A stretch of DNA of 64,000 nt from Bdellovibrionales bacterium. GTDB taxonomy: Bacteria > Bdellovibrionota > Bdellovibrionia > Bdellovibrionales > JAUICD01. The notes beneath the pieces are model-generated. The model was not told the DNA's origin. It did not search any database and saw only the letters and a program-made list of their open reading frames with translations. The position numbers and the translations under genes are program-made. Shown one piece after another: positions 1 through 64,000 of the stretch (its first letter is position 1; each line of letters opens with the position of its first letter). Location: NCBI GenBank assembly GCA_965197425.1, contig CBDANC010000012.1, positions 1-64,000 on the forward strand, given 5' to 3'.

Positions 1-205
1 TGCTTCTGGATATACTGCGCTGATGATTGCAGTGGACGAAAATGAGATAGAAATTGTTGAAACTTTATTACAAGATCCTAAAATAGATACTACCTTAAAA
101 GGGTATATTGGAAAAACAGCTTTTGATTTAGCAAAAGAAAATAATTTCGAAGAAATTGTAGTATTATTTGAACTTCATGAAAATAGATATAGTGCGACTA
201 GATAA
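1..205 (+). CDS. Ankyrin-repeat protein, C-terminal part (truncated by window edge)
   Basis: Frame is open from the window start; ankyrin motifs GYTALMIA and GKTAFDLA. Confidence 0.8.
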   Translation, partial: ASGYTALMIAVDENEIEIVETLLQDPKIDTTLKGYIGKTAFDLAKENNFEEIVVLFELHENRYSATR

Positions 206-586
206 TTGTATTCACTCTTCAAAATAAATAAAAATCATTTTTATATTTATTCAAACTATACTGGTTATGTTGTTCATTTAGTAATAGGTTCTTTCAATAA
301 TATACGCCAGCTCGTTTTAATGCTTCAAAATAATAAAACTAGTCATAACGCCTAGATGTATTGTATTTTTTTACTAAAATGATTTAAATTAGTCTTATAA
401 GATAAAGATATTACAGAATAATTATAATTTTGTTATAAATTCTATTGCCTTTTATATCCAACAGAAATGTCTAGGTGTTCAAAAAATTGAGTAGTATTTT
501 TTATTGATTAGATACAAACTATCAGCTTTTGAAGTTTTAAATATTTAGTGGTTTACGAAAAATAATAAAGGCAAGGTAGTCTATCG

Positions 587-1567
587 ATGTTTCTAGGCAT
601 ATGTTATATTTTAATTAGTTCACTTTGTTTTTCACTTGTGTTTGTTTGTGTTAAAGCCAGTGATGGCATTTTTTCTCTATACCAAGTGGCTTTTATAAGA
701 GGCATTATCAATGCTATCTTGGCGTTTTCCTACCTAAAATTTTTAAGAGTAGAAGTTGTTTTGAAAAAACCCTTAGGAATATACATCAGGTGTATTGCAG
801 GTTTAATCTCTATGCTCTTTTACTTTAAAAGCTTGAGAATGCTTAGCTTAGGTGATGCGGTTACTATTAACTCTACCACACCTCTTTTTATGACTATTTT
901 GCTTATTTTGTTGGGTATTCCACGTCCAAAAAAAATATCTTGGCTTTTGGTTGGTATAGGTTTTGTGGGGGTAGTAATTTTGCTTAAACCAGAGATGGGA
1001 ATTTTTAATCAAAATGCAGTATGGGGTCTTATAGCAGTAGTATTTTTAACTGTTGTATTTACAGCTCTACATCATGTATCCAGAACTTATCATCCAGAGC
1101 AAATCGTACTATATTTTTCCACATTTATTTGTATTACAATGCTTCCATTTGTTTCCACTTTCAGTATGCCAAGTAATACTTTGGAGTGGGGTATATTGTT
1201 AGGTATTGGCGTTTTAGGCTCGTTAGGACAGGCACTGTTTACTAGAGGCCTAAAGTTGGTTCCTCTTATAATTGCAAGTCAGGCAATAAATCTTACCATT
1301 TTAATCTCCATTAGTTTTGGTCTGCTATTTTTTGATGAACACCTGTCTTATAACTACTTTATAGGATTTGGCTTAATAATAACCGCATGTTCTTGGCTTT
1401 ATGCAAACAATAGAAAAGAGCAAAGTAGAATAAAGTGGGAAAAAATATATCAAGCCCTAAACATAAGTATTAAGAAAAATAGAAGAAAGAAAGCTCGTAG
1501 AAAAGCTCTAAAAAAGAGCATGGTTGTTGCAGATTCTGGTCAGATTGATATTACAGGTTTTAAATAG
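587..1567 (+). CDS. DMT/EamA-family transporter with basic C-terminal tail
   Basis: About 10 hydrophobic segments, EamA-like motifs (TTPLF, LLKP); stop overlaps the convergent gene end. Confidence 0.8.
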   Translation: MFLGICYILISSLCFSLVFVCVKASDGIFSLYQVAFIRGIINAILAFSYLKFLRVEVVLKKPLGIYIRCIAGLISMLFYFKSLRMLSLGDAVTINSTTPLFMTILLILLGIPRPKKISWLLVGIGFVGVVILLKPEMGIFNQNAVWGLIAVVFLTVVFTALHHVSRTYHPEQIVLYFSTFICITMLPFVSTFSMPSNTLEWGILLGIGVLGSLGQALFTRGLKLVPLIIASQAINLTILISISFGLLFFDEHLSYNYFIGFGLIITACSWLYANNRKEQSRIKWEKIYQALNISIKKNRRKKARRKALKKSMVVADSGQIDITGFK

Positions 1568-2619
1568 GAAATGTTCTGTGCCTTACTCCATGAGCGTAGT
1601 TCTCTTTTACGCTGTTTGCTGTTGTTTTGATAAACCTGGCATTCTGTCTTAATTCATCAAGATTTAGTGCATTTAGATAGCTCATACCACTTCGTATCCC
1701 ACCGCAGAGTTCATGTATCACATCCTTCAAATGACCCTTAACTGGAACAAATGTTGCCTCACCTTCAGGTGCCATGCCCTGTGGTAACTCTCCACGCCAT
1801 GAGACCTGAGCGGCCTTAGAGGCCATTCCTCTGTATTGTTTTTTACCGCCTTTAATTTCACCAGGGGTTTCAATGGTTCCGGCAATTAAGCCTCCTAGCA
1901 TAACGCAGCTAGCTCCAGCTGCTATGGCCTTTACGATATCTCCAGAAGTTCTGATTCCACCATCTGCTATTAAAGGAATGTCTCCTGAGGCCTCTTTACA
2001 TATTGCAATTGCTGTCAGTTGTGGTACTCCACAGCCTGTTATTATTCTGGTGGTACACATAGAACCAGGTCCTATACCAACCTTAACTGCGTCACTACCT
2101 GCCTCAATTAGTGCATGAGTTCCTTCCCTAGTGGCTACATTTCCTGATATGACCTTCACATCTGGGTATTTGTCTTTTAAGTATTTGATAGTATCTAGCA
2201 TATTAACAGAGTGGCCATGAGCTATGTCCACAGTTAGTACCTTAACATTGGCTTTTACCAAAAAAATCTGCCCTCTTTTTCCAATCAGAATTTACACCAA
2301 TGCTAGCTGCTATGCACTTTACACCAGAGCCATGGGCTTTTTTCACTTCGTTAACTTGATCCTCAATACTTATAAAGCGATGTAGGATTCCAAAACCATC
2401 CAATTCATCCATTGCCACCAGCATGTCAGATTCAGTTATGGTATCCATGTTTGAGCTGATAATAGGTATATCTCTAAAAATTCCTTTGATAATTTCAGAG
2501 GATAAAACTGGATCTTTTCTAGATTTTACTTCAGATTTTGTAGGGGCAATAAGCACATCATCAAATGTTAGTCCGCAGTCCTGGTTTGGTATGTCTTTTC
2601 TTTCAAAAATTAAGCTCAT
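1560..2619 (-). pseudogene. guaB: IMP dehydrogenase/GMP reductase-family gene without CBS domains, split by a 1-nt frameshift at a T7 tract (2260-2266)
   Basis: N-part 2242-2619 (GLTFDDVLI, SSNMDT) and C-part 1560-2261 ([23 protein letters not shown]); removing one T joins them. guaB versus guaC cannot be resolved by eye. Confidence 0.75.
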
Positions 2620-2650
2620 ATGTTTTATCTCTAAAAAGTTTTGGATTTAT

Positions 2651-3373
2651 CTAAATTGTCTCTTCTTCAAAACCTTCTTCCAGCACTTCGTAAATGCTAA
2701 GAAAGCCAAATGTAGTAACTAAGCCAAACATTACATTAAACAACGGATACATCAACCAATTTAGAACAGAGGTAAAGTCTAACAATGTTATGCTTACAAA
2801 GTAAAGTAACAACAATATAATAAGTAGTACTAAATTGTTCCAAAAATAACCTTTTGTAAGCAAGAAGGAATAGCTTATTGAGTCTAAATCGTTTTTTTTA
2901 TCTTTATCTTGTGCAATACAAGGTACCAAAAACAGCTTTATGTACAAATACACGCCAGGAATAATCAAAAGCAAAAAACCTGCTAAAATCAGAAAACATG
3001 CCTTGGTTGTATCCCAAATGACCTTTAACAGATGCTCTTTAAGATAAGATATCAAATCTTTAAAGTTAAAAGCAGTAGGTAGCTCGTACTTATTTCTTAG
3101 AACTCTATCTGTCTTTATTAAGTAAAGTGTAATAGTAAGGATAAGTATAAATCCAAAATAATTCAACAGCGCAGCTAATACACTAAATATAAAGCCAGCT
3201 GCGTGAATGCCAGTGCTGTTTGCAGCTTTTAGCACTATAAATTCAAACAGGTAAAAAGGGACACCTACTGCCAGTATTACAAGAAAGTTTTGTTGCCTAT
3301 TTTTGCTTGTACAAAATTGCGATAGCTCATCGATAACTTTTGTAAATACAGCATTTATAAAATCCATGTTCAT
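2651..3373 (-). CDS. Hypothetical integral membrane protein
   Basis: 240 aa, several TM segments, LLIIPG motif; directly upstream of guaB on the same strand. Confidence 0.65.
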   Translation of the reverse strand: MNMDFINAVFTKVIDELSQFCTSKNRQQNFLVILAVGVPFYLFEFIVLKAANSTGIHAAGFIFSVLAALLNYFGFILILTITLYLIKTDRVLRNKYELPTAFNFKDLISYLKEHLLKVIWDTTKACFLILAGFLLLIIPGVYLYIKLFLVPCIAQDKDKKNDLDSISYSFLLTKGYFWNNLVLLIILLLLYFVSITLLDFTSVLNWLMYPLFNVMFGLVTTFGFLSIYEVLEEGFEEETI

Positions 3374-3468
3374 ATCTTAATAATATATCGTTGATATAAC
3401 ATTTATCGTTGGTTTACCGCAGTATATATTGAAAGGCACGCAAAAAGGTGATTGATATGCTATGGCGT

Positions 3469-3557
3469 GCCTGAGTGGCGGAATTGGTAGACGCACAGGA
3501 CTTAAAATCCTGAGACCGTTACTGGTCGTGCCAGTTCAAGTCTGGCCTCAGGCACCA
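3469..3557 (+). tRNA. tRNA-Leu (TAA)
   Basis: GCCTGAG...CTCAGGCACCA acceptor stem, anticodon arm CAGGA-CTTAAAA-TCCTG, long variable arm, GTTCAAG T-loop. Confidence 0.97.
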
Positions 3558-3607
3558 TTAACATTGGCTGAATCAGTGCTATAGCTTGCCTTGGTATTAG
3601 GCGGGAG

Positions 3608-3675
3608 AGCTGGGCAACCACTCGGCTAAAAAAAGCAAACAAGTTTACTTGTTTTTAGCCTCACTGGAAGACCTT
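3608..3675 (+). repeat. Modular hairpin repeat, frame A with cargo C1
   Basis: AGCTGGGCAACCACTCGG left end, GGAAGACCTT right end, stem GGCTAAAAA/TTTTTAGCC. Confidence 0.9.
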
Positions 3676-3896
3676 TAGGATCCTTTTTTGTTTTTGTTGC
3701 AACCACAAGAAGATTTGCCAGCAACTTTGCCTGCAGCTTTTTTCTTGCCTTTACAACCGCAAGAATCACCACAACCTGCTTTCTTAGCAGTCAATGCCTT
3801 TGCACTATCCATTGCTCGTGAATCAGCAGTTGAGTCCATGGTTTTGCAAGAAATATTAAGCATTCCTATAACAGCTAAACATAAAAATAATCTCAT
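3675..3896 (-). CDS. Small Cys/Lys-rich putative lipoprotein
   Basis: AGGAG RBS, hydrophobic leader ending in ISC, CGDSCGC and SSCGC motifs. Confidence 0.65.
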   Translation of the reverse strand: MRLFLCLAVIGMLNISCKTMDSTADSRAMDSAKALTAKKAGCGDSCGCKGKKKAAGKVAGKSSCGCNKNKKGS

Positions 3897-4119
3897 ATAC
3901 GCTCCTTTAAAAAATTCTATGTCCTAAATACAAGGACAAACAATTATAGGTATACATATATTTTTTTGTAAAGATCTAATAAAAGTAGTTAACTTGTTAA
4001 AAAGATATATGAGCAAAACCAGGCTTAGCTATCGATATTCATATAACTAAAGTACAATAGTTTTAGTAAGTTAAACAATTTATTTAGTATAGTGCTTTAA
4101 AATTAAACGCCCTAGTGTT

Positions 4120-4659
4120 TTATGTTATATCATGGTCCTTAAAAATTTTAGATACAGTAGCACCTCTTTGGCCTTGGTATTTTCCTTTGTATGGCACAGT
4201 CGCTTTTTTATCCATTTTACAGAATACCAACTGACATATTCTAATGCCTTTTTTAAGTTCAATAGGTACAGAGTTTGCGTTAAATAGCTCTAAGGTAATT
4301 TGCCCTTTAAATCCAGGATCAACCCATCCAGCATTTTGAATAAAAAGTCCCACTCTACCTATAGAACTCCTGCCCTCTACAAAAGCGGTTAGATCATCTG
4401 GTAATTCTATGTATTCTTCTGTGGTTGCTAACATAAAAATACCTGGTTTTAGATAAAAAACATCTTGAGTAAATTCTCTAAATTTTATGTTGGGGTCATT
4501 TAGTTTTAATTGTTGAATATTTATATGATCAAAGATCATAAAATGATCCCCAAGTCTTAAGTCAATTGAGGCAGGTTGAATATTAGCCTCTTCTAATGGA
4601 TCGATCACAAGATTTTTATTTTTTATATATGATTTTATTGTATCGTCTGACAGTATCAT
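4120..4659 (-). CDS. dcd: dCTP deaminase
   Basis: IQPASIDLRLG, EGRSSIGR, DPGFKGQITLE, YKGKYQGQ motifs. Confidence 0.93.
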   Translation of the reverse strand: MILSDDTIKSYIKNKNLVIDPLEEANIQPASIDLRLGDHFMIFDHINIQQLKLNDPNIKFREFTQDVFYLKPGIFMLATTEEYIELPDDLTAFVEGRSSIGRVGLFIQNAGWVDPGFKGQITLELFNANSVPIELKKGIRICQLVFCKMDKKATVPYKGKYQGQRGATVSKIFKDHDIT

Positions 4660-4668
4660 TTTTATTCC

Positions 4669-5388
4669 TTAATCTTTGTTATCATACCACTTCTGCATCA
4701 CTCTATAGAGTTGTTTTCTGTCCCACTTACAGTCGTGCTGTGTACGAACCCCACAGGCATTGAGATGATTTACAATATCAGTTTTACTCATATTTGCCTT
4801 TAATAGAGGTTCTATTATAACTTTCATTTTTATTGCAAATTCTTTTGCTTGAAATTTGGATTTTTTATTTCCAACCTTTCTTGCACTTTTTAATGCCTCA
4901 TAAATCTTTGGATTGCTAGCACCCAATTTAACCCCACGTTTTTTAGCTTGGGTCAAAGCTGCCTTTGTTCTTTGAGAAATTAATTCCCTTTCATGTTGGG
5001 CTATTGAGGCTATTAGATGAATGGTAAGCCTATTTGCATCAGGCATGTCAGCGCACACAAAATCAACTCCAGATTTTTCTAAAGTAGTTATAAAATGAAG
5101 ATCACGGCTTAGTCGGTCTAATTTGGCGACCAAAAGCGTTGCGTGGTTTTGTTTTGCATATTCAATAGCCGTGCCCAGTTCTGGCCTTTCAGCATTTTTC
5201 CCAGATTCGACCTCCACAAACTCTTTTAGGTTCTTGGCATTGGGAATGGTGCTAATAAAACTGTTAACAGCTTCTTTTTGGGCTGCTAAACCCAAACCGC
5301 TCTTACCTTGTTTTTGTGTTGAGACGCGATAATATACAACATACTCAACACCCAAATCCTCAGGATTGATATGTTTTGGAATAGCCAT
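4669..5388 (-). CDS. Serine recombinase (resolvase family)
   Basis: YYRVSTQKQ catalytic motif, LDRLSR, ERELISQRTK, C-terminal DNA-binding-like region. Confidence 0.9.
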   Translation of the reverse strand: MAIPKHINPEDLGVEYVVYYRVSTQKQGKSGLGLAAQKEAVNSFISTIPNAKNLKEFVEVESGKNAERPELGTAIEYAKQNHATLLVAKLDRLSRDLHFITTLEKSGVDFVCADMPDANRLTIHLIASIAQHERELISQRTKAALTQAKKRGVKLGASNPKIYEALKSARKVGNKKSKFQAKEFAIKMKVIIEPLLKANMSKTDIVNHLNACGVRTQHDCKWDRKQLYRVMQKWYDNKD

Positions 5389-5633
5389 AATAATACATTA
5401 TGGCCTATAAATTATTAAAATAAAACGGGTTTTAAGTCTAAATCCCTTAACACCAGTTAATAAAAAAATGTCTCACTCTGGATCGTTTGGGAAAATTGTT
5501 ATTGTACAATAACCAGGTGTCACAAATTAGAGGATTTTTTTGGAAAAAGAAAAAGTCATGATCTATAAGTTTTCATTATAATAGACAAAAATTTGTCACA
5601 AAATATGATATGCTCTTTTATCCCATTATTTTA

Positions 5634-6743
5634 TTATCTAGGAGACTTATTTCTTAGAAATCTTTTGTAGTGCCTGTCTATTATGCGACTTTGGTTTATG
5701 CTTCCTACGGACCCAATTCTTTGGTCGGCTACTTCATTGGCTGCTTCATTAGTGGAGCAATTTTTGTTTTTGGCAATTGTGTAAATTTTGAAGATATTAT
5801 TGTATATTCTATTTACTAACTCTAGAGCACGTTTGCTTGAATAGCCTTCCAGTTCAACATATACATTCATCAGACCACCTGCGTTTACTATATAGTCTGG
5901 TGCATATAAGATTCCTCTATCAGCCAATGATTTTCCATGTCTTTCTTCAACTAATTGATTGTTAGCTCCGCCAGCTATTATTTTAGTTTTTAATTTTGGT
6001 ATGGTTTGATCGTCAAACAGTCCTCCCAATGCACAAGGTGCGAGTATGTCACATTCTTCGAACAATATTTTGTTAGATGAAACAATTTTTGCATTTGTTT
6101 TTTGAGCAATTGCTTTTGTCAGATCTTCATCTATATCTGATATAATGAGATTTACACCTTGTTCATGCAGATACGATGCCAGATGAGATCCAACACTTCC
6201 AATACCTTGAATAGCGGCGGTCATGCCTTTTAATTTTTTTTTGTTATATTTGAAAAATACACTTGCTTCTATACCTTTCAAAACACCTATTGCAGTATAT
6301 GGACTTGGATCACCAGAGCCACCTAGCTCCATAGAAATTCCTGTAACCCAAGGAGTTTCTATATGGATATTTTCCATGTCTTCAACGCTTGTACCTACAT
6401 CTTCTGCAGTGATATATTTTCCATTTAATGAATTTACAAATTGTCCAAATGCTCTAAAAATTAACTCAGTATTGAGTTTTTTTTTGTCTCCAATAATAAC
6501 TGCCTTCCCACCACCTAAATTAAGTCCAGATGCGGCAGCTTTATATGTCATGCCCTTTGATAGCCTTAAAACATCAGTTAAAGCTTCCTCTTCTGAGTTA
6601 TAGTTCCAAAACCTCACACCTCCCAAGGCCGGGCCTAAACTTGTATTGTGTATTGCAATAATGGCTTTAAGACCTGCATCTTTGTTATAACACATTGTGA
6701 CCTGTTCATGTTCGCCACTGGATATTATTTTATCAAAAACCAT
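5634..6743 (-). CDS. Glu/Leu/Phe/Val dehydrogenase (leucine dehydrogenase-like)
   Basis: LGPALGGVR, GGGKAVI, TAEDVG, GIGSVG, GGANNQL, NAGG motifs. Confidence 0.92.
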   Translation of the reverse strand: MVFDKIISSGEHEQVTMCYNKDAGLKAIIAIHNTSLGPALGGVRFWNYNSEEEALTDVLRLSKGMTYKAAASGLNLGGGKAVIIGDKKKLNTELIFRAFGQFVNSLNGKYITAEDVGTSVEDMENIHIETPWVTGISMELGGSGDPSPYTAIGVLKGIEASVFFKYNKKKLKGMTAAIQGIGSVGSHLASYLHEQGVNLIISDIDEDLTKAIAQKTNAKIVSSNKILFEECDILAPCALGGLFDDQTIPKLKTKIIAGGANNQLVEERHGKSLADRGILYAPDYIVNAGGLMNVYVELEGYSSKRALELVNRIYNNIFKIYTIAKNKNCSTNEAANEVADQRIGSVGSINQSRIIDRHYKRFLRNKSPR

Positions 6744-6972
6744 ACATACTCTCCAAAAACTAAGGTGTTACAAACCCTATAGACTATACACTACAAATCA
6801 GTCAAGAAACTCTTAGTTTTTGACAAGCATATTTAGGTTTATGATTATAAATTCTAAATAGTATTAAATTATTTTTTTGATACATAAAAACATATACAAA
6901 GTATCAAAGCCTATGCTGCTGATGTTAGATGGTTGTGTAGAACTGCTTGATTTTATACGATTATAGATTATA

Positions 6973-7926
6973 TTAGTGAACTACTCCTTCACTAGTTGCT
7001 CTCATCATCTCTATGAGTATACTTGTTTCTTCTTTGGATAGCTCTATGTCTCGTCTCTTCAATAATTCGTTAATAACATATGGATTCCAGTTTTCTAGTG
7101 CTCTTCGCATTGTGTTTTTTCCAAATTCATCTACTCTATTTACATCAATATTTTTGTTGGCAATTAACATTTTAAAAATATCATTTCTTCTATATTGAAC
7201 AGCAATCATTAGGGCAGTACGGCCAAGTAAACTTTCTGCATTTATAGTTAAATTGGATCTTTCTAACAAGGATTGTGCAACGCCGGGGTCCTTATTAAAA
7301 TTTGCCAGCATAAGAGGTGTCATGTCATTGCTGTCTTGAGCATTTATGTTAATTTTATCTACGCTTAATAAGGTTTGTACGGTTTTCTTGCTACCAAAAT
7401 TTGAAACTATATGAAGAGCTGTTTTATTTTTTTTGTAGGTTGATAAGTTTACACCTTGGCTTTGTGACTTAAATTGATGATTGTAGCTATTTACTATCAT
7501 TGTAATAATGTCAGCGTCATTATTAATAGCCGCCCATATCAATGCAGTTCTACCTACCCTGTCTTGAGCATTTATATTTAAGTCAGTACGATTTAATAAA
7601 ACTTGAGTAACACTTTTGTTTCTATTCATTACTGCTATCATTAGGGGAGTCCACTTAGGTAAAACAATCAGTTTCGTGTTTACATCGATACCTTCATTTA
7701 ACAATCGGTTTAAGTGTTCTGCCTCATCATAAATTACTGCAGTCAATATGTCGTTAATAGGGCCTGTTGGCTTTGTTAAAGAATTTTGGCATTCATTGTA
7801 ATTAGCTTCTTGGTGAGAGTTCGATATAATAGGAAGTAAAATCGATAACATAAAACTACTTTTGCACAAAATTTTGTAGTATGGAGATTTAAAGGGCAGT
7901 TTTAGAATTTTAGTTTTTTTTTTCAT
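6973..7926 (-). CDS. Ankyrin-repeat protein
   Basis: Repeated TPLMIA/GRTALIWA/TALHI/TPLMLA/GRTALMIA motifs. Confidence 0.88.
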   Translation of the reverse strand: MKKKTKILKLPFKSPYYKILCKSSFMLSILLPIISNSHQEANYNECQNSLTKPTGPINDILTAVIYDEAEHLNRLLNEGIDVNTKLIVLPKWTPLMIAVMNRNKSVTQVLLNRTDLNINAQDRVGRTALIWAAINNDADIITMIVNSYNHQFKSQSQGVNLSTYKKNKTALHIVSNFGSKKTVQTLLSVDKININAQDSNDMTPLMLANFNKDPGVAQSLLERSNLTINAESLLGRTALMIAVQYRRNDIFKMLIANKNIDVNRVDEFGKNTMRRALENWNPYVINELLKRRDIELSKEETSILIEMMRATSEGVVH

Positions 7927-8125
7927 ATAGCTGAGAGTATTCTTTAATTGTTAGTAATTTGAATATGTTTTGTATTTTATTGTCTAAAAAGTTTTTGTTA
8001 TCAGAGTATGTAGTGGTAATCTCTCTTTGTCAATTAGCTTGTTTCAGTGTCTTATTGTTATAAATTATAATATATCCTATTATAGCTATGTTTGCTCTTT
8101 CAAATTGTAGATATTACTAATTGAT

Positions 8126-8356
8126 GTGTTAAAGATATTATTGCAAAGTACTAACATTCAGGTAAATGCAGAAGATAATTTGGACAACACTGCTCTTAGT
8201 TTAGCCAGGTACAAAGAGGTAGCCGCTGCTATTATTGTATTTTATTATGATATAAATCATCAAAATAATTCTGGTAGTACTGCCTTTAATTTGGCAATTG
8301 AAAATGATATCAATAGGACTGTATCAAATTTAAAGAATGAATCCAAACTAAATTAA
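8126..8356 (+). pseudogene. Short or degenerate ankyrin-repeat fragment
   Basis: VNAEDNLDNTALSLA and INHQNNSGSTAFNLA; only about 2 repeats, weak start. Confidence 0.55.
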
Positions 8357-8357
8357 T

Positions 8358-10034
8358 TTACATTTTATCTGGGATTGGAACGCCTAGAATATTTAAACCT
8401 TTTGTTAATATTTTTTCTACACAATAAACCAGTGCTAATCTAGTTTGCTTTAATTTGGTATCCTCGCATAAAACTTTTTTTGAGTTATAAAAATGGCTAA
8501 ACATTTTGCATATTTTTAACAGGTATTGTGCAAGTATATGAGGTTTGAAATTTTGCCATGAGTTTTCTAAAGTTTCATCGAATGACAACAGGTACAAACA
8601 TAATTCATATTCAATATCATTTTCATCAAAATTAGAAAACTCACCTTTGTATTTTGCTAATATACTTCTGGATCTGATTAAGGAGTATTGCACATAAGGG
8701 CCGCTATCACCATTAAAGTCCAAAGCTTTTTCCCATGAAAAATCAACATTTTTTACTCTGTCGTTGGCTAAATCATTAAATAAAATAGCTCCTATTCCTA
8801 CGCTTGTAGCAATTTTTTGTGTTTCTGTTATATTTGATTTTTCCTTTAATTTTTCCTTTGATATATCAATAGCTTTTTCCAAAACATCTGACATAAAAAT
8901 GACATTACCCTTTCTAGTAGACATTTTAGTGTCTTTAAATCTATAGAGTCCAAAAGATATGTGATGGCAATCTTCTGCCCAATTAAAGCCAGCCTTTTTT
9001 AAGACAGAAAAAATTTGTTTAAAATAGAGACTTTGATCAGCACCTACTACATATAAAAATATATCACCCTTAAGCTCATTTTTTCTATACATGGCATTAG
9101 CTAAATCCCTTGTTGCATATAGTGATGCTCCGTCTGACTTTTTAACTATGCAAGGAGGAATTTCATCTGATATTTTTACAACATGTGCATTTTCACTTAT
9201 CTCAATAATGTTTTTTTCTTCTAATAGATCATATATTGAATTAATTTTATTGTTGAAAAATGACTCTCCTTGAATAATATCAAATTTAATTCCCAAAAGA
9301 TCGTAGATTTTTTTATGTTCTTTTAAGGTTACTTCAACAAAATACTTCCACAAAGAAGTAACTTCTTTATCTCCTGATTCTAATTTTTTAAAACACTCTG
9401 CTCCCTTTTCATCTAAACCAGGATCGTTTAAAGCTTCTTTATGAAATCTTGTATAGATCTCATAGAGGTTTTTGAATGGTTGTTCAAAGTTATATTCATT
9501 TTTCCAGTTTAAATAACCCCATGCAAGTTTTCCAAACTGAACTCCCCAATCACCAAGGTAATTCACTCCAATAACTTCATATCCTTGAGATTTAGCCAGG
9601 TTGCATATAGCATTTCCTATAACAGTTGATCTTAGGTGTCCTATGCTTAGTGGTTTTGCGACATTAGGTGACGAATAATCAACTATTACCTTTTTTGATT
9701 TTTTAGAGAGTGGTTTGTTTAGTTTAAAAAAGTCACTATTTACAGAGTCTATTAGGTTTTTAAATAAAAACTCTGGTTTTAGTTGAAAGTTAATAAAGCC
9801 TCCGACATGTGTAACAGATTCTATGCGCTTTTTAAATTGATGGTTAGTTTGATTTATTTTATCTACAAGTGATTTTGAAAATTCTTTTGGGTTTTTAGAG
9901 AATTTAAAAATTTTTAGAGCAATCCCTCCGTGGGAGGTTTTTAGCTCTAACATGGACACAATATCTTTTTTAGATTCTTTAATACCTAAGTCTAAAATAA
10001 AATCAGCAAGCTCTAGCTTTATATTTTTTAACAT
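8358..10034 (-). CDS. argS: Arginine--tRNA ligase
   Basis: DYSSPNVAKPLSIGHLRS, GDWGVQFG, KMSTRKG, GDSGPYVQY. Confidence 0.97.
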   Translation of the reverse strand: MLKNIKLELADFILDLGIKESKKDIVSMLELKTSHGGIALKIFKFSKNPKEFSKSLVDKINQTNHQFKKRIESVTHVGGFINFQLKPEFLFKNLIDSVNSDFFKLNKPLSKKSKKVIVDYSSPNVAKPLSIGHLRSTVIGNAICNLAKSQGYEVIGVNYLGDWGVQFGKLAWGYLNWKNEYNFEQPFKNLYEIYTRFHKEALNDPGLDEKGAECFKKLESGDKEVTSLWKYFVEVTLKEHKKIYDLLGIKFDIIQGESFFNNKINSIYDLLEEKNIIEISENAHVVKISDEIPPCIVKKSDGASLYATRDLANAMYRKNELKGDIFLYVVGADQSLYFKQIFSVLKKAGFNWAEDCHHISFGLYRFKDTKMSTRKGNVIFMSDVLEKAIDISKEKLKEKSNITETQKIATSVGIGAILFNDLANDRVKNVDFSWEKALDFNGDSGPYVQYSLIRSRSILAKYKGEFSNFDENDIEYELCLYLLSFDETLENSWQNFKPHILAQYLLKICKMFSHFYNSKKVLCEDTKLKQTRLALVYCVEKILTKGLNILGVPIPDKM

Positions 10035-10035
10035 T

Positions 10036-11124
10036 TTAAATAGGTATTGGTTGGTTAAATACTGCTAATTTGGTTTTGAACTTAGATATATTTTTACCGA
10101 AGAAAAATTCACCACCAACTTTTTGATTCTTAGTTTTAATTTGCAGTATATAAAAACCTATAGGCAGACTCCATTGATCTAATCTTAGAATTGCTTGGCC
10201 ACTATTGTTTAATTTTAATGTTAAGTTTTGATAAAAAGCATTCTTGCTTAAAATTTGATTTTTTCTGTTTTTTATGACGATATCAATGCTTTGATTGGCT
10301 ACTCCTGATATGTTTAGCTCCTTTCCGTTTTTGAAAAATTCATACCTAATTACTTGAAGACTAGTATTTGAAGCTATTGGGTATGAAAACAATAAGATAA
10401 AAATCATTAAATATTTTTTGCTAAATTTGCATAAAGATAAAAATAAACTTTTAAAAAATTCATATAGTTTAAAACCTTGTTTATTGATACTTGTAATAGT
10501 ATTTTCATCGTCCAACAGTTTCATAGGATTTTGATCAATAATTGCTTCTTCTTTATTTTGAAAAGTAGTTTCTTGAAATATTACTTTTTTATCAAAGCTA
10601 CCAAATTGTTTTGCAAGATCCTGACTTCCAGCGTTTGTAGGAGTTTCGTTTAATTCATATAGTTGAATTACGCTGGTTAGTAACTCCTCTTTACTTAAGT
10701 GTCCTAAGTCTTCTTTTGTAGAGGTTTCAACTTTCTGTTTTTTTGGGATCGGTTTTATAAATGTGGAAATTTGTTTCCAAGATGTCATTCCTTTTTTCCA
10801 TATGTAATCGCAAAACTCCACTTCTCCACTATGAATTTTCTCTATTACTGTATCCATTAAAAAAGGACCTAACTGTTTGTGTGTATTGTGTTTTAGGATT
10901 ACAAACATTTTGTGTAGTTCAGATATATTTTGTAATGGTTCTAGTTTTTGAAACTCTTCTAAGTCTTTCACCTTAATCCATTTGTTTAAGTCGCTCTTGT
11001 ATACAAGATCATCTTGTGTGATTTGGTTTGTTGTGATTTGTAGTTTAATGTTAGAAAAAGAAAAAGGTCCTCTGGTTTTGCCTAATTTGTAATGGTACCA
11101 CTTTGTTGTCATATTGGTTGTCAT
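10036..11124 (-). CDS. Membrane protein with two N-terminal GYF_2 (DUF4339)-like domains
   Basis: Two GPF...W modules (TRGPFS...KWIKV; QLGPF...IWKKGMTSW), one TM segment. Confidence 0.7.
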   Translation of the reverse strand: MTTNMTTKWYHYKLGKTRGPFSFSNIKLQITTNQITQDDLVYKSDLNKWIKVKDLEEFQKLEPLQNISELHKMFVILKHNTHKQLGPFLMDTVIEKIHSGEVEFCDYIWKKGMTSWKQISTFIKPIPKKQKVETSTKEDLGHLSKEELLTSVIQLYELNETPTNAGSQDLAKQFGSFDKKVIFQETTFQNKEEAIIDQNPMKLLDDENTITSINKQGFKLYEFFKSLFLSLCKFSKKYLMIFILLFSYPIASNTSLQVIRYEFFKNGKELNISGVANQSIDIVIKNRKNQILSKNAFYQNLTLKLNNSGQAILRLDQWSLPIGFYILQIKTKNQKVGGEFFFGKNISKFKTKLAVFNQPIPI

Positions 11125-11224
11125 AATAATGGGGTGTTAAGTATTTAACTTCATGTAGTTCTTTATATTTTCCTATTTTAGCTAAAAGCACAAGTAAGTT
11201 TCATAAAATAATTCATTGGTCCTA

Positions 11225-11350
11225 AAGGAGCCATTCGGCAAAAACTGACCGTAGGGAGGTTATTTCAATTGGAAAAACCGACTGCAAAAGAGGTTCATCC
11301 AATTGAACGAAAGTAGGCATAGCCTCCTTGTTTTTGCCTCATTAAGCTCA
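11225..11350 (+). repeat. Modular hairpin repeat, frame B with cargo C4-C4-C2
   Basis: AAGGAGCCATTCGGC left end, GCCTCATTAAGCTCA right end, modules joined by CAATTG. Confidence 0.88.
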
Positions 11351-11485
11351 TGTTTAATGAAGCTTATTTTGACTTTATTTTAAAATTCTTGTAACTAGAT
11401 CAATGGGGTTAGTTCTTTAGAAACTAAACAAAAAATTCCAAGCGGAGAACACGGCTTGAGAATAAATGAGTATTTGGAGAAATAA

Positions 11486-12637
11486 ATGAGTATCAAGCTA
11501 TTTTATACAACCCAAATTGTGGCTATTGTAAACATACTATACCTTGCTTATTCACACTATAGCCTTAAATTTGGCAATATGGCCAAAAGCGTTTGTAATA
11601 TAAATGAATTTCTTAACTGTGATATAGTAAATACTAGTTCTTACTCACTATTTTTTAATGTGCCAGTTGGTGTATGGGGGTTTTTTGCAAATGTTGTGCT
11701 GCTTGTATTTGGTTTTAAAGGACTGTGGTCTGGTGCTGACCTAAAAACTAAAGATCGAAATTTGTCTATTGCGATTTTGATTGCATTTTTGAGTTTAATA
11801 GCCTCCATTGTTATGGCTTGGATTTCATTTATCGTCATAGGTGCTATGTGCTTGTTCTGTACTTTGGCCTATGTGCTTAGTATAATTGTATTTGTACTAT
11901 TATTACTAAATAAATCTTTTAAAATCAGTAAATTATTAAATAATATTAAACTAAATAATAAACTATTACTTAGATATGCCTTGGTTTTTGGTGGTGTTTT
12001 ATTCCTGGTCTTTTTGGCGGATGATATTGTAAAAAGAAGCATGTTGGGCCAAAGAATTAATTTTGCCAAATTCGCTGTAACAAGCTGGCAATCTGCAAAG
12101 GTTTATAATTTTAATACTGAAGATGCATTAAAATTAACACCAACTGATAACCCTAAGATGACTATTGTAGAGTTTGCTGACTTTATGTGCATTCACTGTA
12201 AAAACGCTTCTGCACCCCTTAAGAATTTCGTTAAATCAAAAGGCGATGTCAACTTTGTGTTTATGCCCTACCCATTAGATGGGGTTTGTAATGAGTCTAT
12301 GCCTCATTCCAGAGACGGAGCGTCTTGTCAGTTTGCATATGCTACCCATTGCGCTGGAAAACAAGGTATGGGTTGGCAGATGCATGACTATTTGTTCGAA
12401 AATTTTGGGAAAGTTACTGTGGCAGATCTTGAACCTAAGGCCAAGGATTTTGACTTAGATGTTATTGCATTTAGTGACTGCATGAATGCTACTGACACTC
12501 ATAATACTGTGATGGCCTTTGCCAGGGAAGGTGATTTGGCAGGCATTAGAGGAACCCCTAGTGTCTTTGTTAATGGTAAAAAATTGGATAACGGTCAAAG
12601 TTGGTACCTACTAGATAAAGTCTACGACTCTCTATAA
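11486..12637 (+). CDS. VKOR-DsbA (thioredoxin-fold) fusion protein
   Basis: VKOR motifs C-x7-C (CNINEFLNC) and CLFC in TM region; DsbA-like EFADFMCIHC and GIRGTP. Confidence 0.88.
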   Translation: MSIKLFYTTQIVAIVNILYLAYSHYSLKFGNMAKSVCNINEFLNCDIVNTSSYSLFFNVPVGVWGFFANVVLLVFGFKGLWSGADLKTKDRNLSIAILIAFLSLIASIVMAWISFIVIGAMCLFCTLAYVLSIIVFVLLLLNKSFKISKLLNNIKLNNKLLLRYALVFGGVLFLVFLADDIVKRSMLGQRINFAKFAVTSWQSAKVYNFNTEDALKLTPTDNPKMTIVEFADFMCIHCKNASAPLKNFVKSKGDVNFVFMPYPLDGVCNESMPHSRDGASCQFAYATHCAGKQGMGWQMHDYLFENFGKVTVADLEPKAKDFDLDVIAFSDCMNATDTHNTVMAFAREGDLAGIRGTPSVFVNGKKLDNGQSWYLLDKVYDSL

Positions 12638-12684
12638 CTTCTTAACCATAACCCCTGCCCTACTCCTCTACAATTTTGTACATC

Positions 12685-12781
12685 AAGGTCTTCCGAATCA
12701 AGCCAATAAGATGGATTGGCGAAATGTAAGACGGAGTCTAAATGTAGCCAAGACATCTTTTGGCCGAGTGGATGCCCAGCT
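12685..12781 (-). repeat. Modular hairpin repeat, frame A with cargo C3
   Basis: Reverse-complement ends AAGGTCTTCCG ... CCGAGTGGATGCCCAGCT. Confidence 0.9.
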
Positions 12782-12974
12782 ATACACATGTCATCAAACT
12801 CATCTCCACTCACTAAGACCAAGGTCCGTTTAGCCTCTGGATATTAGCTGACAATTTTTGTAAACCTTAGTTATCATCTAACAGATGCTAGTGACAATTT
12901 TTGTCAACGCCGCTGGGGTGTTATGTTAAGGCATGTCGTATGTGAAGAGTCAAACTTAGAGGGTTATAGAGGTA

Positions 12975-13676
12975 ATGGAAAGTATTTCTACAGTTGAAAC
13001 ATTAATTCAGCAAAACAAGACTTTAGCTTGTAAGGTGGTAGCTCATTCTAAAAAAGTTAATTCTCTTTACGAAATTAATGAAGCTATAAAAAAATTAAGC
13101 TCTGATTTGTCAAAGGAAAATGAAACTTTAAAAGCCGAAAGTGCTATGCAAAAAGAAGAAATTGTCAAGCTTTCCAGAGAAGTAAGTACTTTGAACTTTC
13201 GGCTTTCTGAGGCTGAAAAAAATTATGTGATTGTGTCTTCAGATTATAAAAAAAAATGTGAAGAGCTTACTAATTTGGAGAGGATTTTTGGTAAAAAACT
13301 TGGCCTGCTAGAGAGATTTTTAAAGAGAGTAAATAGGTGGGTTAAACCGCATATATCAGGACTTAAAATTAAAAATAAAGAGCTGACAGACAAGGTTAGA
13401 CTAGACATAAGAAAAATATCTGATCTAAAAACTAACATAGAATCAATGAGCAAATATATTGCTGATCTGTCCAAACAAAAAAATAAAGAGTTATTAACCT
13501 TAGAAAATGAACTAAAGGATAAAAATAACGAGCTTGAAATACAAAATGATGAATTAAAAAAAGAAAAACAAGAATTACTAGCACAGCTTGAGAAAAAAGA
13601 AATTCGCCTCAAAAGTAATGCAGAGCAGATAACAGTTCTAAAAAACAACCTTATCAAACTGTACAGAAAACATTAA
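12975..13676 (+). CDS. Coiled-coil hypothetical protein
   Basis: 233 aa, K/E/L-rich heptad character, GAGG RBS. Confidence 0.7.
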   Translation: MESISTVETLIQQNKTLACKVVAHSKKVNSLYEINEAIKKLSSDLSKENETLKAESAMQKEEIVKLSREVSTLNFRLSEAEKNYVIVSSDYKKKCEELTNLERIFGKKLGLLERFLKRVNRWVKPHISGLKIKNKELTDKVRLDIRKISDLKTNIESMSKYIADLSKQKNKELLTLENELKDKNNELEIQNDELKKEKQELLAQLEKKEIRLKSNAEQITVLKNNLIKLYRKH

Positions 13677-13807
13677 AGGTGAGCTTAATGAGGCAAAAAT
13701 AAGGAGGCTCCGCCTACTTTGGTTCAATTGGCTCACGGGATAAACCTTTATATTATCCAATTGGATGAACCTCCTTTGCAGTCGGTTTTTTTGCCTGATG
13801 GCTCCTT
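13676..13807 (-). repeat. Modular hairpin repeat, frame B with cargo C4-C5-C2
   Basis: Reverse complement matches 11225-11350 with module C5 in place of one C4. Confidence 0.9.
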
Positions 13808-13989
13808 CCTGGTCTAACTAAGGCTAATACCAACGCTTGTTGTATATTTACTTGTTTTATCACTAAAAAATTGCCACTTACCTACTCTTTCTTTGTACCC
13901 CGAGTATATTCATTATGTTGTTGATTGATGTAGATAAAGTGTTAAGTTTGCAAATTCATGTTAGATTGCGCTTTGAGATTTGGGGTGAT

Positions 13990-16167
13990 ATGATTAGAGA
14001 AGATATAACAAACCTAAGCTCTGCTCAACTTAAAGGCGTGACTATTTTAGATAAGCCAGTGGTTGTATTTGCTGGAGCTGGCTCTGGCAAAACCAGGGTT
14101 CTTACTCATAGAATTGCAAATATTATTGATAAAGGTTTAGCTAAACCTCATGAAGTGTTGGGTATTACATTTACCAATAAGGCAGCAAAAGAGATGTCTG
14201 AAAGAGTGTTTAGTTTATTAGCCACCTCTGGTACCCAGGTAAATCCCAGAGATATGTGGATTAGCACCTTCCATGCTTTTGGTGCAAGAATCTTGCGAGA
14301 GCATGCGTCTTTAATTGGTTACGACACTTTTACAATTTTAGACAAAGCAGATCAGCTATCTCAAATAAAAAAAGTAATGAATAAACTAGATATATCTAAC
14401 AAGGTATTTGAACCAAAATCAGTTTTGGAACAAATTAATAAGGCCAAGAGACTTTGTTTGGATTCTTATAAATTCGAAGAACAGTTTCCTTCTCGTGATA
14501 AAAGATTCTTTAAAATTTATGAACAATACGAGAGAGATATGTTTGAAAGTAAAAGCATGGATTTTGCGGACTTGTTATACCAATTGATGCTTTTGTTCGA
14601 AAACTCTGACATTTTGGATAAATATAAAAATCAGTTTAAATTCATCAATGTCGATGAATATCAAGATACTAATAGAATACAGTACCTGTTATTAAAAAAA
14701 CTTTTAGGCAGTAATAACAAAATTTTTGTTGTAGGTGATGAAGATCAATCTATCTATAGCTGGCGTGGAGCTGACATTGAAAATATTTTGGGCCTACAAG
14801 AAGATTTTCCAGACATTGAAGTAATTAAGCTGGAAGAAAATTATAGGTCTACACAAACAATAGTTTCTGCTGCCTCCAGTTTGATATCTAAAAACACCAT
14901 AAGAACTGAAAAATCTATTTTTTCTAACAAAGGCATTGGAGATCTAATTAGCGTTAGATTACTAGATAATGAATATGAGGAAGGAAGATTGGTTGCAAGT
15001 CAAATAACTTCTTTAGTTAATGAAGGGTTTGGTTACGAAGACTTCGCAATTTTTTACAGAACACATGCTCAATCTAGGGTTTTAGAAGAAAAGTTAATGC
15101 AATTTGATATCCCTTACAGAATTGTTGGAGGTATGAGGTTTTATGAAAGAAAAGAAATAAAAGATATAGTAGCTTATTTTAGATTAGCATTAAACCCAGA
15201 TGACGATGTGTCTTTTATGAGAGGCATTGGTTTAAAAAGAGGTGTGGGTTCTACTACATTAGATAAATTGAGCCAAATAGCCTTACAAAAAAAGACTTCA
15301 CTTATAAAGGCTAGCTTGTATTGTATTGAAAAAAATCTATTTAGATCTAACACTATTAATAATTTAACCTCATTTGTTTCTTTAATTTCATCTCTTCAAG
15401 AATTTAATAGATCTCTTATTGATTTGTATGATGCTATTTTAGATAAAACTAATTTTTTGGAAAATTTAAGAAGAGAAGATACCGTCGAATCGAGAACCAG
15501 AATAGAAAATCTAGAAGAATTTAGAAATGTAATAAATCAATTTGAAGAAAGGTTTCATAGTGAAAATAATGACAGCTCTTCTATTTTACAGCAATTTTTA
15601 GAAGAAATTGTTTTAGTATATACTGATACTAACAGAAGTGGTGATTCTAGATATGTGTCTCTTATGACCTTACATAGTTCAAAGGGGTTAGAGTTTCTCA
15701 ATGTTTTTATAGTGGGGATGGAGGAAAATGTATTTCCAGGGATTATACCAATAACCTCACTTGATACTTTTGAGATAGAAGAAGAGAGGCGACTTTGTTA
15801 TGTAGGGATGACTAGGGCTTGTGAAAAGTTGTGGTTTACTCATGCAAAATGCAGAAGAACAAATGCAAAAATTGTATATAACAATCCTAGCAGATTTATA
15901 GAAGAAATACCTGATAAATACTTGGACAATCCAACAATATATTTTTCAAAGAAAAATTTTAAAAGACCAAGTGTTTACAAAAAAGAACACGATGGGGATT
16001 ATAGACAAGATGGTGTAATTGAAAAAGGTGTGAGGGTTATACATCCTGTGTTTGGCCAGGGAAAAGTATTAAAGCTAGAAGCTAGTGGACAAAAGATATC
16101 AGTGTTATTTGATGATAGCTCTGTTAGAAAATTCATGCTCAAGTATACAGATTTAAAGCTTTTATGA
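13990..16167 (+). CDS. uvrD: UvrD/PcrA-family ATP-dependent DNA helicase
   Basis: AGAGSGKT, TFTNKAA, VDEYQD, GDEDQSIY, HSSKGLEF, EERRLCYV; ATG at 13990 preferred over 13915. Confidence 0.93.
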   Translation: MIREDITNLSSAQLKGVTILDKPVVVFAGAGSGKTRVLTHRIANIIDKGLAKPHEVLGITFTNKAAKEMSERVFSLLATSGTQVNPRDMWISTFHAFGARILREHASLIGYDTFTILDKADQLSQIKKVMNKLDISNKVFEPKSVLEQINKAKRLCLDSYKFEEQFPSRDKRFFKIYEQYERDMFESKSMDFADLLYQLMLLFENSDILDKYKNQFKFINVDEYQDTNRIQYLLLKKLLGSNNKIFVVGDEDQSIYSWRGADIENILGLQEDFPDIEVIKLEENYRSTQTIVSAASSLISKNTIRTEKSIFSNKGIGDLISVRLLDNEYEEGRLVASQITSLVNEGFGYEDFAIFYRTHAQSRVLEEKLMQFDIPYRIVGGMRFYERKEIKDIVAYFRLALNPDDDVSFMRGIGLKRGVGSTTLDKLSQIALQKKTSLIKASLYCIEKNLFRSNTINNLTSFVSLISSLQEFNRSLIDLYDAILDKTNFLENLRREDTVESRTRIENLEEFRNVINQFEERFHSENNDSSSILQQFLEEIVLVYTDTNRSGDSRYVSLMTLHSSKGLEFLNVFIVGMEENVFPGIIPITSLDTFEIEEERRLCYVGMTRACEKLWFTHAKCRRTNAKIVYNNPSRFIEEIPDKYLDNPTIYFSKKNFKRPSVYKKEHDGDYRQDGVIEKGVRVIHPVFGQGKVLKLEASGQKISVLFDDSSVRKFMLKYTDLKLL

Positions 16168-16268
16168 TATTCAAAAAAATGCCATTTCAATAATATCACC
16201 TGGTTTAAACTGCAAAAAATAGTTGACTTGCGGGTATAGAGAGAATTAGGTAGTTTTGAGGTTTATTT

Positions 16269-16808
16269 ATGTCTAAAAAGGTTGTTATTAAAGCTATTGT
16301 TTTGGTTTCTGGCCTTGTTTTGATTATCTGGGCTATTATTGCCCTTCAGGGCAATTCTGAAGATCTTACGGATAGAAATGAGTACATTTCTGAAAGAAAT
16401 ACGAGAATATGCAGATATGACGTTAGAGAGGTAAGAATTTCAAAGCCTGAAGGTTCTACTGTGGCTTTTAAGAAAATGGGCAATATTTGGGATGGCGGTA
16501 ACCTTTCAGATGAATTTATTAAAACTCAGCTAGAAGAATTTTGTAACTTAAAAGTAGAAGAAGAAGCCGACTTAGAACGACTCAAAGGTGATTTGGAGTG
16601 GATTGAGGATTTAGAGGTAGTGTTTGTAGATGGTTCTAGTATACATGCGACACTGAGCCAAAATGGTATCATTCAGGTTGGCATTAGACACTACTTTGCT
16701 CCATCTTTATTAAAGTTGATCCAAGGTTATGAAGGAAATATCCCAGATGTGAATCTAGAACCAGAACAAATGGAAGATCAAACCGACGATCAGGCTACTG
16801 ACGAATAG
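16269..16808 (+). CDS. Hypothetical membrane-anchored protein
   Basis: N-terminal TM helix, acidic tail, GAGG RBS. Confidence 0.65.
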   Translation: MSKKVVIKAIVLVSGLVLIIWAIIALQGNSEDLTDRNEYISERNTRICRYDVREVRISKPEGSTVAFKKMGNIWDGGNLSDEFIKTQLEEFCNLKVEEEADLERLKGDLEWIEDLEVVFVDGSSIHATLSQNGIIQVGIRHYFAPSLLKLIQGYEGNIPDVNLEPEQMEDQTDDQATDE

Positions 16809-16810
16809 AA

Positions 16811-17374
16811 CTATTTTTCCCAAAGTATGTCTTCTACACCCTCTAGCTTATTGAAATATCTAGCTAGAGTGAAAAAGTAGTCACTTAATCTATTTAGAAA
16901 TTTTATTATAATGCTATTTTGGCTTTCCACTCCAACTGCTAGTGTTTCTGCTCTTCTACAAGTTACCCTGCATATGTGAGATAGAGAAGATAATGTTGAT
17001 CCTCCTGGGAGAATAAAGTTTTTTAGTGGTTGAAGCTCTGCTTGTATTTTATCAATTTGTTCCTCTAATTCTAAGACCCATGTTTCGTTAAGTTTAGGTA
17101 GAGAAATTCTAGCTGGTGACACCAGTGGTAAAGGATCATCACAAGCCAGGTGGCTTCCTATTGTAAAAAGCCTGTGTTGTATATTTACTAATATGGTTTT
17201 TTGCATATTGTCTGCATATTTTGTTTCTATTAGATTTGAAATTAATAATCCAATATAAGAGTTGAGTTCATCAACTGCACCGTATGTGATTACTCTTGCG
17301 TGACATTTTTTTACTACCTTACCAGTAACAAGTCTTGTGTCTCCTGTGTCTCCTTTTTTGGTATATATTTTCAT
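16811..17374 (-). CDS. ATP:cob(I)alamin adenosyltransferase (PduO type)
   Basis: KIYTKKGDTG, YGAVDELNS, FILPGG, CRRAE, LNRLSDYFF. Confidence 0.92.
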   Translation of the reverse strand: MKIYTKKGDTGDTRLVTGKVVKKCHARVITYGAVDELNSYIGLLISNLIETKYADNMQKTILVNIQHRLFTIGSHLACDDPLPLVSPARISLPKLNETWVLELEEQIDKIQAELQPLKNFILPGGSTLSSLSHICRVTCRRAETLAVGVESQNSIIIKFLNRLSDYFFTLARYFNKLEGVEDILWEK

Positions 17375-17420
17375 GTTTTCCTTGTATAAGAATGCGGCCT
17401 ATTATAGAAGCCTAAAGCAT

Positions 17421-17485
17421 AGCTGGGCAACCACTAGGTCAAAAAGTAAACAAGTTTACTTTATTGACCTCGCTAGGAAGACCTT
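17421..17485 (+). repeat. Modular hairpin repeat, frame A with cargo C1
   Basis: AGCTGGGCAACCACTAGG...GGAAGACCTT; stem AGGTCAA/TTGACCT. Confidence 0.9.
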
Positions 17486-17490
17486 TGGAA

Positions 17491-18831
17491 ATGAAAGTAT
17501 TAAAACAAATTATCAAGTCTTTATCTAGCATAAAAATAGCAGTGATCACAATAGTAGCATTAATTGTTGTGTTCGCCTGGGGTACATTTGTTGAATCTAG
17601 ATATGATGCAAGAACTGCACAGAATGTGGTGTATCACACAAACTTTACATACCTTACCATGGCTCTTTTGGTAGTAAATTTGCTATTTTCTATGTTTATA
17701 AAATTCCCATGGAAAAAAAAGCACATGCCTTTCTTGTTAGCACATATAGGTTTAATTATTATTATTGCGAGTGCTTACTTAGATAGGGTCTTTGGCCTAG
17801 ACGCTTCTATGTCAATAGAAGTTGGCAAAAGCAAAAACTGGGCTTTAACAGAAGATACTTATATAAATGTCTATTATAGTGAGGATGGAAATTTATTTTT
17901 ACCTAATAAAATATCAAGTAAAAAAGTAAATTTTTTTGCTAACCCTCCAGAACAAAAAAAATTATTTGTTGAAGTGGAGAAAGATAAAGTGCAAGTCACA
18001 GACTTTTATCCATATGCAACTTTTGAAAGAAAAATTGAACCTTCCAGCGATAAGATGACAGGCCCTGCTGTAAGGTTTGTGTTGCGGAATCAGTTTGTAA
18101 CTCATTCTGATTGGTTGATTCAAAATGATGATAATGTGGCTTATAAAAAAATAGGGCCTCTTAATGTATTTTTAGATACAAAAAAAAATTCACAAAAAAC
18201 CTCAGAACCTACTTTAACTTTTAGGCCTTTAGATTCTAAAACAATAGAGTATATTATGATGGATGAGGGTATAATAAAAAAGCAGGGTCAAATTAGAACT
18301 GGTATGTCTTTCAAAACTCCCTGGATGGATATGAAGCTTATACTTTTAAAATATATTCCAAATGCCCATGAGACATTTTCTTATACTTTACAGAAAAGTC
18401 CATCTGATCTTACTACTGAAGTTGTGCATGTTAAGTTTAAAGACATATCTAAGTGGATAAGACTTAATAGTTATGAGAAATTTCCGCATGAAAATGGTCT
18501 ATATTTGGTGAGTTATACAAATGATCAGATAGGGGTAGGTTTTGATATGAAGCTTAATGATTTTGTTATAGACAAGTATCCTGGTGGAAGAGCTAAATCT
18601 TATAGAAGTGAAATAGAGGTTGATGGTGATGAATATTCTATATCTATGAATGAACCTTTTAAAAAAAATGGTCTTACTTTTTATCAGGCGAGTTATAGAG
18701 AAAATGAAGAAGGTAAACCGGTTGTGTCTATTCTACAAGTCAATCATGATCCTGGAAGAGAAATAAAATACCTGGGAGCTATTCTATTATCGCTTGGTAT
18801 AGTAATGATGTTTTACAAACGAAAAACTTAG
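17491..18831 (+). CDS. ResB/Ccs1-like cytochrome c biogenesis protein (system II)
   Basis: Three N-terminal TMs with LAHIG, C-terminal ISMNEP/FYQASY/DPG motifs; ATG at 17491 preferred because the TTG at 17464 lies inside the repeat. Confidence 0.8.
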   Translation: MKVLKQIIKSLSSIKIAVITIVALIVVFAWGTFVESRYDARTAQNVVYHTNFTYLTMALLVVNLLFSMFIKFPWKKKHMPFLLAHIGLIIIIASAYLDRVFGLDASMSIEVGKSKNWALTEDTYINVYYSEDGNLFLPNKISSKKVNFFANPPEQKKLFVEVEKDKVQVTDFYPYATFERKIEPSSDKMTGPAVRFVLRNQFVTHSDWLIQNDDNVAYKKIGPLNVFLDTKKNSQKTSEPTLTFRPLDSKTIEYIMMDEGIIKKQGQIRTGMSFKTPWMDMKLILLKYIPNAHETFSYTLQKSPSDLTTEVVHVKFKDISKWIRLNSYEKFPHENGLYLVSYTNDQIGVGFDMKLNDFVIDKYPGGRAKSYRSEIEVDGDEYSISMNEPFKKNGLTFYQASYRENEEGKPVVSILQVNHDPGREIKYLGAILLSLGIVMMFYKRKT

Positions 18832-20421
18832 ATGAGATTTGTTTTAGTATTTTTATTATTGATTAGTTCAAGTATTGCTTTTGGGAATGATGTTAATGCA
18901 TTGCTGGGTAAAATTCCTATTCAATCTGGTGGAAGGGTAAAACCTTTTGATACTTATGCAAAAGAGAGTTTGCGGCTTATACATGGAAAATCAAAATATA
19001 ATGGTAAGCCTGCGGTTGTAGTTGTGTTTACTTGGCTCATTGCACCTAATGAGTGGTATAATGCACAACTGATTGAAATAACTCGTCATGATCTTAAGGA
19101 AAATTTAAATCTAGATGAAAAGAAATACTTTTCGCTAAATGAAATTACCAACTCCTCAAGATTGAGCTTAATTTTACAAGAGTTGCAAAACAAAGTGGAG
19201 GCAAATGAAAAGCTAGATAACTATCAAAAAGCAGTCCAGAGGTTGGACTCTCAGCTTATCACGTTTAATAGTATCTTGTCTGGTAATATGGCGTTTGTTC
19301 CATCTAATAATGCTGACTGGTTACCCATAGCCGGTTCAGACAATGAGATACTGGATTCATTCTCAAACATAGTAGAAGGATTTTCAAAATATTTAAATGA
19401 TGAAACTGCTTATAAACAGTTAGAAGGTTATGTTGATTACTTTATTTTGTTAGTAGGATCAAAGGTTGGTTCTTATCCAAGCAGTAGAATTATAGAAGCA
19501 GAGGTTCATTATAATTCATTTCATCCATTTAGATGGAGCTATATATTTTATCTTTTGTCGAGCATACTTTTTTTAATTTATTTTTCTGCCCAAAAAATCT
19601 CAAAAAATAAGTGGTGGCTAGTTTTTGCTTGGAGTTGTTTGGCACTAGGGTTTTTGTTTAATACTTATGGATTTTTGCTGCGTATCTATTTAACAGGAAG
19701 ACCTCCTGTTTCTAATATGTATGAGAGTGTGATTTGGGTTGCTTGGGGTAGCGTATTTTTTGCTGGTATTTTTGAGTTTTTTAAGAAAGTAAACTACTTT
19801 GCTTTTGCTGCTGTTCTTGTGGGAGTTGTTTGTTTAATTACTGCTGATATTGCTCCGATAGTTCTTGATCCTAGTCTTGAACCATTACAGCCTGTGCTGA
19901 GGAGCAACCTCTGGTTGATAGTTCATGTAATGACTATAACACTTGCATATTCTGCTTTTTTTCTTTCATTTGTACTATCTGATATAGGGCTTTGGTTTTA
20001 TATTAAAAAAAAGAAGGATCAGATGACAAAAATATCTCAGTTTACTTACAGGGCAACACAGCTTGGCGTTGTACTTTTGATAGCAGGTACAATATTAGGT
20101 GGTGTGTGGGCTGATTATTCTTGGGGTAGATTTTGGGGTTGGGATCCTAAGGAAACTTGGGCTTTGATAGCAATTTTAGGTTATGTTGCAGTACTACATA
20201 CAAGGCTTGTGGGTTGGATTAGAAGTTTTGGGTTTCTAGTTACAAATTCATTTTGTTTTTTACTGATCATAATGGCTTGGTACGGTGTGAATTATATATT
20301 AGGAGCGGGACTTCACTCTTATGGGTTTGGAGGTGGTGGTGTTGGATATGTCAGTGCGCTCATATCAATTCAGCTCGTGTATTTATGTTTAGCTCTTAGT
20401 TATAGATATTCCGATAGATAA
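18832..20421 (+). CDS. ccsA: Cytochrome c biogenesis protein CcsA/ResC
   Basis: WWD motif WADYSWGRFWGWDPKETW and GLHSY. Confidence 0.92.
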   Translation: MRFVLVFLLLISSSIAFGNDVNALLGKIPIQSGGRVKPFDTYAKESLRLIHGKSKYNGKPAVVVVFTWLIAPNEWYNAQLIEITRHDLKENLNLDEKKYFSLNEITNSSRLSLILQELQNKVEANEKLDNYQKAVQRLDSQLITFNSILSGNMAFVPSNNADWLPIAGSDNEILDSFSNIVEGFSKYLNDETAYKQLEGYVDYFILLVGSKVGSYPSSRIIEAEVHYNSFHPFRWSYIFYLLSSILFLIYFSAQKISKNKWWLVFAWSCLALGFLFNTYGFLLRIYLTGRPPVSNMYESVIWVAWGSVFFAGIFEFFKKVNYFAFAAVLVGVVCLITADIAPIVLDPSLEPLQPVLRSNLWLIVHVMTITLAYSAFFLSFVLSDIGLWFYIKKKKDQMTKISQFTYRATQLGVVLLIAGTILGGVWADYSWGRFWGWDPKETWALIAILGYVAVLHTRLVGWIRSFGFLVTNSFCFLLIIMAWYGVNYILGAGLHSYGFGGGGVGYVSALISIQLVYLCLALSYRYSDR

Positions 20422-20585
20422 ACCGACCGAAGGGAGGTTCATTCAGTTGGATTGGTATCAATGTCTAAAGCTGGGCAACCACTCGGCCAAAAAAAAAGTA
20501 AGCATAGCCTCCTTATTTTTTGCCTTGTTCGGAAGACCTTGATGTAATTGGAAAACATAAAGACTTATCCCGTAAGCCAATTGGA
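20419..20585 (+). repeat. Repeat mosaic: free C4 module, frame A copy with C2 (20469-20540), then C5-like module
   Basis: AACCGACCGAAGGGAGGTTCAT; AGCTGGGCAACCACTCGG...CGGAAGACCTT; TTATCCCGTAAGCCAATTGG. Confidence 0.85.
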
Positions 20586-20642
20586 TAAATGCGTCAAAAT
20601 TATTGGTTGAATTAAATCTTATTTGATAGACAATGTTCGCTA

Positions 20643-21194
20643 TTGGGACCGATAATTTTAAATTTTATTCTTGTCATTTTTTATGTTCAGATGGCGGGGG
20701 CGTTTTCTTTTGGATATAACAAAGGTTATAAACCAAAGCAAACTTTACCCTATGATCATTCTCTTCATGCTGGAAAGTATCAGATTCCATGCTTAAGCTG
20801 TCATGTTCAGGCTGATAAGAACAGGCATGCAACTGTGCCTAGTTTAAATATTTGCATGAACTGTCATAACGGTGTTGCTATAAATAAACCTGCCGTACAG
20901 ACATTAAGAAAAGCATATGATAAGGGGTATAGCATCCCTTGGTTAAAGGTACATCTGTTACCTGATTTTGTGATGTTTAATCATCAAGCTCATGTGAAGG
21001 CAGACATTCGCTGTCAGACTTGTCATGGAAATATTGAAACTATGAAAGAGGTAGAGCAGAGTTCTGTCCTATCTATGGGTTGGTGTTTAAATTGTCATAG
21101 AAATCCTGAAGATGCCAGAGAGTTTGCTAAGCAAAAAAAACCTGATGGTTCGATAAATCAGGCTCCGGTTAGTTGTGGTACTTGTCATTATTAG
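20643..21194 (+). CDS. actA: Alternative complex III subunit ActA (pentaheme cytochrome c)
   Basis: Five CxxCH motifs (CLSCH, CMNCH, CQTCH, CLNCH, CGTCH). Confidence 0.9.
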   Translation: MGPIILNFILVIFYVQMAGAFSFGYNKGYKPKQTLPYDHSLHAGKYQIPCLSCHVQADKNRHATVPSLNICMNCHNGVAINKPAVQTLRKAYDKGYSIPWLKVHLLPDFVMFNHQAHVKADIRCQTCHGNIETMKEVEQSSVLSMGWCLNCHRNPEDAREFAKQKKPDGSINQAPVSCGTCHY

Positions 21195-21211
21195 ATAGCT
21201 TTGGTGGTATT

Positions 21212-24064
21212 GTGAAACAGACTTTTTGGACAGACTTTTTAGATAATGAACTATCTAGTGATAACGAATTTGTATCCGTACCAGATAGTAAAGAGGACCA
21301 AAATTCTAGAAGAGATTTTTTAAAACTCATGGGTGCTGGAATAGCACTTACTTCAATGAGTTGCATAAGAAGACCTGCTGAAAAAATTGTACCGTACGCT
21401 AATAGACCTGAGGAGATAGAGCCTGGAATCTCTAATTATTATACATCTACATATGTTCAAGGATTTGAAACTCAACCTGTTTTGATAAAAACAAGAGAAG
21501 GGCGGCCAATTTATGTAAAGCCCAACCCTGAGTTTAAAGGTATTTCTTCTAGAGCCATTGCTCATGTATTAGATCTCTATGATCCTGATAGATTAAAACA
21601 CCCTGTTAAAAAAGAAGACTTTAATTTTAAAAAGAGTTCTTGGGAGGAGTTTGACAATCAGATCGCAGAAGCCCTAAAGCTTGGTAATACTACTCTTGTT
21701 ACTGGCAATGTGTACTCCCCTACTTTGAAATTGCTTATAGATAATTTTAGAAAAAAAGGCGTTGATCATTATTCTTGGGAACCCACATCTTTTGATGGTG
21801 TAAAAAAGGCAAACCAGCTTTGTTTTAAAAAATCAGTAGTTCCTGGTTATCATTTTGATAAATCAAAAGTTGTGGTATCTATTGGGGCTGATTTTTTAAG
21901 TACATATCTAAGCCCGACTGAATTTTCAAGTGATTTTGCTAAGACAAGAAATCCTGAGAATATGAGTAAGCTTGTGGTATTTGAGTCTATACACTCTTTA
22001 ACTGGTGCTAATTCAGATCTAAGATTTGTGGTTAAACCTTCCTTGTACCCTAAGGTTGTGCTTGGATTGTGTTACGAAATGATCAAAAGAGGTGCTTCGA
22101 TCAGTTCCATTGTAAGGACTAGATTTGATGAATACTCTAATATGCCAAAAAAATTAAACATTGATCCTGACAAGTACTATCAACTTTGTGATCTTTTATG
22201 GAATAATAGAAGAAAGTCTTTGGTGATTTCTAATGGTTCTACTGGAAGTGATGACACCGAATTGCAGATAGCAACTAATTTATTAAATTATATGTTGGAT
22301 AGCTATAGCTCTACAATTGACATGGCAAGAACATTTAATTTTTCTTCATCTTATGAAAGTTTGGATGAACTTTTTAAAAAATTGGATGACGGAAAAGTTA
22401 GTACTTTAATTGTAGCTGGTATTAACCCTGCTTATTTATCAAAATCATTTTCAAAGCATGTTTCCAAGGCTAGAAGAGTGTTTTATCTGGGGGACAGATT
22501 AGATGAAACAGCACAACATGCAACTCATGTAGCTCCTTTATCACATCAAATGGAATCCTGGGGTGATGCTGAAATAAAAAGAAGTATTCATGCAATTGTT
22601 CAACCTACTATTAGACCCCTTTATGATACTCGCTCTCTGGGGGAATGTTTATTAAAGTGGTCTAATAATGAAACCAAATATTATGATTTTTTAAAGGACA
22701 ACTGGAAGTCTAGATCTTTGAGTCTTCAATTTGAAAAATTTTGGATCGATTTACTTCACAAAGGTTTTATTGTTGAAAATATAAGTAGTGAGCAAGTTAA
22801 TTTTAATTATTCTTCTTTGGCCTATGCTTTTGGCAAAAATTCAAATTCTGAGATTGAACTTTTCTTATATCAAAAGTCTACAATGTTAGAGGGCAACCAA
22901 GCTAACAATGCTTGGCTTCAGGAGTTGCCTTGCCCTGTAACGAAAGTAGTTTGGGATAATTATTTATTAATCTCTAAACCATTGGCAAGCAAACTTGGTT
23001 TTTCTAAAAATGGTGAGCATGCTTTAGTAACCAAAGGTAATACTAAGTTATCGGTTCCGGTTTTAATTTCACCCGGTATTTCAGATAGTGTTGTAGGGTT
23101 AGCAGTGGGTTATGGAAGAACAAATGCCGGTCGTGTTGGTACAAAAATTGGTATTAATGCATATGTTTTAACAGACAATGATTTGCAAGTTAGTGTCAAA
23201 AAAACATCTGGGTTTACTACACTTGCTAATGCACAAGGGCACCATCGATTAGATGGAAGACAGCTTGTTGTGGACGCAACATTGGATGAATACAAAAAAT
23301 CACCTTCAACTAATATCAAAACTCACAAAATATTCAGTCTTTATCCAAAGCATGAGTACAAGGGTCATCGTTGGGCTATGGCTATTGATTTAAATTTATG
23401 CACTGGTTGTTCTGCATGTGTTACAGCATGTCAGTCAGAGAATAATATTCCGTCTGTTGGCAAAAAATATGTTCTCAGAGGAAGGGAGATGCATTGGATT
23501 AGGCTTGATAGGTATTACAAAGGTGATGAAGATAATCCTGATGTATTGTTTCAACCTATGTTGTGTCAACACTGTGAAAATGCATCCTGCGAAGCGGTTT
23601 GCCCTGTAATAGCTACGGTCCATGGCGAAGAGGGTTTAAATCAGATGATTTATAATAGGTGTGTTGGTACTAGGTATTGTTCCAATAACTGTCCTTACAA
23701 GGTAAGACGATTTAATTGGTTTAATTATTCAAAGGTAGAAAAGCCATTAAACAAAGCATTTAACCCTGATGTCACCGTACGATCCAGAGGGGTTATGGAA
23801 AAATGTACTTTTTGTACTCAGAGAATTAAAGAAACAAAAATTTTAGCTAAAAGAGAAAATAGAGAAGTTGGTGGAGATGATGTAGTGACAGCATGTCAGG
23901 AAGCTTGTCCAACTAATGCAATTATATTTGGCGATATAAATAATGAGAAAAGTTCTGTTAAAAAAGCTTTTAAGAGTGAAAGGAGTTTTTCAGTATTGGA
24001 AGAATACAATAATATTCCAATGGTGAAATATAAAACCAAGATTAGAAATAAGGACAAGGCATGA
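21212..24064 (+). CDS. actB: Alternative complex III subunit ActB (molybdopterin-oxidoreductase-like plus Fe-S domain)
   Basis: TAT motif SRRDFLK, Fe-S motifs [29 protein letters not shown] start at 21212 preferred. Confidence 0.92.
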
Positions 24065-25419
24065 TTAAGCGGAATGTCTTGGTTGCTGGTAACAAAGATT
24101 TTAAACAAATATCAGAAGATATTTGTAGTATCCCCGAATCTCTTCCTAAAAAAATCTGGTTTGGTCTTTTTATACCTGCAAAATTATTTTTAGTTTTTTA
24201 TGTTGTAGTAATTGGCACAATTGTGGGTGTTGGGATGGGCTTGATGGGTGTAAACCATCCTGTTGGCTGGGGTACTGACATTGTCACATTTGTATTTTGG
24301 GTTGGTATTGGTCATGCGGGTACATTGATATCTGCAATATTATTTTTGTTTAGACAAAAATGGCGTACTGGCATTAACAGAGCTGCTGAGGCAATGACAA
24401 TTTTTGCTGTTATGTGTGCTGGGATTTTTCCTTTAATTCACACAGGAAGACCTTGGTTTGCTTATTGGTTACTCCCCTACCCTAACCAACGTGGTCCATT
24501 ATGGGTAAATTTTAGATCACCTTTGGAGTGGGATGTATTTGCGGTTTCCACTTATCTTACAATTTCGTTTGTATTTTGGTATCTGGGTATGATTCCTGAT
24601 CTTGCTACTATGAGAGATAGAGCTAAGCATAAAGTAAGAAAATTAGTTTATGGTTTTTTATCTCTAGGCTGGAGAGGTACTAATACAAACTGGCAGCATT
24701 ATGAATCTGCTTATCTAATGTTAGCTGGGCTTTCTACTCCTTTGGTTTTATCTGTACATTCCATTGTATCATTTGATTTTGCTGTATCTAACTTACCGGG
24801 GTGGCATACTACTATATTCCCACCTTATTTTGTGGCTGGAGCTATTTTTTCTGGCTTTGCAATGGTTGTTACTTTGATGTGTTTAACCAGGATTGGCTTC
24901 CCTCAAATAAAGGACTACATAACGGTAGATCATTTAGAAGTTATGAACAAAATTATAATGACTACTAGCTTAATGGTTGGTTATGCATATGCTGCTGAAT
25001 TTTTTATAGCTTGGTATTCTGGTGTTGAGTATGAGACTTTTACTTTCATAAATAGAGCCATAGGACCTTATTGGTGGTCGTATTGGATTATGGTTAGTTG
25101 CAATGTCCTTATACCACAATTGTTTTGGTTTAAATCTATAAGGCGATCTTTACCTACAATGTTTGTTATTAGTATTTTTGTAAATATTGGTATGTGGTTT
25201 GAAAGATATGTCATTACAGTTACTTCATTGCATGCAGACTTTTTACCTTCTAATTGGGGTATGTTTGTGATGACCTTTTTTGACTTTGGTGTGTTGATTG
25301 GTAGTTTTGGTATGTTCTTTACATTATTTTTATTATTTATCAGGACACTTCCTATGGTTGCCATGAGTGAGGTTAAGCCCATGATCTATGTTGGAAGAGA
25401 CGGGGGACATCATGCTTAA
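24061..25419 (+). CDS. actC: Alternative complex III subunit ActC (NrfD/PsrC family)
   Basis: [26 protein letters not shown], multiple TMs. Confidence 0.92.
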
Positions 25420-25972
25420 AGTTATTTCGTCTTTAAAGAATAGATTTTTTAAAACTACTCCTGGAGTTGTGGCTTTCTTTGCAAATGAGAAAGCTCTATT
25501 AAAGGCGGCTAAGAGCACATATGAAAGTGGATATAGAACATTTGATACTATTTCACCTTTTCCTGTGCATGGCATGGATGAGGCTATGAGGCTTAAAAGA
25601 TCTATGGTTCCTTGGGTTACATTTTCATTTGGTGTGTTAGGGTGTGCATTTGGCACTTGGTTTCAATATTGGACTTCTGCTGTTAATTACCCTCTTAACA
25701 TAGCTGGGAAGCCATTTTTTTCTTTGCCTGCCTTTGTACCTATTATATTTGAGTTAACAGTTTTATTTTCAGGTTTAGCAACTTTTGGTTCGGTTTTGTT
25801 TTTGTGTCGTCTTCCAAAAATTAATCCTCCTATACTAGATGTTGATCTCACATGTCACAAGTTCGCTCTTTTAATTTTTTCTGTTGATAAAAAGTATGAA
25901 AGTGCTACTAAGAGCTTGGAGTTTTTAAAAAACCTAGATTGTGTAGAGGCTAAGGAGTATCTGAAGTTTTGA
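25412..25972 (+). CDS. actD: Alternative complex III subunit ActD (DUF3341)
   Basis: SPFPVHGMD and GKP...[13 protein letters not shown] motifs, operon position. Confidence 0.88.
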
Positions 25973-26523
25973 GAAATTTTTTACTATTACTTTTGCTAGT
26001 TGTTTTATTAGGTTGTGAAAGGCGCAAGCCTAATATTGAATTGATTCAGGATATGATGCAATCACCCGCCATAAAGGCACAAGACTATGATGACTCTGCC
26101 GTAGCAAAAAGGGCTATGGATTTACCTCCTGAGGGAACTGTACCGGTAGGCCATACTCCCTATACAATTGATACTCCTGAAGAAGCAGGATTGAAATTAG
26201 AAAATGAACTGGTTCCAACAAATGATATATTATTAAGAGGTAGTCGTGGTTATTACATTTATTGTTGGGTTTGTCATGGTGATGTGGGCAGGGGTGATGG
26301 TCCTGTTTCCGACAAACTTCTTTTAAAGCCACCTTCTCTGCTAACCAATAAAGCTAGAAATTACCAAGATGGGTACTTGTATCACATGATAGTTAGAGGA
26401 AGAGGTTATATGGGTAGTTATGCTGCTCAAATTCCTAATGAGGACGATAGATGGGCTATCGTAAATTTTGTAAGAAGATTACAAGATATGACTGAACCAG
26501 ATCCGGAACCAACAACTAACTAA
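25969..26523 (+). CDS. actE: Alternative complex III subunit ActE (monoheme cytochrome c lipoprotein)
   Basis: Lipobox LLGC, CWVCH heme motif, DRWAIV. Confidence 0.88.
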   Translation: MRNFLLLLLLVVLLGCERRKPNIELIQDMMQSPAIKAQDYDDSAVAKRAMDLPPEGTVPVGHTPYTIDTPEEAGLKLENELVPTNDILLRGSRGYYIYCWVCHGDVGRGDGPVSDKLLLKPPSLLTNKARNYQDGYLYHMIVRGRGYMGSYAAQIPNEDDRWAIVNFVRRLQDMTEPDPEPTTN

Positions 26524-26536
26524 AATAGGATAATAA

Positions 26537-27724
26537 GTGAGTAGTTTAGAAAAAAGATACTTAGATAAATCGTCTTGGAGCAAATATAGCAAAGTTTTTC
26601 TGGGAGTTTTTTTAGTTGGTTTGTCTGTTGGTCTTTATGGATTATTTTTTAGTGAAAACACTACTTTCTGGCCTTCATTTCTGACAAGCTTCTTTTATTT
26701 TTCTTCTCTTGCGTTGGGTGGTTTGTTTTTCACAGCTCTTCAATATGCCGTTAATGCTGGCTGGAGTGTTACTGTTAGGAGGGTTGCTGAGAGTTTTACT
26801 GCTTTTTTACCCATAGCACTTTTATTATCTTTGTTAATTGTATTTTTTGGTTCGCACAGTTTATTTGAGTGGTTGCATGAGGATGTAGTAGAGTCTGATA
26901 AAATTTTGCAAAAGAAAGCTGCATATTTGAATTGGCCATTTTTTTTAATAAGAACTCTTGTTTTTTTTGCTGGTTGGATTATCTTTGCTAAGATAATTGT
27001 AGGCAATTCTCTAAAGCAAGACAACGATGGGAATGATTCTAGAACAATTAAAAACACTAAGTTTTCTATAGCTTTTGTGTTGTTTTTTGCTTTGTCTTAT
27101 TCTCTATTTAGTGTGGACTACTTAATGAGTTTACATCCTCATTGGTTTTCCACAATCTTTGGTGTGTATTGTTTTGCTGGATTATTTCAATCTACTTTAG
27201 CCTTTATGATTATATTAACCGTATGGCTTATTAAGAAAAAATTGTTATCTGACTGTGTGAATGCAAATCATTTGCATGATTTGGGTAAACTTTTGTTTGC
27301 ATTTACAGTTTTTTATGCCTACATAGCTTTTTGTCAGTTTATGTTAATTTGGTATGCCAATTTGCCAGAAGAGACAATTTTTTATTTACACAGAAGCCAT
27401 GGCGGTTGGAAAGCTGTAAGTTATTCTTTGTTAGTGTTTAAGTTTTTAATTCCTTTTCTTGCTCTTTTGCCTAGACAAGCTAAGAGAAATCCTAAATGGC
27501 TTGTGAGCGTATCCGTTCTAATTTTAATCATGCAATATATAGATATATACTGGCTTGTGTACCCTAACTTTGAAGATCATGTAGTATTTGGGTTACCTGA
27601 ACTAAGCATGCTAGTTGGATTTTTAGCTTTATTTTTATTTTTTGTGTTTAAGTTTTTAACCAAAAACTCTGTAGTTCCTGCTAAGGATCCAAGGTTGAAT
27701 GAAGCTTTAGATCATCATATATGA
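26537..27724 (+). CDS. actF: Alternative complex III subunit ActF
   Basis: Polytopic membrane protein; WFSTIFG, HDLGK, LIWYANLPEE. Confidence 0.88.
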   Translation: MSSLEKRYLDKSSWSKYSKVFLGVFLVGLSVGLYGLFFSENTTFWPSFLTSFFYFSSLALGGLFFTALQYAVNAGWSVTVRRVAESFTAFLPIALLLSLLIVFFGSHSLFEWLHEDVVESDKILQKKAAYLNWPFFLIRTLVFFAGWIIFAKIIVGNSLKQDNDGNDSRTIKNTKFSIAFVLFFALSYSLFSVDYLMSLHPHWFSTIFGVYCFAGLFQSTLAFMIILTVWLIKKKLLSDCVNANHLHDLGKLLFAFTVFYAYIAFCQFMLIWYANLPEETIFYLHRSHGGWKAVSYSLLVFKFLIPFLALLPRQAKRNPKWLVSVSVLILIMQYIDIYWLVYPNFEDHVVFGLPELSMLVGFLALFLFFVFKFLTKNSVVPAKDPRLNEALDHHI

Positions 27725-27857
27725 CAATTCTAGCCTCTTGTTGTTATAACTAAGATGGTATGTATTATTTAGCTACACTAAATTTGATTAGTAGCTTTTT
27801 TGTTGAAAAATAAAAACAAATCTTCCTAAAATTAGTTTTTCTAATAAGAGGATTATT

Positions 27858-28040
27858 ATGTCTAAAACAAAGAACAATTTTTTTTTAAAGTTTATAAAAG
27901 AAGGTAGAAACTTACACAATATTAATAAACTTAAATCAAGTTATAGATGCCCTTATGATAGATATAGAGATTTTGGCATTGAATCTGGGGGCGGAAGTTA
28001 TGCTAACAGACTGGCACACACCAAAAACAAAGCAGCTTAG
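27858..28040 (+). CDS. Small basic hypothetical protein
   Basis: GAGGA RBS before ATG, 60 aa; no recognisable domain. Confidence 0.45.
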   Translation: MSKTKNNFFLKFIKEGRNLHNINKLKSSYRCPYDRYRDFGIESGGGSYANRLAHTKNKAA

Positions 28041-28234
28041 CTAAATAAAACAGAGTTAAACTGTTAGTTATATATATATATATTTTTTACAAAGTATAGA
28101 ATTTGAGACTGTTTTTTAAGATTTTCAATCAAACTTTGCTAAAAAAGCACACAACTAATTTTGCTGAATTAATTTTTATGTAAATTTATACAAACTTTTT
28201 GCCTAACGGTTAATAATTACTATAAGGATAATAC

Positions 28235-29131
28235 ATGAAAGTAAAAGGTGTTTTTTTATTTATACTTGTAATATTGAGCTTTGTTGGCAACAAAGCTCAC
28301 ACGCAAGAGGTTACTACCGGTTTTTACTGGTCTTCTGAATACTGTATAGTACACGAATTTGATCCATTACTGGAGGACTACTATAAAGAAATGAATGTTA
28401 AAATTTGTTATCAATATTTTCCAGAAAACAAATCTATAGTGGAAAGATGCGTGGTAAATCTTGAGACAGAAAGTAATGACTGTGAGCTTGTTTCTGCATC
28501 TGAATTAAAAGATGGATTTACATCAGACTTTTTCAAAGAATTATATATGCAAACACATAATCCTGTTATGGAGTTATTATCAGAATTAGCACAATCTGAT
28601 AATCGTTTACCAAGAGTAAGCCTAGTAGAGATACTGCAATCGATGTCCCATCAATCTGCACAAATAATATCATCTGATTCAATAGAATATATTTTCCCTT
28701 ATGAAGAAGAGTATATAACAGATGACTTTCATATATATGAAGATGAGGAGTTTCAAGATTTAAAAGAAGAGATTAATGGAACAACTCAAGTTTTATTGGC
28801 TGGAATTGAGCTTGGTGGTGGAATTATTATGTATGACTTGGCTTCTAGATTGGAAAAGCATCTTTTATCACCAACTTTTGTTAAGAAAATAGTTTTTGTT
28901 AATCCAGAAAGCGGTTTAATTTCCAGAACCAGGGCTAGAGGAACTCAATTTGCAAGAAATTTGTTATCTGTAAAGAATGTTAGAAGGGTTAGGGGTCTTG
29001 CTATTTTTTATGCATTAGCCAGTCCAGCAACTAGAGCTTGGGGAGTTTTCTTTAAAAAAGAAAATCCAGGCTTAGTGCCACTTATACCATTAACTAGAGA
29101 TTTTATTTTGGAAGAAAAAGACAATAAATAA
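28235..29131 (+). CDS. Secreted hypothetical protein, paralog 1
   Basis: Signal-peptide-like N-terminus; clear similarity to 29216-30148. Confidence 0.75.
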   Translation: MKVKGVFLFILVILSFVGNKAHTQEVTTGFYWSSEYCIVHEFDPLLEDYYKEMNVKICYQYFPENKSIVERCVVNLETESNDCELVSASELKDGFTSDFFKELYMQTHNPVMELLSELAQSDNRLPRVSLVEILQSMSHQSAQIISSDSIEYIFPYEEEYITDDFHIYEDEEFQDLKEEINGTTQVLLAGIELGGGIIMYDLASRLEKHLLSPTFVKKIVFVNPESGLISRTRARGTQFARNLLSVKNVRRVRGLAIFYALASPATRAWGVFFKKENPGLVPLIPLTRDFILEEKDNK

Positions 29132-29215
29132 AAAAGAAAATAAAACTTAGAAAAATGTTCAGACTTTAAAGTTTATTCTATAAAGATAGGATGTTGTATA
29201 GTATACGTTATAAGC

Positions 29216-30148
29216 ATGAGTTATGTACGTATGGTTTTATTATTGTCATTTGTTATGAGTGTGGTTTTTTCTGTTGAAAAATCACATGCCTTTCAAGGTC
29301 ATTTTGAAGATTACGATAGCATAATTATTATCGATCTTATAGAGGAGAAATGTGTTCCTCCTAGGCTTGATCCTTTATTCGAAGGTGAAGGTAATATTGA
29401 AGGGATTGAAGTTTGTTATAATTTTATATCAAGAAGTGAAATAGAAAGATGTTTGGTTGACCTTGGGACTGGGGAAAGAGAATGTGAAAATTTAACTCCT
29501 TTGTCAATTGCAGGCGAAGTTTTGGGTGATACAAATAAGATCGAACGAGTTCAATCATTTCTATCTGAGGTGGGTCAATCAGAAGACCTAGCACTTACCG
29601 AGGAAAATGAGGCTTTAATATCTGAAATACAGGACTTACTAAGTGGTTTAAGGTTTGCTTCATCACAGCAAGAAAGGCTTGTTTCTGGTTTAAGAAGCAA
29701 TTTTTTGCAAGATGATGAGAATTTTGATGAATTGAAAAATGATATTGATTTAACTACGCAGGGTATTTTATCAGCGGCAGAGTTTGGAGGAGGCCTTGTG
29801 ATAGCCCGTATTACTGCAGATTTGTCACATAAACTAAGCCCAGTACCTGGCACTCAAAAAGTAGTAATGCCGGATCAAACAAGAAGAGGCTTGCTTTCAA
29901 GGACAGCCAGAGGAGGAGTGAGGTTAACAAAAAATTTATTATCAGTAACTGGCTGGCTTAGAAGAGTTTCAAAAGTTTTTGTTATCTATTCAGTAGCTGG
30001 CCCATCTATAAGGGCTTGGAAAATTTTTAAAAGAGAAGAAGACCCAGGTATTGCGCCTGTAATACCGTTAGTTAAGGATGGAATTAACTTTGTCGAAGGT
30101 ATTCCTGATAGAATTACTCTATTTGAATCAAAAGATACATCTAATTAA
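29216..30148 (+). CDS. Secreted hypothetical protein, paralog 2
   Basis: Signal peptide ending SHA; shares 4-Cys pattern and C-terminal motifs with 28235-29131. Confidence 0.75.
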   Translation: MSYVRMVLLLSFVMSVVFSVEKSHAFQGHFEDYDSIIIIDLIEEKCVPPRLDPLFEGEGNIEGIEVCYNFISRSEIERCLVDLGTGERECENLTPLSIAGEVLGDTNKIERVQSFLSEVGQSEDLALTEENEALISEIQDLLSGLRFASSQQERLVSGLRSNFLQDDENFDELKNDIDLTTQGILSAAEFGGGLVIARITADLSHKLSPVPGTQKVVMPDQTRRGLLSRTARGGVRLTKNLLSVTGWLRRVSKVFVIYSVAGPSIRAWKIFKREEDPGIAPVIPLVKDGINFVEGIPDRITLFESKDTSN

Positions 30149-30179
30149 TAAATTTAACTTTAACTAAACTAAAAAACTT

Positions 30180-31295
30180 TTACTCGTCTAATAAGTTTTT
30201 CCACCACTTTGTAGTTTTGTTTTTTTTATCAACATTTACTACTTCTCCAATTTTAGGTGTAAAGTGCACGATATTTTCTTTACTAGATAATTTGCTGGAA
30301 TGCTCTATTGGATCATACCAATTATGAACTGATAAGTCGAACATACCCCAATGAACTGTCATAAGAGCTTTTCCTTTTAAATCTTTGAAGGCTTGTATTG
30401 TTTGATCAGGGAATAAATGTGATGTTGGCCAATCTTTGTTGTATTGGCCATTTTCTAAAAATGTAATGTCAAATGGTCCATATTTGTTCCCGATCTCTTT
30501 GAAGTGAGTAAAATAACCAGAATCTCCACTAAAAAATATTTTATATTTTTTATCATATATAACCCATGATACCCAAAGAGTATTATTTTGAAAAAACTTA
30601 GCTCTGCCGGAAAAGTGTTGTGCTGGAGTTGCGATAAATGTTAAATCTGACTGCTTTGTTTTTTCCCATAAATCTAGCTCTGTAACTCTTTTACTGTTAA
30701 TACCCCACGATCTTAGGTGAGAAAAAACGCCTAATGGAACAACAAATTTTGTGTCTTTATCTATGAAATGTTTAATGCTTTTAGTATCTAAATGATCGTA
30801 GTGATCATGAGATATAACAATATAATCAATTAGAGGAAGTTCATCTAAGCTAATTACAGGAGGTTGAAATCGTTTGTTTAGAAAAACAAATGGAGCTGCA
30901 TATGTCGAAAATACCGGATCAAATAAAATAATTTCACCATTTAAATTAACTAAAAATGTAGAGTGCCCTAACCAAACATAAAATAAGCCTTCTTTATAGG
31001 ATATAAATTTATCTAAATTTGGTTTTTCTTCAGGTAATTTTACGCTAGGTTTTGCATGCTCTTTTTTATCATCAAAAACTTTTTTAAATCTTTTAAGTCT
31101 GTAAAAAAATCCTCTTTTCCTTTTTTGTCTACTAGCTTGAATATTTTCATGATCTTCATTTAAAAATTTTCCAATTTTAGTGTCAAAATTTTTGGAAGTT
31201 TCTATTTTCTCTAAATCTTCATCCAAAATCTGCCCACCAAATTGAGCACACCCAGCTAAAAGCAGTGTACAAAAAATAAAACAAATTCGAAGCAT
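30180..31295 (-). CDS. MBL-fold hydrolase lipoprotein (NAPE-PLD/RomA-like)
   Basis: Lipobox LAGC, WLGHST, ISHDHYDHLD, PAQHFSGR, FSGDSG, HWG. Confidence 0.88.
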   Translation of the reverse strand: MLRICFIFCTLLLAGCAQFGGQILDEDLEKIETSKNFDTKIGKFLNEDHENIQASRQKRKRGFFYRLKRFKKVFDDKKEHAKPSVKLPEEKPNLDKFISYKEGLFYVWLGHSTFLVNLNGEIILFDPVFSTYAAPFVFLNKRFQPPVISLDELPLIDYIVISHDHYDHLDTKSIKHFIDKDTKFVVPLGVFSHLRSWGINSKRVTELDLWEKTKQSDLTFIATPAQHFSGRAKFFQNNTLWVSWVIYDKKYKIFFSGDSGYFTHFKEIGNKYGPFDITFLENGQYNKDWPTSHLFPDQTIQAFKDLKGKALMTVHWGMFDLSVHNWYDPIEHSSKLSSKENIVHFTPKIGEVVNVDKKNKTTKWWKNLLDE

Positions 31296-31307
31296 AAAAA
31301 AATCCCT

Positions 31308-31412
31308 GTGGATACTCCACTCGTAGTGGATACTCCACTTGTACTTATATTCAGACAGCTTTCGAGTATATATACACTCATAATCTTTGTCTTATACGAG
31401 CGGAGTATCCGC
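31308..31412. repeat. Cluster of 18-bp palindrome-containing repeats (REP-like)
   Basis: GTGGATACTCCACT(C/T)GTA at 31308-31325 and 31326-31343; inverted variant at 31395-31412. Confidence 0.8.
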
Positions 31413-31622
31413 TTGTTTTTGAAAAATGTACCTGGTGCCTTATGTATTATTCCAAATTGCTGTTTATTATATGTAGCTAGAAAGGCTATAAGTAGCAAAA
31501 AACCAGTATAAAAAAACAAAAAAAGCTTATATTTGTATCAGTTTGGTCTTTAGCATAACAATTTTGAGTTTTTTATTTTACCATCTGCCGTGTCTGGTGG
31601 TTTAGTATTTTTAGGAGGAACT

Positions 31623-32558
31623 ATGGGGAAACCAAATTTTATTGCACTAACAATGGTGCTTGCTTTTTGTGTTGCATGTTCTAAAACATCTACTGATAAA
31701 AAAACTGATGTTTTTAGCGAAAATGGAACTTTAATACCACAAAGCCTTTTGGAAGCTTCTCATGAAGTTGAAAGGCAGGCATTAGATACAATAGAAGATT
31801 TTAGTACTCTAGATCAAGATTTGAACTATGAAGTTGTTGAGGAAGTTCCAAAGCTTCAACCCAATAATGAAGCAAAAAAACTAATTTTTGCTGCAATTAG
31901 AGAAAATAATTTTGATGAACTGAAAAGTTTATTGGATAGATATTCAATAGCAGGATTAGTAGATAAAAGCAGTTATTCTCCTTTAATAAGAGCTGTAAGA
32001 CATGGTGCTAATGCTGGCAATACTGCTATAGTTAAACTTTTGTCGCTTAATCCAGAAGTTGATATTAACGAGCAAGATGGATATGGCTACTCTGCTCTTA
32101 CTTGGGCAGCTATAGAAAGTAGCTACAATGCTATTAATATTTTATTAGAAGCGCATGAAAGACCTGATCCAAATGTAAGAGACATGAATGGTAGAACACC
32201 ACTTATTTGGTCAATTTTTGCACAATATATAGAGAAGAATCAAAATAGCACTGGAGCAATACAAGCATTATTAAACGCTCCAGGAGTGGATGTAAATGCA
32301 AATGATAATATCATGGGCTGGAACGCTCTAATGTATGCTGTTCGTCTTCCTGGAAAGGGAGCTGACCCTAATGTTGTAGACGATAGATATACTAATGAAA
32401 GACTAGATTTAGTAGAACTTTTGGTAAAAAGCGGCGCGGATATAGGAGATCAAGATTCATCAGGCTTCACTGCATATGACTGGGCAAGAGCTTATAATAA
32501 AAGCTCAGAAATGCAAAACCTTCTAAGTAGAAGACCAAGAGTGGTAGCAGATCAGTAA
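31623..32558 (+). CDS. Ankyrin-repeat lipoprotein
   Basis: AGGAGG RBS, lipobox VAC, repeats YSPLIRA/GYSALTWA/GRTPLIWS/GWNALMYA. Confidence 0.88.
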   Translation: MGKPNFIALTMVLAFCVACSKTSTDKKTDVFSENGTLIPQSLLEASHEVERQALDTIEDFSTLDQDLNYEVVEEVPKLQPNNEAKKLIFAAIRENNFDELKSLLDRYSIAGLVDKSSYSPLIRAVRHGANAGNTAIVKLLSLNPEVDINEQDGYGYSALTWAAIESSYNAINILLEAHERPDPNVRDMNGRTPLIWSIFAQYIEKNQNSTGAIQALLNAPGVDVNANDNIMGWNALMYAVRLPGKGADPNVVDDRYTNERLDLVELLVKSGADIGDQDSSGFTAYDWARAYNKSSEMQNLLSRRPRVVADQ

Positions 32559-32610
32559 ACACCGCCTTGCTACTCGCACAGGCCTTTGATTTTGAATCGA
32601 AAGTAAAAAG

Positions 32611-32695
32611 TGGTGCGGGCGGAGGGACTTGAACCCCCATGCCGTAAAGCACTAGATCCTAAGTCTAGCGTGTCTGCCAATTTCACCACGCCCGC
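32611..32695 (-). tRNA. tRNA-Leu (TAG)
   Basis: Reverse complement GCGGGCG...CGCCCGCACCA, anticodon arm CTAGA-CTTAGGA-TCTAG, GTTCAAG T-loop. Confidence 0.97.
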
Positions 32696-32698
32696 TCA

Positions 32699-33082
32699 TT
32701 ATGACTCTTCAACTAATTTTTTGTACTCTTTAGCTTTCAACAGTGAAGCTAATTCCCTTTCATTGTCCATTTCAATTCTAATAAGCCAACCATCATTCAT
32801 TGGATCTTCATTCAAAATACCAGGCTCATCAATAATAGAGGTATTGACTTCCACAACAGTTCCAGTAACCGGGGCGTAGAGATCATTAGCAGCTTTTACA
32901 CTCTCAATTGAACCAAAAGAATCATTTTGAGCTAACTTCTGACCTTCATCAGGTAAATCAACATACACTATCTCACCCATTTGATCCTGGGCAAAATCAG
33001 TTATACCAACAGTTACAATGTTCTCATCAACACTGGCCCACTCATGCTCTTTCGTATAATAAAAACTATCCACAATTGACAC
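32699..33082 (-). CDS. gcvH: Glycine cleavage system H protein
   Basis: YTKEHEW, GITDFAQ, ESVKAA lipoyl-lysine motif. Confidence 0.95.
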   Translation of the reverse strand: MSIVDSFYYTKEHEWASVDENIVTVGITDFAQDQMGEIVYVDLPDEGQKLAQNDSFGSIESVKAANDLYAPVTGTVVEVNTSIIDEPGILNEDPMNDGWLIRIEMDNERELASLLKAKEYKKLVEES

Positions 33083-33209
33083 AAATCCTCCAATAAAAAC
33101 TAATTTCTAAGCCCTACACTTCTAAGGCTATTAAATTGCTTTGTCTACCTATTTTTGTTCCAAACCAAAAACCCCAGCTACACTAACAGTACTAAACTTA
33201 CATTGTTTA

Positions 33210-34265
33210 CTAATTTTTATTGGTTGTTACAAATGGAGTAGGAACAATTTTTGCCTTTTTAAAAGAGTTTCTAATTTTGCAGTATATAATACTGCCTTCG
33301 CTGCTAAAATGCTCTAAGACATATCCCACACCTATAGGAGTACTTAAACTAGGCGAAAATGTTCCACTAGTAACAACACCTATTTTTTCTTCATCTAAAG
33401 ATGATAATTCATAACCTTTTCTAGGAATACCACCTTCTACCTTAAACCCTACAAATCTTTTCGTTAGACCATAAGTTTTTATATCCAACAAAGCATCCTT
33501 TCCAATAAAGTCCTTACCAAACTTCACCGCAAAATTGAGGCCAGCCTCAATGGGATTAGTTGTTTCATCAATATCATTCCCATACAAAGGGTATTTCATT
33601 TCAAGTCTCAAAGTATCCCTAGCACCAAGTCCACAAGGCTTTGCTCCTAAAGCAATACATCTGTCCCAAAACTCTGTAATTTCAGCACTTGAAACAAAAA
33701 CTTCAAGCCCATTCTCACCAGTGTAACCAGTTCTAGCTATCAACATACCATCTATTTCAATAAACCTAAAAGGCTTCAAACTAACTAAACTTGCATCAAA
33801 TAATTTACAAGCTAACTCTATAGACCTTGGGCCTTGAAGAGCAATTTGTGCATAGTGCTTGCTTCTATCTTCTATGAAAGTGTTGTTGTTATGCTTTAAT
33901 ACCCATTTTAAAATCTTGTCTTTATTGACTGCATTAGTACAGACCATATATGAGTCCTTGAGGCGGTATACTATTACATCATCTAAAATTCCACCTTGGT
34001 TGTTGGTTATGAAAGAATACTGAGCCATCCCAACTTCGAGTTTAGATACATCATTGGTGGTTAAATAGTTTAGCAAAGCAAGTGCCTTATCACCTTCAAA
34101 GAAAATTTCACCCATGTGAGATACATCAAATATACCTACATTTGATCTTACATTATTATGCTCATGCCTTATACCTTGCTTGTATTCAATAGGAAGTACC
34201 CATCCACAAAAATCTACCATTTTTGCGCCTAATGATTTGTGTTTTTCATATAGAGGAGTTTTCAT
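33210..34265 (-). CDS. gcvT: Glycine cleavage system aminomethyltransferase T
   Basis: KTPLY, FDVSHMGE, RTGYTGE, GLGARDTLRLE. Confidence 0.95.
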   Translation of the reverse strand: MKTPLYEKHKSLGAKMVDFCGWVLPIEYKQGIRHEHNNVRSNVGIFDVSHMGEIFFEGDKALALLNYLTTNDVSKLEVGMAQYSFITNNQGGILDDVIVYRLKDSYMVCTNAVNKDKILKWVLKHNNNTFIEDRSKHYAQIALQGPRSIELACKLFDASLVSLKPFRFIEIDGMLIARTGYTGENGLEVFVSSAEITEFWDRCIALGAKPCGLGARDTLRLEMKYPLYGNDIDETTNPIEAGLNFAVKFGKDFIGKDALLDIKTYGLTKRFVGFKVEGGIPRKGYELSSLDEEKIGVVTSGTFSPSLSTPIGVGYVLEHFSSEGSIIYCKIRNSFKKAKIVPTPFVTTNKN

Positions 34266-35101
34266 CTATTATCTTTTATCTGACTTGCCAAATATAGTGT
34301 GTTTTGCATAAGCATTGTAACAGTCATAGGACCAACACCTCCAGGAACAGGAGTTAGAGCATATACATGTAAATTTTCAGTTTGCACGTCCCCACATATA
34401 CCTTCTCCATCTCTATGTATCCCTACATCCACTACAGTTGCAGATTTCTTAAAAGCAGATTTGCCAAAAAATCTTTTCTTGCCAGCAGCCACTATCACAA
34501 TATCTCCCTTAGTTGTATAACCTTCCAAATCTTTAGTTTTAGAATGGCACACAGTTACCGTGGCATTTTTATCTAATAAAAGTTTAAACATAGGTTTTCC
34601 TACAATATTACTCCGACCCACAATAACAGCATGCTTTCCAGCTATTGGAATTTTATAATACTCTAACAAAGCTATTATTCCTTCTGGAGTACAAGGAGAT
34701 AACATATGATCCCCTGCAAATACTCTGCCCATGTTCTCATACCCAAAACAATCTACGTCTTTCTTAGAAGAAATTTTACTGATTACTTTAGATTGTTCCA
34801 ATCCATCATAAAGCGGTAGTTGCACTAAAATAGCATGTGTGTCGCTATCAAGATTTAGATCATCTATCAAATTTAAAATTTTATTTTGGTTATTTTCTAC
34901 CTTATAAACTGATGTATGAATACCCAGATTGTTAGATGTCTTTACTTTATTCTCTATATATATACTACTGGCCTCATTATTGTTTGCATGTATTATTGCA
35001 AGCTTTGGGGGTTTATTATGCCTTTTTTTAAATGAATCTACTCCACTTTTGATCTTCTCTTGCATAAGAGTAGCTAATTTTTTTCCATCCAAAATTATCA
35101 T
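34262..35101 (-). CDS. folD: Methylenetetrahydrofolate dehydrogenase/cyclohydrolase
   Basis: KDVD, PCTP, GRSNIVGKP, TPVPGGVGPMT. Confidence 0.96.
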   Translation of the reverse strand: MIILDGKKLATLMQEKIKSGVDSFKKRHNKPPKLAIIHANNNEASSIYIENKVKTSNNLGIHTSVYKVENNQNKILNLIDDLNLDSDTHAILVQLPLYDGLEQSKVISKISSKKDVDCFGYENMGRVFAGDHMLSPCTPEGIIALLEYYKIPIAGKHAVIVGRSNIVGKPMFKLLLDKNATVTVCHSKTKDLEGYTTKGDIVIVAAGKKRFFGKSAFKKSATVVDVGIHRDGEGICGDVQTENLHVYALTPVPGGVGPMTVTMLMQNTLYLASQIKDNR

Positions 35102-35102
35102 A

Positions 35103-36743
35103 TCAATCCTTCAAATGAAATATTTTTTCAAAGTAAGTGCCCCTACCCTTTTCTGAGCGATTAAGCACAGGTCTTTTATATATATTTACTATTTTCATAC
35201 CAGAAAGTTCAGCTATTCTGGGATATAACTCATACTTATCATTTGCAACAATAAATATATTAAAATCTCTGGCTAAATATTTTTTAGAGTTTTGTAGTGT
35301 TTTTGCAATAGATTTTACATAAGATAGCCTTGCCATAGAGCTCTGCCCCTTTGCTAAAGACCCTATTTCCAACTCATCAGCTCTTTTATATTTAAAAAGA
35401 TCATATGCATAGGCATGTTGATTGTGATAGTCAATTAATCCAACATAAGGTGGACTGGTAAAAATACCTTTTATCTTTTTAGTTTTTAAAAGCTTTAAAA
35501 TAAATTCGTCTGCTTTTTTTAAACTAGTAATTAAATTTATTTTTTTTGAATCACCTTTTAAACACACTTGTTTTGTTTTAGTGCGTTTAGAGTTAAACTC
35601 TTGAATTCTGGCCAAAGTATCATGGCTATATCTATTCCACCAAGACCAAATAGAAAATAAGGGCTTGCAAATTTTGCCGTGCTTTTTACAGTAGTAAGGT
35701 GTTGTTATGGGATGTTTTAATGTAGCTAAATCAGAGTGAGTTGTTGCCCTACAAGATCTGACAGCTCTACTTAATACAATTTCTAAAAGTTGTTTTGTTT
35801 CTTTGTTCTTAATATGCTGTATTTTATCTAAGATAAAATACATATCATCTCTTATAGGTTGCAAAAACCACTTACCTATAAAACTATCAGATTCAGATTG
35901 ATTTAGTTTAATGGAGTATTTTTCTATTAAATTTTTATAAGCAAAAATAAATTCTTTTTCTTTTTTCTTGGAATATTGCTCTTCATCTATTTTTTCTATT
36001 CTAACTTTTCTTTTAAATTCCGGAGTAGGAAAGTTGGTTTTATTAAAAGCATTTAACTCTTTTACCAGGGCTTTTTCAAATTCAATAATAGATAAATTTA
36101 ATTTTCTTTTCAAAAACAAGGAGTTAATTTTATTAAATTCGTTTTGTAATTCAGGTAAGTTATACTTGCGGGTTTTAGCATTAGCAATGTTTGTATTAAA
36201 GATAGAGATATCAATACCTATCGCATGGATCCCTAATTCATTGGCTTGTACAAGTGTTGTCCCGCTGCCACAAAATGGATCTAATACAATATCTCCTGGC
36301 TTAAAAAAAACTTCCTTTTTGAACTTGTCTGTTTTGTTATCTAAAAAGTATTCTACTAATTGAGGAATAAATTTTCCTTTATAAGGGTGGAGTCTGTGTA
36401 CATGTTTTGTTGTATCTTTTTCTCTTAAAAAATCAAAAGAAAGGTTCCAATTTAGATCATTTCCAAGCTTCTTTTGCCAATCTATTTTTTTGTTCTTAAC
36501 AAAATTTTTATAGTAATTTAAAAGTTCAATTTTGCTAACAAAAGTTATTTTATTTTTATAATATTTTTTTATTCTTCCATACTGAATTAAATATGAGATA
36601 TTAGAATCAGTTACTTTTTTATTTAGATATTTTGAAGCCCATAAACTTGCTTGATGTATAGTAAGCAAGTTTTTATCTTCCGAAAAATATATTCTCTTTT
36701 TCGAAGAAAATGCCGTTGAATTATCTACTTGTCTTGTGGTCAT
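35103..36743 (-). CDS. DNA amino-methyltransferase (probably N4-cytosine), no adjacent endonuclease
   Basis: SAM motif DPFCGSGTT precedes catalytic TSPPY; HPYKGKF motif; N-terminal HTH-like extension. Confidence 0.85.
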   Translation of the reverse strand: MTTRQVDNSTAFSSKKRIYFSEDKNLLTIHQASLWASKYLNKKVTDSNISYLIQYGRIKKYYKNKITFVSKIELLNYYKNFVKNKKIDWQKKLGNDLNWNLSFDFLREKDTTKHVHRLHPYKGKFIPQLVEYFLDNKTDKFKKEVFFKPGDIVLDPFCGSGTTLVQANELGIHAIGIDISIFNTNIANAKTRKYNLPELQNEFNKINSLFLKRKLNLSIIEFEKALVKELNAFNKTNFPTPEFKRKVRIEKIDEEQYSKKKEKEFIFAYKNLIEKYSIKLNQSESDSFIGKWFLQPIRDDMYFILDKIQHIKNKETKQLLEIVLSRAVRSCRATTHSDLATLKHPITTPYYCKKHGKICKPLFSIWSWWNRYSHDTLARIQEFNSKRTKTKQVCLKGDSKKINLITSLKKADEFILKLLKTKKIKGIFTSPPYVGLIDYHNQHAYAYDLFKYKRADELEIGSLAKGQSSMARLSYVKSIAKTLQNSKKYLARDFNIFIVANDKYELYPRIAELSGMKIVNIYKRPVLNRSEKGRGTYFEKIFHLKD

Positions 36744-36896
36744 TTAGTCCTTTTTGTATTCTCTATAATAACTTTTAACAAACCAAATTGAACTACCACT
36801 ATATTTATTAGGTCAACACCTCTATAAATTGCCTATTATTTAAGCATAAAGATTAGTTATTTGCACTGTTTTTAAAAATAGTATAGTTAAGGTTGC

Positions 36897-37097
36897 ATGG
36901 CTGGTGTTTGGTATTCTAAGAAGAAAAATAGGGTTGAGTTCAATAACCCGGATAGCGTTCCAACTACGCTTAAAAAATTTAAACAATCAGCAGGAGTTGA
37001 AGCTCTGTATCAATTTATATATGAGAATAATATCAGAAGAGAGTTTTTTTCAACTTTAAACAAATTGTATAAGCTAAAAAAATATAAAAAAAAGTAA
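36897..37097 (+). CDS. Small hypothetical protein
   Basis: 66-aa ORF with AAGG RBS, fills an intergenic gap. Confidence 0.55.
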   Translation: MAGVWYSKKKNRVEFNNPDSVPTTLKKFKQSAGVEALYQFIYENNIRREFFSTLNKLYKLKKYKKK

Positions 37098-37225
37098 CCT
37101 AAGCAAAATTCAATGCCTTACGTTTCCTATTTTAAATCCTGACTTACAATACTGACTGTAGAAGTTAAAGCAGTTCAACTTTTAAACTGTATCTAGTTTA
37201 AAACCTATTTAATTTCACTTCAAAC

Positions 37226-37242
37226 CTGGCATGATCTTTGTA
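37226..37242 (+). promoter_or_regulatory. Sigma54-like -24/-12 promoter of the pilin cluster
   Basis: CTGGCATGATCTTTGTA versus consensus YTGGCACG-N4-TTGCW; correct spacing, -12 GC replaced by GT; AGGAGG RBS follows. Confidence 0.55.
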
Positions 37243-37277
37243 CTTTAGATCTATTTTGCCAGGAGGTTTTGCATAAT

Positions 37278-37541
37278 ATGAAGCACAAGAAACAAAAAAA
37301 TTCTGAAAGAGGTCAAGGGTTAGTTGAATACCTAATAATTGTGGCTCTAATGGCTATTGCATCAATAGGAATTATGAAAATAATGGGACAAAATATTCAG
37401 GCTCAGTTTGCAAGAATTACTCATGCACTAAGAGGTGAAAATAAAAAACCAAGATTACAAGATATTAATCGAGGATCTTATAAACAAAAGGATTTAAGTA
37501 ACTTTTTTGAAGGAGCTGCAACAAATGCAGGTGATAATTAG
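37278..37541 (+). CDS. Flp-family type IVc (Tad) pilin
   Basis: Basic leader, G|QGLVEY prepilin motif, hydrophobic helix. Confidence 0.82.
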   Translation: MKHKKQKNSERGQGLVEYLIIVALMAIASIGIMKIMGQNIQAQFARITHALRGENKKPRLQDINRGSYKQKDLSNFFEGAATNAGDN

Positions 37542-37860
37542 ATCGAATAAAGGTCAGGTTACAACAGAAATTTTAATTTCTCTTCCTATAGTTTTATTTT
37601 TAGCTTTGTCTGGGATATATGTAATGTTAGCGTTGCAATCAAAACTTTGGCTTAAACACTACGCATATGAGTATGCTGTTTGTGTACATTATCAAAAACC
37701 TAGATGCAAAAAAGATAATGTCTATATCATAAAAAAACTTTTTCCATATTTAAGCAATATAAAATCCAATGTTACTAAGCTAGGCAATAGGACTATTGCC
37801 AAGATAACCGCTGAATGTTTCGGTAAAAAGCTAGTAGAACAAGGGGTTTTTAATGAATAA
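37525..37860 (+). CDS. TadE-like pseudopilin
   Basis: KG|QVTTE followed by a hydrophobic helix. Confidence 0.7.
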   Translation: MQVIIRSNKGQVTTEILISLPIVLFLALSGIYVMLALQSKLWLKHYAYEYAVCVHYQKPRCKKDNVYIIKKLFPYLSNIKSNVTKLGNRTIAKITAECFGKKLVEQGVFNE

Positions 37861-38551
37861 GCCAAAAAGAAACAACAGAAATCAAGAAAGAGGAAGTTTT
37901 CTTATTTTGTTTTTATTTGTGGGCACTATTTTTATTGGCATTTTGAGTACCGTTTCTGCTTCTGGATTATATTTGAAACAAAAAACACAAACTCTTACTA
38001 CATGCAGATCAAAACTTGTAAACATTCAAAATAATATGAAAAATAATCTTACATCTCTCATGGCTTTAAATTTTAAGGCAAAGTCTTTAAGGACATCGTA
38101 TAGCCTGACTAATGTAGCTTATAGAACAGCTATAGCAACCGGACAACTTGTACACGCTGCTAGCCTTAAGGCTATTTTGGAAGGCATCAAAAAAGCACAA
38201 AGAATTTTACAGTTAAAACAAAAAACAATTTTAAGTGCTGCCTATTTAAATTCTGTAACCCAACTTTCAGGTCTTAAAACTACAATATCAATTGATGTTA
38301 AGGTTAAAACAGCTCCATTTGCAAAAAAATTAGCTATAAGAAAAGTTGACGCCCATTCTATTACCCCTTCCTACTACCCTGCTTACAATTTTATTGAGAA
38401 ACAAAAAATTACAGTTGCTTGGGAGGAAGATCCAATAAAGAGAATCCCACAGTTTATAAGAAAAATATTTGGAAGAATTTCAGTGGTTGGAGAAAGTTGT
38501 GCAGCTAGTTTAAAACAAGAAGGATCAAGATGGAGAAGCGTTTTAATTTAA
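37853..38551 (+). CDS. TadG-like/pilin-like protein
   Basis: ERG|SFLILF prepilin-like N-terminus, overlaps neighbours. Confidence 0.6.
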   Translation: MNKPKRNNRNQERGSFLILFLFVGTIFIGILSTVSASGLYLKQKTQTLTTCRSKLVNIQNNMKNNLTSLMALNFKAKSLRTSYSLTNVAYRTAIATGQLVHAASLKAILEGIKKAQRILQLKQKTILSAAYLNSVTQLSGLKTTISIDVKVKTAPFAKKLAIRKVDAHSITPSYYPAYNFIEKQKITVAWEEDPIKRIPQFIRKIFGRISVVGESCAASLKQEGSRWRSVLI

Positions 38552-38679
38552 ATAAGAAAGGACAGGGATTAATAGAATTTATGATTATCTCTTTTTTAAT
38601 GGCAATGATAATACATGCAACATTCAATGTATATCAAAAGTCATATGAAGTAATGGAAGAAAAGCAGTGGAACAATTAA
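38530..38679 (+). CDS. Small Flp-like pilin, 49 aa (absent from ORF track)
   Basis: Manual translation MEKRFNLNKKGQGLIEFMIISFLMAMIIHATFNVYQKSYEVMEEKQWNN; G|QGLIEF motif. Confidence 0.75.
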   Translation: MEKRFNLNKKGQGLIEFMIISFLMAMIIHATFNVYQKSYEVMEEKQWNN

Positions 38680-38722
38680 CTTTTTAACATAAAGGTAACA
38701 GAAATTTTAAAAAGGATATAAA

Positions 38723-39196
38723 TTGGAGCTATTAAAAGTTTTACTTTCAAAAAAATTAACATCCTTATTGTTGCTTAGTTTAGGCTTAACAGCATTAGCT
38801 ATAGCAATCAAAAGTTTTACTAATAAACCATTAGAGGCTAATGAAACTGAGATTACCTTAACAGCAGATACATTTATCCCGCCTGGATATGTCTTAATTC
38901 CTATCACAGTTTCAAATTATGATTCTTTAAACGGACTAGTAGATCAATTTGCCGTAGTTAATTTATACACCACTTATCAAGAAACAAATAAAACCCCTAA
39001 GCTAGTAGCCGGCTCTGTTAAACTAATAAAATCCTCTGTCGATTCTAATCATTTTGCAGTTTTAATTAAAAAAAATGACTCGTTTTCCATAATAAAACAA
39101 AATCAAGAATTTTTTGTAACAATACAAAACCCAAAACATAGTGAGAAAGTAAAAGTTTTAAAAGAACATCCCAATAGGATTCAATATTTAGATTAG
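38723..39196 (+). CDS. Membrane-anchored protein, possibly CpaB/RcpC-like
   Basis: N-terminal TM, IPPGYVLIPITV resembles the RcpC domain start; pilin-cluster context. Confidence 0.5.
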   Translation: MELLKVLLSKKLTSLLLLSLGLTALAIAIKSFTNKPLEANETEITLTADTFIPPGYVLIPITVSNYDSLNGLVDQFAVVNLYTTYQETNKTPKLVAGSVKLIKSSVDSNHFAVLIKKNDSFSIIKQNQEFFVTIQNPKHSEKVKVLKEHPNRIQYLD

Positions 39197-39208
39197 AAAG
39201 GAGATATC

Positions 39209-40090
39209 ATGTTTAATATTTTGTTTTATTTAATTATTAAAATTTTATATTCATATCCAGTTTTTGCTTTAGAAGTAAATAACACCATAGAAAATGGAAT
39301 TACTAATGAAGAGGTTAAAGAAAGTATTTTTTATGATGAATCAGAATTTCATAATCGTCTACATCGTTTACTTATCACAAGTCACAAGCAATATTTAGAT
39401 AATGAATTTGAAAAAGCAATAGATACTTTAAAAGAGATTGTCGATCTAAGACTAGTGTATGATTGGAGATCTGATAAGAGAGCTGTTATAGCAAATTCAT
39501 ATATCAGGCTTATTGAATTAGATAGAGACAACCAGGACAGTTGGGTAAGAGAGTTTGTATCATTCAATGGTACTAATGGAGTTGATAGTGACTCCATTTT
39601 TGATCCCAAAATAATAAAAAAGATAAACTCAAAAGCTAAAAAAATAAAAAAAGAAATGATAAAATGGTATGCAGAAAACCTGCCTGATAATGTTGACTAT
39701 GTGAGAATTAACGGTGAAAAAGTTTATTTAATTGATGTAGCATACGACATACTAGAGGATGCTACTTATAGAATAACATTATTTTTTAAAAACGGTGATG
39801 CACAAACCAGGGTGTTAACTGGTCTAGAATTACTAAATTATAACTGGAATAATAACAAATTTAACGTAGAGTCCAAGTCAGATATTACACAAAGCATTCC
39901 AACAATGGTAAAAGCGTCGGATTCAAATGATATAACACCTAAGCTTTATAATGGTGATGTAGATAAATTTGGTCAGTTTGTAAAAAAGAATTGGAAAATG
40001 CTCACTTTCTACAGTGTTGTGGCAGTAGTTTTAACCAAGACTCTTACGTCTAACAAAGAGTCTAGACCCTCTTATGAAACTAGGTTATAG
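39209..40090 (+). CDS. Hypothetical exported or membrane protein
   Basis: AAGGAG RBS, signal-like N-terminus, C-terminal hydrophobic segment. Confidence 0.65.
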   Translation: MFNILFYLIIKILYSYPVFALEVNNTIENGITNEEVKESIFYDESEFHNRLHRLLITSHKQYLDNEFEKAIDTLKEIVDLRLVYDWRSDKRAVIANSYIRLIELDRDNQDSWVREFVSFNGTNGVDSDSIFDPKIIKKINSKAKKIKKEMIKWYAENLPDNVDYVRINGEKVYLIDVAYDILEDATYRITLFFKNGDAQTRVLTGLELLNYNWNNNKFNVESKSDITQSIPTMVKASDSNDITPKLYNGDVDKFGQFVKKNWKMLTFYSVVAVVLTKTLTSNKESRPSYETRL

Positions 40091-40171
40091 CATGTTACAT
40101 GCTTTGTAATTTCCAAAACCTCTGTTTAGTATAAAGAGATTTCTTGACTTTATAGGCCTGGTATTTAACCA

Positions 40172-41137
40172 TTGCTTGGCTTGGAACATAGATTTATAAA
40201 AAATTTAAAAGAAAATGACTTAGTTCAAGGTGTTTACCTTGTAAATCAAGCTACTTTACTTAAAAGTAAAGCAGGTAGTTTATATATCTCGGCTGTACTT
40301 TGTGACAAAACAGGTAGCATAGACGCCAGAATGTGGGATGCTAACAATGAACTAAAAAACAAAATAAATGCTGGAGAATTTGTTAAATTAAAAGGACAAG
40401 TTAAAGTTTATAGAGAATCAAACCAAATTATAATTCAAAATATAGAAACTGTAGATGAAACTAAGATTGATATAACAGACTACCTTCCCACAGCTAACAG
40501 AAATTTGCAAGATATGTATGATGAGCTTATTAGTATTGTAAATACAATAAACGACACCTTTATAAAAACTCTGTTATTAAATACACTAGAAGATGAAACT
40601 ATAAAACCTCACTTTATGCGAGTTCCAGCTGCAAAAAGCATTCACCATGCTTATATCGGGGGTTTACTGGAGCATGTATTGAGCATATGTAATCTTATGC
40701 TTAAAATAAGTGATCACTATAAAATTTTAAATAAAGATTTATTATTATTTGGAGCTATTTATCATGATATTGGCAAAGTATGGGAACTTTCATACAAAAC
40801 ACAATTTCAATACACAGATGTGGGAAGACTTGTAGGGCATATTACCTTAGCCTCTGAACTCATTGAAAAGAAATCTTCAGAAATTAAGGAGTTTCCAGAA
40901 AAACTAAAAAATATTTTAAAGCATATTGTATTAAGCCATCATGGAAAACTGGAGTTTGGATCACCAAAGAGACCAAAATTTTTAGAGGCATTTGTGTTGC
41001 ATTATGTTGATGATCTCGATAGTAAAATGTATTCAATAGGTTCTATTATTAAAGATCATAAAGAAAAACAAAATAACTGGACTACTTATTCTGAAATGTA
41101 TGATCGATATTTTTACACAGAAACATATGATACATAA
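40172..41137 (+). CDS. YhaM-like 3'-5' exonuclease (OB-fold plus HD domain)
   Basis: DKTG OB-fold, PAAKSIHHAYIGGLLEH, HDIGK, SHHG. Confidence 0.88.
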   Translation: MLGLEHRFIKNLKENDLVQGVYLVNQATLLKSKAGSLYISAVLCDKTGSIDARMWDANNELKNKINAGEFVKLKGQVKVYRESNQIIIQNIETVDETKIDITDYLPTANRNLQDMYDELISIVNTINDTFIKTLLLNTLEDETIKPHFMRVPAAKSIHHAYIGGLLEHVLSICNLMLKISDHYKILNKDLLLFGAIYHDIGKVWELSYKTQFQYTDVGRLVGHITLASELIEKKSSEIKEFPEKLKNILKHIVLSHHGKLEFGSPKRPKFLEAFVLHYVDDLDSKMYSIGSIIKDHKEKQNNWTTYSEMYDRYFYTETYDT

Positions 41138-41170
41138 AAAATATATACAAAAGCTTAATACCAAATTCTA

Positions 41171-42538
41171 ATGCTATATTTTTTAGGCTACATTTTTTTT
41201 ATTATTGCTATAAGTGTTTTTATCGGTAGAAAAGTAAAGAGTACATCTTACTTTTTTGTTGCAAATAGAAGCCTAAACTGGACTCTTTTGTGTGCAACTA
41301 TTTTAGCAGCAAATATTGGTGCTGGCTCTACAGTTTTAGCTACTGGTCTTGGATATCAAAATGGCTTAGCCGCCTGGTGGTGGGTAGGATCTGCTGGCAT
41401 AGGTACACTTATTTTAGCTTTTTGGATTGGCCCAAAAATTTGGCGAGTAGCTAAAAAAAACAACCTATTAACTTTAGGCGACTTTCTGGAATATAAATAT
41501 AATCGACAACTTAAAATCTTTATATCTACTGTAATTACAATTGCTTCACTAGCCATATTGGCAGGACAATTAATTGCGTTTGCTTGGGTACTAGATGTTT
41601 TGTTTTCATACCCAAAATGGCTTTCAATTTTAATTGGTGGTTCCATAATGGTTTTCTATTTTGCTGCTGGCGGTATTATGAGTTCTGTTTGGGTAAATTT
41701 AATTCAACTAATTATATTGTTTTCTGGATTTATGGTTGCCCTGTTTACAAGTTTTGATTATGAAAATTTATCTAACTTGGAGTTATCTACTTTTTTTGTC
41801 TCAGGTGAATCTGGATTTATGTATTTATTTATGCTAGCCCCTGCTTTTATAGTTTCTCCAGGAATTTTACAAAAAGTATTCGCAGCTAAGGATGAGCAAA
41901 ATTTAAAAAAAGGTCTATTAGTATGTGGATTAATGTTACTTTTATTTGCTCTAATACCTACAATACTTGGCATAACAGCAAAAGTAATTTTGCCAGACTT
42001 AGCAAATCCAGAATACGCTCTTCCAGAGCTTTTTTTAACATTACCAAACTGGGTAAGCTTACTTGCACTGGCTGGTGTTTTATCTGCTGAAATTAGTTCT
42101 GCCGATGCAATTTTATTTATGCTAACCACTTCTATTTCAAAAGATTTTTATAAAGGAATTTTTAACCCAAATGCAAGTGATGTGCATTTATTAAAAGTAA
42201 CCAGAGTATCTGCTATTGTGGCTGGAAGTATCGGTATTTTACTTGCAATTTTATTACCTAATATAGCTACAGCACTCACCATATTTTATTCTGTTCTCAC
42301 CGTAAGTTTATTTGTTCCTTTAATATTTGGATTATTTTGTAAAAATATAAATACAACTCATGTTTTAATATCATCTGGTTTTGGTGTTTTAGTGTTATTT
42401 TTAGCTCAAATATTTTCCTTCGAGCTTCCTTGGTGGATGACCAATGTGCTGTTAGGATTACTAACTTCTGTAGTGTTGTTTTCTCTTCTGCACTTTGTAT
42501 ACAATAAAAACAACTACCCTGTGGGTAGAAGCATTTAA
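41171..42538 (+). CDS. Sodium:solute symporter family protein
   Basis: FFVANRSL, ANIGAGS, AGG, SAEISSAD; many TMs. Confidence 0.88.
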   Translation: MLYFLGYIFFIIAISVFIGRKVKSTSYFFVANRSLNWTLLCATILAANIGAGSTVLATGLGYQNGLAAWWWVGSAGIGTLILAFWIGPKIWRVAKKNNLLTLGDFLEYKYNRQLKIFISTVITIASLAILAGQLIAFAWVLDVLFSYPKWLSILIGGSIMVFYFAAGGIMSSVWVNLIQLIILFSGFMVALFTSFDYENLSNLELSTFFVSGESGFMYLFMLAPAFIVSPGILQKVFAAKDEQNLKKGLLVCGLMLLLFALIPTILGITAKVILPDLANPEYALPELFLTLPNWVSLLALAGVLSAEISSADAILFMLTTSISKDFYKGIFNPNASDVHLLKVTRVSAIVAGSIGILLAILLPNIATALTIFYSVLTVSLFVPLIFGLFCKNINTTHVLISSGFGVLVLFLAQIFSFELPWWMTNVLLGLLTSVVLFSLLHFVYNKNNYPVGRSI

Positions 42539-42584
42539 TGGTAGTAAGAAGCATGTATCCTATTTTGTTATCCACCACCAACCC

Positions 42585-42631
42585 GATTGCCTGATTCCAG
42601 ATTGTCTGAGTGGCTGACTGCCAGATTGCTT
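42585..42631 (+). repeat. Degenerate 8-bp tandem repeat, about 6 units
   Basis: gattgcct/gattcca/gattgtct/gagtggct/gactgcca/gattgctt. Confidence 0.5.
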
Positions 42632-42677
42632 GTTTATAGAAAGACCTTTATGTAGTAGGATCGGCATCGTATCCAGC

Positions 42678-42746
42678 GCTGGGCAACCACTCGGCAGAAA
42701 AAAATAGGCAGAGCCTCCTTGTTTTCTGCCTCGTTCGGAAGACCTT
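42678..42746 (+). repeat. Modular hairpin repeat, frame A with cargo C2
   Basis: GCTGGGCAACCACTCGG...GTTCGGAAGACCTT; stem GGCAGAAAA/TTTTCTGCC; abuts the comM stop. Confidence 0.92.
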
Positions 42747-44155
42747 TAATATATAGGGTTTTGGATTCTATATAGCGTTTCATAAGAAAGTTTATGTGCT
42801 TTATTCAAGAAACTTGCTTTTATTTTTTCATAAGAAGCTATATCCGCAAGTGTTCTAGCTACTTGTAAAATAGATAGTTTTGTTCTGTTCTGCATAGATA
42901 ATTCTGGAAAGTGCATATCGAATTGATTGTCAGTATCTAGCTTTAAAGTTTCAGATGGGGACAATTTTCCATTGGGTATAACTTGCCCCCTTGATTTTAT
43001 AGCAAACATTCTGGCTTTTTGGACAACCTTGTAAATTTCTTTGGATTGAATTTCTTGTGGTTCCTTAAAATTGTCGGAAACATAGATGATATGAAATCTA
43101 TCAAACACCGGACCAGAAATTTTATCTAAATATTTTTGTAACCTATATGAAGAACAAATACATCGTCTTGAATCGTGTGGTAAGTATTTTCCACACCTGC
43201 ATAGGTTTGTAGTTGCTAAAAACAAAAAATTAGCAGGTAGTATTCTCATACCACTAGCCCTTGCAAGATATACTTTGCCTTTTTCCAAAGGCTCCCTCAA
43301 AGATTCTTGCACAGAACTGGAATATTCTAATAACTCGTCTAAAACTAATACACCACCATGAGCTCTGGTTACAGCACCTGGCCCTATTGGAGATCCACCA
43401 CCTATAACAGCAATATGACTACTGGTATGATGAGGTGATTCAATAGGTCTCCAGGTTAAATTTTTTCCAAGCCTTCTCCAAATAGATTTAGATTCAAAAA
43501 AAATGTCTTTGGAGGGGTCTAGCAAAGATCTCGATATGATGTCACAACTAGTGGTTTTGCCAGTACCAGGGGAGCCCACAAATAATGCATTATGCTCTCC
43601 AGTAGCTATTATGCTACATACTTCAAATTGAGTTTTGGATATCAAAAAGGTAGGTAATTCTGGTCTATTAAAACTAAAACCATTAGCTTTAACTTTAATA
43701 TAATTTGGATCTATAATGTCTGATAGTTTTTTAATTTGAAATGAATCAAATCTAAGATTTTTACACATCCCGGTACAAAATAAATGATTTGCCTGTACAT
43801 CATTGATATCGCAAGGTGCTCTAACATCCCCTTTTAACCCAAGTTCTCCATAAAAGGTGTCGGTTTTTAGACTTAATTGCTTTGTTTCAGCTAAAATTCC
43901 TGCAGCTATGGCAAGATCCAGTCCTTGGCTTTTTTTCTTAATGTTATTAGGTTTAATATGTACAAGTATTTGGTGTTTTTTAGGCCAATGAAACCCTTGA
44001 TTTTTTAAAGCAGATTTTATTCTAATACCACTTTCCTTGATGGCGTTGTCTGGAAGACCGATTATTTTTAGATCCGGAAGCCCAGACATAAGACTTACGT
44101 CTATTTCAGCTTTCATTAGTTCAAAGTCATTATCAATAAAAGAATAAACCCGCAT
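42746..44155 (-). CDS. comM: ComM/YifB Mg-chelatase-like AAA+ ATPase
   Basis: GLPDNAIKES, GELGLKG, GSPGTGKT, PHHTSS, AHGGVLVLDE, LREPLE, VARTLAD. Confidence 0.88.
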   Translation of the reverse strand: MRVYSFIDNDFELMKAEIDVSLMSGLPDLKIIGLPDNAIKESGIRIKSALKNQGFHWPKKHQILVHIKPNNIKKKSQGLDLAIAAGILAETKQLSLKTDTFYGELGLKGDVRAPCDINDVQANHLFCTGMCKNLRFDSFQIKKLSDIIDPNYIKVKANGFSFNRPELPTFLISKTQFEVCSIIATGEHNALFVGSPGTGKTTSCDIISRSLLDPSKDIFFESKSIWRRLGKNLTWRPIESPHHTSSHIAVIGGGSPIGPGAVTRAHGGVLVLDELLEYSSSVQESLREPLEKGKVYLARASGMRILPANFLFLATTNLCRCGKYLPHDSRRCICSSYRLQKYLDKISGPVFDRFHIIYVSDNFKEPQEIQSKEIYKVVQKARMFAIKSRGQVIPNGKLSPSETLKLDTDNQFDMHFPELSMQNRTKLSILQVARTLADIASYEKIKASFLNKAHKLSYETLYRIQNPIY

Positions 44156-44182
44156 AGCATTTACCTCACCTCCAGTAAAGTA

Positions 44183-44199
44183 TGCAAATTGTTTGCCAG
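44183..44199 (-). promoter_or_regulatory. Sigma54 -24/-12 promoter of comM
   Basis: Minus strand CTGGCAAACAATTTGCA with exact GG-N10-GC spacing, followed by GGAGGTGAGG RBS. Confidence 0.7.
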
Positions 44200-44338
44200 T
44201 TTAAACTGATAAATTTTCACTTTTAAAGTGATTAAGGTGTTTTAAATTTTAAAACACTACTAGCAAGCTAGGGTTTATGATGTTATTTATTAGATGTTGT
44301 GAACTTGCAATGTTTTCAAATAACACTAAGAGACAAAT

Positions 44339-44950
44339 TTGGTATTAGGGAGGCTTAATATCAAATCTGAACTATCTTTAATGATTACTGACTTTATCCT
44401 AGCTACTTTTACTTTTATCTGGTGCTTTAGGCTTTTCAGAATGATTGTAGCAGGGAAGCACAATCTTTATCCTTACTGCATTGTATTATTTTGTATAAGC
44501 CAGGCGGCATTTTTGGCTGGCGTATATCATGGATATGTAGAGTTTATGCCAGAAATTGCACAATTATTTCTTTGGAGATTGGTTTTAGGTTTTATTGGAG
44601 TTGCTGGGCTTTTTCTTTTGTATATTTTAGTTGAAAAACAAAGCCGTAATTTCAAAGCTTTTGTACATACTGTTTTTGGCATTGTCTATTTTGGAACTGC
44701 TTTTTACACACAAGAATTTATGTTTAGCATGGCCGCTTACTTATCGATTGTAGTTGTAGTTTTTGTAACATCTATGAGAAAATCGGGATTCAAATATATG
44801 ATGCTGTTTTCTCTTTTAACTATTATTGCTGCAGGTTTGCAATTATCTAACTTTAAACTACATGAGTTTTTTACCAGTGATGATATGTATCATCTCGTTC
44901 AAACTGTTGGGTGTTATTACTTTTATAAACATGCCAGAGTAAATGCATAA
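44339..44950 (+). CDS. Hypothetical multi-pass membrane protein
   Basis: About 7 TMs with conserved-looking TD, H and YH residues. Confidence 0.65.
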   Translation: MVLGRLNIKSELSLMITDFILATFTFIWCFRLFRMIVAGKHNLYPYCIVLFCISQAAFLAGVYHGYVEFMPEIAQLFLWRLVLGFIGVAGLFLLYILVEKQSRNFKAFVHTVFGIVYFGTAFYTQEFMFSMAAYLSIVVVVFVTSMRKSGFKYMMLFSLLTIIAAGLQLSNFKLHEFFTSDDMYHLVQTVGCYYFYKHARVNA

Positions 44951-44965
44951 GTTGGCAGGTGGTGT

Positions 44966-46594
44966 TTGAGTTATCCTAAAAGTATTCCTAGAGAGATTAA
45001 TTCCAAATACTCTAGCATTGCACAAAGTTTTGTAGAAGCCTGTAAAGCTTACCCAGAGTTCCCAGCTTTTAGCAATATGGGTAAAACTATTACCTATGCT
45101 GAAATTTTGGAATTAAGTAAAAATATGGCCGCTTTTTTTAAAAAAGAAGGATTAAAAAAAGGTGATAGAGTAGCTATACAATTACCAAATTTATTACAGT
45201 TTCCAATTTGCTTGTTTGGAGCATTAAGAGCTGGCCTTGTAGTTGTTAATGTAAATCCACTTTATACTGCAAGAGAACTGAAGCACCAACTTAATGATGC
45301 GCAGGTAAGTTATGTAGTTATTTTAGAAAACTTTGCAAGTGAACTTGAAAAGGTAATTAAAGATGTCTCATCATTAAAAAAAGTTATTATAACTGAAATT
45401 GGAGATATGTTGGGTTTTCCAAAAAGTATTATTGTAAACAAGTTAGTTAAATTAAAAAAAATGGTACCGAACCATAATATAGAAGGTATTAGTTTTGTAG
45501 AAGCACTCAAAATAGGTTCGAAAAATTCATTCAAAGATGAATATACAACTGGTTACGATCTAGCATTTTTGCAGTACACAGGTGGAACAACTGGCGTTTC
45601 TAAAGGAGTGATGCTTACCAATAAAAATATGGTATCCAACATGGATCAAGTAGCACTTTGGATGCAGCCAATTTTAGATGACAAAAAAGAGATAGTTATA
45701 ACTGCCCTACCCTTGTACCACATTTTTGCTCTCACTGTTAACTTGCTTTCGTTTATTAAGGTGGGCGCTTTAAATGTCTTAATAACTAACCCTAGAGATA
45801 TTAAAGGTTTTGTAAAAACATTAAAACAAACAAAGTTTACTATAATGACAGGAGTCAATACTCTTTTTAGAAAGCTACTCTCAGAACCAGGTTTTATGGA
45901 TATTGATTGGCCCTCCACTAAACTTGCTGTAGCTGGCGGAATGGCTTTGAACAGGAGTGTATTTGAAGAATGGAAAGAAAAAACAGGAAGTACCATTATA
46001 GAAGGATACGGTCTTACAGAAGCCTCTCCTGTTGTTACATGTAATCCAGTTGATGGCACAGACAAAATTGGAACCATAGGACTGCCTTTACCGTCTACCA
46101 AAGTTAAACTCCTTCATGAAGAGGGAGCTAAAGGTTCAGACCCAGGTGAGTTATGTGTAAAAGGACCTCAAGTTATGAGAGGTTATTGGAAAAGACCAGA
46201 AGCAACTCAAAAGGTGCTAGATTCTAAAGGTTGGCTTAAAACCGGAGATATTGCAACTATCGATAAGAATGGTTTTGTAAAGATTGTGGATAGAAAAAAA
46301 GATATGGTTTTAGTTTCTGGATTTAATGTCTACCCAAACGAAGTAGAAGATATTTTATGTTCTCATCCTGAGGTTCTAGAAGCTTGTGTCATTGGCAAAA
46401 AAGATAAAAAGTCAGGAGAAATGGTAAAAGCATTTTTAGTTGTCAAAAATACAGACTTTCCTAAAGAAGAAATTATAAATTTTTGTAAAGCGCATCTTGT
46501 GGGATATAAGGTGCCAAAAGAAATAGAGTATAAAGATGAACTACCTAAAACAAATGTAGGCAAAATTCTAAGAAGAGCCATGAGAGATAACTAA
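44966..46594 (+). CDS. fadD: Long-chain fatty acid--CoA ligase
   Basis: LQYTGGTTGVSKG, EGYGLTEASP, TGD, SGFNVYPNEVE, VGKILRR. Confidence 0.9.
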   Translation: MSYPKSIPREINSKYSSIAQSFVEACKAYPEFPAFSNMGKTITYAEILELSKNMAAFFKKEGLKKGDRVAIQLPNLLQFPICLFGALRAGLVVVNVNPLYTARELKHQLNDAQVSYVVILENFASELEKVIKDVSSLKKVIITEIGDMLGFPKSIIVNKLVKLKKMVPNHNIEGISFVEALKIGSKNSFKDEYTTGYDLAFLQYTGGTTGVSKGVMLTNKNMVSNMDQVALWMQPILDDKKEIVITALPLYHIFALTVNLLSFIKVGALNVLITNPRDIKGFVKTLKQTKFTIMTGVNTLFRKLLSEPGFMDIDWPSTKLAVAGGMALNRSVFEEWKEKTGSTIIEGYGLTEASPVVTCNPVDGTDKIGTIGLPLPSTKVKLLHEEGAKGSDPGELCVKGPQVMRGYWKRPEATQKVLDSKGWLKTGDIATIDKNGFVKIVDRKKDMVLVSGFNVYPNEVEDILCSHPEVLEACVIGKKDKKSGEMVKAFLVVKNTDFPKEEIINFCKAHLVGYKVPKEIEYKDELPKTNVGKILRRAMRDN

Positions 46595-46764
46595 AACTCT
46601 AGGCTTTTACAAATCAGCTAAAAATATTTGACACGCTAAGACTTAAACTACTTTATAGTTTTTTATATAATTCGAAGGCTGTATTGAGTTTTTTTAATTT
46701 GTTCTTATTTGAGCTTTGTTGTAGAAGGACAGTTTTGAAGAAATAAAATAAATAGGAAAAACAT

Positions 46765-48147
46765 ATGTTGGAAGCAATTGATCAATTTTTAGCTACTGCC
46801 GTAGGTTATGTTTGGAACATACCTCTAGTGGTAGTTTTGATAGGCTCTGGGCTTTTATTTACTTTTTTGCTAAAAGGTGTTCAGTTTACTGCATTTCGAC
46901 ATGCTATTGATATTGTAAGAGGTAAGTTTGATAAAAAATCTGATCCTGGAGAAATAACACACTTTAAAGCATTAACTACTGCACTGTCTGCCACAATTGG
47001 TTTAGGTAATATAGCTGGTGTTGCAGTGGCTATAAACATGGGTGGGCCTGGTGCTTGTTTTTGGATGATGGTAGCTGGCCTGGTTGGTATGGTCACCAAA
47101 TTTTGTGAATGTTCTCTTGCCGTTAAATATAGAAAAGTAGATTCCAACGGCAAGGTTAGGGGTGGCCCTATGTACTATATTCAGATGGGTCTTGGGGATA
47201 AATTTAAACCTCTGGCAATTTTCTTTGCCTTAGCTTGCATGATTGCAACTTTTGGTGCGGGTAACATGTTTCAGACCAATCAAGTTGCAAAGGTTTTGAA
47301 TAGTTACTTTGATATTCCGGTTATATTGACTGGACTTGTCTTAGCCACCGCAACTGGTCTAGTGATTATTGGTGGTATTAAGCGAATAAGTAATGTTACA
47401 GGCTTCTTGGTTCCTTTTATGGGAATTATATATATGGGTGGATCATTATTAATTATTGGTCTTAATGCCTCAGAAATCCCAACTGTGGTAGGCATGATTT
47501 TTGAGGGAGCATTTAGTGGCACTGCTGCTGCAGGTGGCTTTGCTGGTGTTGCTGTAGCTGAGGTTTTAAAACAGGGTGTAAGAAGAGCCTGTTTTTCAAA
47601 TGAAGCCGGGCTTGGTTCTGCCCCAATTGCTCATGCTGCTGCTAGCACAAAAGAACCTATAAGAGAAGGTATCGTAGCTACAATAGGCCCGTTTGTAGAT
47701 ACCGTTGTAATTTGCATGATGACTGCTTCTGTTATACTTCTTTCTGGTGCTTGGCCAGCAGATGCCGGAATTGATGGAGTTGAGCTCACAGCAATGGCAT
47801 TTGACATGTCACTTCCTGGATTTGGAAAATTCTTTGTTCCTATTGCAGTAACTTTGTTTGGGTACTCCACATTGATAAGTTGGGCTTATTATGGGGAAAT
47901 GGCTACAGACTATTTATTTAAAGAAAACAAAACTGTCATGATGATTTATAAATTAGTCTTTTGCATTTTTGCATTTACAGGTGCACTTTGGGCTTTGGGT
48001 CCTGTTCTAAACTTTTCTGATATAATGTTAGGCCTCATGGTTGTACCTAACATAATAGGGGTATGGTTATTATTTCCTAAAATTAAAGCTGAAACTAAAA
48101 GTTACTTTGATAGACTTAAAAAAGGTGAATTCGATAAACCAAACTAA
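46765..48147 (+). CDS. Alanine/glycine:cation symporter (AGCS family)
   Basis: ATIGLGNIAGVA, GGPGA, GGPMYY, FSNEAGLGSAP. Confidence 0.92.
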   Translation: MLEAIDQFLATAVGYVWNIPLVVVLIGSGLLFTFLLKGVQFTAFRHAIDIVRGKFDKKSDPGEITHFKALTTALSATIGLGNIAGVAVAINMGGPGACFWMMVAGLVGMVTKFCECSLAVKYRKVDSNGKVRGGPMYYIQMGLGDKFKPLAIFFALACMIATFGAGNMFQTNQVAKVLNSYFDIPVILTGLVLATATGLVIIGGIKRISNVTGFLVPFMGIIYMGGSLLIIGLNASEIPTVVGMIFEGAFSGTAAAGGFAGVAVAEVLKQGVRRACFSNEAGLGSAPIAHAAASTKEPIREGIVATIGPFVDTVVICMMTASVILLSGAWPADAGIDGVELTAMAFDMSLPGFGKFFVPIAVTLFGYSTLISWAYYGEMATDYLFKENKTVMMIYKLVFCIFAFTGALWALGPVLNFSDIMLGLMVVPNIIGVWLLFPKIKAETKSYFDRLKKGEFDKPN

Positions 48148-48222
48148 TTTGGTAAGCTTGTCACCGAATAATTGGCTTCATTAGGAAGATCTTATAGCAC
48201 CGGGATCAGCATCGTGTTCAAC

Positions 48223-48384
48223 GCTAGGCAACCACTCGGATAAAAACTAACTGGAGTTGTATTAAACCTACAAAGTTGGGCAACCCGCTAGGCCAAAAGG
48301 CAAACAAGTTCACCTTATTGTCCTAGCTTAGAAGACCCTGATGTGAACAAGTCCACTTGTTTTCATCCTCGTTAGGAAGACCTT
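48223..48384 (+). repeat. Nested frame A repeat (inner copy 48274-48339 inside an outer copy)
   Basis: Two left ends (GCTAGGCAACC, AGTTGGGCAACC) followed by two right ends (GAAGACCCT, GGAAGACCTT). Confidence 0.9.
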
Positions 48385-48393
48385 AAGTTTACT

Positions 48394-48723
48394 TTAGTTT
48401 AAATGCTTTGCTACACACTCTTTTATTTTATCATAAGAGATATTGCCTACTAGATTTTCTAATGCCTCACCTTTTTTGAATAAGATTAGTGTTGGAATAC
48501 TTTTAACTCCATATTTAGCAGGGCTATCAGGATTATCATCAATATTCATTTTTTGTACCAAAAGCTTTGGAAACTCAGATGCTATTTGTTCTATCTTTGG
48601 CAGAAGTGCTTTACACGGTCTGCACCAAGATGCCCAGAAATCCACTAAAACACAATCAGACTGTAAGATAACCGATTCAAAATTTGAGTCCTTAACTTCT
48701 GCAATTGCCATTTCTTCCTCCAA
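48394..48723 (-). CDS. trxA: Thioredoxin
   Basis: VDFWASWCRPC, SIPTL. Confidence 0.9.
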   Translation of the reverse strand: MEEEMAIAEVKDSNFESVILQSDCVLVDFWASWCRPCKALLPKIEQIASEFPKLLVQKMNIDDNPDSPAKYGVKSIPTLILFKKGEALENLVGNISYDKIKECVAKHLN

Positions 48724-48763
48724 TAAATTATGTATGTTAATTAAGTCGTATCATGCCTTGCAA

Positions 48764-48790
48764 AGCTGGGCAACACTGAGCCTAAAGATG
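48764..48790 (+). repeat. Truncated frame A left end
   Basis: AGCTGGGCAACACT with no matching right end. Confidence 0.6.
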
Positions 48791-48796
48791 CAAAAA

Positions 48797-49645
48797 TTAT
48801 TTTAAGTTTTCCAACATAAACTGTGGCAACTTAAAAGAAGCTTTGTGTAAATCCAGGTTATAATATTTTAATTCAATATTCTGTATTTTATCCTTTTTTA
48901 AATCTCTAACTGGATGTAAGTTTTTTGATGAAAATGCAAATGACCAAAAACCTGATGTGTAAGTCATATTGTGGTAATTATATATTCTTACTAATTTAAA
49001 AATAGATTGTAGCAAGTTATACATCTTTTTTTGAAATTTAGAGTTATAAAACGGAGATTCAAATTGACTTACTACAATACCATCTTTAGATAGAATACGA
49101 TAAACATTTTTATAAAACTCTTCCCCAAAAAGTGGTACAGAAGGTCCAAAGGGGTCAGTGGAATCTATAATTACAACATCAAAAACTTGATCTGTCTCAT
49201 TTACATATTTATTTCCATCCATAGTTAAAACTTCTACTTTTGGATCATCTAACTTTAAAGAGGTTTGTTTTAAAAATTGTTTAGACGCCTCTAATACCAA
49301 AGGGTCTATTTCTACCAACACACATTTTTCTACACTTTTATGTTTTAAAACCTCTCTTACAGTTCCTCCGTCACCGCCACCTATAACCAAAACATTTTTT
49401 GGATTAGGATGAACAGAGAGAGGTACATGAGTAATCATTTCGTGATAGATAAATTCGTCTCTTTCACAAACCATAATGATACCGTCATTTAACAACATAC
49501 GACCAAACCCTTTGGTCTCTACTACTTCAACATGTTGAAAATCACTTCTTTTAGAATAAAGCACATTATCTACTCTAATTTTGGTTGCAAAAAAATCTTC
49601 ATGTTTTTCTTCAAACCACAGCTCCATTTCTTTCCTGGTGTCCAT
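48797..49645 (-). CDS. speE: Spermidine synthase (polyamine aminopropyltransferase)
   Basis: DEFIYHEM, VLVIGGGDGG, VEID, IIDSTDP. Confidence 0.93.
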   Translation of the reverse strand: MDTRKEMELWFEEKHEDFFATKIRVDNVLYSKRSDFQHVEVVETKGFGRMLLNDGIIMVCERDEFIYHEMITHVPLSVHPNPKNVLVIGGGDGGTVREVLKHKSVEKCVLVEIDPLVLEASKQFLKQTSLKLDDPKVEVLTMDGNKYVNETDQVFDVVIIDSTDPFGPSVPLFGEEFYKNVYRILSKDGIVVSQFESPFYNSKFQKKMYNLLQSIFKLVRIYNYHNMTYTSGFWSFAFSSKNLHPVRDLKKDKIQNIELKYYNLDLHKASFKLPQFMLENLK

Positions 49646-49654
49646 AATGGTTTC

Positions 49655-50584
49655 CTATATACTTAGCCTAGTTGGATTTTTAAAGTGCTTGTCTGGTTTA
49701 AAGAAATTAAAAAATTCTACGCTACAATCTTGAGATATGTTGTGCTGTATTTTTCTTTTATTATCATAGTGCTTTAATTGAGGTATATTTTCTGACTGAA
49801 ATTGTACAATATCAAATGTATCCGGCCTAAATATATCTAAAACCCTATCTATAACAGATTGATATTCTTCATATGATTTAAAAACATAATTAGTTTCAAA
49901 ACTTGCATAAGAAGATAGATCTTCAGGAGTAACATGAAAAGTGTAATATTCTTTATCTTTAATGGCATTTAATGAATACCCAGGAGGATCAAATAAATAA
50001 GAATCTGTTTTAAAGCCTTTTATAATATTATCTAACCCTAAATGCGACACTTGTTTGTTAAAAAAATTAGACTTAGCCTCATTAGATAAGTCTTGCATTA
50101 AAATTTCAAAAGTACCGTTAATTTTATCAAAAGTAAGGTTAGTATCATTATGAAAAAGACACACATGATTTTCATAAATACTACCAAAAATATAAGCCTT
50201 ACCATTTATTATTTTATTTAATCTTTTGGCATCCTGAGTAAAGGTATATTTTTGATCCTTGGGGAACATAGGATTTTTTCTTTCATAAAAGAAATATAAA
50301 ATATTTTCTCTTTTAATTTTTGTAATTAAAAACTCAAAAGTATTTAGTATACAGGTTTTTCCACAAGTTATTATTATAATAGAGTCATCATATACAAACA
50401 TTGAAGATTCAGATAAAAGGTATGCATCAATAAAGTCATTTGAAATGACAGATAATACTTTAGCACCAGATCTTTCTATAGCCTCTTCAAAATAAGCTCT
50501 ACCCCATGATCTTAATTTGCAGTTTTTAGTAAGAAGCTCTAGTTTTTTTTCTGTACCCTCAAAGCTGTTAGGGATAGATAGCAT
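49655..50584 (-). CDS. speD: S-adenosylmethionine decarboxylase proenzyme, eukaryote-like (class 2)
   Basis: FEGTEKKLE, DAYLLSESS, TCG, GYSLN, HVTPE, YASFETN; adjacent to speE. Confidence 0.85.
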   Translation of the reverse strand: MLSIPNSFEGTEKKLELLTKNCKLRSWGRAYFEEAIERSGAKVLSVISNDFIDAYLLSESSMFVYDDSIIIITCGKTCILNTFEFLITKIKRENILYFFYERKNPMFPKDQKYTFTQDAKRLNKIINGKAYIFGSIYENHVCLFHNDTNLTFDKINGTFEILMQDLSNEAKSNFFNKQVSHLGLDNIIKGFKTDSYLFDPPGYSLNAIKDKEYYTFHVTPEDLSSYASFETNYVFKSYEEYQSVIDRVLDIFRPDTFDIVQFQSENIPQLKHYDNKRKIQHNISQDCSVEFFNFFKPDKHFKNPTRLSI

Positions 50585-51160
50585 TTACAGATTTGACTCC
50601 ACAAATTTCCAGTTAACAAGACCCCAAAACGCGTCTATGTATTTGGGCCTGGCATTTCTATAATCTATATAATAGGCGTGTTCCCAAACATCACAGGTAA
50701 GAAGTGGAATGTCATCTCCTGTAATTGGTGTTTTTGCATCAGGAGTGGAAGTCACTTTGAGTTTTCCTTTATTATCTTTAACAAGCCAAGCCCAGCCTGA
50801 GCCAAAAGCAGTAGCGGCGGTCTTTGTAAATAAAGTTTTGAACTCATCAAAAGAACCAAAGTCTGTTTTGATTTTTTCTAAAAGGTCACCTTTAGGTTCC
50901 TTTCCTCCATCAGGACTTAAGCAATTCCAATAAAAAGTATGATTCCAAACTTGAGCTGCGTTATTAAATATCCCACCATCAGATGAACGAATAATATCTA
51001 CAATTTGTTTGTCATCATCAGGGGTATCCTTTATGGCAGCATTAAGCTTATCGACATATGCTTTGTGATGTTTTCCATAGTGATATCCTATGGTCTCCTC
51101 TGAAATATAAGGACTAAGACTTCCAGGATCAAATGGTAAATCTGGTAATGTTACAGACAT
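50585..51160 (-). CDS. sodB: Fe/Mn superoxide dismutase (Fe-type-like)
   Basis: HYGKHH, FNNAAQVWNH, FGSGWAW, DVWEHAYY. Confidence 0.92.
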   Translation of the reverse strand: MSVTLPDLPFDPGSLSPYISEETIGYHYGKHHKAYVDKLNAAIKDTPDDDKQIVDIIRSSDGGIFNNAAQVWNHTFYWNCLSPDGGKEPKGDLLEKIKTDFGSFDEFKTLFTKTAATAFGSGWAWLVKDNKGKLKVTSTPDAKTPITGDDIPLLTCDVWEHAYYIDYRNARPKYIDAFWGLVNWKFVESNL

Positions 51161-51178
51161 TTTAACCTCCTTAAAATG

Positions 51179-51463
51179 CTAATAATCAGGCCCCTCAGGC
51201 CCCCATGTGTTACAAGACTCGGTATTGAATACCAGAGGCGATGACTCTAATACAGATTTAAATAAAAATCGTATATCAGACCATGCTTCTTTTTTAATCA
51301 TATCTATGGGTACTCTTACTACAAATCTTCCCTTTGTAAATAGCAAAATATTATTATCCACCATAATTTCTAAATTATAATCCTTAAGATTCAGGCTATC
51401 TATCACCCTCTGGGCCATTTCAACCTGAATATCGTTTAATTTTTTGTCTACTACTATGCCCAT
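51179..51463 (-). CDS. Hypothetical protein
   Basis: 94-aa ORF directly upstream of sodB on the same strand. Confidence 0.6.
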   Translation of the reverse strand: MGIVVDKKLNDIQVEMAQRVIDSLNLKDYNLEIMVDNNILLFTKGRFVVRVPIDMIKKEAWSDIRFLFKSVLESSPLVFNTESCNTWGPEGPDY

Positions 51464-51509
51464 AAAACCCTAGATTTGATAACACCTGTAGACCAAATTA
51501 GCAATACCA

Positions 51510-51683
51510 AAGGTCTTCCAACGAGGCCAATAAAGTGAACTTGTTTGCTTTTTGATTGAGGATGAGCCTAATGAGGCAAACAAGGGAAGCTTTGCTTTCC
51601 TTGGTTCAATTGGCTCACGGGATAAACCTTTATATTATCCAATTGAAATAACCTCCCTGACGGTCGGTTTTTGTTTAATGGCT
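51510..51683 (-). repeat. Tandem repeat mosaic: partial frame A with C1 (51510-51560) plus frame B with C4-C5-C2 (51561-51683)
   Basis: AAGGTCTTCC end; TTGGTTCAATTGGCTCACGGGATAAACCTTTATATTATCCAATTG is shared with the copy at 13676-13807. Confidence 0.88.
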
Positions 51684-51760
51684 GTTTCAGCTAAGGCATT
51701 GCCCTTTTAAGCTTTCTAGCGTACAATTCGTCTTATAAAAGAACATAAAAAAGGCTACTT

Positions 51761-51931
51761 ATGAAAATACTAGATTTTTTGTTTGGCAAAAAACCCAAAA
51801 TAACCTTTAAACCTGACGGCACAGTTGTACACAAACATAAAAAGGAATATTGGGAAAAATGGAACAACAGATTTCACACACCAGAATATGACTGGAGAAA
51901 CCACTCTGGTCTTAAGAAAATACCAAAGTAA
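51761..51931 (+). CDS. Small hypothetical protein, 56 aa (absent from ORF track)
   Basis: Manual translation MKILDFLFGKKPKITFKPDGTVVHKHKKEYWEKWNNRFHTPEYDWRNHSGLKKIPK; AAGG RBS. Confidence 0.65.
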   Translation: MKILDFLFGKKPKITFKPDGTVVHKHKKEYWEKWNNRFHTPEYDWRNHSGLKKIPK

Positions 51932-51937
51932 TACTTA

Positions 51938-52029
51938 AAGGTGAGCCTAATGAGGCTAATAAGATGGATTGGTGAGACATAGCACGAAGTGCAAGTGAAA
52001 CCAAAACATCTTTTAGCCAAATGGCTCTT
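51938..52029 (-). repeat. Modular hairpin repeat, frame B with cargo C3
   Basis: AAGGTGAGCCTAATGAGGCTAA...TTAGCCAAATGGCTC. Confidence 0.88.
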
Positions 52030-52129
52030 TCGAAAACAGATCTCCGTAAACCTCATGTTTTGTCGATAAACCAGAGGTAGAAATAATATCATGTTTCCCG
52101 CGTCTTTCTCACGACCGATCCCGTTTCAC

Positions 52130-52290
52130 AAGGTCTTCCTAACAAGGATAAAAACAAGTGGACTTGTTTACATCAAGGTCTTCTAAGCTAGGACAATAAG
52201 GTGAACTTGTTTGCCTTTTGGCCTAGCGGGTTGCCCAGCTTTGTAGGTTTAATACAACTCCAGTTAGTTTCACTGAATGGTTGCCCAGCT
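52130..52290 (-). repeat. Nested frame A repeat, inverted near-identical partner of 48223-48384
   Basis: Reverse complement of 52130-52270 matches 48244-48384 with 5 mismatches by manual comparison. Confidence 0.92.
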
Positions 52291-52299
52291 TAACATGCC

Positions 52300-52650
52300 T
52301 CATACAACTTTGCCCGCTAACTCAGTAAGCATTCTAATAGGTCTATACCATTTAAACTGATTAATGTAGTTGACCTCAAATTTTACTTCGTTACTCTCCT
52401 CAATCTTGTTGCTTCCACACATTATTGCGTGCTTAATCCAAGCTGGAGTACGATAGCAAAGCCTAACACTACCTACATGTTTGTTATTTTTTAAAACAAG
52501 ATTTTGTGTATACACTCTGTTATCACTAAGAGTAATATTGACCACTAATCTTTCAGTTGGATGAAGACTAACTCCCTCAACTTCTAACTCAACTACTATG
52601 GATTCTCCCTTAAATTTGGTTGAGTCTATAAATAACGGATTGTTTTTCAC
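52300..52650 (-). CDS. Hypothetical protein coupled to parA-like gene
   Basis: GTGA start/stop overlap with the upstream ParA ORF. Confidence 0.6.
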   Translation of the reverse strand: MKNNPLFIDSTKFKGESIVVELEVEGVSLHPTERLVVNITLSDNRVYTQNLVLKNNKHVGSVRLCYRTPAWIKHAIMCGSNKIEESNEVKFEVNYINQFKWYRPIRMLTELAGKVV

Positions 52651-53390
52651 TTAATCAATTCCTCAGAAAGCTCATTGTAAGCTTTGGCAGCTTTGTTGGA
52701 TGGTGAGTAGTCTATAATGGGTAAATGTGCATGGTGGGCTTCCTCCACAGCAATAGCATCTGGAATGTAATCTTCAAATATTTTTATACCATAACTGTCT
52801 CTTATTTGAGAAATCACTTGAGTTGCAATCTTCCTGCGTTTATATCTGGTAATTACAATTCCCTTAACATCAATCTTGTGACCAAGCCCTGTCTTTAAGT
52901 TGTTGATAGTCTGTAAGATTAAATCAATTCCCTTAGCAGAAAAGTATTCAGGACAAATTGGAATAATAATCTCTTTAGATGCCATCAAGGCATTGACTGT
53001 TATTAAACCAAGACTCGGAGGACAATCTATTATAATAGCGTCATAACGCCTCTTTATTGGATCCAACTTTTTTTTCAAAAGTCTCTCCCTTCCAAAATGA
53101 GTTGCAATTTGAATGTCCAAGCCAGATAACATAATTTCAGAGGGAATCACATCAAACCCAAATTTTTCAGACTTCACAATGGCCTGATCAACCGATAGCT
53201 TGTTAACTAAGACATCATAGATAGTATGATCAAACTCCTGATCACCGAACACAGCTTTAGTTGCAGAAGACTGAGGGTCTAAGTCAATCATCAATACTTT
53301 TAAGTTTTTCTTAGCCCAAACCGCAGCGACATTAACAGTAGTAGTGGTCTTAGCCACACCACCTTTTTGATTTATAACCGAAAAAATCAT
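52647..53390 (-). CDS. ParA/Soj-family ATPase (no adjacent parB)
   Basis: NQKGGVAKTTT, IDLDPQ, IIDCPPSLG. Confidence 0.9.
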   Translation of the reverse strand: MIFSVINQKGGVAKTTTTVNVAAVWAKKNLKVLMIDLDPQSSATKAVFGDQEFDHTIYDVLVNKLSVDQAIVKSEKFGFDVIPSEIMLSGLDIQIATHFGRERLLKKKLDPIKRRYDAIIIDCPPSLGLITVNALMASKEIIIPICPEYFSAKGIDLILQTINNLKTGLGHKIDVKGIVITRYKRRKIATQVISQIRDSYGIKIFEDYIPDAIAVEEAHHAHLPIIDYSPSNKAAKAYNELSEELIK

Positions 53391-53637
53391 ATACCACCCA
53401 CAAAACAATTACAGTCAAAGTTACAGGCCCTAAGACCTAGCCTGAGCTTTGCAGTAAACAAGCCCAAATTAATCAACCCGGTCTGTAACTTATTTTAAAA
53501 CAGCTATAAATGTTATTCTATATAAATCGATACAGCAATATTTAACGCTACCATGCTGTACCCATATGCAGTAAACCTACCCTCTAGTCTTGAAATTATA
53601 AAAAAAGATAAGTTGTATAAAATCTTAATTATAGTGA

Positions 53638-53884
53638 AAGGTCTTCCTAGCGAGGTCAACAAGATGGATTGGTGAAACACAACACGAAGTGCAAGTGAAA
53701 CCAAAACATCTTTTGACCGAGTGGATGCCCAGTTCAAAGATAAGCCTAACGAGACCAAATAAATGGACTGGTGCAACGAGTGTACAAAGTACAAGTGAAA
53801 CCAGAACATTTTTTGGCCAAGTGGCTCCTTCCCGGTGGACCTCACAGCCAATACCCTACCACTACACATGTCATCAAACTCATC
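53638..53884 (-). repeat. Tandem frame A+C3 (53638-53733) and frame B+C3 (53737-53830) with shared flank module (53863-53884)
   Basis: Both end types visible; TACACATGTCATCAAACTCATC is identical to 12783-12804. Confidence 0.9.
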
Positions 53885-53901
53885 CCATATGTTATATACT
53901 T

Positions 53902-54726
53902 CTATTCACCTTTTTTTCTAACAGACTCTACAATTTTATAAATTTCCGAAGTGCTTAGCTTGCTTTTTTGTCTTAACTCTTTTGCTAATATTTTAGTTGA
54001 CCTGTTATCTTCCAAGGCTATTTGTTTTATTTGGGATAAATCAATAATACTACTGGGCTTTGAATAAATTAATACAAACTCACCTTTGATAGCTTTGTTT
54101 TCAAAATGAAGTATAATTTCACTTACAGTACCTACAATTTTTTCTTCGTACTGTTTGGTAAGTTCTCTTGCTACAAAAAGTTTTCTATTACTAAAATATT
54201 TTTTAGCTGAGTTTAAATGTTTCAAAAGCCTATGAGGAGCTTCAAATGCAACAATTAAACTAGGTAGCATTTTTATGCTTTCAAAAAATTTATTCCTTTT
54301 AGCATCCTGATTTGGAGCAAAGCCGGTAAAATAAAAATCCTCTACTAGAAAAGGGCATACAGATAAAGCAGCAGTAATGCTAGATGGACCAGGACACACT
54401 TTAACAGGAATGCCTTCGTTGTAACACAAGCTTACTATCTTAAATCCAGGATCACTAATCATAGGAGTTCCAGCATCAGATACCAACGCAACTGACTGAC
54501 CATCCTTTAATGCCTTTAGAATAATATTAGCTTTTTTAATTTCATTATCCTTGTAATATGAAATTAATTTCTTATACTTGATACCAATACTGTTGGAAAA
54601 AGCTTTAAATATTCTAGTATCTTCAGCAGCTACAATATCTGCATTTTTCAGTGTTTCTGTTGCATTTGTAGTAATATCTGACTTGTTTCCTATGGGGAGA
54701 GATATCAAATACAGGGCGCATTTCAT
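53902..54726 (-). CDS. rsmI: 16S rRNA (C1402) 2'-O-methyltransferase
   Basis: PIGN, AAEDTR, LVSDAGTPMISDPG, FEAPHRL, ARELTK, KGE. Confidence 0.93.
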   Translation of the reverse strand: MKCALYLISLPIGNKSDITTNATETLKNADIVAAEDTRIFKAFSNSIGIKYKKLISYYKDNEIKKANIILKALKDGQSVALVSDAGTPMISDPGFKIVSLCYNEGIPVKVCPGPSSITAALSVCPFLVEDFYFTGFAPNQDAKRNKFFESIKMLPSLIVAFEAPHRLLKHLNSAKKYFSNRKLFVARELTKQYEEKIVGTVSEIILHFENKAIKGEFVLIYSKPSSIIDLSQIKQIALEDNRSTKILAKELRQKSKLSTSEIYKIVESVRKKGE

Positions 54727-54785
54727 AGGTCCAGGTTTGTATCAAAGGCTAGAGTGATTATGCAATATGTATTAGGATTATAGTT

Positions 54786-55082
54786 ATGAAAATTGACATT
54801 AATACAAACTCTGATGCTGTAGTAATGTCGTTTGCTGGCTTTTTAGATTTTGAGTCTGTGGGCCAGTTCTCAGAGGCGATGAGCAGGCTTGAGCTTAGCA
54901 AAAAACTAGTGTTTGATTTTAGAGACCTAGAATTCGTAGGCTCTTCTGGAATAACAAGCTTCATTGATACAATAGACAAATTTTATCAAAAACATGAAGG
55001 GCAAATTAGACTTGCCGGAGTAGGCAGCGACTTTAAAAAAATTATCGAACGATACGACTGTTCCAGATCTATTGAAGAATAA
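54786..55082 (+). CDS. STAS-domain protein (anti-sigma-factor antagonist-like)
   Basis: VFDFRDLEFVGSSG motif. Confidence 0.8.
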   Translation: MKIDINTNSDAVVMSFAGFLDFESVGQFSEAMSRLELSKKLVFDFRDLEFVGSSGITSFIDTIDKFYQKHEGQIRLAGVGSDFKKIIERYDCSRSIEE

Positions 55083-55107
55083 TATGTCTCAAAACCCAAC
55101 ACTGATT

Positions 55108-55148
55108 GAATCAAGCCAATAAATCGGCTCTACTGGTATATTTTGGCA
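55108..55148 (-). repeat. Degenerate remnant of the modular repeat
   Basis: GAATCAAGCCAATAA matches the 12685 copy; GCCAA...TTGGC stem retained. Confidence 0.45.
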
Positions 55149-55160
55149 GATTATCTGAGT

Positions 55161-55730
55161 TTATACGCTTTTAAGATTAAAGATGCTGTCCACAGTTTTA
55201 GTCATTTCACTTTCTGAAGTCCGTTTTGCCAAAGCCATCTCTTTTATCAAAAGATTATGTGCTTGGTCTAACATCTTTCTTTCACCAAAACTAAGCTCCT
55301 TATCGCTGGATAAGTGAAATAAACCTCTAAGCACTTTTGCTATTTCATAGATACTTCCAGTTTTGATTTTATCCATGTACCCTCTATGCCTTCTATTCCA
55401 AGTAAGCTGGACGGTGCTTTTGAGACCTGATTCTGCAGGCTTTTTTAAAAGACCCAATACATTTTCTACTTCATCGTTGCTTATAAGATGCCGTATTCCA
55501 ACTTTGTTTATATTCTGCTGAGGAACACTAATAATCATACCCCCATCCAAAATCTTAAGTGAGTAAAACTGATTGGGCTCGCCCATTATCTCTTTTGTCT
55601 CTATAGAACGTATCTGCCCTACCCCATGACCTGGGTAAACCACATAGTCTCCTACCTTAAAATGCAAGCTTTTGTCACATGTCATCTTCTCTAAATCCGT
55701 CATCTTTCCTAAATCCCTAGTTAATTTCAT
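55161..55730 (-). CDS. carD: CarD-family transcriptional regulator
   Basis: FKVGDYVVYPGHGVG, TWNRR, LSFGERKML; exact start uncertain. Confidence 0.9.
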   Translation of the reverse strand: MKLTRDLGKMTDLEKMTCDKSLHFKVGDYVVYPGHGVGQIRSIETKEIMGEPNQFYSLKILDGGMIISVPQQNINKVGIRHLISNDEVENVLGLLKKPAESGLKSTVQLTWNRRHRGYMDKIKTGSIYEIAKVLRGLFHLSSDKELSFGERKMLDQAHNLLIKEMALAKRTSESEMTKTVDSIFNLKSV

Positions 55731-55958
55731 TAAGATCCCCTAAACATACCTCTAACAACACACCTTTGGTCAATATCCCACTTCTAAAAACAAGCCTATT
55801 TTCAGTAAGGTATTGATATAATCTAAAGCAAAGTTTTATAACCAACCTCTCTAGTGTACCATTATATGTTGGGTTGATCAAACGATCTGACCGTGATAGT
55901 CTCTGCTGCAAGCTTATTTTATTCACTGTAAGAAGATATTACAAAGGGAAATTCAGCC

Positions 55959-57350
55959 TTGACACACCCTAAAGATCCACCTGTTTCTAGGGTAAGATTT
56001 GCTCCAAGTCCTACAGGCAGCTTACACATTGGCGGGGCCAGAACGGCGCTGTTTTGTAAGCTCTTTTCCAAAAAGACCAATGGGACATTTATTTTAAGAG
56101 TTGAAGATACAGATTTGGAGCGCTCCAGCAAAAAATTCCTCAAAACGCAGATTCAAGACTTAAAATGGCTTGGGATTGACTGGGATGAAGGCCCTTTTAT
56201 GCAAAGTGAAAGGCTAGAAATATACAAAAAATATGCTCAAACCTTACTCTTACAAAAAAAAGCTTTTTACTGTTTTTGTAAAGCAGATTTAAAACCAAAT
56301 TGCGACAAAATATGCCTTAACCTTACCGAAACTCAAATTGCAGAACAGATTAAAACCAACTTCCCTACTATAAGATTTAAAAATTCAATCAAAAAAACAT
56401 ATATACTAAACGATCTCATAAGAAAAAAAGTAAGCCTTCCTTGGAACATGGTAGGTCATTTTGTACTAGTTAGATCAAATGGCTTGCCGGTCTATAATTT
56501 TGCATGTGTCATAGATGATTATTTGATGAACATTACACATGTTTTGAGATCTGAAGAACATCTTTCAAATACCCTGAGGCAATTAATGCTCTATGAAGCC
56601 TTTGAATGGGAAAAACCCAAGTTTGCACATTTATCCATGATACTAGATAAAGACAAAAAAAAATTAAGCAAAAGATCCGGTGCCTGTGCCTGTGGGGAGT
56701 ATAAAGAGCAAGGTTTTTTGCCCGAGGCTTTAGTAAACTATTTGGCCCTTTTAGGGTGGAGTCACCCAGAAGAAAAAGACATATTCGACATAAAAGAAGT
56801 TATTGACAATTTTTATTTAGAAAAATTGACTCCAAGCCCAGCAGTATTTGATGAAAATAAGCTTAGATGGATTAACTCCAAATATTTAAGGAAAATGGAC
56901 AAAGAAAAACTAGTCTTACTTTTAAAAGACTCCATACATCTAAAAGAGGCAGATATCATAAAACCACTAGATATCTTTCTAAACTATTCTGAAACTTTAA
57001 ATGACTTAAAAGATATGTATAATTTGCTAGATGACAAAAAGTTCAAACTAACCAAAGAAGCCAACGAAACGCTTTTGTGGGAAAAATCAAAAGAAATACT
57101 AATTAACTGGAAAAATGCTATAGAAACTAAAAGCTCAATTGATGAGGAAGCTATACATCTAATCCAAAATGAGTTAAAAAAGAAGCTTTCAGTTAAAGGT
57201 AAGGAGCTGTTTATGCCTATTAGAGTTGCTGTTTTAGGAAAAGCCAGTGGTATAGAACTTAAAAAAATTGCCCCTATACTAAGTAAAAAGTCCTTACTTT
57301 TTAGAGCAAATTTTTGTATTGAAAGCATACAAAATACCAAACATCCATAG
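55959..57350 (+). CDS. gltX: Glutamate--tRNA ligase
   Basis: RFAPSPTG, HIGG, RVEDTD, KLSKR. Confidence 0.95.
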   Translation: MTHPKDPPVSRVRFAPSPTGSLHIGGARTALFCKLFSKKTNGTFILRVEDTDLERSSKKFLKTQIQDLKWLGIDWDEGPFMQSERLEIYKKYAQTLLLQKKAFYCFCKADLKPNCDKICLNLTETQIAEQIKTNFPTIRFKNSIKKTYILNDLIRKKVSLPWNMVGHFVLVRSNGLPVYNFACVIDDYLMNITHVLRSEEHLSNTLRQLMLYEAFEWEKPKFAHLSMILDKDKKKLSKRSGACACGEYKEQGFLPEALVNYLALLGWSHPEEKDIFDIKEVIDNFYLEKLTPSPAVFDENKLRWINSKYLRKMDKEKLVLLLKDSIHLKEADIIKPLDIFLNYSETLNDLKDMYNLLDDKKFKLTKEANETLLWEKSKEILINWKNAIETKSSIDEEAIHLIQNELKKKLSVKGKELFMPIRVAVLGKASGIELKKIAPILSKKSLLFRANFCIESIQNTKHP

Positions 57351-57359
57351 TAAGATCCT

Positions 57360-58823
57360 ATGCTAAAAATATACAACACAAAATCTAGAACAAAAGAAAC
57401 TTTCCAGAGCATAAACCCAAAAGAGGTTAATATATATGTCTGTGGACCTACAGTGTACGATCTACTACATATAGGAAACTTTAGAGGAGCTATCTTTTTT
57501 AATCTTGTTAGAAATCACTTAGAAAACCTAGATTATGAAGTAAAATACATTTATAACTACACAGACATAGAAGATAAAATAATAAAAAAAGCCTTAGAAA
57601 AAAATGCAAACACACAAGATATATCACATCACTACATTAAAGAATTCGAACAAGATTATAAAACTCTTAAAATAAGAAAACCAACCCATACGCCAAGAGC
57701 CACATCTTATATTAAAGAAATGATTGATCTCATAGAGAAGCTTATTAAAAATAAAAAAGCTTATGTAACCAACACAGGAGATGTGTTGTATTCAGTATCA
57801 GACTTTAAAAACTACGGAAAGTTATCAGGAAAAGATCTAAAAACACTAGAAGAAGGTCATAGAGATATTGATGTCAGAGTGCAGAAAAAAAATCCTTTAG
57901 ATTTTGTGCTATGGAAAATGGCCAAGAAAGACGAGCCTTTTTGGGAATCTCCTTGGGGAAACGGTAGACCTGGTTGGCATATTGAGTGTTCGGTTATGAG
58001 TACTGAAATGCTGCCATCAGGAATTGATATACACGGAGGAGGAATTGATTTAATTTTTCCTCATCATGAAAATGAAATAGCTCAAAGTGAAGGCGGATAT
58101 AAAAAACAATTTGTAAAATACTGGATGCATAATAACTTTATTAGCTTCAAATCAGAAAAAATGAGCAAATCTCTAGGAAATATAATTCTCGCTAGAACTT
58201 TTATGGAAAAATACGACGCTGAAGTTTTCAAATATATTATTCTTTCTTCACACTATAGATCTCATAGTAGCCTTTCAACTTCTCAAATACAAAATGCAAT
58301 AGCAGCACTTGCCAGAATTTATTCCAGCTTGGCTATTGCAGAAAAAATACTGTCTAAAAAAATAGATCTAGAAAACACTAACAACAAATTCTCTAAAATA
58401 ATAGAAACTGAAAACAAAAAAGCTTTAGATGCATTAAATGACGACTTTAATACACCATTATATTTTTCCTCTATATTTAATGTGGTAAGAGAATTTAATA
58501 AATATTATAAGATAGGCCAAAAGGTAACACCCGAATTAGCATCTATAGCCAATTTATTTTATACATTTATAAAATGTAAATCGAAAACCCTAAACTTGCT
58601 AGAACAAACACCAGCAGAGTCATTTTTAAAAAAATTAGATGATTTATTGTTAGATGCTAAAAATATAAAAAGAGAAGAAATAGATAAATTGGTAAACGAA
58701 AGAACACAGACTAGAAAAAACAAAGACTACAAAAAAAGTGATTTGTTAAGAAAAAATTTGATGGGCTTAGGAATTGAGTTACATGATACAAAGGATGAAA
58801 CATTTTGGGAAGTGAAAAAGTAA
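57360..58823 (+). CDS. cysS: Cysteine--tRNA ligase
   Basis: YVCGPTVY, HIGN, GRPGWHIECS, KMSKS. Confidence 0.96.
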   Translation: MLKIYNTKSRTKETFQSINPKEVNIYVCGPTVYDLLHIGNFRGAIFFNLVRNHLENLDYEVKYIYNYTDIEDKIIKKALEKNANTQDISHHYIKEFEQDYKTLKIRKPTHTPRATSYIKEMIDLIEKLIKNKKAYVTNTGDVLYSVSDFKNYGKLSGKDLKTLEEGHRDIDVRVQKKNPLDFVLWKMAKKDEPFWESPWGNGRPGWHIECSVMSTEMLPSGIDIHGGGIDLIFPHHENEIAQSEGGYKKQFVKYWMHNNFISFKSEKMSKSLGNIILARTFMEKYDAEVFKYIILSSHYRSHSSLSTSQIQNAIAALARIYSSLAIAEKILSKKIDLENTNNKFSKIIETENKKALDALNDDFNTPLYFSSIFNVVREFNKYYKIGQKVTPELASIANLFYTFIKCKSKTLNLLEQTPAESFLKKLDDLLLDAKNIKREEIDKLVNERTQTRKNKDYKKSDLLRKNLMGLGIELHDTKDETFWEVKK

Positions 58824-60793
58824 AATTTGAACTTCAAACCAGCTTCAAACCATCTGGAGATCAACCTAGCAGCATTAAATCTATTACAGAAAATATAAAA
58901 AAAGGTATTAAACGACAAACTCTATTAGGAGTTACTGGATCTGGTAAAACATTTACCATGGCTCATGTGATCAAAAACTTAAAAGTCCCAACACTTATCC
59001 TAGCACATAACAAAACTCTAGCTGCCCAACTCTTTGGAGAATTTAAAGAACTTTTTCCAAATAATGCAGTTGAATACTTCGTAAGCTACTATGATTACTA
59101 TCAACCAGAAGCCTATCTACCGTCTACAGATACTTTTATAGAAAAAGACTCTGCTATAAATGATCGAATTGACAGAATGAGGCATTCTGCAACACGATCT
59201 TTATTGGATAGAAAAGATGTAATTATAGTAAGTAGTGTGTCTTGTATATATGGTTTGGGAAGCCCAGATGATTATAATAAATTAAGAATTACATTGAATG
59301 TAAATCAACACATTACAAGGGAACACCTATTAAGAGAATTAGTGAAAATACTATATAATAGAAATGACACTGATTTTAGTAGAGGCACATTTAGAGTAAG
59401 AGGTGATGTAATAGATATATATCCCCCATATGAAGAACACATGGCCTTAAGAGTTGAATTGTTTGGAAATTATATTGAAACAATATCCTGGATAGATCCC
59501 ATAAAATCAATACAATTACAAGCATGTGATAAAGTGTCTATTTATCCAGGAAGTCATCATGTACATTCAAGAGAAAGACAACAAATTGCAATCGACAGTA
59601 TAAGAGATGAACTCTGCTCACAACTTAGTCGTTTAAAAAATGATATTAGGCTGCTAGAGGCTAAAAGATTGGAGCAAAGAACAGAATATGACATGGAAAT
59701 GATCGAAGAAATGGGCTTTTGCCATGGAATTGAAAATTACTCTAGACACTTTACGGGAAAAAAACCAGGAGAACCTCCCCCTACCCTGCTAGACTATTTT
59801 CCTAAAAACTTTTTATGCATAATGGATGAAAGTCATGTAACAGTTCCACAACTAGGTGGTATGTATCGCAGTGACAGATCTAGAAAACTAACTCTGGTTG
59901 AACATGGGTTTAGACTTCCCTCAGCTTTAGATAATAGACCCTTAAATTTTGAAGAGTTAAATAAACTTTTAGATAAAGTACTTTATGTTTCAGCTACCCC
60001 TGGGGAATATGAAATCAAAGACTCAAATGGATTAATTACAGAACAAATTATAAGACCAACTGGACTTTTGGACCCTGTAGTTGAAATACAACCTGCCACT
60101 TTTCAAGTAGACCATCTATTAGAAGAAATAAAAAAAAGAGTTGCACTAAAAGAAAGAATCCTAGTAACAACCCTTACCAAAAAAAGTGCTGAAGACTTAA
60201 CAGAGTACTATGAAAAAATGGGTATTAAGGTAAAATATCTACATAGTGATATTAAAACCATTGAAAGAAGCGATATTTTAAAAAACTTACGGTTGGGAGT
60301 CTTCGACTGCCTTATTGGCATAAACCTTCTTAGAGAAGGTTTAGACTTACCTGAAGTGTCAATGGTAGCTATTTTTGATGCTGACAGGGAAGGGTTTTTA
60401 CGATCCGAAAAATCACTAATTCAAACTATAGGCAGAGCCGCAAGACATATTAATGGAAAAGTCATTTTATATGCTGATGATATGACTGGCTCAATTAAAA
60501 GTGCAGTTAGAGAAACTAATAGAAGGAGGAAAATACAAGAAGAATATAATAAAATTCACTCAATCACACCCACCGGAATAAAAAAAGAAATCCAAAGAAG
60601 TTTACAAGATCTTTATGCTAGTCCTAATATTACAAAAACAGAAGAAAAATTAAAGCCAGAGAATATCGAAAAACAGATTAAAAAATTAAAAAATCAAATG
60701 AAAAAGCTAGTAATAAACCTAGAATTTGAAGAAGCGGCTACTATTAGAGATAAAATAAAACAGTTAGAGTTTTTAGACTTAGAATTAAGATAA
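58805..60793 (+). CDS. uvrB: Excinuclease ABC subunit B
   Basis: GVTGSGKT, YYDYYQPEAY, DESH, QTIGRAAR. Confidence 0.97.
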   Translation: MGSEKVKFELQTSFKPSGDQPSSIKSITENIKKGIKRQTLLGVTGSGKTFTMAHVIKNLKVPTLILAHNKTLAAQLFGEFKELFPNNAVEYFVSYYDYYQPEAYLPSTDTFIEKDSAINDRIDRMRHSATRSLLDRKDVIIVSSVSCIYGLGSPDDYNKLRITLNVNQHITREHLLRELVKILYNRNDTDFSRGTFRVRGDVIDIYPPYEEHMALRVELFGNYIETISWIDPIKSIQLQACDKVSIYPGSHHVHSRERQQIAIDSIRDELCSQLSRLKNDIRLLEAKRLEQRTEYDMEMIEEMGFCHGIENYSRHFTGKKPGEPPPTLLDYFPKNFLCIMDESHVTVPQLGGMYRSDRSRKLTLVEHGFRLPSALDNRPLNFEELNKLLDKVLYVSATPGEYEIKDSNGLITEQIIRPTGLLDPVVEIQPATFQVDHLLEEIKKRVALKERILVTTLTKKSAEDLTEYYEKMGIKVKYLHSDIKTIERSDILKNLRLGVFDCLIGINLLREGLDLPEVSMVAIFDADREGFLRSEKSLIQTIGRAARHINGKVILYADDMTGSIKSAVRETNRRRKIQEEYNKIHSITPTGIKKEIQRSLQDLYASPNITKTEEKLKPENIEKQIKKLKNQMKKLVINLEFEEAATIRDKIKQLEFLDLELR

Positions 60794-62632
60794 ATGAAAC
60801 TACAAAAACTTTTAGAATCCTCAGCAAGAATGCCCTCTCTACCAGGGGTATATATTATGAAAAATACACAGGATAATATTATATATATAGGAAAATCTAA
60901 AAATCTAAAAAAAAGAGTAAAGACTTATTTTTCAAAATCACCCAAAAACATTTTTATCATGTCTCAAACACACACTATATCTTATCTACTCGCAAACACA
61001 GAGGTAGATGCATTACTATTAGAAGCATCTTTGATCAAAAAACATAAACCAAAGTATAATGTAAGACTTAAAGACGATAAAGCATATCCTTATATAAAAA
61101 TTAGTACGCAACATACGTTTCCAAAAGCATCCTTGGTGAGAAGAGTACTAAATGATGGAAACCTCTATTTTGGACCCTATACAAGTCGTTTTGTGGTAAA
61201 CGAAACAATTAGTTTTCTAAATAAAAATTTTAATATTAGAGATTGTACTGATTCTGATTTTAAGATTAGAAAAAAACCATGTCTTACATATCAAATGGGA
61301 TACTGTAAAGCACCATGTGTAAAAAAAATCTCACAAGAAGAATATAATATTGACATAAAAAAAGCTTTAGATTTTTTAAAAGGCAAAAACAAAAGGTTAG
61401 TTGTTAAAATAAAACAACAAATGGAGAAAGCTGCAAAAAAAGAGCAATTTGAAACTGCGTCTAAAATACGAGATAACTTATTTGCAATAAAAAAGCTACT
61501 TAAAAGCCAGCCAATAATCAGTGGGAATGCAAAAATTGATACGGATGTTGTGGGATACTTTAGCTCTGAACAAGGCATTATGATAAGCACATTGCACATA
61601 AGAAAAGGAAGAAAAGTTGGAAATAGAAATTTCTTCCTCTCTCACCTAGATTATAATATTGAACTACAGGATGAACCTAGAACATGGCTTGTTTCGTTTT
61701 TAAATCAATATTATATTGAAAATGTAGTTCCAGATGAAATTTTAATACCAATTAACCTAAGCTTAGATCTCATTAAACTTTTAGTAGCCGCTTTTGAAGA
61801 AAGATCTCATAAAAAAAGCCAAATAAGATTCCCGACAGATTCTGAAGGTAGCAAATTAATACAAATGGCTCTTTTGCATGCTCATGATAAATTCAAAGAA
61901 TATGTCTCCAAGTCAGATAAAAAACTAAATGCTTTAAAAGATATACAAAAAAGATTCAAGTTAAAGACCCTGCCTAAAAGAATAGAATGCTTTGATATAT
62001 CAACCTTAAGTGGAGAAGAGACTGTAGCAAGTCAAATCGTGTTTTCCAATGGAATACCGGATAAGGAATTTTATAGAAGGTATAAAATTAAAGACTCTAA
62101 GCTGTCAGACTATGATGCTATTAAAGAAGTTCTAACCAGAAGATTTAAACATAAAGAATATGAAAATCCAGATTTAATTCTAATTGATGGAGGAAAAGGA
62201 CAGTTAAATTGTGGAATTACTGTTCTAAAAGAACTAAAATTAAAAATACCAATAGCAAGCATTGCTAAATCTAGAACAACAAGCAATTTTTTAAAAAAAG
62301 ATATCCAAATTTCAGAAGAAAGGTTTTTCCTTCCAGGAAGAAAAAATCCTATAACATTTAAAACTAATCAAGAAAGCTTTAAAATGTTAACTAACTTAAG
62401 AGATGAAGCGCATAGATTTGCAATTACATATCATAGAAAGCTTAGAGAAAACACTAGTCTAGAAAGTAGACTTGATACAATAGGAATATCTTCTAACAAA
62501 AAAATATTACTCTTAAGGCATTTTGATTCTATAGATGATCTAAAAAAGGCATCTGTAGATGAAATATCTAATATAAATGGCATCGGAAAGAAAATGGCTT
62601 TAAAAATTCAATCTGAACTAAAGAATATATAA
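60794..62632 (+). CDS. uvrC: Excinuclease ABC subunit C
   Basis: GIY-YIG (GVY...YIGK), RIECFDIS, LIDGGKGQ, RDEAHRFA, HhH tail. Confidence 0.96.
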   Translation: MKLQKLLESSARMPSLPGVYIMKNTQDNIIYIGKSKNLKKRVKTYFSKSPKNIFIMSQTHTISYLLANTEVDALLLEASLIKKHKPKYNVRLKDDKAYPYIKISTQHTFPKASLVRRVLNDGNLYFGPYTSRFVVNETISFLNKNFNIRDCTDSDFKIRKKPCLTYQMGYCKAPCVKKISQEEYNIDIKKALDFLKGKNKRLVVKIKQQMEKAAKKEQFETASKIRDNLFAIKKLLKSQPIISGNAKIDTDVVGYFSSEQGIMISTLHIRKGRKVGNRNFFLSHLDYNIELQDEPRTWLVSFLNQYYIENVVPDEILIPINLSLDLIKLLVAAFEERSHKKSQIRFPTDSEGSKLIQMALLHAHDKFKEYVSKSDKKLNALKDIQKRFKLKTLPKRIECFDISTLSGEETVASQIVFSNGIPDKEFYRRYKIKDSKLSDYDAIKEVLTRRFKHKEYENPDLILIDGGKGQLNCGITVLKELKLKIPIASIAKSRTTSNFLKKDIQISEERFFLPGRKNPITFKTNQESFKMLTNLRDEAHRFAITYHRKLRENTSLESRLDTIGISSNKKILLLRHFDSIDDLKKASVDEISNINGIGKKMALKIQSELKNI

Positions 62633-62637
62633 TCTTG

Positions 62638-64000
62638 CTAGTGTTGGCTTACAGCTACCATTTTAGATATGCCCTTATCTTCCATAGTCACGCCATATAA
62701 CCTATCGCTAAACTCCATAGTTTGTTTGTTGTGAGTTACCATTATAATTTGAGACATCTTAGACATCTCTCTTACTAATTCATTAAACCTTACAACATTG
62801 GCATCATCCAAAGGTGCATCTACCTCATCTAACAAACAAAATGGAGAAGACTTAACCAAAAATACGGAAAAAATCAATGCAGTAGCAGTAAGGGCTTTTT
62901 CTCCCCCAGAAAGCAAGTTGACATTTTGAAGTTTTCGGCCAGGAGGTGACACACTAATATCAATGCCCATTTCATATTTTGCTCTTTTAGGTTTTTCTCC
63001 TTCTTCTTGAGTTGGTTCAACTAATTCTATACTAGCTTCACCTCCACCAAATAGTATTGGAAACACCTGTTGAAATCGTTCATTAATAGCTTCAAATTTT
63101 TCTTTAAATCTTTTGGTACAAACTCTTCCTATTTTATCTATTACTTTTTTAAGCTCATCCTTAGAAGACAGTAAGTCATCCCTTTGCTCTACCAAGAAAT
63201 TATACCTCTTAAGAGTTTCTTCGTACTCATCAATAGCAGTTAAGTTTACATCACTTAACTTTTGAAGCTTTTTATTTAAAGATACTAGTTTTTCAGACAA
63301 TTCTTCTATGTCAATATCTTCATCATGTTCCTTTACATGTTCTGTAGATAAATCCAACATATGCCGTTCATAAACTTGCTCCGACAAGGATTCAATTTTA
63401 AGGTTAATTTGACTTTTTTCTAGTTGTACATTGTTTAATTTTTGATTTTTTTCTAAAAGCTCTTTATTCAATTGTGAAATTTCATCTGAATGACCATCAA
63501 TCTCACTTTTTAATGTTTCATAATTATTTATAATATGGCTTTTTTCTTGTGATAAATCATCCAAACGATCGATAAGCAAAGCTAGATTTTTCTTTTTTTC
63601 TAAAAGCTCTTTATTAGATCTTTCTATGAAACTAATGTTAGATTCATGCTTTTGATTAAGCCTATCTAAATCGTCAGAAATTTCCAAAATATTTTGTTTC
63701 AATATTTCAAGGTTATCTTCCTTGCCCTTCAATTGCTGAATTTTAGAAGCTAATACTGCCTTTAGCTCCATCATTTTAGCAAAAACACCATGTTCTTTTG
63801 ACTGATCACTAGATATACCACTTAAAAGATCCTGATAATCAAGGGTTTCTTTTTTATATATAGAGTTTATCGAATCTAAATTTTTACTCAACTCTGCTAT
63901 TTTGGTATCTAGATTAGATTTTTTGTCATAAAGTATATTGCTGTTAGTATCAATTTTCTTTAACTCATTTTCTATACTAGAAAGCTCCCTTTTAGAAAGT
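62638..64000 (-). CDS. smc: Chromosome segregation protein SMC, C-terminal part (truncated by window edge)
   Basis: Coiled coil, LLSGGEK signature, LLDEVDAPLD Walker B/D-loop; frame stays open to the window end. Confidence 0.93.
   Translation of the reverse strand, partial: LSKRELSSIENELKKIDTNSNILYDKKSNLDTKIAELSKNLDSINSIYKKETLDYQDLLSGISSDQSKEHGVFAKMMELKAVLASKIQQLKGKEDNLEILKQNILEISDDLDRLNQKHESNISFIERSNKELLEKKKNLALLIDRLDDLSQEKSHIINNYETLKSEIDGHSDEISQLNKELLEKNQKLNNVQLEKSQINLKIESLSEQVYERHMLDLSTEHVKEHDEDIDIEELSEKLVSLNKKLQKLSDVNLTAIDEYEETLKRYNFLVEQRDDLLSSKDELKKVIDKIGRVCTKRFKEKFEAINERFQQVFPILFGGGEASIELVEPTQEEGEKPKRAKYEMGIDISVSPPGRKLQNVNLLSGGEKALTATALIFSVFLVKSSPFCLLDEVDAPLDDANVVRFNELVREMSKMSQIIMVTHNKQTMEFSDRLYGVTMEDKGISKMVAVSQH

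Follow-up and report, generated by a model that had tools for sequence, protein, structure and literature searches.

Intergenic hairpins recur along a 64-kb stretch of a small Bdellovibrionales genome (hereafter the window, which is the whole stretch analysed), and they raise the question of whether their fold is selected and, if so, whether it acts as single-stranded DNA or as RNA. These hairpins are members of a modular intergenic non-coding repeat family, which likely consists of selfish mobile elements moving as folded single-stranded DNA. The genome holding the window (G000, 99% complete) contains 144 units, after 9 of 153 candidates spanning L to R were discarded by eye as chance or degenerate matches. 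A relative in the same genus (G001, 93% complete, about 73% DNA identity to G000) has a diverged homologous family of 92 units at mostly different sites, and the fold of the unit is conserved in both species. Each unit has the order spacer-J-L-cargo hairpin-R, with the spacer and J located outside the inverted L/R motifs. The units are mosaics of modules, they stand head-to-tail in arrays with identical neighbours in some arrays, and nesting is also seen. The short cargos form hairpins rich in GC, and both of their strands contain T runs. The C2 module is also found in frame inside four four-helix-bundle genes, at a site resembling its own end. A loose pattern scan of wider genome contigs gave mostly chance matches; among the two Bdellovibrionales-titled ones, L161 contains a real unit and L142 was rejected as coding sequence. 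None of the family motifs rises above chance-like counts in a 172-kb sample of G003. The only Rfam matches in the window at gathering score are two tRNAs, and ribozyme-like readings (HDV and hammerhead) were dropped, since the partner elements that they require show no conservation and the Rfam search was negative.

The strand given here for every unit in the window is the one predicted to fold, beginning with AAGG. Two simple L-C1d-R units lie on the minus strand, one adjoining a tRNA gene (unit 3609..3675, gene 3469-3554) and one at the start of a resB-like gene (17421..17485). Also on the minus strand are a unit with the alternative flanks L2/R2 and the cargos C2 and C1a (11226..11354, with AGGC-ATA-GCCT at 11315), an L-C1a-R unit (20469..20540) with one piece of a C2 module on each side of it (about 20420-20583), and an R remnant followed by J and L-C1a-R (42637..42746, with AGGC-AGA-GCCT at 42706), which ends at the stop of a Mg-chelatase-like gene. 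This last unit is preceded by 7-mer repeats from about 42583. A longer array on the minus strand, 48177..48384, consists of R', J and L followed by a complete nested unit (48275-48339) and then R, and a nested unit on the plus strand (52130..52290) is an inverted near-copy of its part 48244-48384, with 96% identity over 141 nt. The remaining plus-strand units are R2-C1a-C2-L2 (13676..13806), which starts where the ORF 12975-13676 has its stop codon; a composite array of R with a C1d-like hairpin, an R2-like motif, C1b and C2 (51510..51690, end approximate); and four units with cargo C3, namely R-C3-L plus J2 (12685..12801), R2-C3-L2 (51938..52030), R-C3-L (53638..53733) and, in tandem with the latter, R2-C3-L2 (53737-53830) with its J modules (53737..53881).

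The initial annotation had observed that the outer stems vary in sequence yet stay paired, and all of its quoted words were located in the units, with the pairing confirmed. The outer-stem arms are GGCTAAAAA at 3624 with TTTTTAGCC at 3652, AGGTCAA at 17436 with TTGACCT at 17464, GGCAGAAAA at 42693 with TTTTCTGCC at 42722, GGCTAA at 51954 with TTAGCC at 52013, and GGTCAA at 53654 with TTGACC at 53713. The three C3 apical hairpins (AGAC-GGA-GTCT at 12729-12739, GCAC-GAA-GTGC at 51982 and GTAC-AAA-GTAC at 53782) and the inner stems (TTGGC/GCCAA at 12716/12747, TTGGT/ACCAA at 51969/52000 and CTGGT/ACCAG at 53768/53800) are likewise as described, and a fourth C3 copy at 53682, absent from that annotation, has ACAC-GAA-GTGC, in which one pair is an A.C mismatch. 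Folding of the window's four C3 units gives z-scores between -2.4 and -5.5 for DNA and between -3.3 and -6.5 for RNA, over both strands. We then placed the distinct C3-type units of each genome on parsimony trees, leaving out two further long composites. Watson-Crick to Watson-Crick swaps on a single branch number 20 among the 43 distinct units of G000 (at 10 of 23 pairs) and 30 among the 85 of G001 (at 16 of 23 pairs). Same-branch double changes amount to 21.0 and 34.4 for true partners in the two genomes versus 2.6 and 3.5 for shuffled ones, and none of 3000 shuffles reached the true-partner value. For 44 G001 units together with the four window units, 92% of the cells pair, a figure inflated in G001 because the unit parser required the outermost arms to pair, versus 32-44% with slid partners; none of 500 shuffles equalled it. 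Covariation thus exceeds chance and holds genome-wide. It is evident in the branch-wise counts on the trees but mostly not significant in an R-scape-like per-pair test. The column pairs that pass this test at E<0.05 number 2 of 3486, one of which is well paired, 1 of 3741 and none of 1711. The available part of a bioRxiv paper on coevolution mining (10.64898/2026.09.22.753630) makes no mention of Bdellovibrio.

The claim that the apical loops are C-GNA-G was half right. Closure by C-G, a purine in the first position and A in the third are borne out, but strict GNA occurs in only about half of the units of G000 (22/42) and G001 (29/56) and in 4/26 of the C1a/b cargos, the remainder being almost all A-N-A, as in the AAA loop at 53782. 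The rule is better written C-RNA-G, where R is a purine, and it holds for 41/42 units in G000 and 55/56 in G001, the latter count excluding 29 of 85 distinct units without a C-G-closed triloop, many of which have a tetraloop. C-G closes the loop in all 49 of the G000 C3 hairpins. The shared long cargo carries the R-N-A loop on the AAGG strand, and the C1a/b cargo carries it on the opposite strand (26/26). Background C-G-closed triloop hairpins show R-N-A on either strand in 361/680 and 370/706 cases, so that the presence of such a loop is weak evidence by itself. The constraint lies in the third loop base, which has undergone 1, 0 and 0 parsimony changes in three sets, versus 17, 30 and 7 at the first two positions together (binomial P = 4e-4, 6e-7 and 0.016, assuming a neutral break rate of 0.444). 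According to the available portion of a review of DNA mini-hairpins, GNA is the only one of the 64 triloops to form a mini-hairpin, and GNA and GNNA loops are stable in DNA, with much less stable RNA counterparts. The G-started tetraloops of G001 are mostly compatible with GNRA (8 GTAA, 3 GCAA, 2 GGAA and 1 GAAA), and the non-GNRA tetraloops GGTA, GATA, GACA, GTCA and GCTA also occur. A related family in G002 has GGTA, GATA and GACA beside GAAA, GTAA, GAGA and GTGA, a set that is DNA-type rather than RNA-type and that we counted in favour of single-stranded DNA.

The folding strand (5'-AAGG...) also carries tandem G.A pairs and a GNA/GNA internal loop. In mismatch runs, G.A and C.T occur in 53 versus 0 distinct contexts among the G000 C3 units and in 102 versus 4 in G001, and this purine skew is present in all unit classes. 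The outer tandem GA/AG is flanked by C-G, T-G or T-A. The R-N-A/R-N-A internal loop is retained on both sides in 41/43 units of G000 and 77/85 of G001, which counts against template switching between the arms, because switching removes mismatches and spares loops. In G000 its 5' side is GAA in 28 cases, GTA in 4, AAA in 2, and GAG and GGA in 1 each, and its 3' side is GTA in 25, GAA in 14, GCA in 2 and GGA in 1. Some outer arms have been perfected, e.g., ATCAAG/CTTGAT in place of tandem G.A. Unpaired purine motifs nevertheless persist on one strand, so that template switching by itself is insufficient to account for the pattern. The proposed strand bias of G-T wobbles is seen in G001, with G.T and A.C in 42 versus 10 contexts, but not among the G000 C3 units (6 versus 8). 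Of the two strands, the AAGG strand folds more stably in 41/44 (G000) and 81/85 (G001) units with RNA parameters and in 31/44 and 70/85 with DNA parameters; the asymmetry thus appears with both parameter sets but is larger with RNA. The one-strand purine motifs, the retained internal loop and the constrained third loop base support the claim that the units are under selection as a single-stranded fold, for which DNA is favoured over RNA.

The two ends of a unit differ. One end, CCTT, is fixed, with N-A as its usual continuation, and the opposite end is ragged, often running into part of the preceding unit; under a loose filter, 48/63 left ends in G000 and 43/60 in G001 bear remnants or are nested. 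The second base after CCTT is A in 93/127 terminal ends of G000 and 64/86 of G001 versus about 0.29 genome-wide, and among the flanks found there (TAT, TAG, TAA, GAT, AAT and others) this is the only clear bias. A search of unit ends found neither a target duplication of fixed length nor a target motif in the left flank, and the longest word shared by a unit's own flanks is 4.3 versus 4.0 when shuffled, and 4.1 versus 4.1. Two comparisons of filled with empty sites did reveal duplications, of 11 bp (G000:C13:71581) and 8 bp (C13:253236), which match the element's own junction. In run X3, related-strain joints that skip the arrays at 48193-48393 and 53592-53889 were not counted as empty sites, since unknown letters lie between in the former and element sequence in the latter. 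Among 206 syntenic gaps, a unit is found in G000 alone in 60, in G001 alone in 10, in both in 4 (3 of them in opposite orientation) and in neither in 132. G000 has 18 dispersed C3 pairs at least 97% alike. With respect to co-directional genes, orientation is 41:25 in G000 and 13:20 in G001, and 23/109 and 15/66 loci, respectively, lie between divergent genes. Unit orientation is therefore random to genes, and the polarity is intrinsic to the element. Replication strand shows no lagging-strand bias in G001 (33:34) and a weak one in G000 (67:44, P = 0.036). Stop or start codons often lie a few bases or less from the fixed end, and convergent gaps are somewhat enriched in G001 (18/66 loci versus 84/614 gaps).

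We then sought an enzyme that could move these units. Profile searches of G000-G004 with Y1_Tnp, RAYT, RVT_1, IS110, IS630, Rep_trans, TnpB and tyrosine recombinase profiles gave no match in G000 or G001, and those for Y1/RAYT and RVT_1 gave none in G002 either. The control for the tyrosine recombinase profile (PF00589) matched 14/14. Y2_Tnp and its zinc domain (IS91) had no match in G000 or G001, but these searches are uninformative because no control genome passed the cut-off. Two scans of called ORFs for the HUH motif yielded no candidate, the second giving five unconvincing matches. Recognition by an HUH nuclease, as initially proposed, thus found no corresponding enzyme, and attC-like recognition is contradicted by the core sequence, with no tyrosine recombinase match in the two genomes. 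One DDE_Tnp_1 gene in G000 (C11) was rejected as the mobiliser, because its absence from G001 means that it cannot serve both genomes; four-helix-bundle genes (19 matches in G000) were rejected as helpers, as G001 has none; and RAYT-like genes of G003 were rejected as well, being flanked by unrelated palindromes and having no homologue in G000 or G001 (best E 0.4). ORFs with repeats on both sides look ordinary by inspection. A solo serine recombinase gene in the window (4669..5388, minus strand) is a weak candidate enzyme. It is single-copy in G000, G001 and G004, with 7 matches in G002, and no repeats flank such genes in the stretches examined.

The family shares features with several known systems. 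REPINs and REP/BIME arrays are mobilised by RAYT (TnpA-REP, Y1 HUH) transposases. As described in the available text of PMC3337134, they are species-specific intergenic long imperfect hairpins with a variable but paired inner sequence, stand in tandem arrays of up to five and are presumed non-autonomous, presumably adopting their fold as single strands; REP/RAYT sequences are marked by GTAG or GTGG 0-2 nt 5' of the hairpin foot (PMC6006769, available part). Our family resembles them in its dispersed intergenic imperfect hairpins, tandem arrays and lineage-specific sequence. Unlike them, its folded strand starts with AAGG and has a variable J before L on the other strand, with no GTAG/GTGG foot; it has no REP doublet, is polar, has a unit longer than the hairpin (spacer and J), bears conserved non-canonical purine motifs and has no Y1/RAYT match in G000, G001 or G002 and thus none flanked by the repeats. 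The attC sites are a proven single-stranded DNA substrate; their strands are skewed in the same way, and they too have a GAA loop (PMC5027507, available part). Like attC, the family combines little sequence conservation with a conserved fold, one more stable strand, purine-rich unpaired parts and a GAA apical loop, with the G.T excess confined to G001. Unlike attC, it lacks the RYYYAAC/GTTRRRY core pair: GTT is present in its common L type, on the folded 3' arm, but faces CTTC, and the L variants GGGCAAC, GCACAAC and GGTTAAC as well as AAC-less types face GAAGACC, GAAGGGC or GAAAACC. Moreover, it has no tyrosine recombinase, and its units lie between housekeeping genes and not after cassettes. 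IS91/ISCR rolling-circle elements and their non-autonomous derivatives are fixed at one end and imprecise at the other, do not duplicate the target and have a one-strand single-stranded DNA intermediate (PMC13181058, available part). The ends of our units and the lack of target duplication are similar, but the fixed end has a weak N-A preference only and no CTTG/GTTC target. Pneumococcal BOX elements are built of modular subunits in variable intergenic arrays. Like BOX and modular MITE-like repeats, the family has modular subunits in variable arrays between genes; unlike MITEs, it has neither a TA nor a fixed-length target duplication, no true terminal inverted repeats bounding the unit, and no IS630 match in G000 or G001.

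Could the selected fold instead be that of an RNA copied from the element, which spreads via a reverse transcriptase in trans or has a small-RNA role? The greater stability of the AAGG strand with RNA parameters and the mostly GNRA-compatible tetraloops of G001 agree with this, and RNA likewise gains stability from tandem G.A, tandem U.U and G.U pairs, just as retro-insertion typically leaves one fixed end and another ragged, so the ends and the tandem G.A fit as well. However, no reverse transcriptase match was found in G000, G001 or G002, no Rfam family besides the two tRNAs lies in the window, triloops dominate, a UNCG reading would break the stem register and non-GNRA loops occur, and we consider an RNA role unlikely. 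It is less likely still that the host keeps the units as transcript-end modules (terminators or mRNA stabilisers), with the fold selected in read-through mRNA. The GC-rich short-cargo hairpins with T runs, the proximity of the fixed end to codons and the convergent enrichment in G001 would suit such modules, but the folding strand is not aligned with the flanking genes, many loci are in divergent gaps and sites are not conserved between G000 and G001; codon abutment would also be expected from the N-A preference and survival only at gene boundaries.

Similarly improbable is an unselected fold, with arm-to-arm template switching as the source of the paired changes and ordinary recombination as the means by which the modules spread and become shuffled. 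The perfected outer arms, module mosaics, identical array neighbours, weak per-pair test and negative searches for a dedicated enzyme are consistent with it, yet it explains neither why the purine mismatches are on one strand only nor why the third loop base is fixed when the other two vary. The possibility, raised at the outset, that template switching fully explains the stem variation is thus largely refuted for the long cargo, although switching probably makes some of the paired changes in one step, after which selection would keep the loops and mismatches. There is an equally slight chance that the units move as double-stranded circles into short look-alike sites, possibly via the solo serine recombinase, the hairpin being a signal for protein binding or processing that is of secondary importance. 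The junction-matching duplications, the in-frame C2 copies at a site like its end and the single-copy recombinase in three genomes could be explained in this way, but there is no general duplication, the recombinase genes are not repeat-flanked in the stretches examined, and duplex recombination leaves the one-strand non-canonical motifs unexplained.

We therefore return to single-stranded DNA and give a probability of roughly one half to the units spreading as non-autonomous elements via a folded single-stranded DNA intermediate that some enzyme handles. Release or copying of the AAGG strand would yield single-stranded DNA whose 5' end is defined, and this DNA would be joined to a target with a preference for a few bases, as in HUH-type strand transfer (IS91- or REPIN-like). 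Overrun into the next unit could produce the arrays and the ragged ends, recognition or the intermediate's survival would depend on the fold, and the enzyme would act in trans or may have been lost. More speculatively, and in our view doubtfully, the family could represent a new class of single-stranded DNA mobile elements in one Bdellovibrionales family. Recognition would then depend on a sequence-free architecture of sheared G.A motifs (tandem G.A, GNA/GNA zipper and R-N-A cap), and movement either on a nuclease that belongs to none of the known Y1, Y2, RT, IS110 and tyrosine-recombinase families or on the replication and repair proteins of the host alone.

For many intergenic repeats of bacteria, no mobilising enzyme is known, and sequence alone usually offers no test of whether the hairpins matter as DNA or as RNA. 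Here, two species provide about 130 distinct versions of one long hairpin with non-canonical purine motifs on one strand, and with so many natural variants the DNA-versus-RNA question can be tested with a few oligonucleotides. If the fold does not act as single-stranded DNA, the family would be another well-characterised selfish repeat family. If it does, the repeats would offer a collection of sheared-G.A DNA structures that occur in nature and have been tested by evolution, and they would point to a single-stranded DNA-processing activity that has gone unrecognised.

The hairpins in the window are the cargo portions of a larger repeat. In G000, the genome holding the window (1.6 Mb, 99% complete), the unit runs in the order spacer (8-9 nt), J, L, cargo hairpin and R, where L is GCTGGGCAACC or GGAGCC, R is GGAAGACCTT or GGCTCACCTT, and the cargo belongs to class C1a-d, C2 or C3. 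Scanning the whole genome for the motifs gave 120 loci that carry at least two of them. Among 153 parsed L..R candidates, nine were judged by eye to be chance or degenerate and removed, so that 144 units remain, which are single, head to tail or nested. Nearly all units lie outside long ORFs; six of the 153 candidates lie inside, five of them among the removed rows. In two G000 copies, on C14 near 347147 and near 309801, cargo C2 appears inverted between the outer stems when compared with the other copies.

BLAST with one array of the window gave no match in 40 relatives. G001, a relative of the same genus, is syntenic with G000 at ~73% DNA identity and holds 92 units of a homologous but diverged family. 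Common to both families are TGGGCAAC, GAAGACCTT and the core of the long C3 hairpin, and the four C3 units of the window are alignable to the G001 family. Of 61 genomes of the order, one contains a core pattern of the G001 hairpin. Samples from further family members gave a dense repeat family of similar build in G002 (140 kb), with stems covarying around C-AGA-G and G-N-N-A loops, a few G002-like copies in G004 (140 kb), and none of the repeats in G003 (172 kb). Homology of the G002 repeats to the G000 family is plausible.

The stems covary, as the initial annotation had claimed from hairpin words that were all found at their units. On parsimony trees, which are approximate because modules recombine, and with pair sets taken from the same sequences as tested, 43 distinct G000 C3 units show 20 single-branch swaps between Watson-Crick pairs at 10 of 23 pairs, and 85 distinct G001 units, chosen by a filter that required their outermost arms to pair, show 30 at 16 of 23 pairs. 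Double changes on the same branch are far more frequent at true than at shuffled partners (21.0 versus 2.6 in G000 C3, 34.4 versus 3.5 in G001), a level reached by 0 of 3000 shuffles. A pair counter on 44 G001 and four window units found 92% of cells paired (0 of 500 shuffles) and two-sided changes at 22 of 27 pairs; slid partners pair in 32-44% of cells. Pair by pair, only 2 of 3486, 1 of 3741 and 0 of 1711 column pairs pass an R-scape-like test at E<0.05, although stem pairs occupy many of its top ranks. Flanks covary too: G000 has 129 L+R units, 8 with the alternative flanks L2+R2 and 5 mixed, and in G001 GCACAAC goes mostly with GAAGGGC, and GGGCAAC with GAAGACC.

Paired changes can also be produced by template switching, and some arms have been perfected. 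Template switching should also remove mismatches, yet these persist and are one-sided. Mismatches on the AAGG strand (5′-AAGG..., the strand predicted to fold) are purine-purine, with G.A versus C.T in 53 versus 0 (C3), 24 versus 1 (C1) and 102 versus 4 (G001) distinct contexts of mismatch runs, which are not fully independent events. With few exceptions, both sides of the 3x3 internal loop are G-N-A, and the loop is retained in 41 of 43 G000 C3 units and 77 of 85 G001 units; GNA/GNA loops form zipper-like DNA motifs. The commonest outer stem contains tandem GA/AG bordered by C-G, T-G or T-A, a block that an NMR study describes as sheared G.A pairs in DNA (PMC10085684). Loops cannot be shaped by template switching, and 41 of 42 C3 and 55 of 56 G001 units have an R-N-A apical triloop. 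Parsimony changes at its positions 1, 2 and 3 number 9, 8 and 1 in C3 (P = 4×10−4) and 12, 18 and 0 in G001 (P = 6×10−7), if the neutral break rate is taken to be 0.444. Since one-strand purine mismatches persist, the internal loop is kept and the third loop base is almost invariant, selection acts on the fold of one strand, which upholds the initial annotation on this point.

The C-GNA-G triloops proposed there stand in their C-G closure (49 of 49 C3 triloops) but not in strict GNA, which is found in only 22 of 42 C3 and 29 of 56 G001 units; the wider R-N-A rule fits, and AGA is the main triloop in G002. A-N-A loops can be closed by sheared A.A. In the short cargo C1a/b, R-N-A lies on the other strand in 26 of 26 cases (strict GNA in 4), while the outer stem of this cargo retains the AAGG-strand bias. 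Because ~53% of background C-G-closed triloop hairpins are R-N-A on one or other strand, only the pattern of variation counts, not the presence of R-N-A. C-G-closed triloops, together with non-GNRA G-N-N-A tetraloops (including GGTA, GATA, GACA, GTCA and GCTA), favor DNA. According to a mini-hairpin review, GNA and GNNA loops have a Tm near 70-76 C in DNA, the value for r(GCGAAAGC) is 39 C, and of 64 triloops only GNA gave a mini-hairpin (PMC13037366). A G-T wobble strand bias is seen in G001 (G.T versus A.C, 42 versus 10 contexts and 56 versus 15 parsimony events) but is absent from G000 C3 (6 versus 8 and 20 versus 20). Folding models prefer the AAGG strand with DNA and RNA parameters, more strongly with RNA, a comparison that cannot decide between the two. 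The main rival, that the selected folded strand is RNA, appears rather improbable, and a fold acting as DNA is favored.

Polarity is a property of the element and not of host transcripts. By crude ORF calls, units between co-directional genes split 41:25 by orientation in G000 (P = 0.06) and 13:20 in G001 (P = 0.3), and divergent genes flank 23 of 109 G000 and 15 of 66 G001 loci. Orientation to replication splits 33:34 in G001 and, by synteny, 67:44 in G000 (P = 0.036). Over evolutionary time the units are mobile. Among 206 syntenic G000/G001 gaps, 60 are filled in G000 only, 10 in G001 only, four in both (three with opposite orientation) and 132 in neither, and 18 pairs of dispersed C3 units reach 97% similarity or more. 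The fixed CCTT end is sharp; the three bases after it resemble the element's own spacer, whereas bases 4-8 do not, and the second is A in 93 of 127 (G000) and 64 of 86 (G001) cases versus about 0.29 in the genome. The other end is ragged, often starting within the preceding unit. No general target duplication was found across units; at two sites, duplications of 8 and 11 bp match the junction of the element. Taken together, the sharp end, the ragged end and the lack of general target duplication fit single-strand transfer, in which one strand with a defined 5′ end would be transferred and the transfer would overrun at the 3′ end.

Family searches turned up no enzyme for the repeats: Y1, RAYT, Rep_trans, reverse transcriptase, IS110, IS630, TnpB and tyrosine recombinase gave no match in G000 or G001; IS91-type searches gave none, but no control genome rose above the cut-off either. 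Tyrosine recombinase matches are present in G002-G004, whereas G000 and G001 lack any of XerC/D type. A solo serine recombinase (window 4669-5388) is common to G000, G001, G002 and G004, with seven matches in G002; in G000 and G001 it is a single gene directly upstream of a dCTP deaminase gene, and the repeats do not flank it in the stretches inspected. Two RAYT-like Y1 genes in G003 (L093:1408-2143 and L095:1320-2130) have their own inverted palindromes, which are unrelated to the G000/G001 repeats, and were rejected as candidate enzymes. DDE_Tnp_1 has 55 matches in G004, a large IS expansion, versus 0-6 in the other four family members. G001 contains two expanded families (15 and 6 copies), Rpn-type nuclease-like by eye and absent from G000, and a 36-copy word set around CCGATGGCCGTTCATTTCCTGATGTGTTAGAAT that looks like a CRISPR repeat.

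About 19 small four-helix-bundle (PF05635) genes in G000 (e.g., C12:183947-184204 and C14:346160-346417) are bordered by 7-mer repeats, for instance (GGCAATC)n, and some adjoin repeat arrays; PF05635 has 14 matches in G002, 19 in G004 and none in G001 or G003. A 66-bp C2 module lies in frame within four G000 four-helix-bundle genes (C12:103385-103777, C15:352789-353220, C13:208743-209075 and C6:2399-2728), adding 22 residues, in the manner of Rickettsia palindromic elements. A gene that resembles hemB by eye is extended in frame at its 5′ end by a repeat unit (G000 C13:253091-254191); the G001 site is empty. An IMPDH/GMP-reductase match at window 1560-2619 (minus strand) is divided between overlapping ORFs (1560-2261 and 2242-2619), possibly by a frameshift.

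REPINs are most like these repeats in their way of working (PMC3337134, PMC6006769), attC sites share the strand skew and GAA cap (PMC5027507), and IS91 shares the asymmetry of ends (PMC13181058). One defining test of each failed, so the repeats are assigned to none of the three. A literature search, with most subscription journals outside its coverage, listed no account of repeats of this kind from Bdellovibrio-like bacteria. We read the repeats as non-autonomous and palindromic, and put at about 0.5 the probability that the folded strand under selection is DNA. Among non-autonomous palindromic repeats, the evidence for selection on one folded strand is unusually good, and new here are the covariation in numbers, the non-canonical motifs on one strand and the correction of the loop rule.
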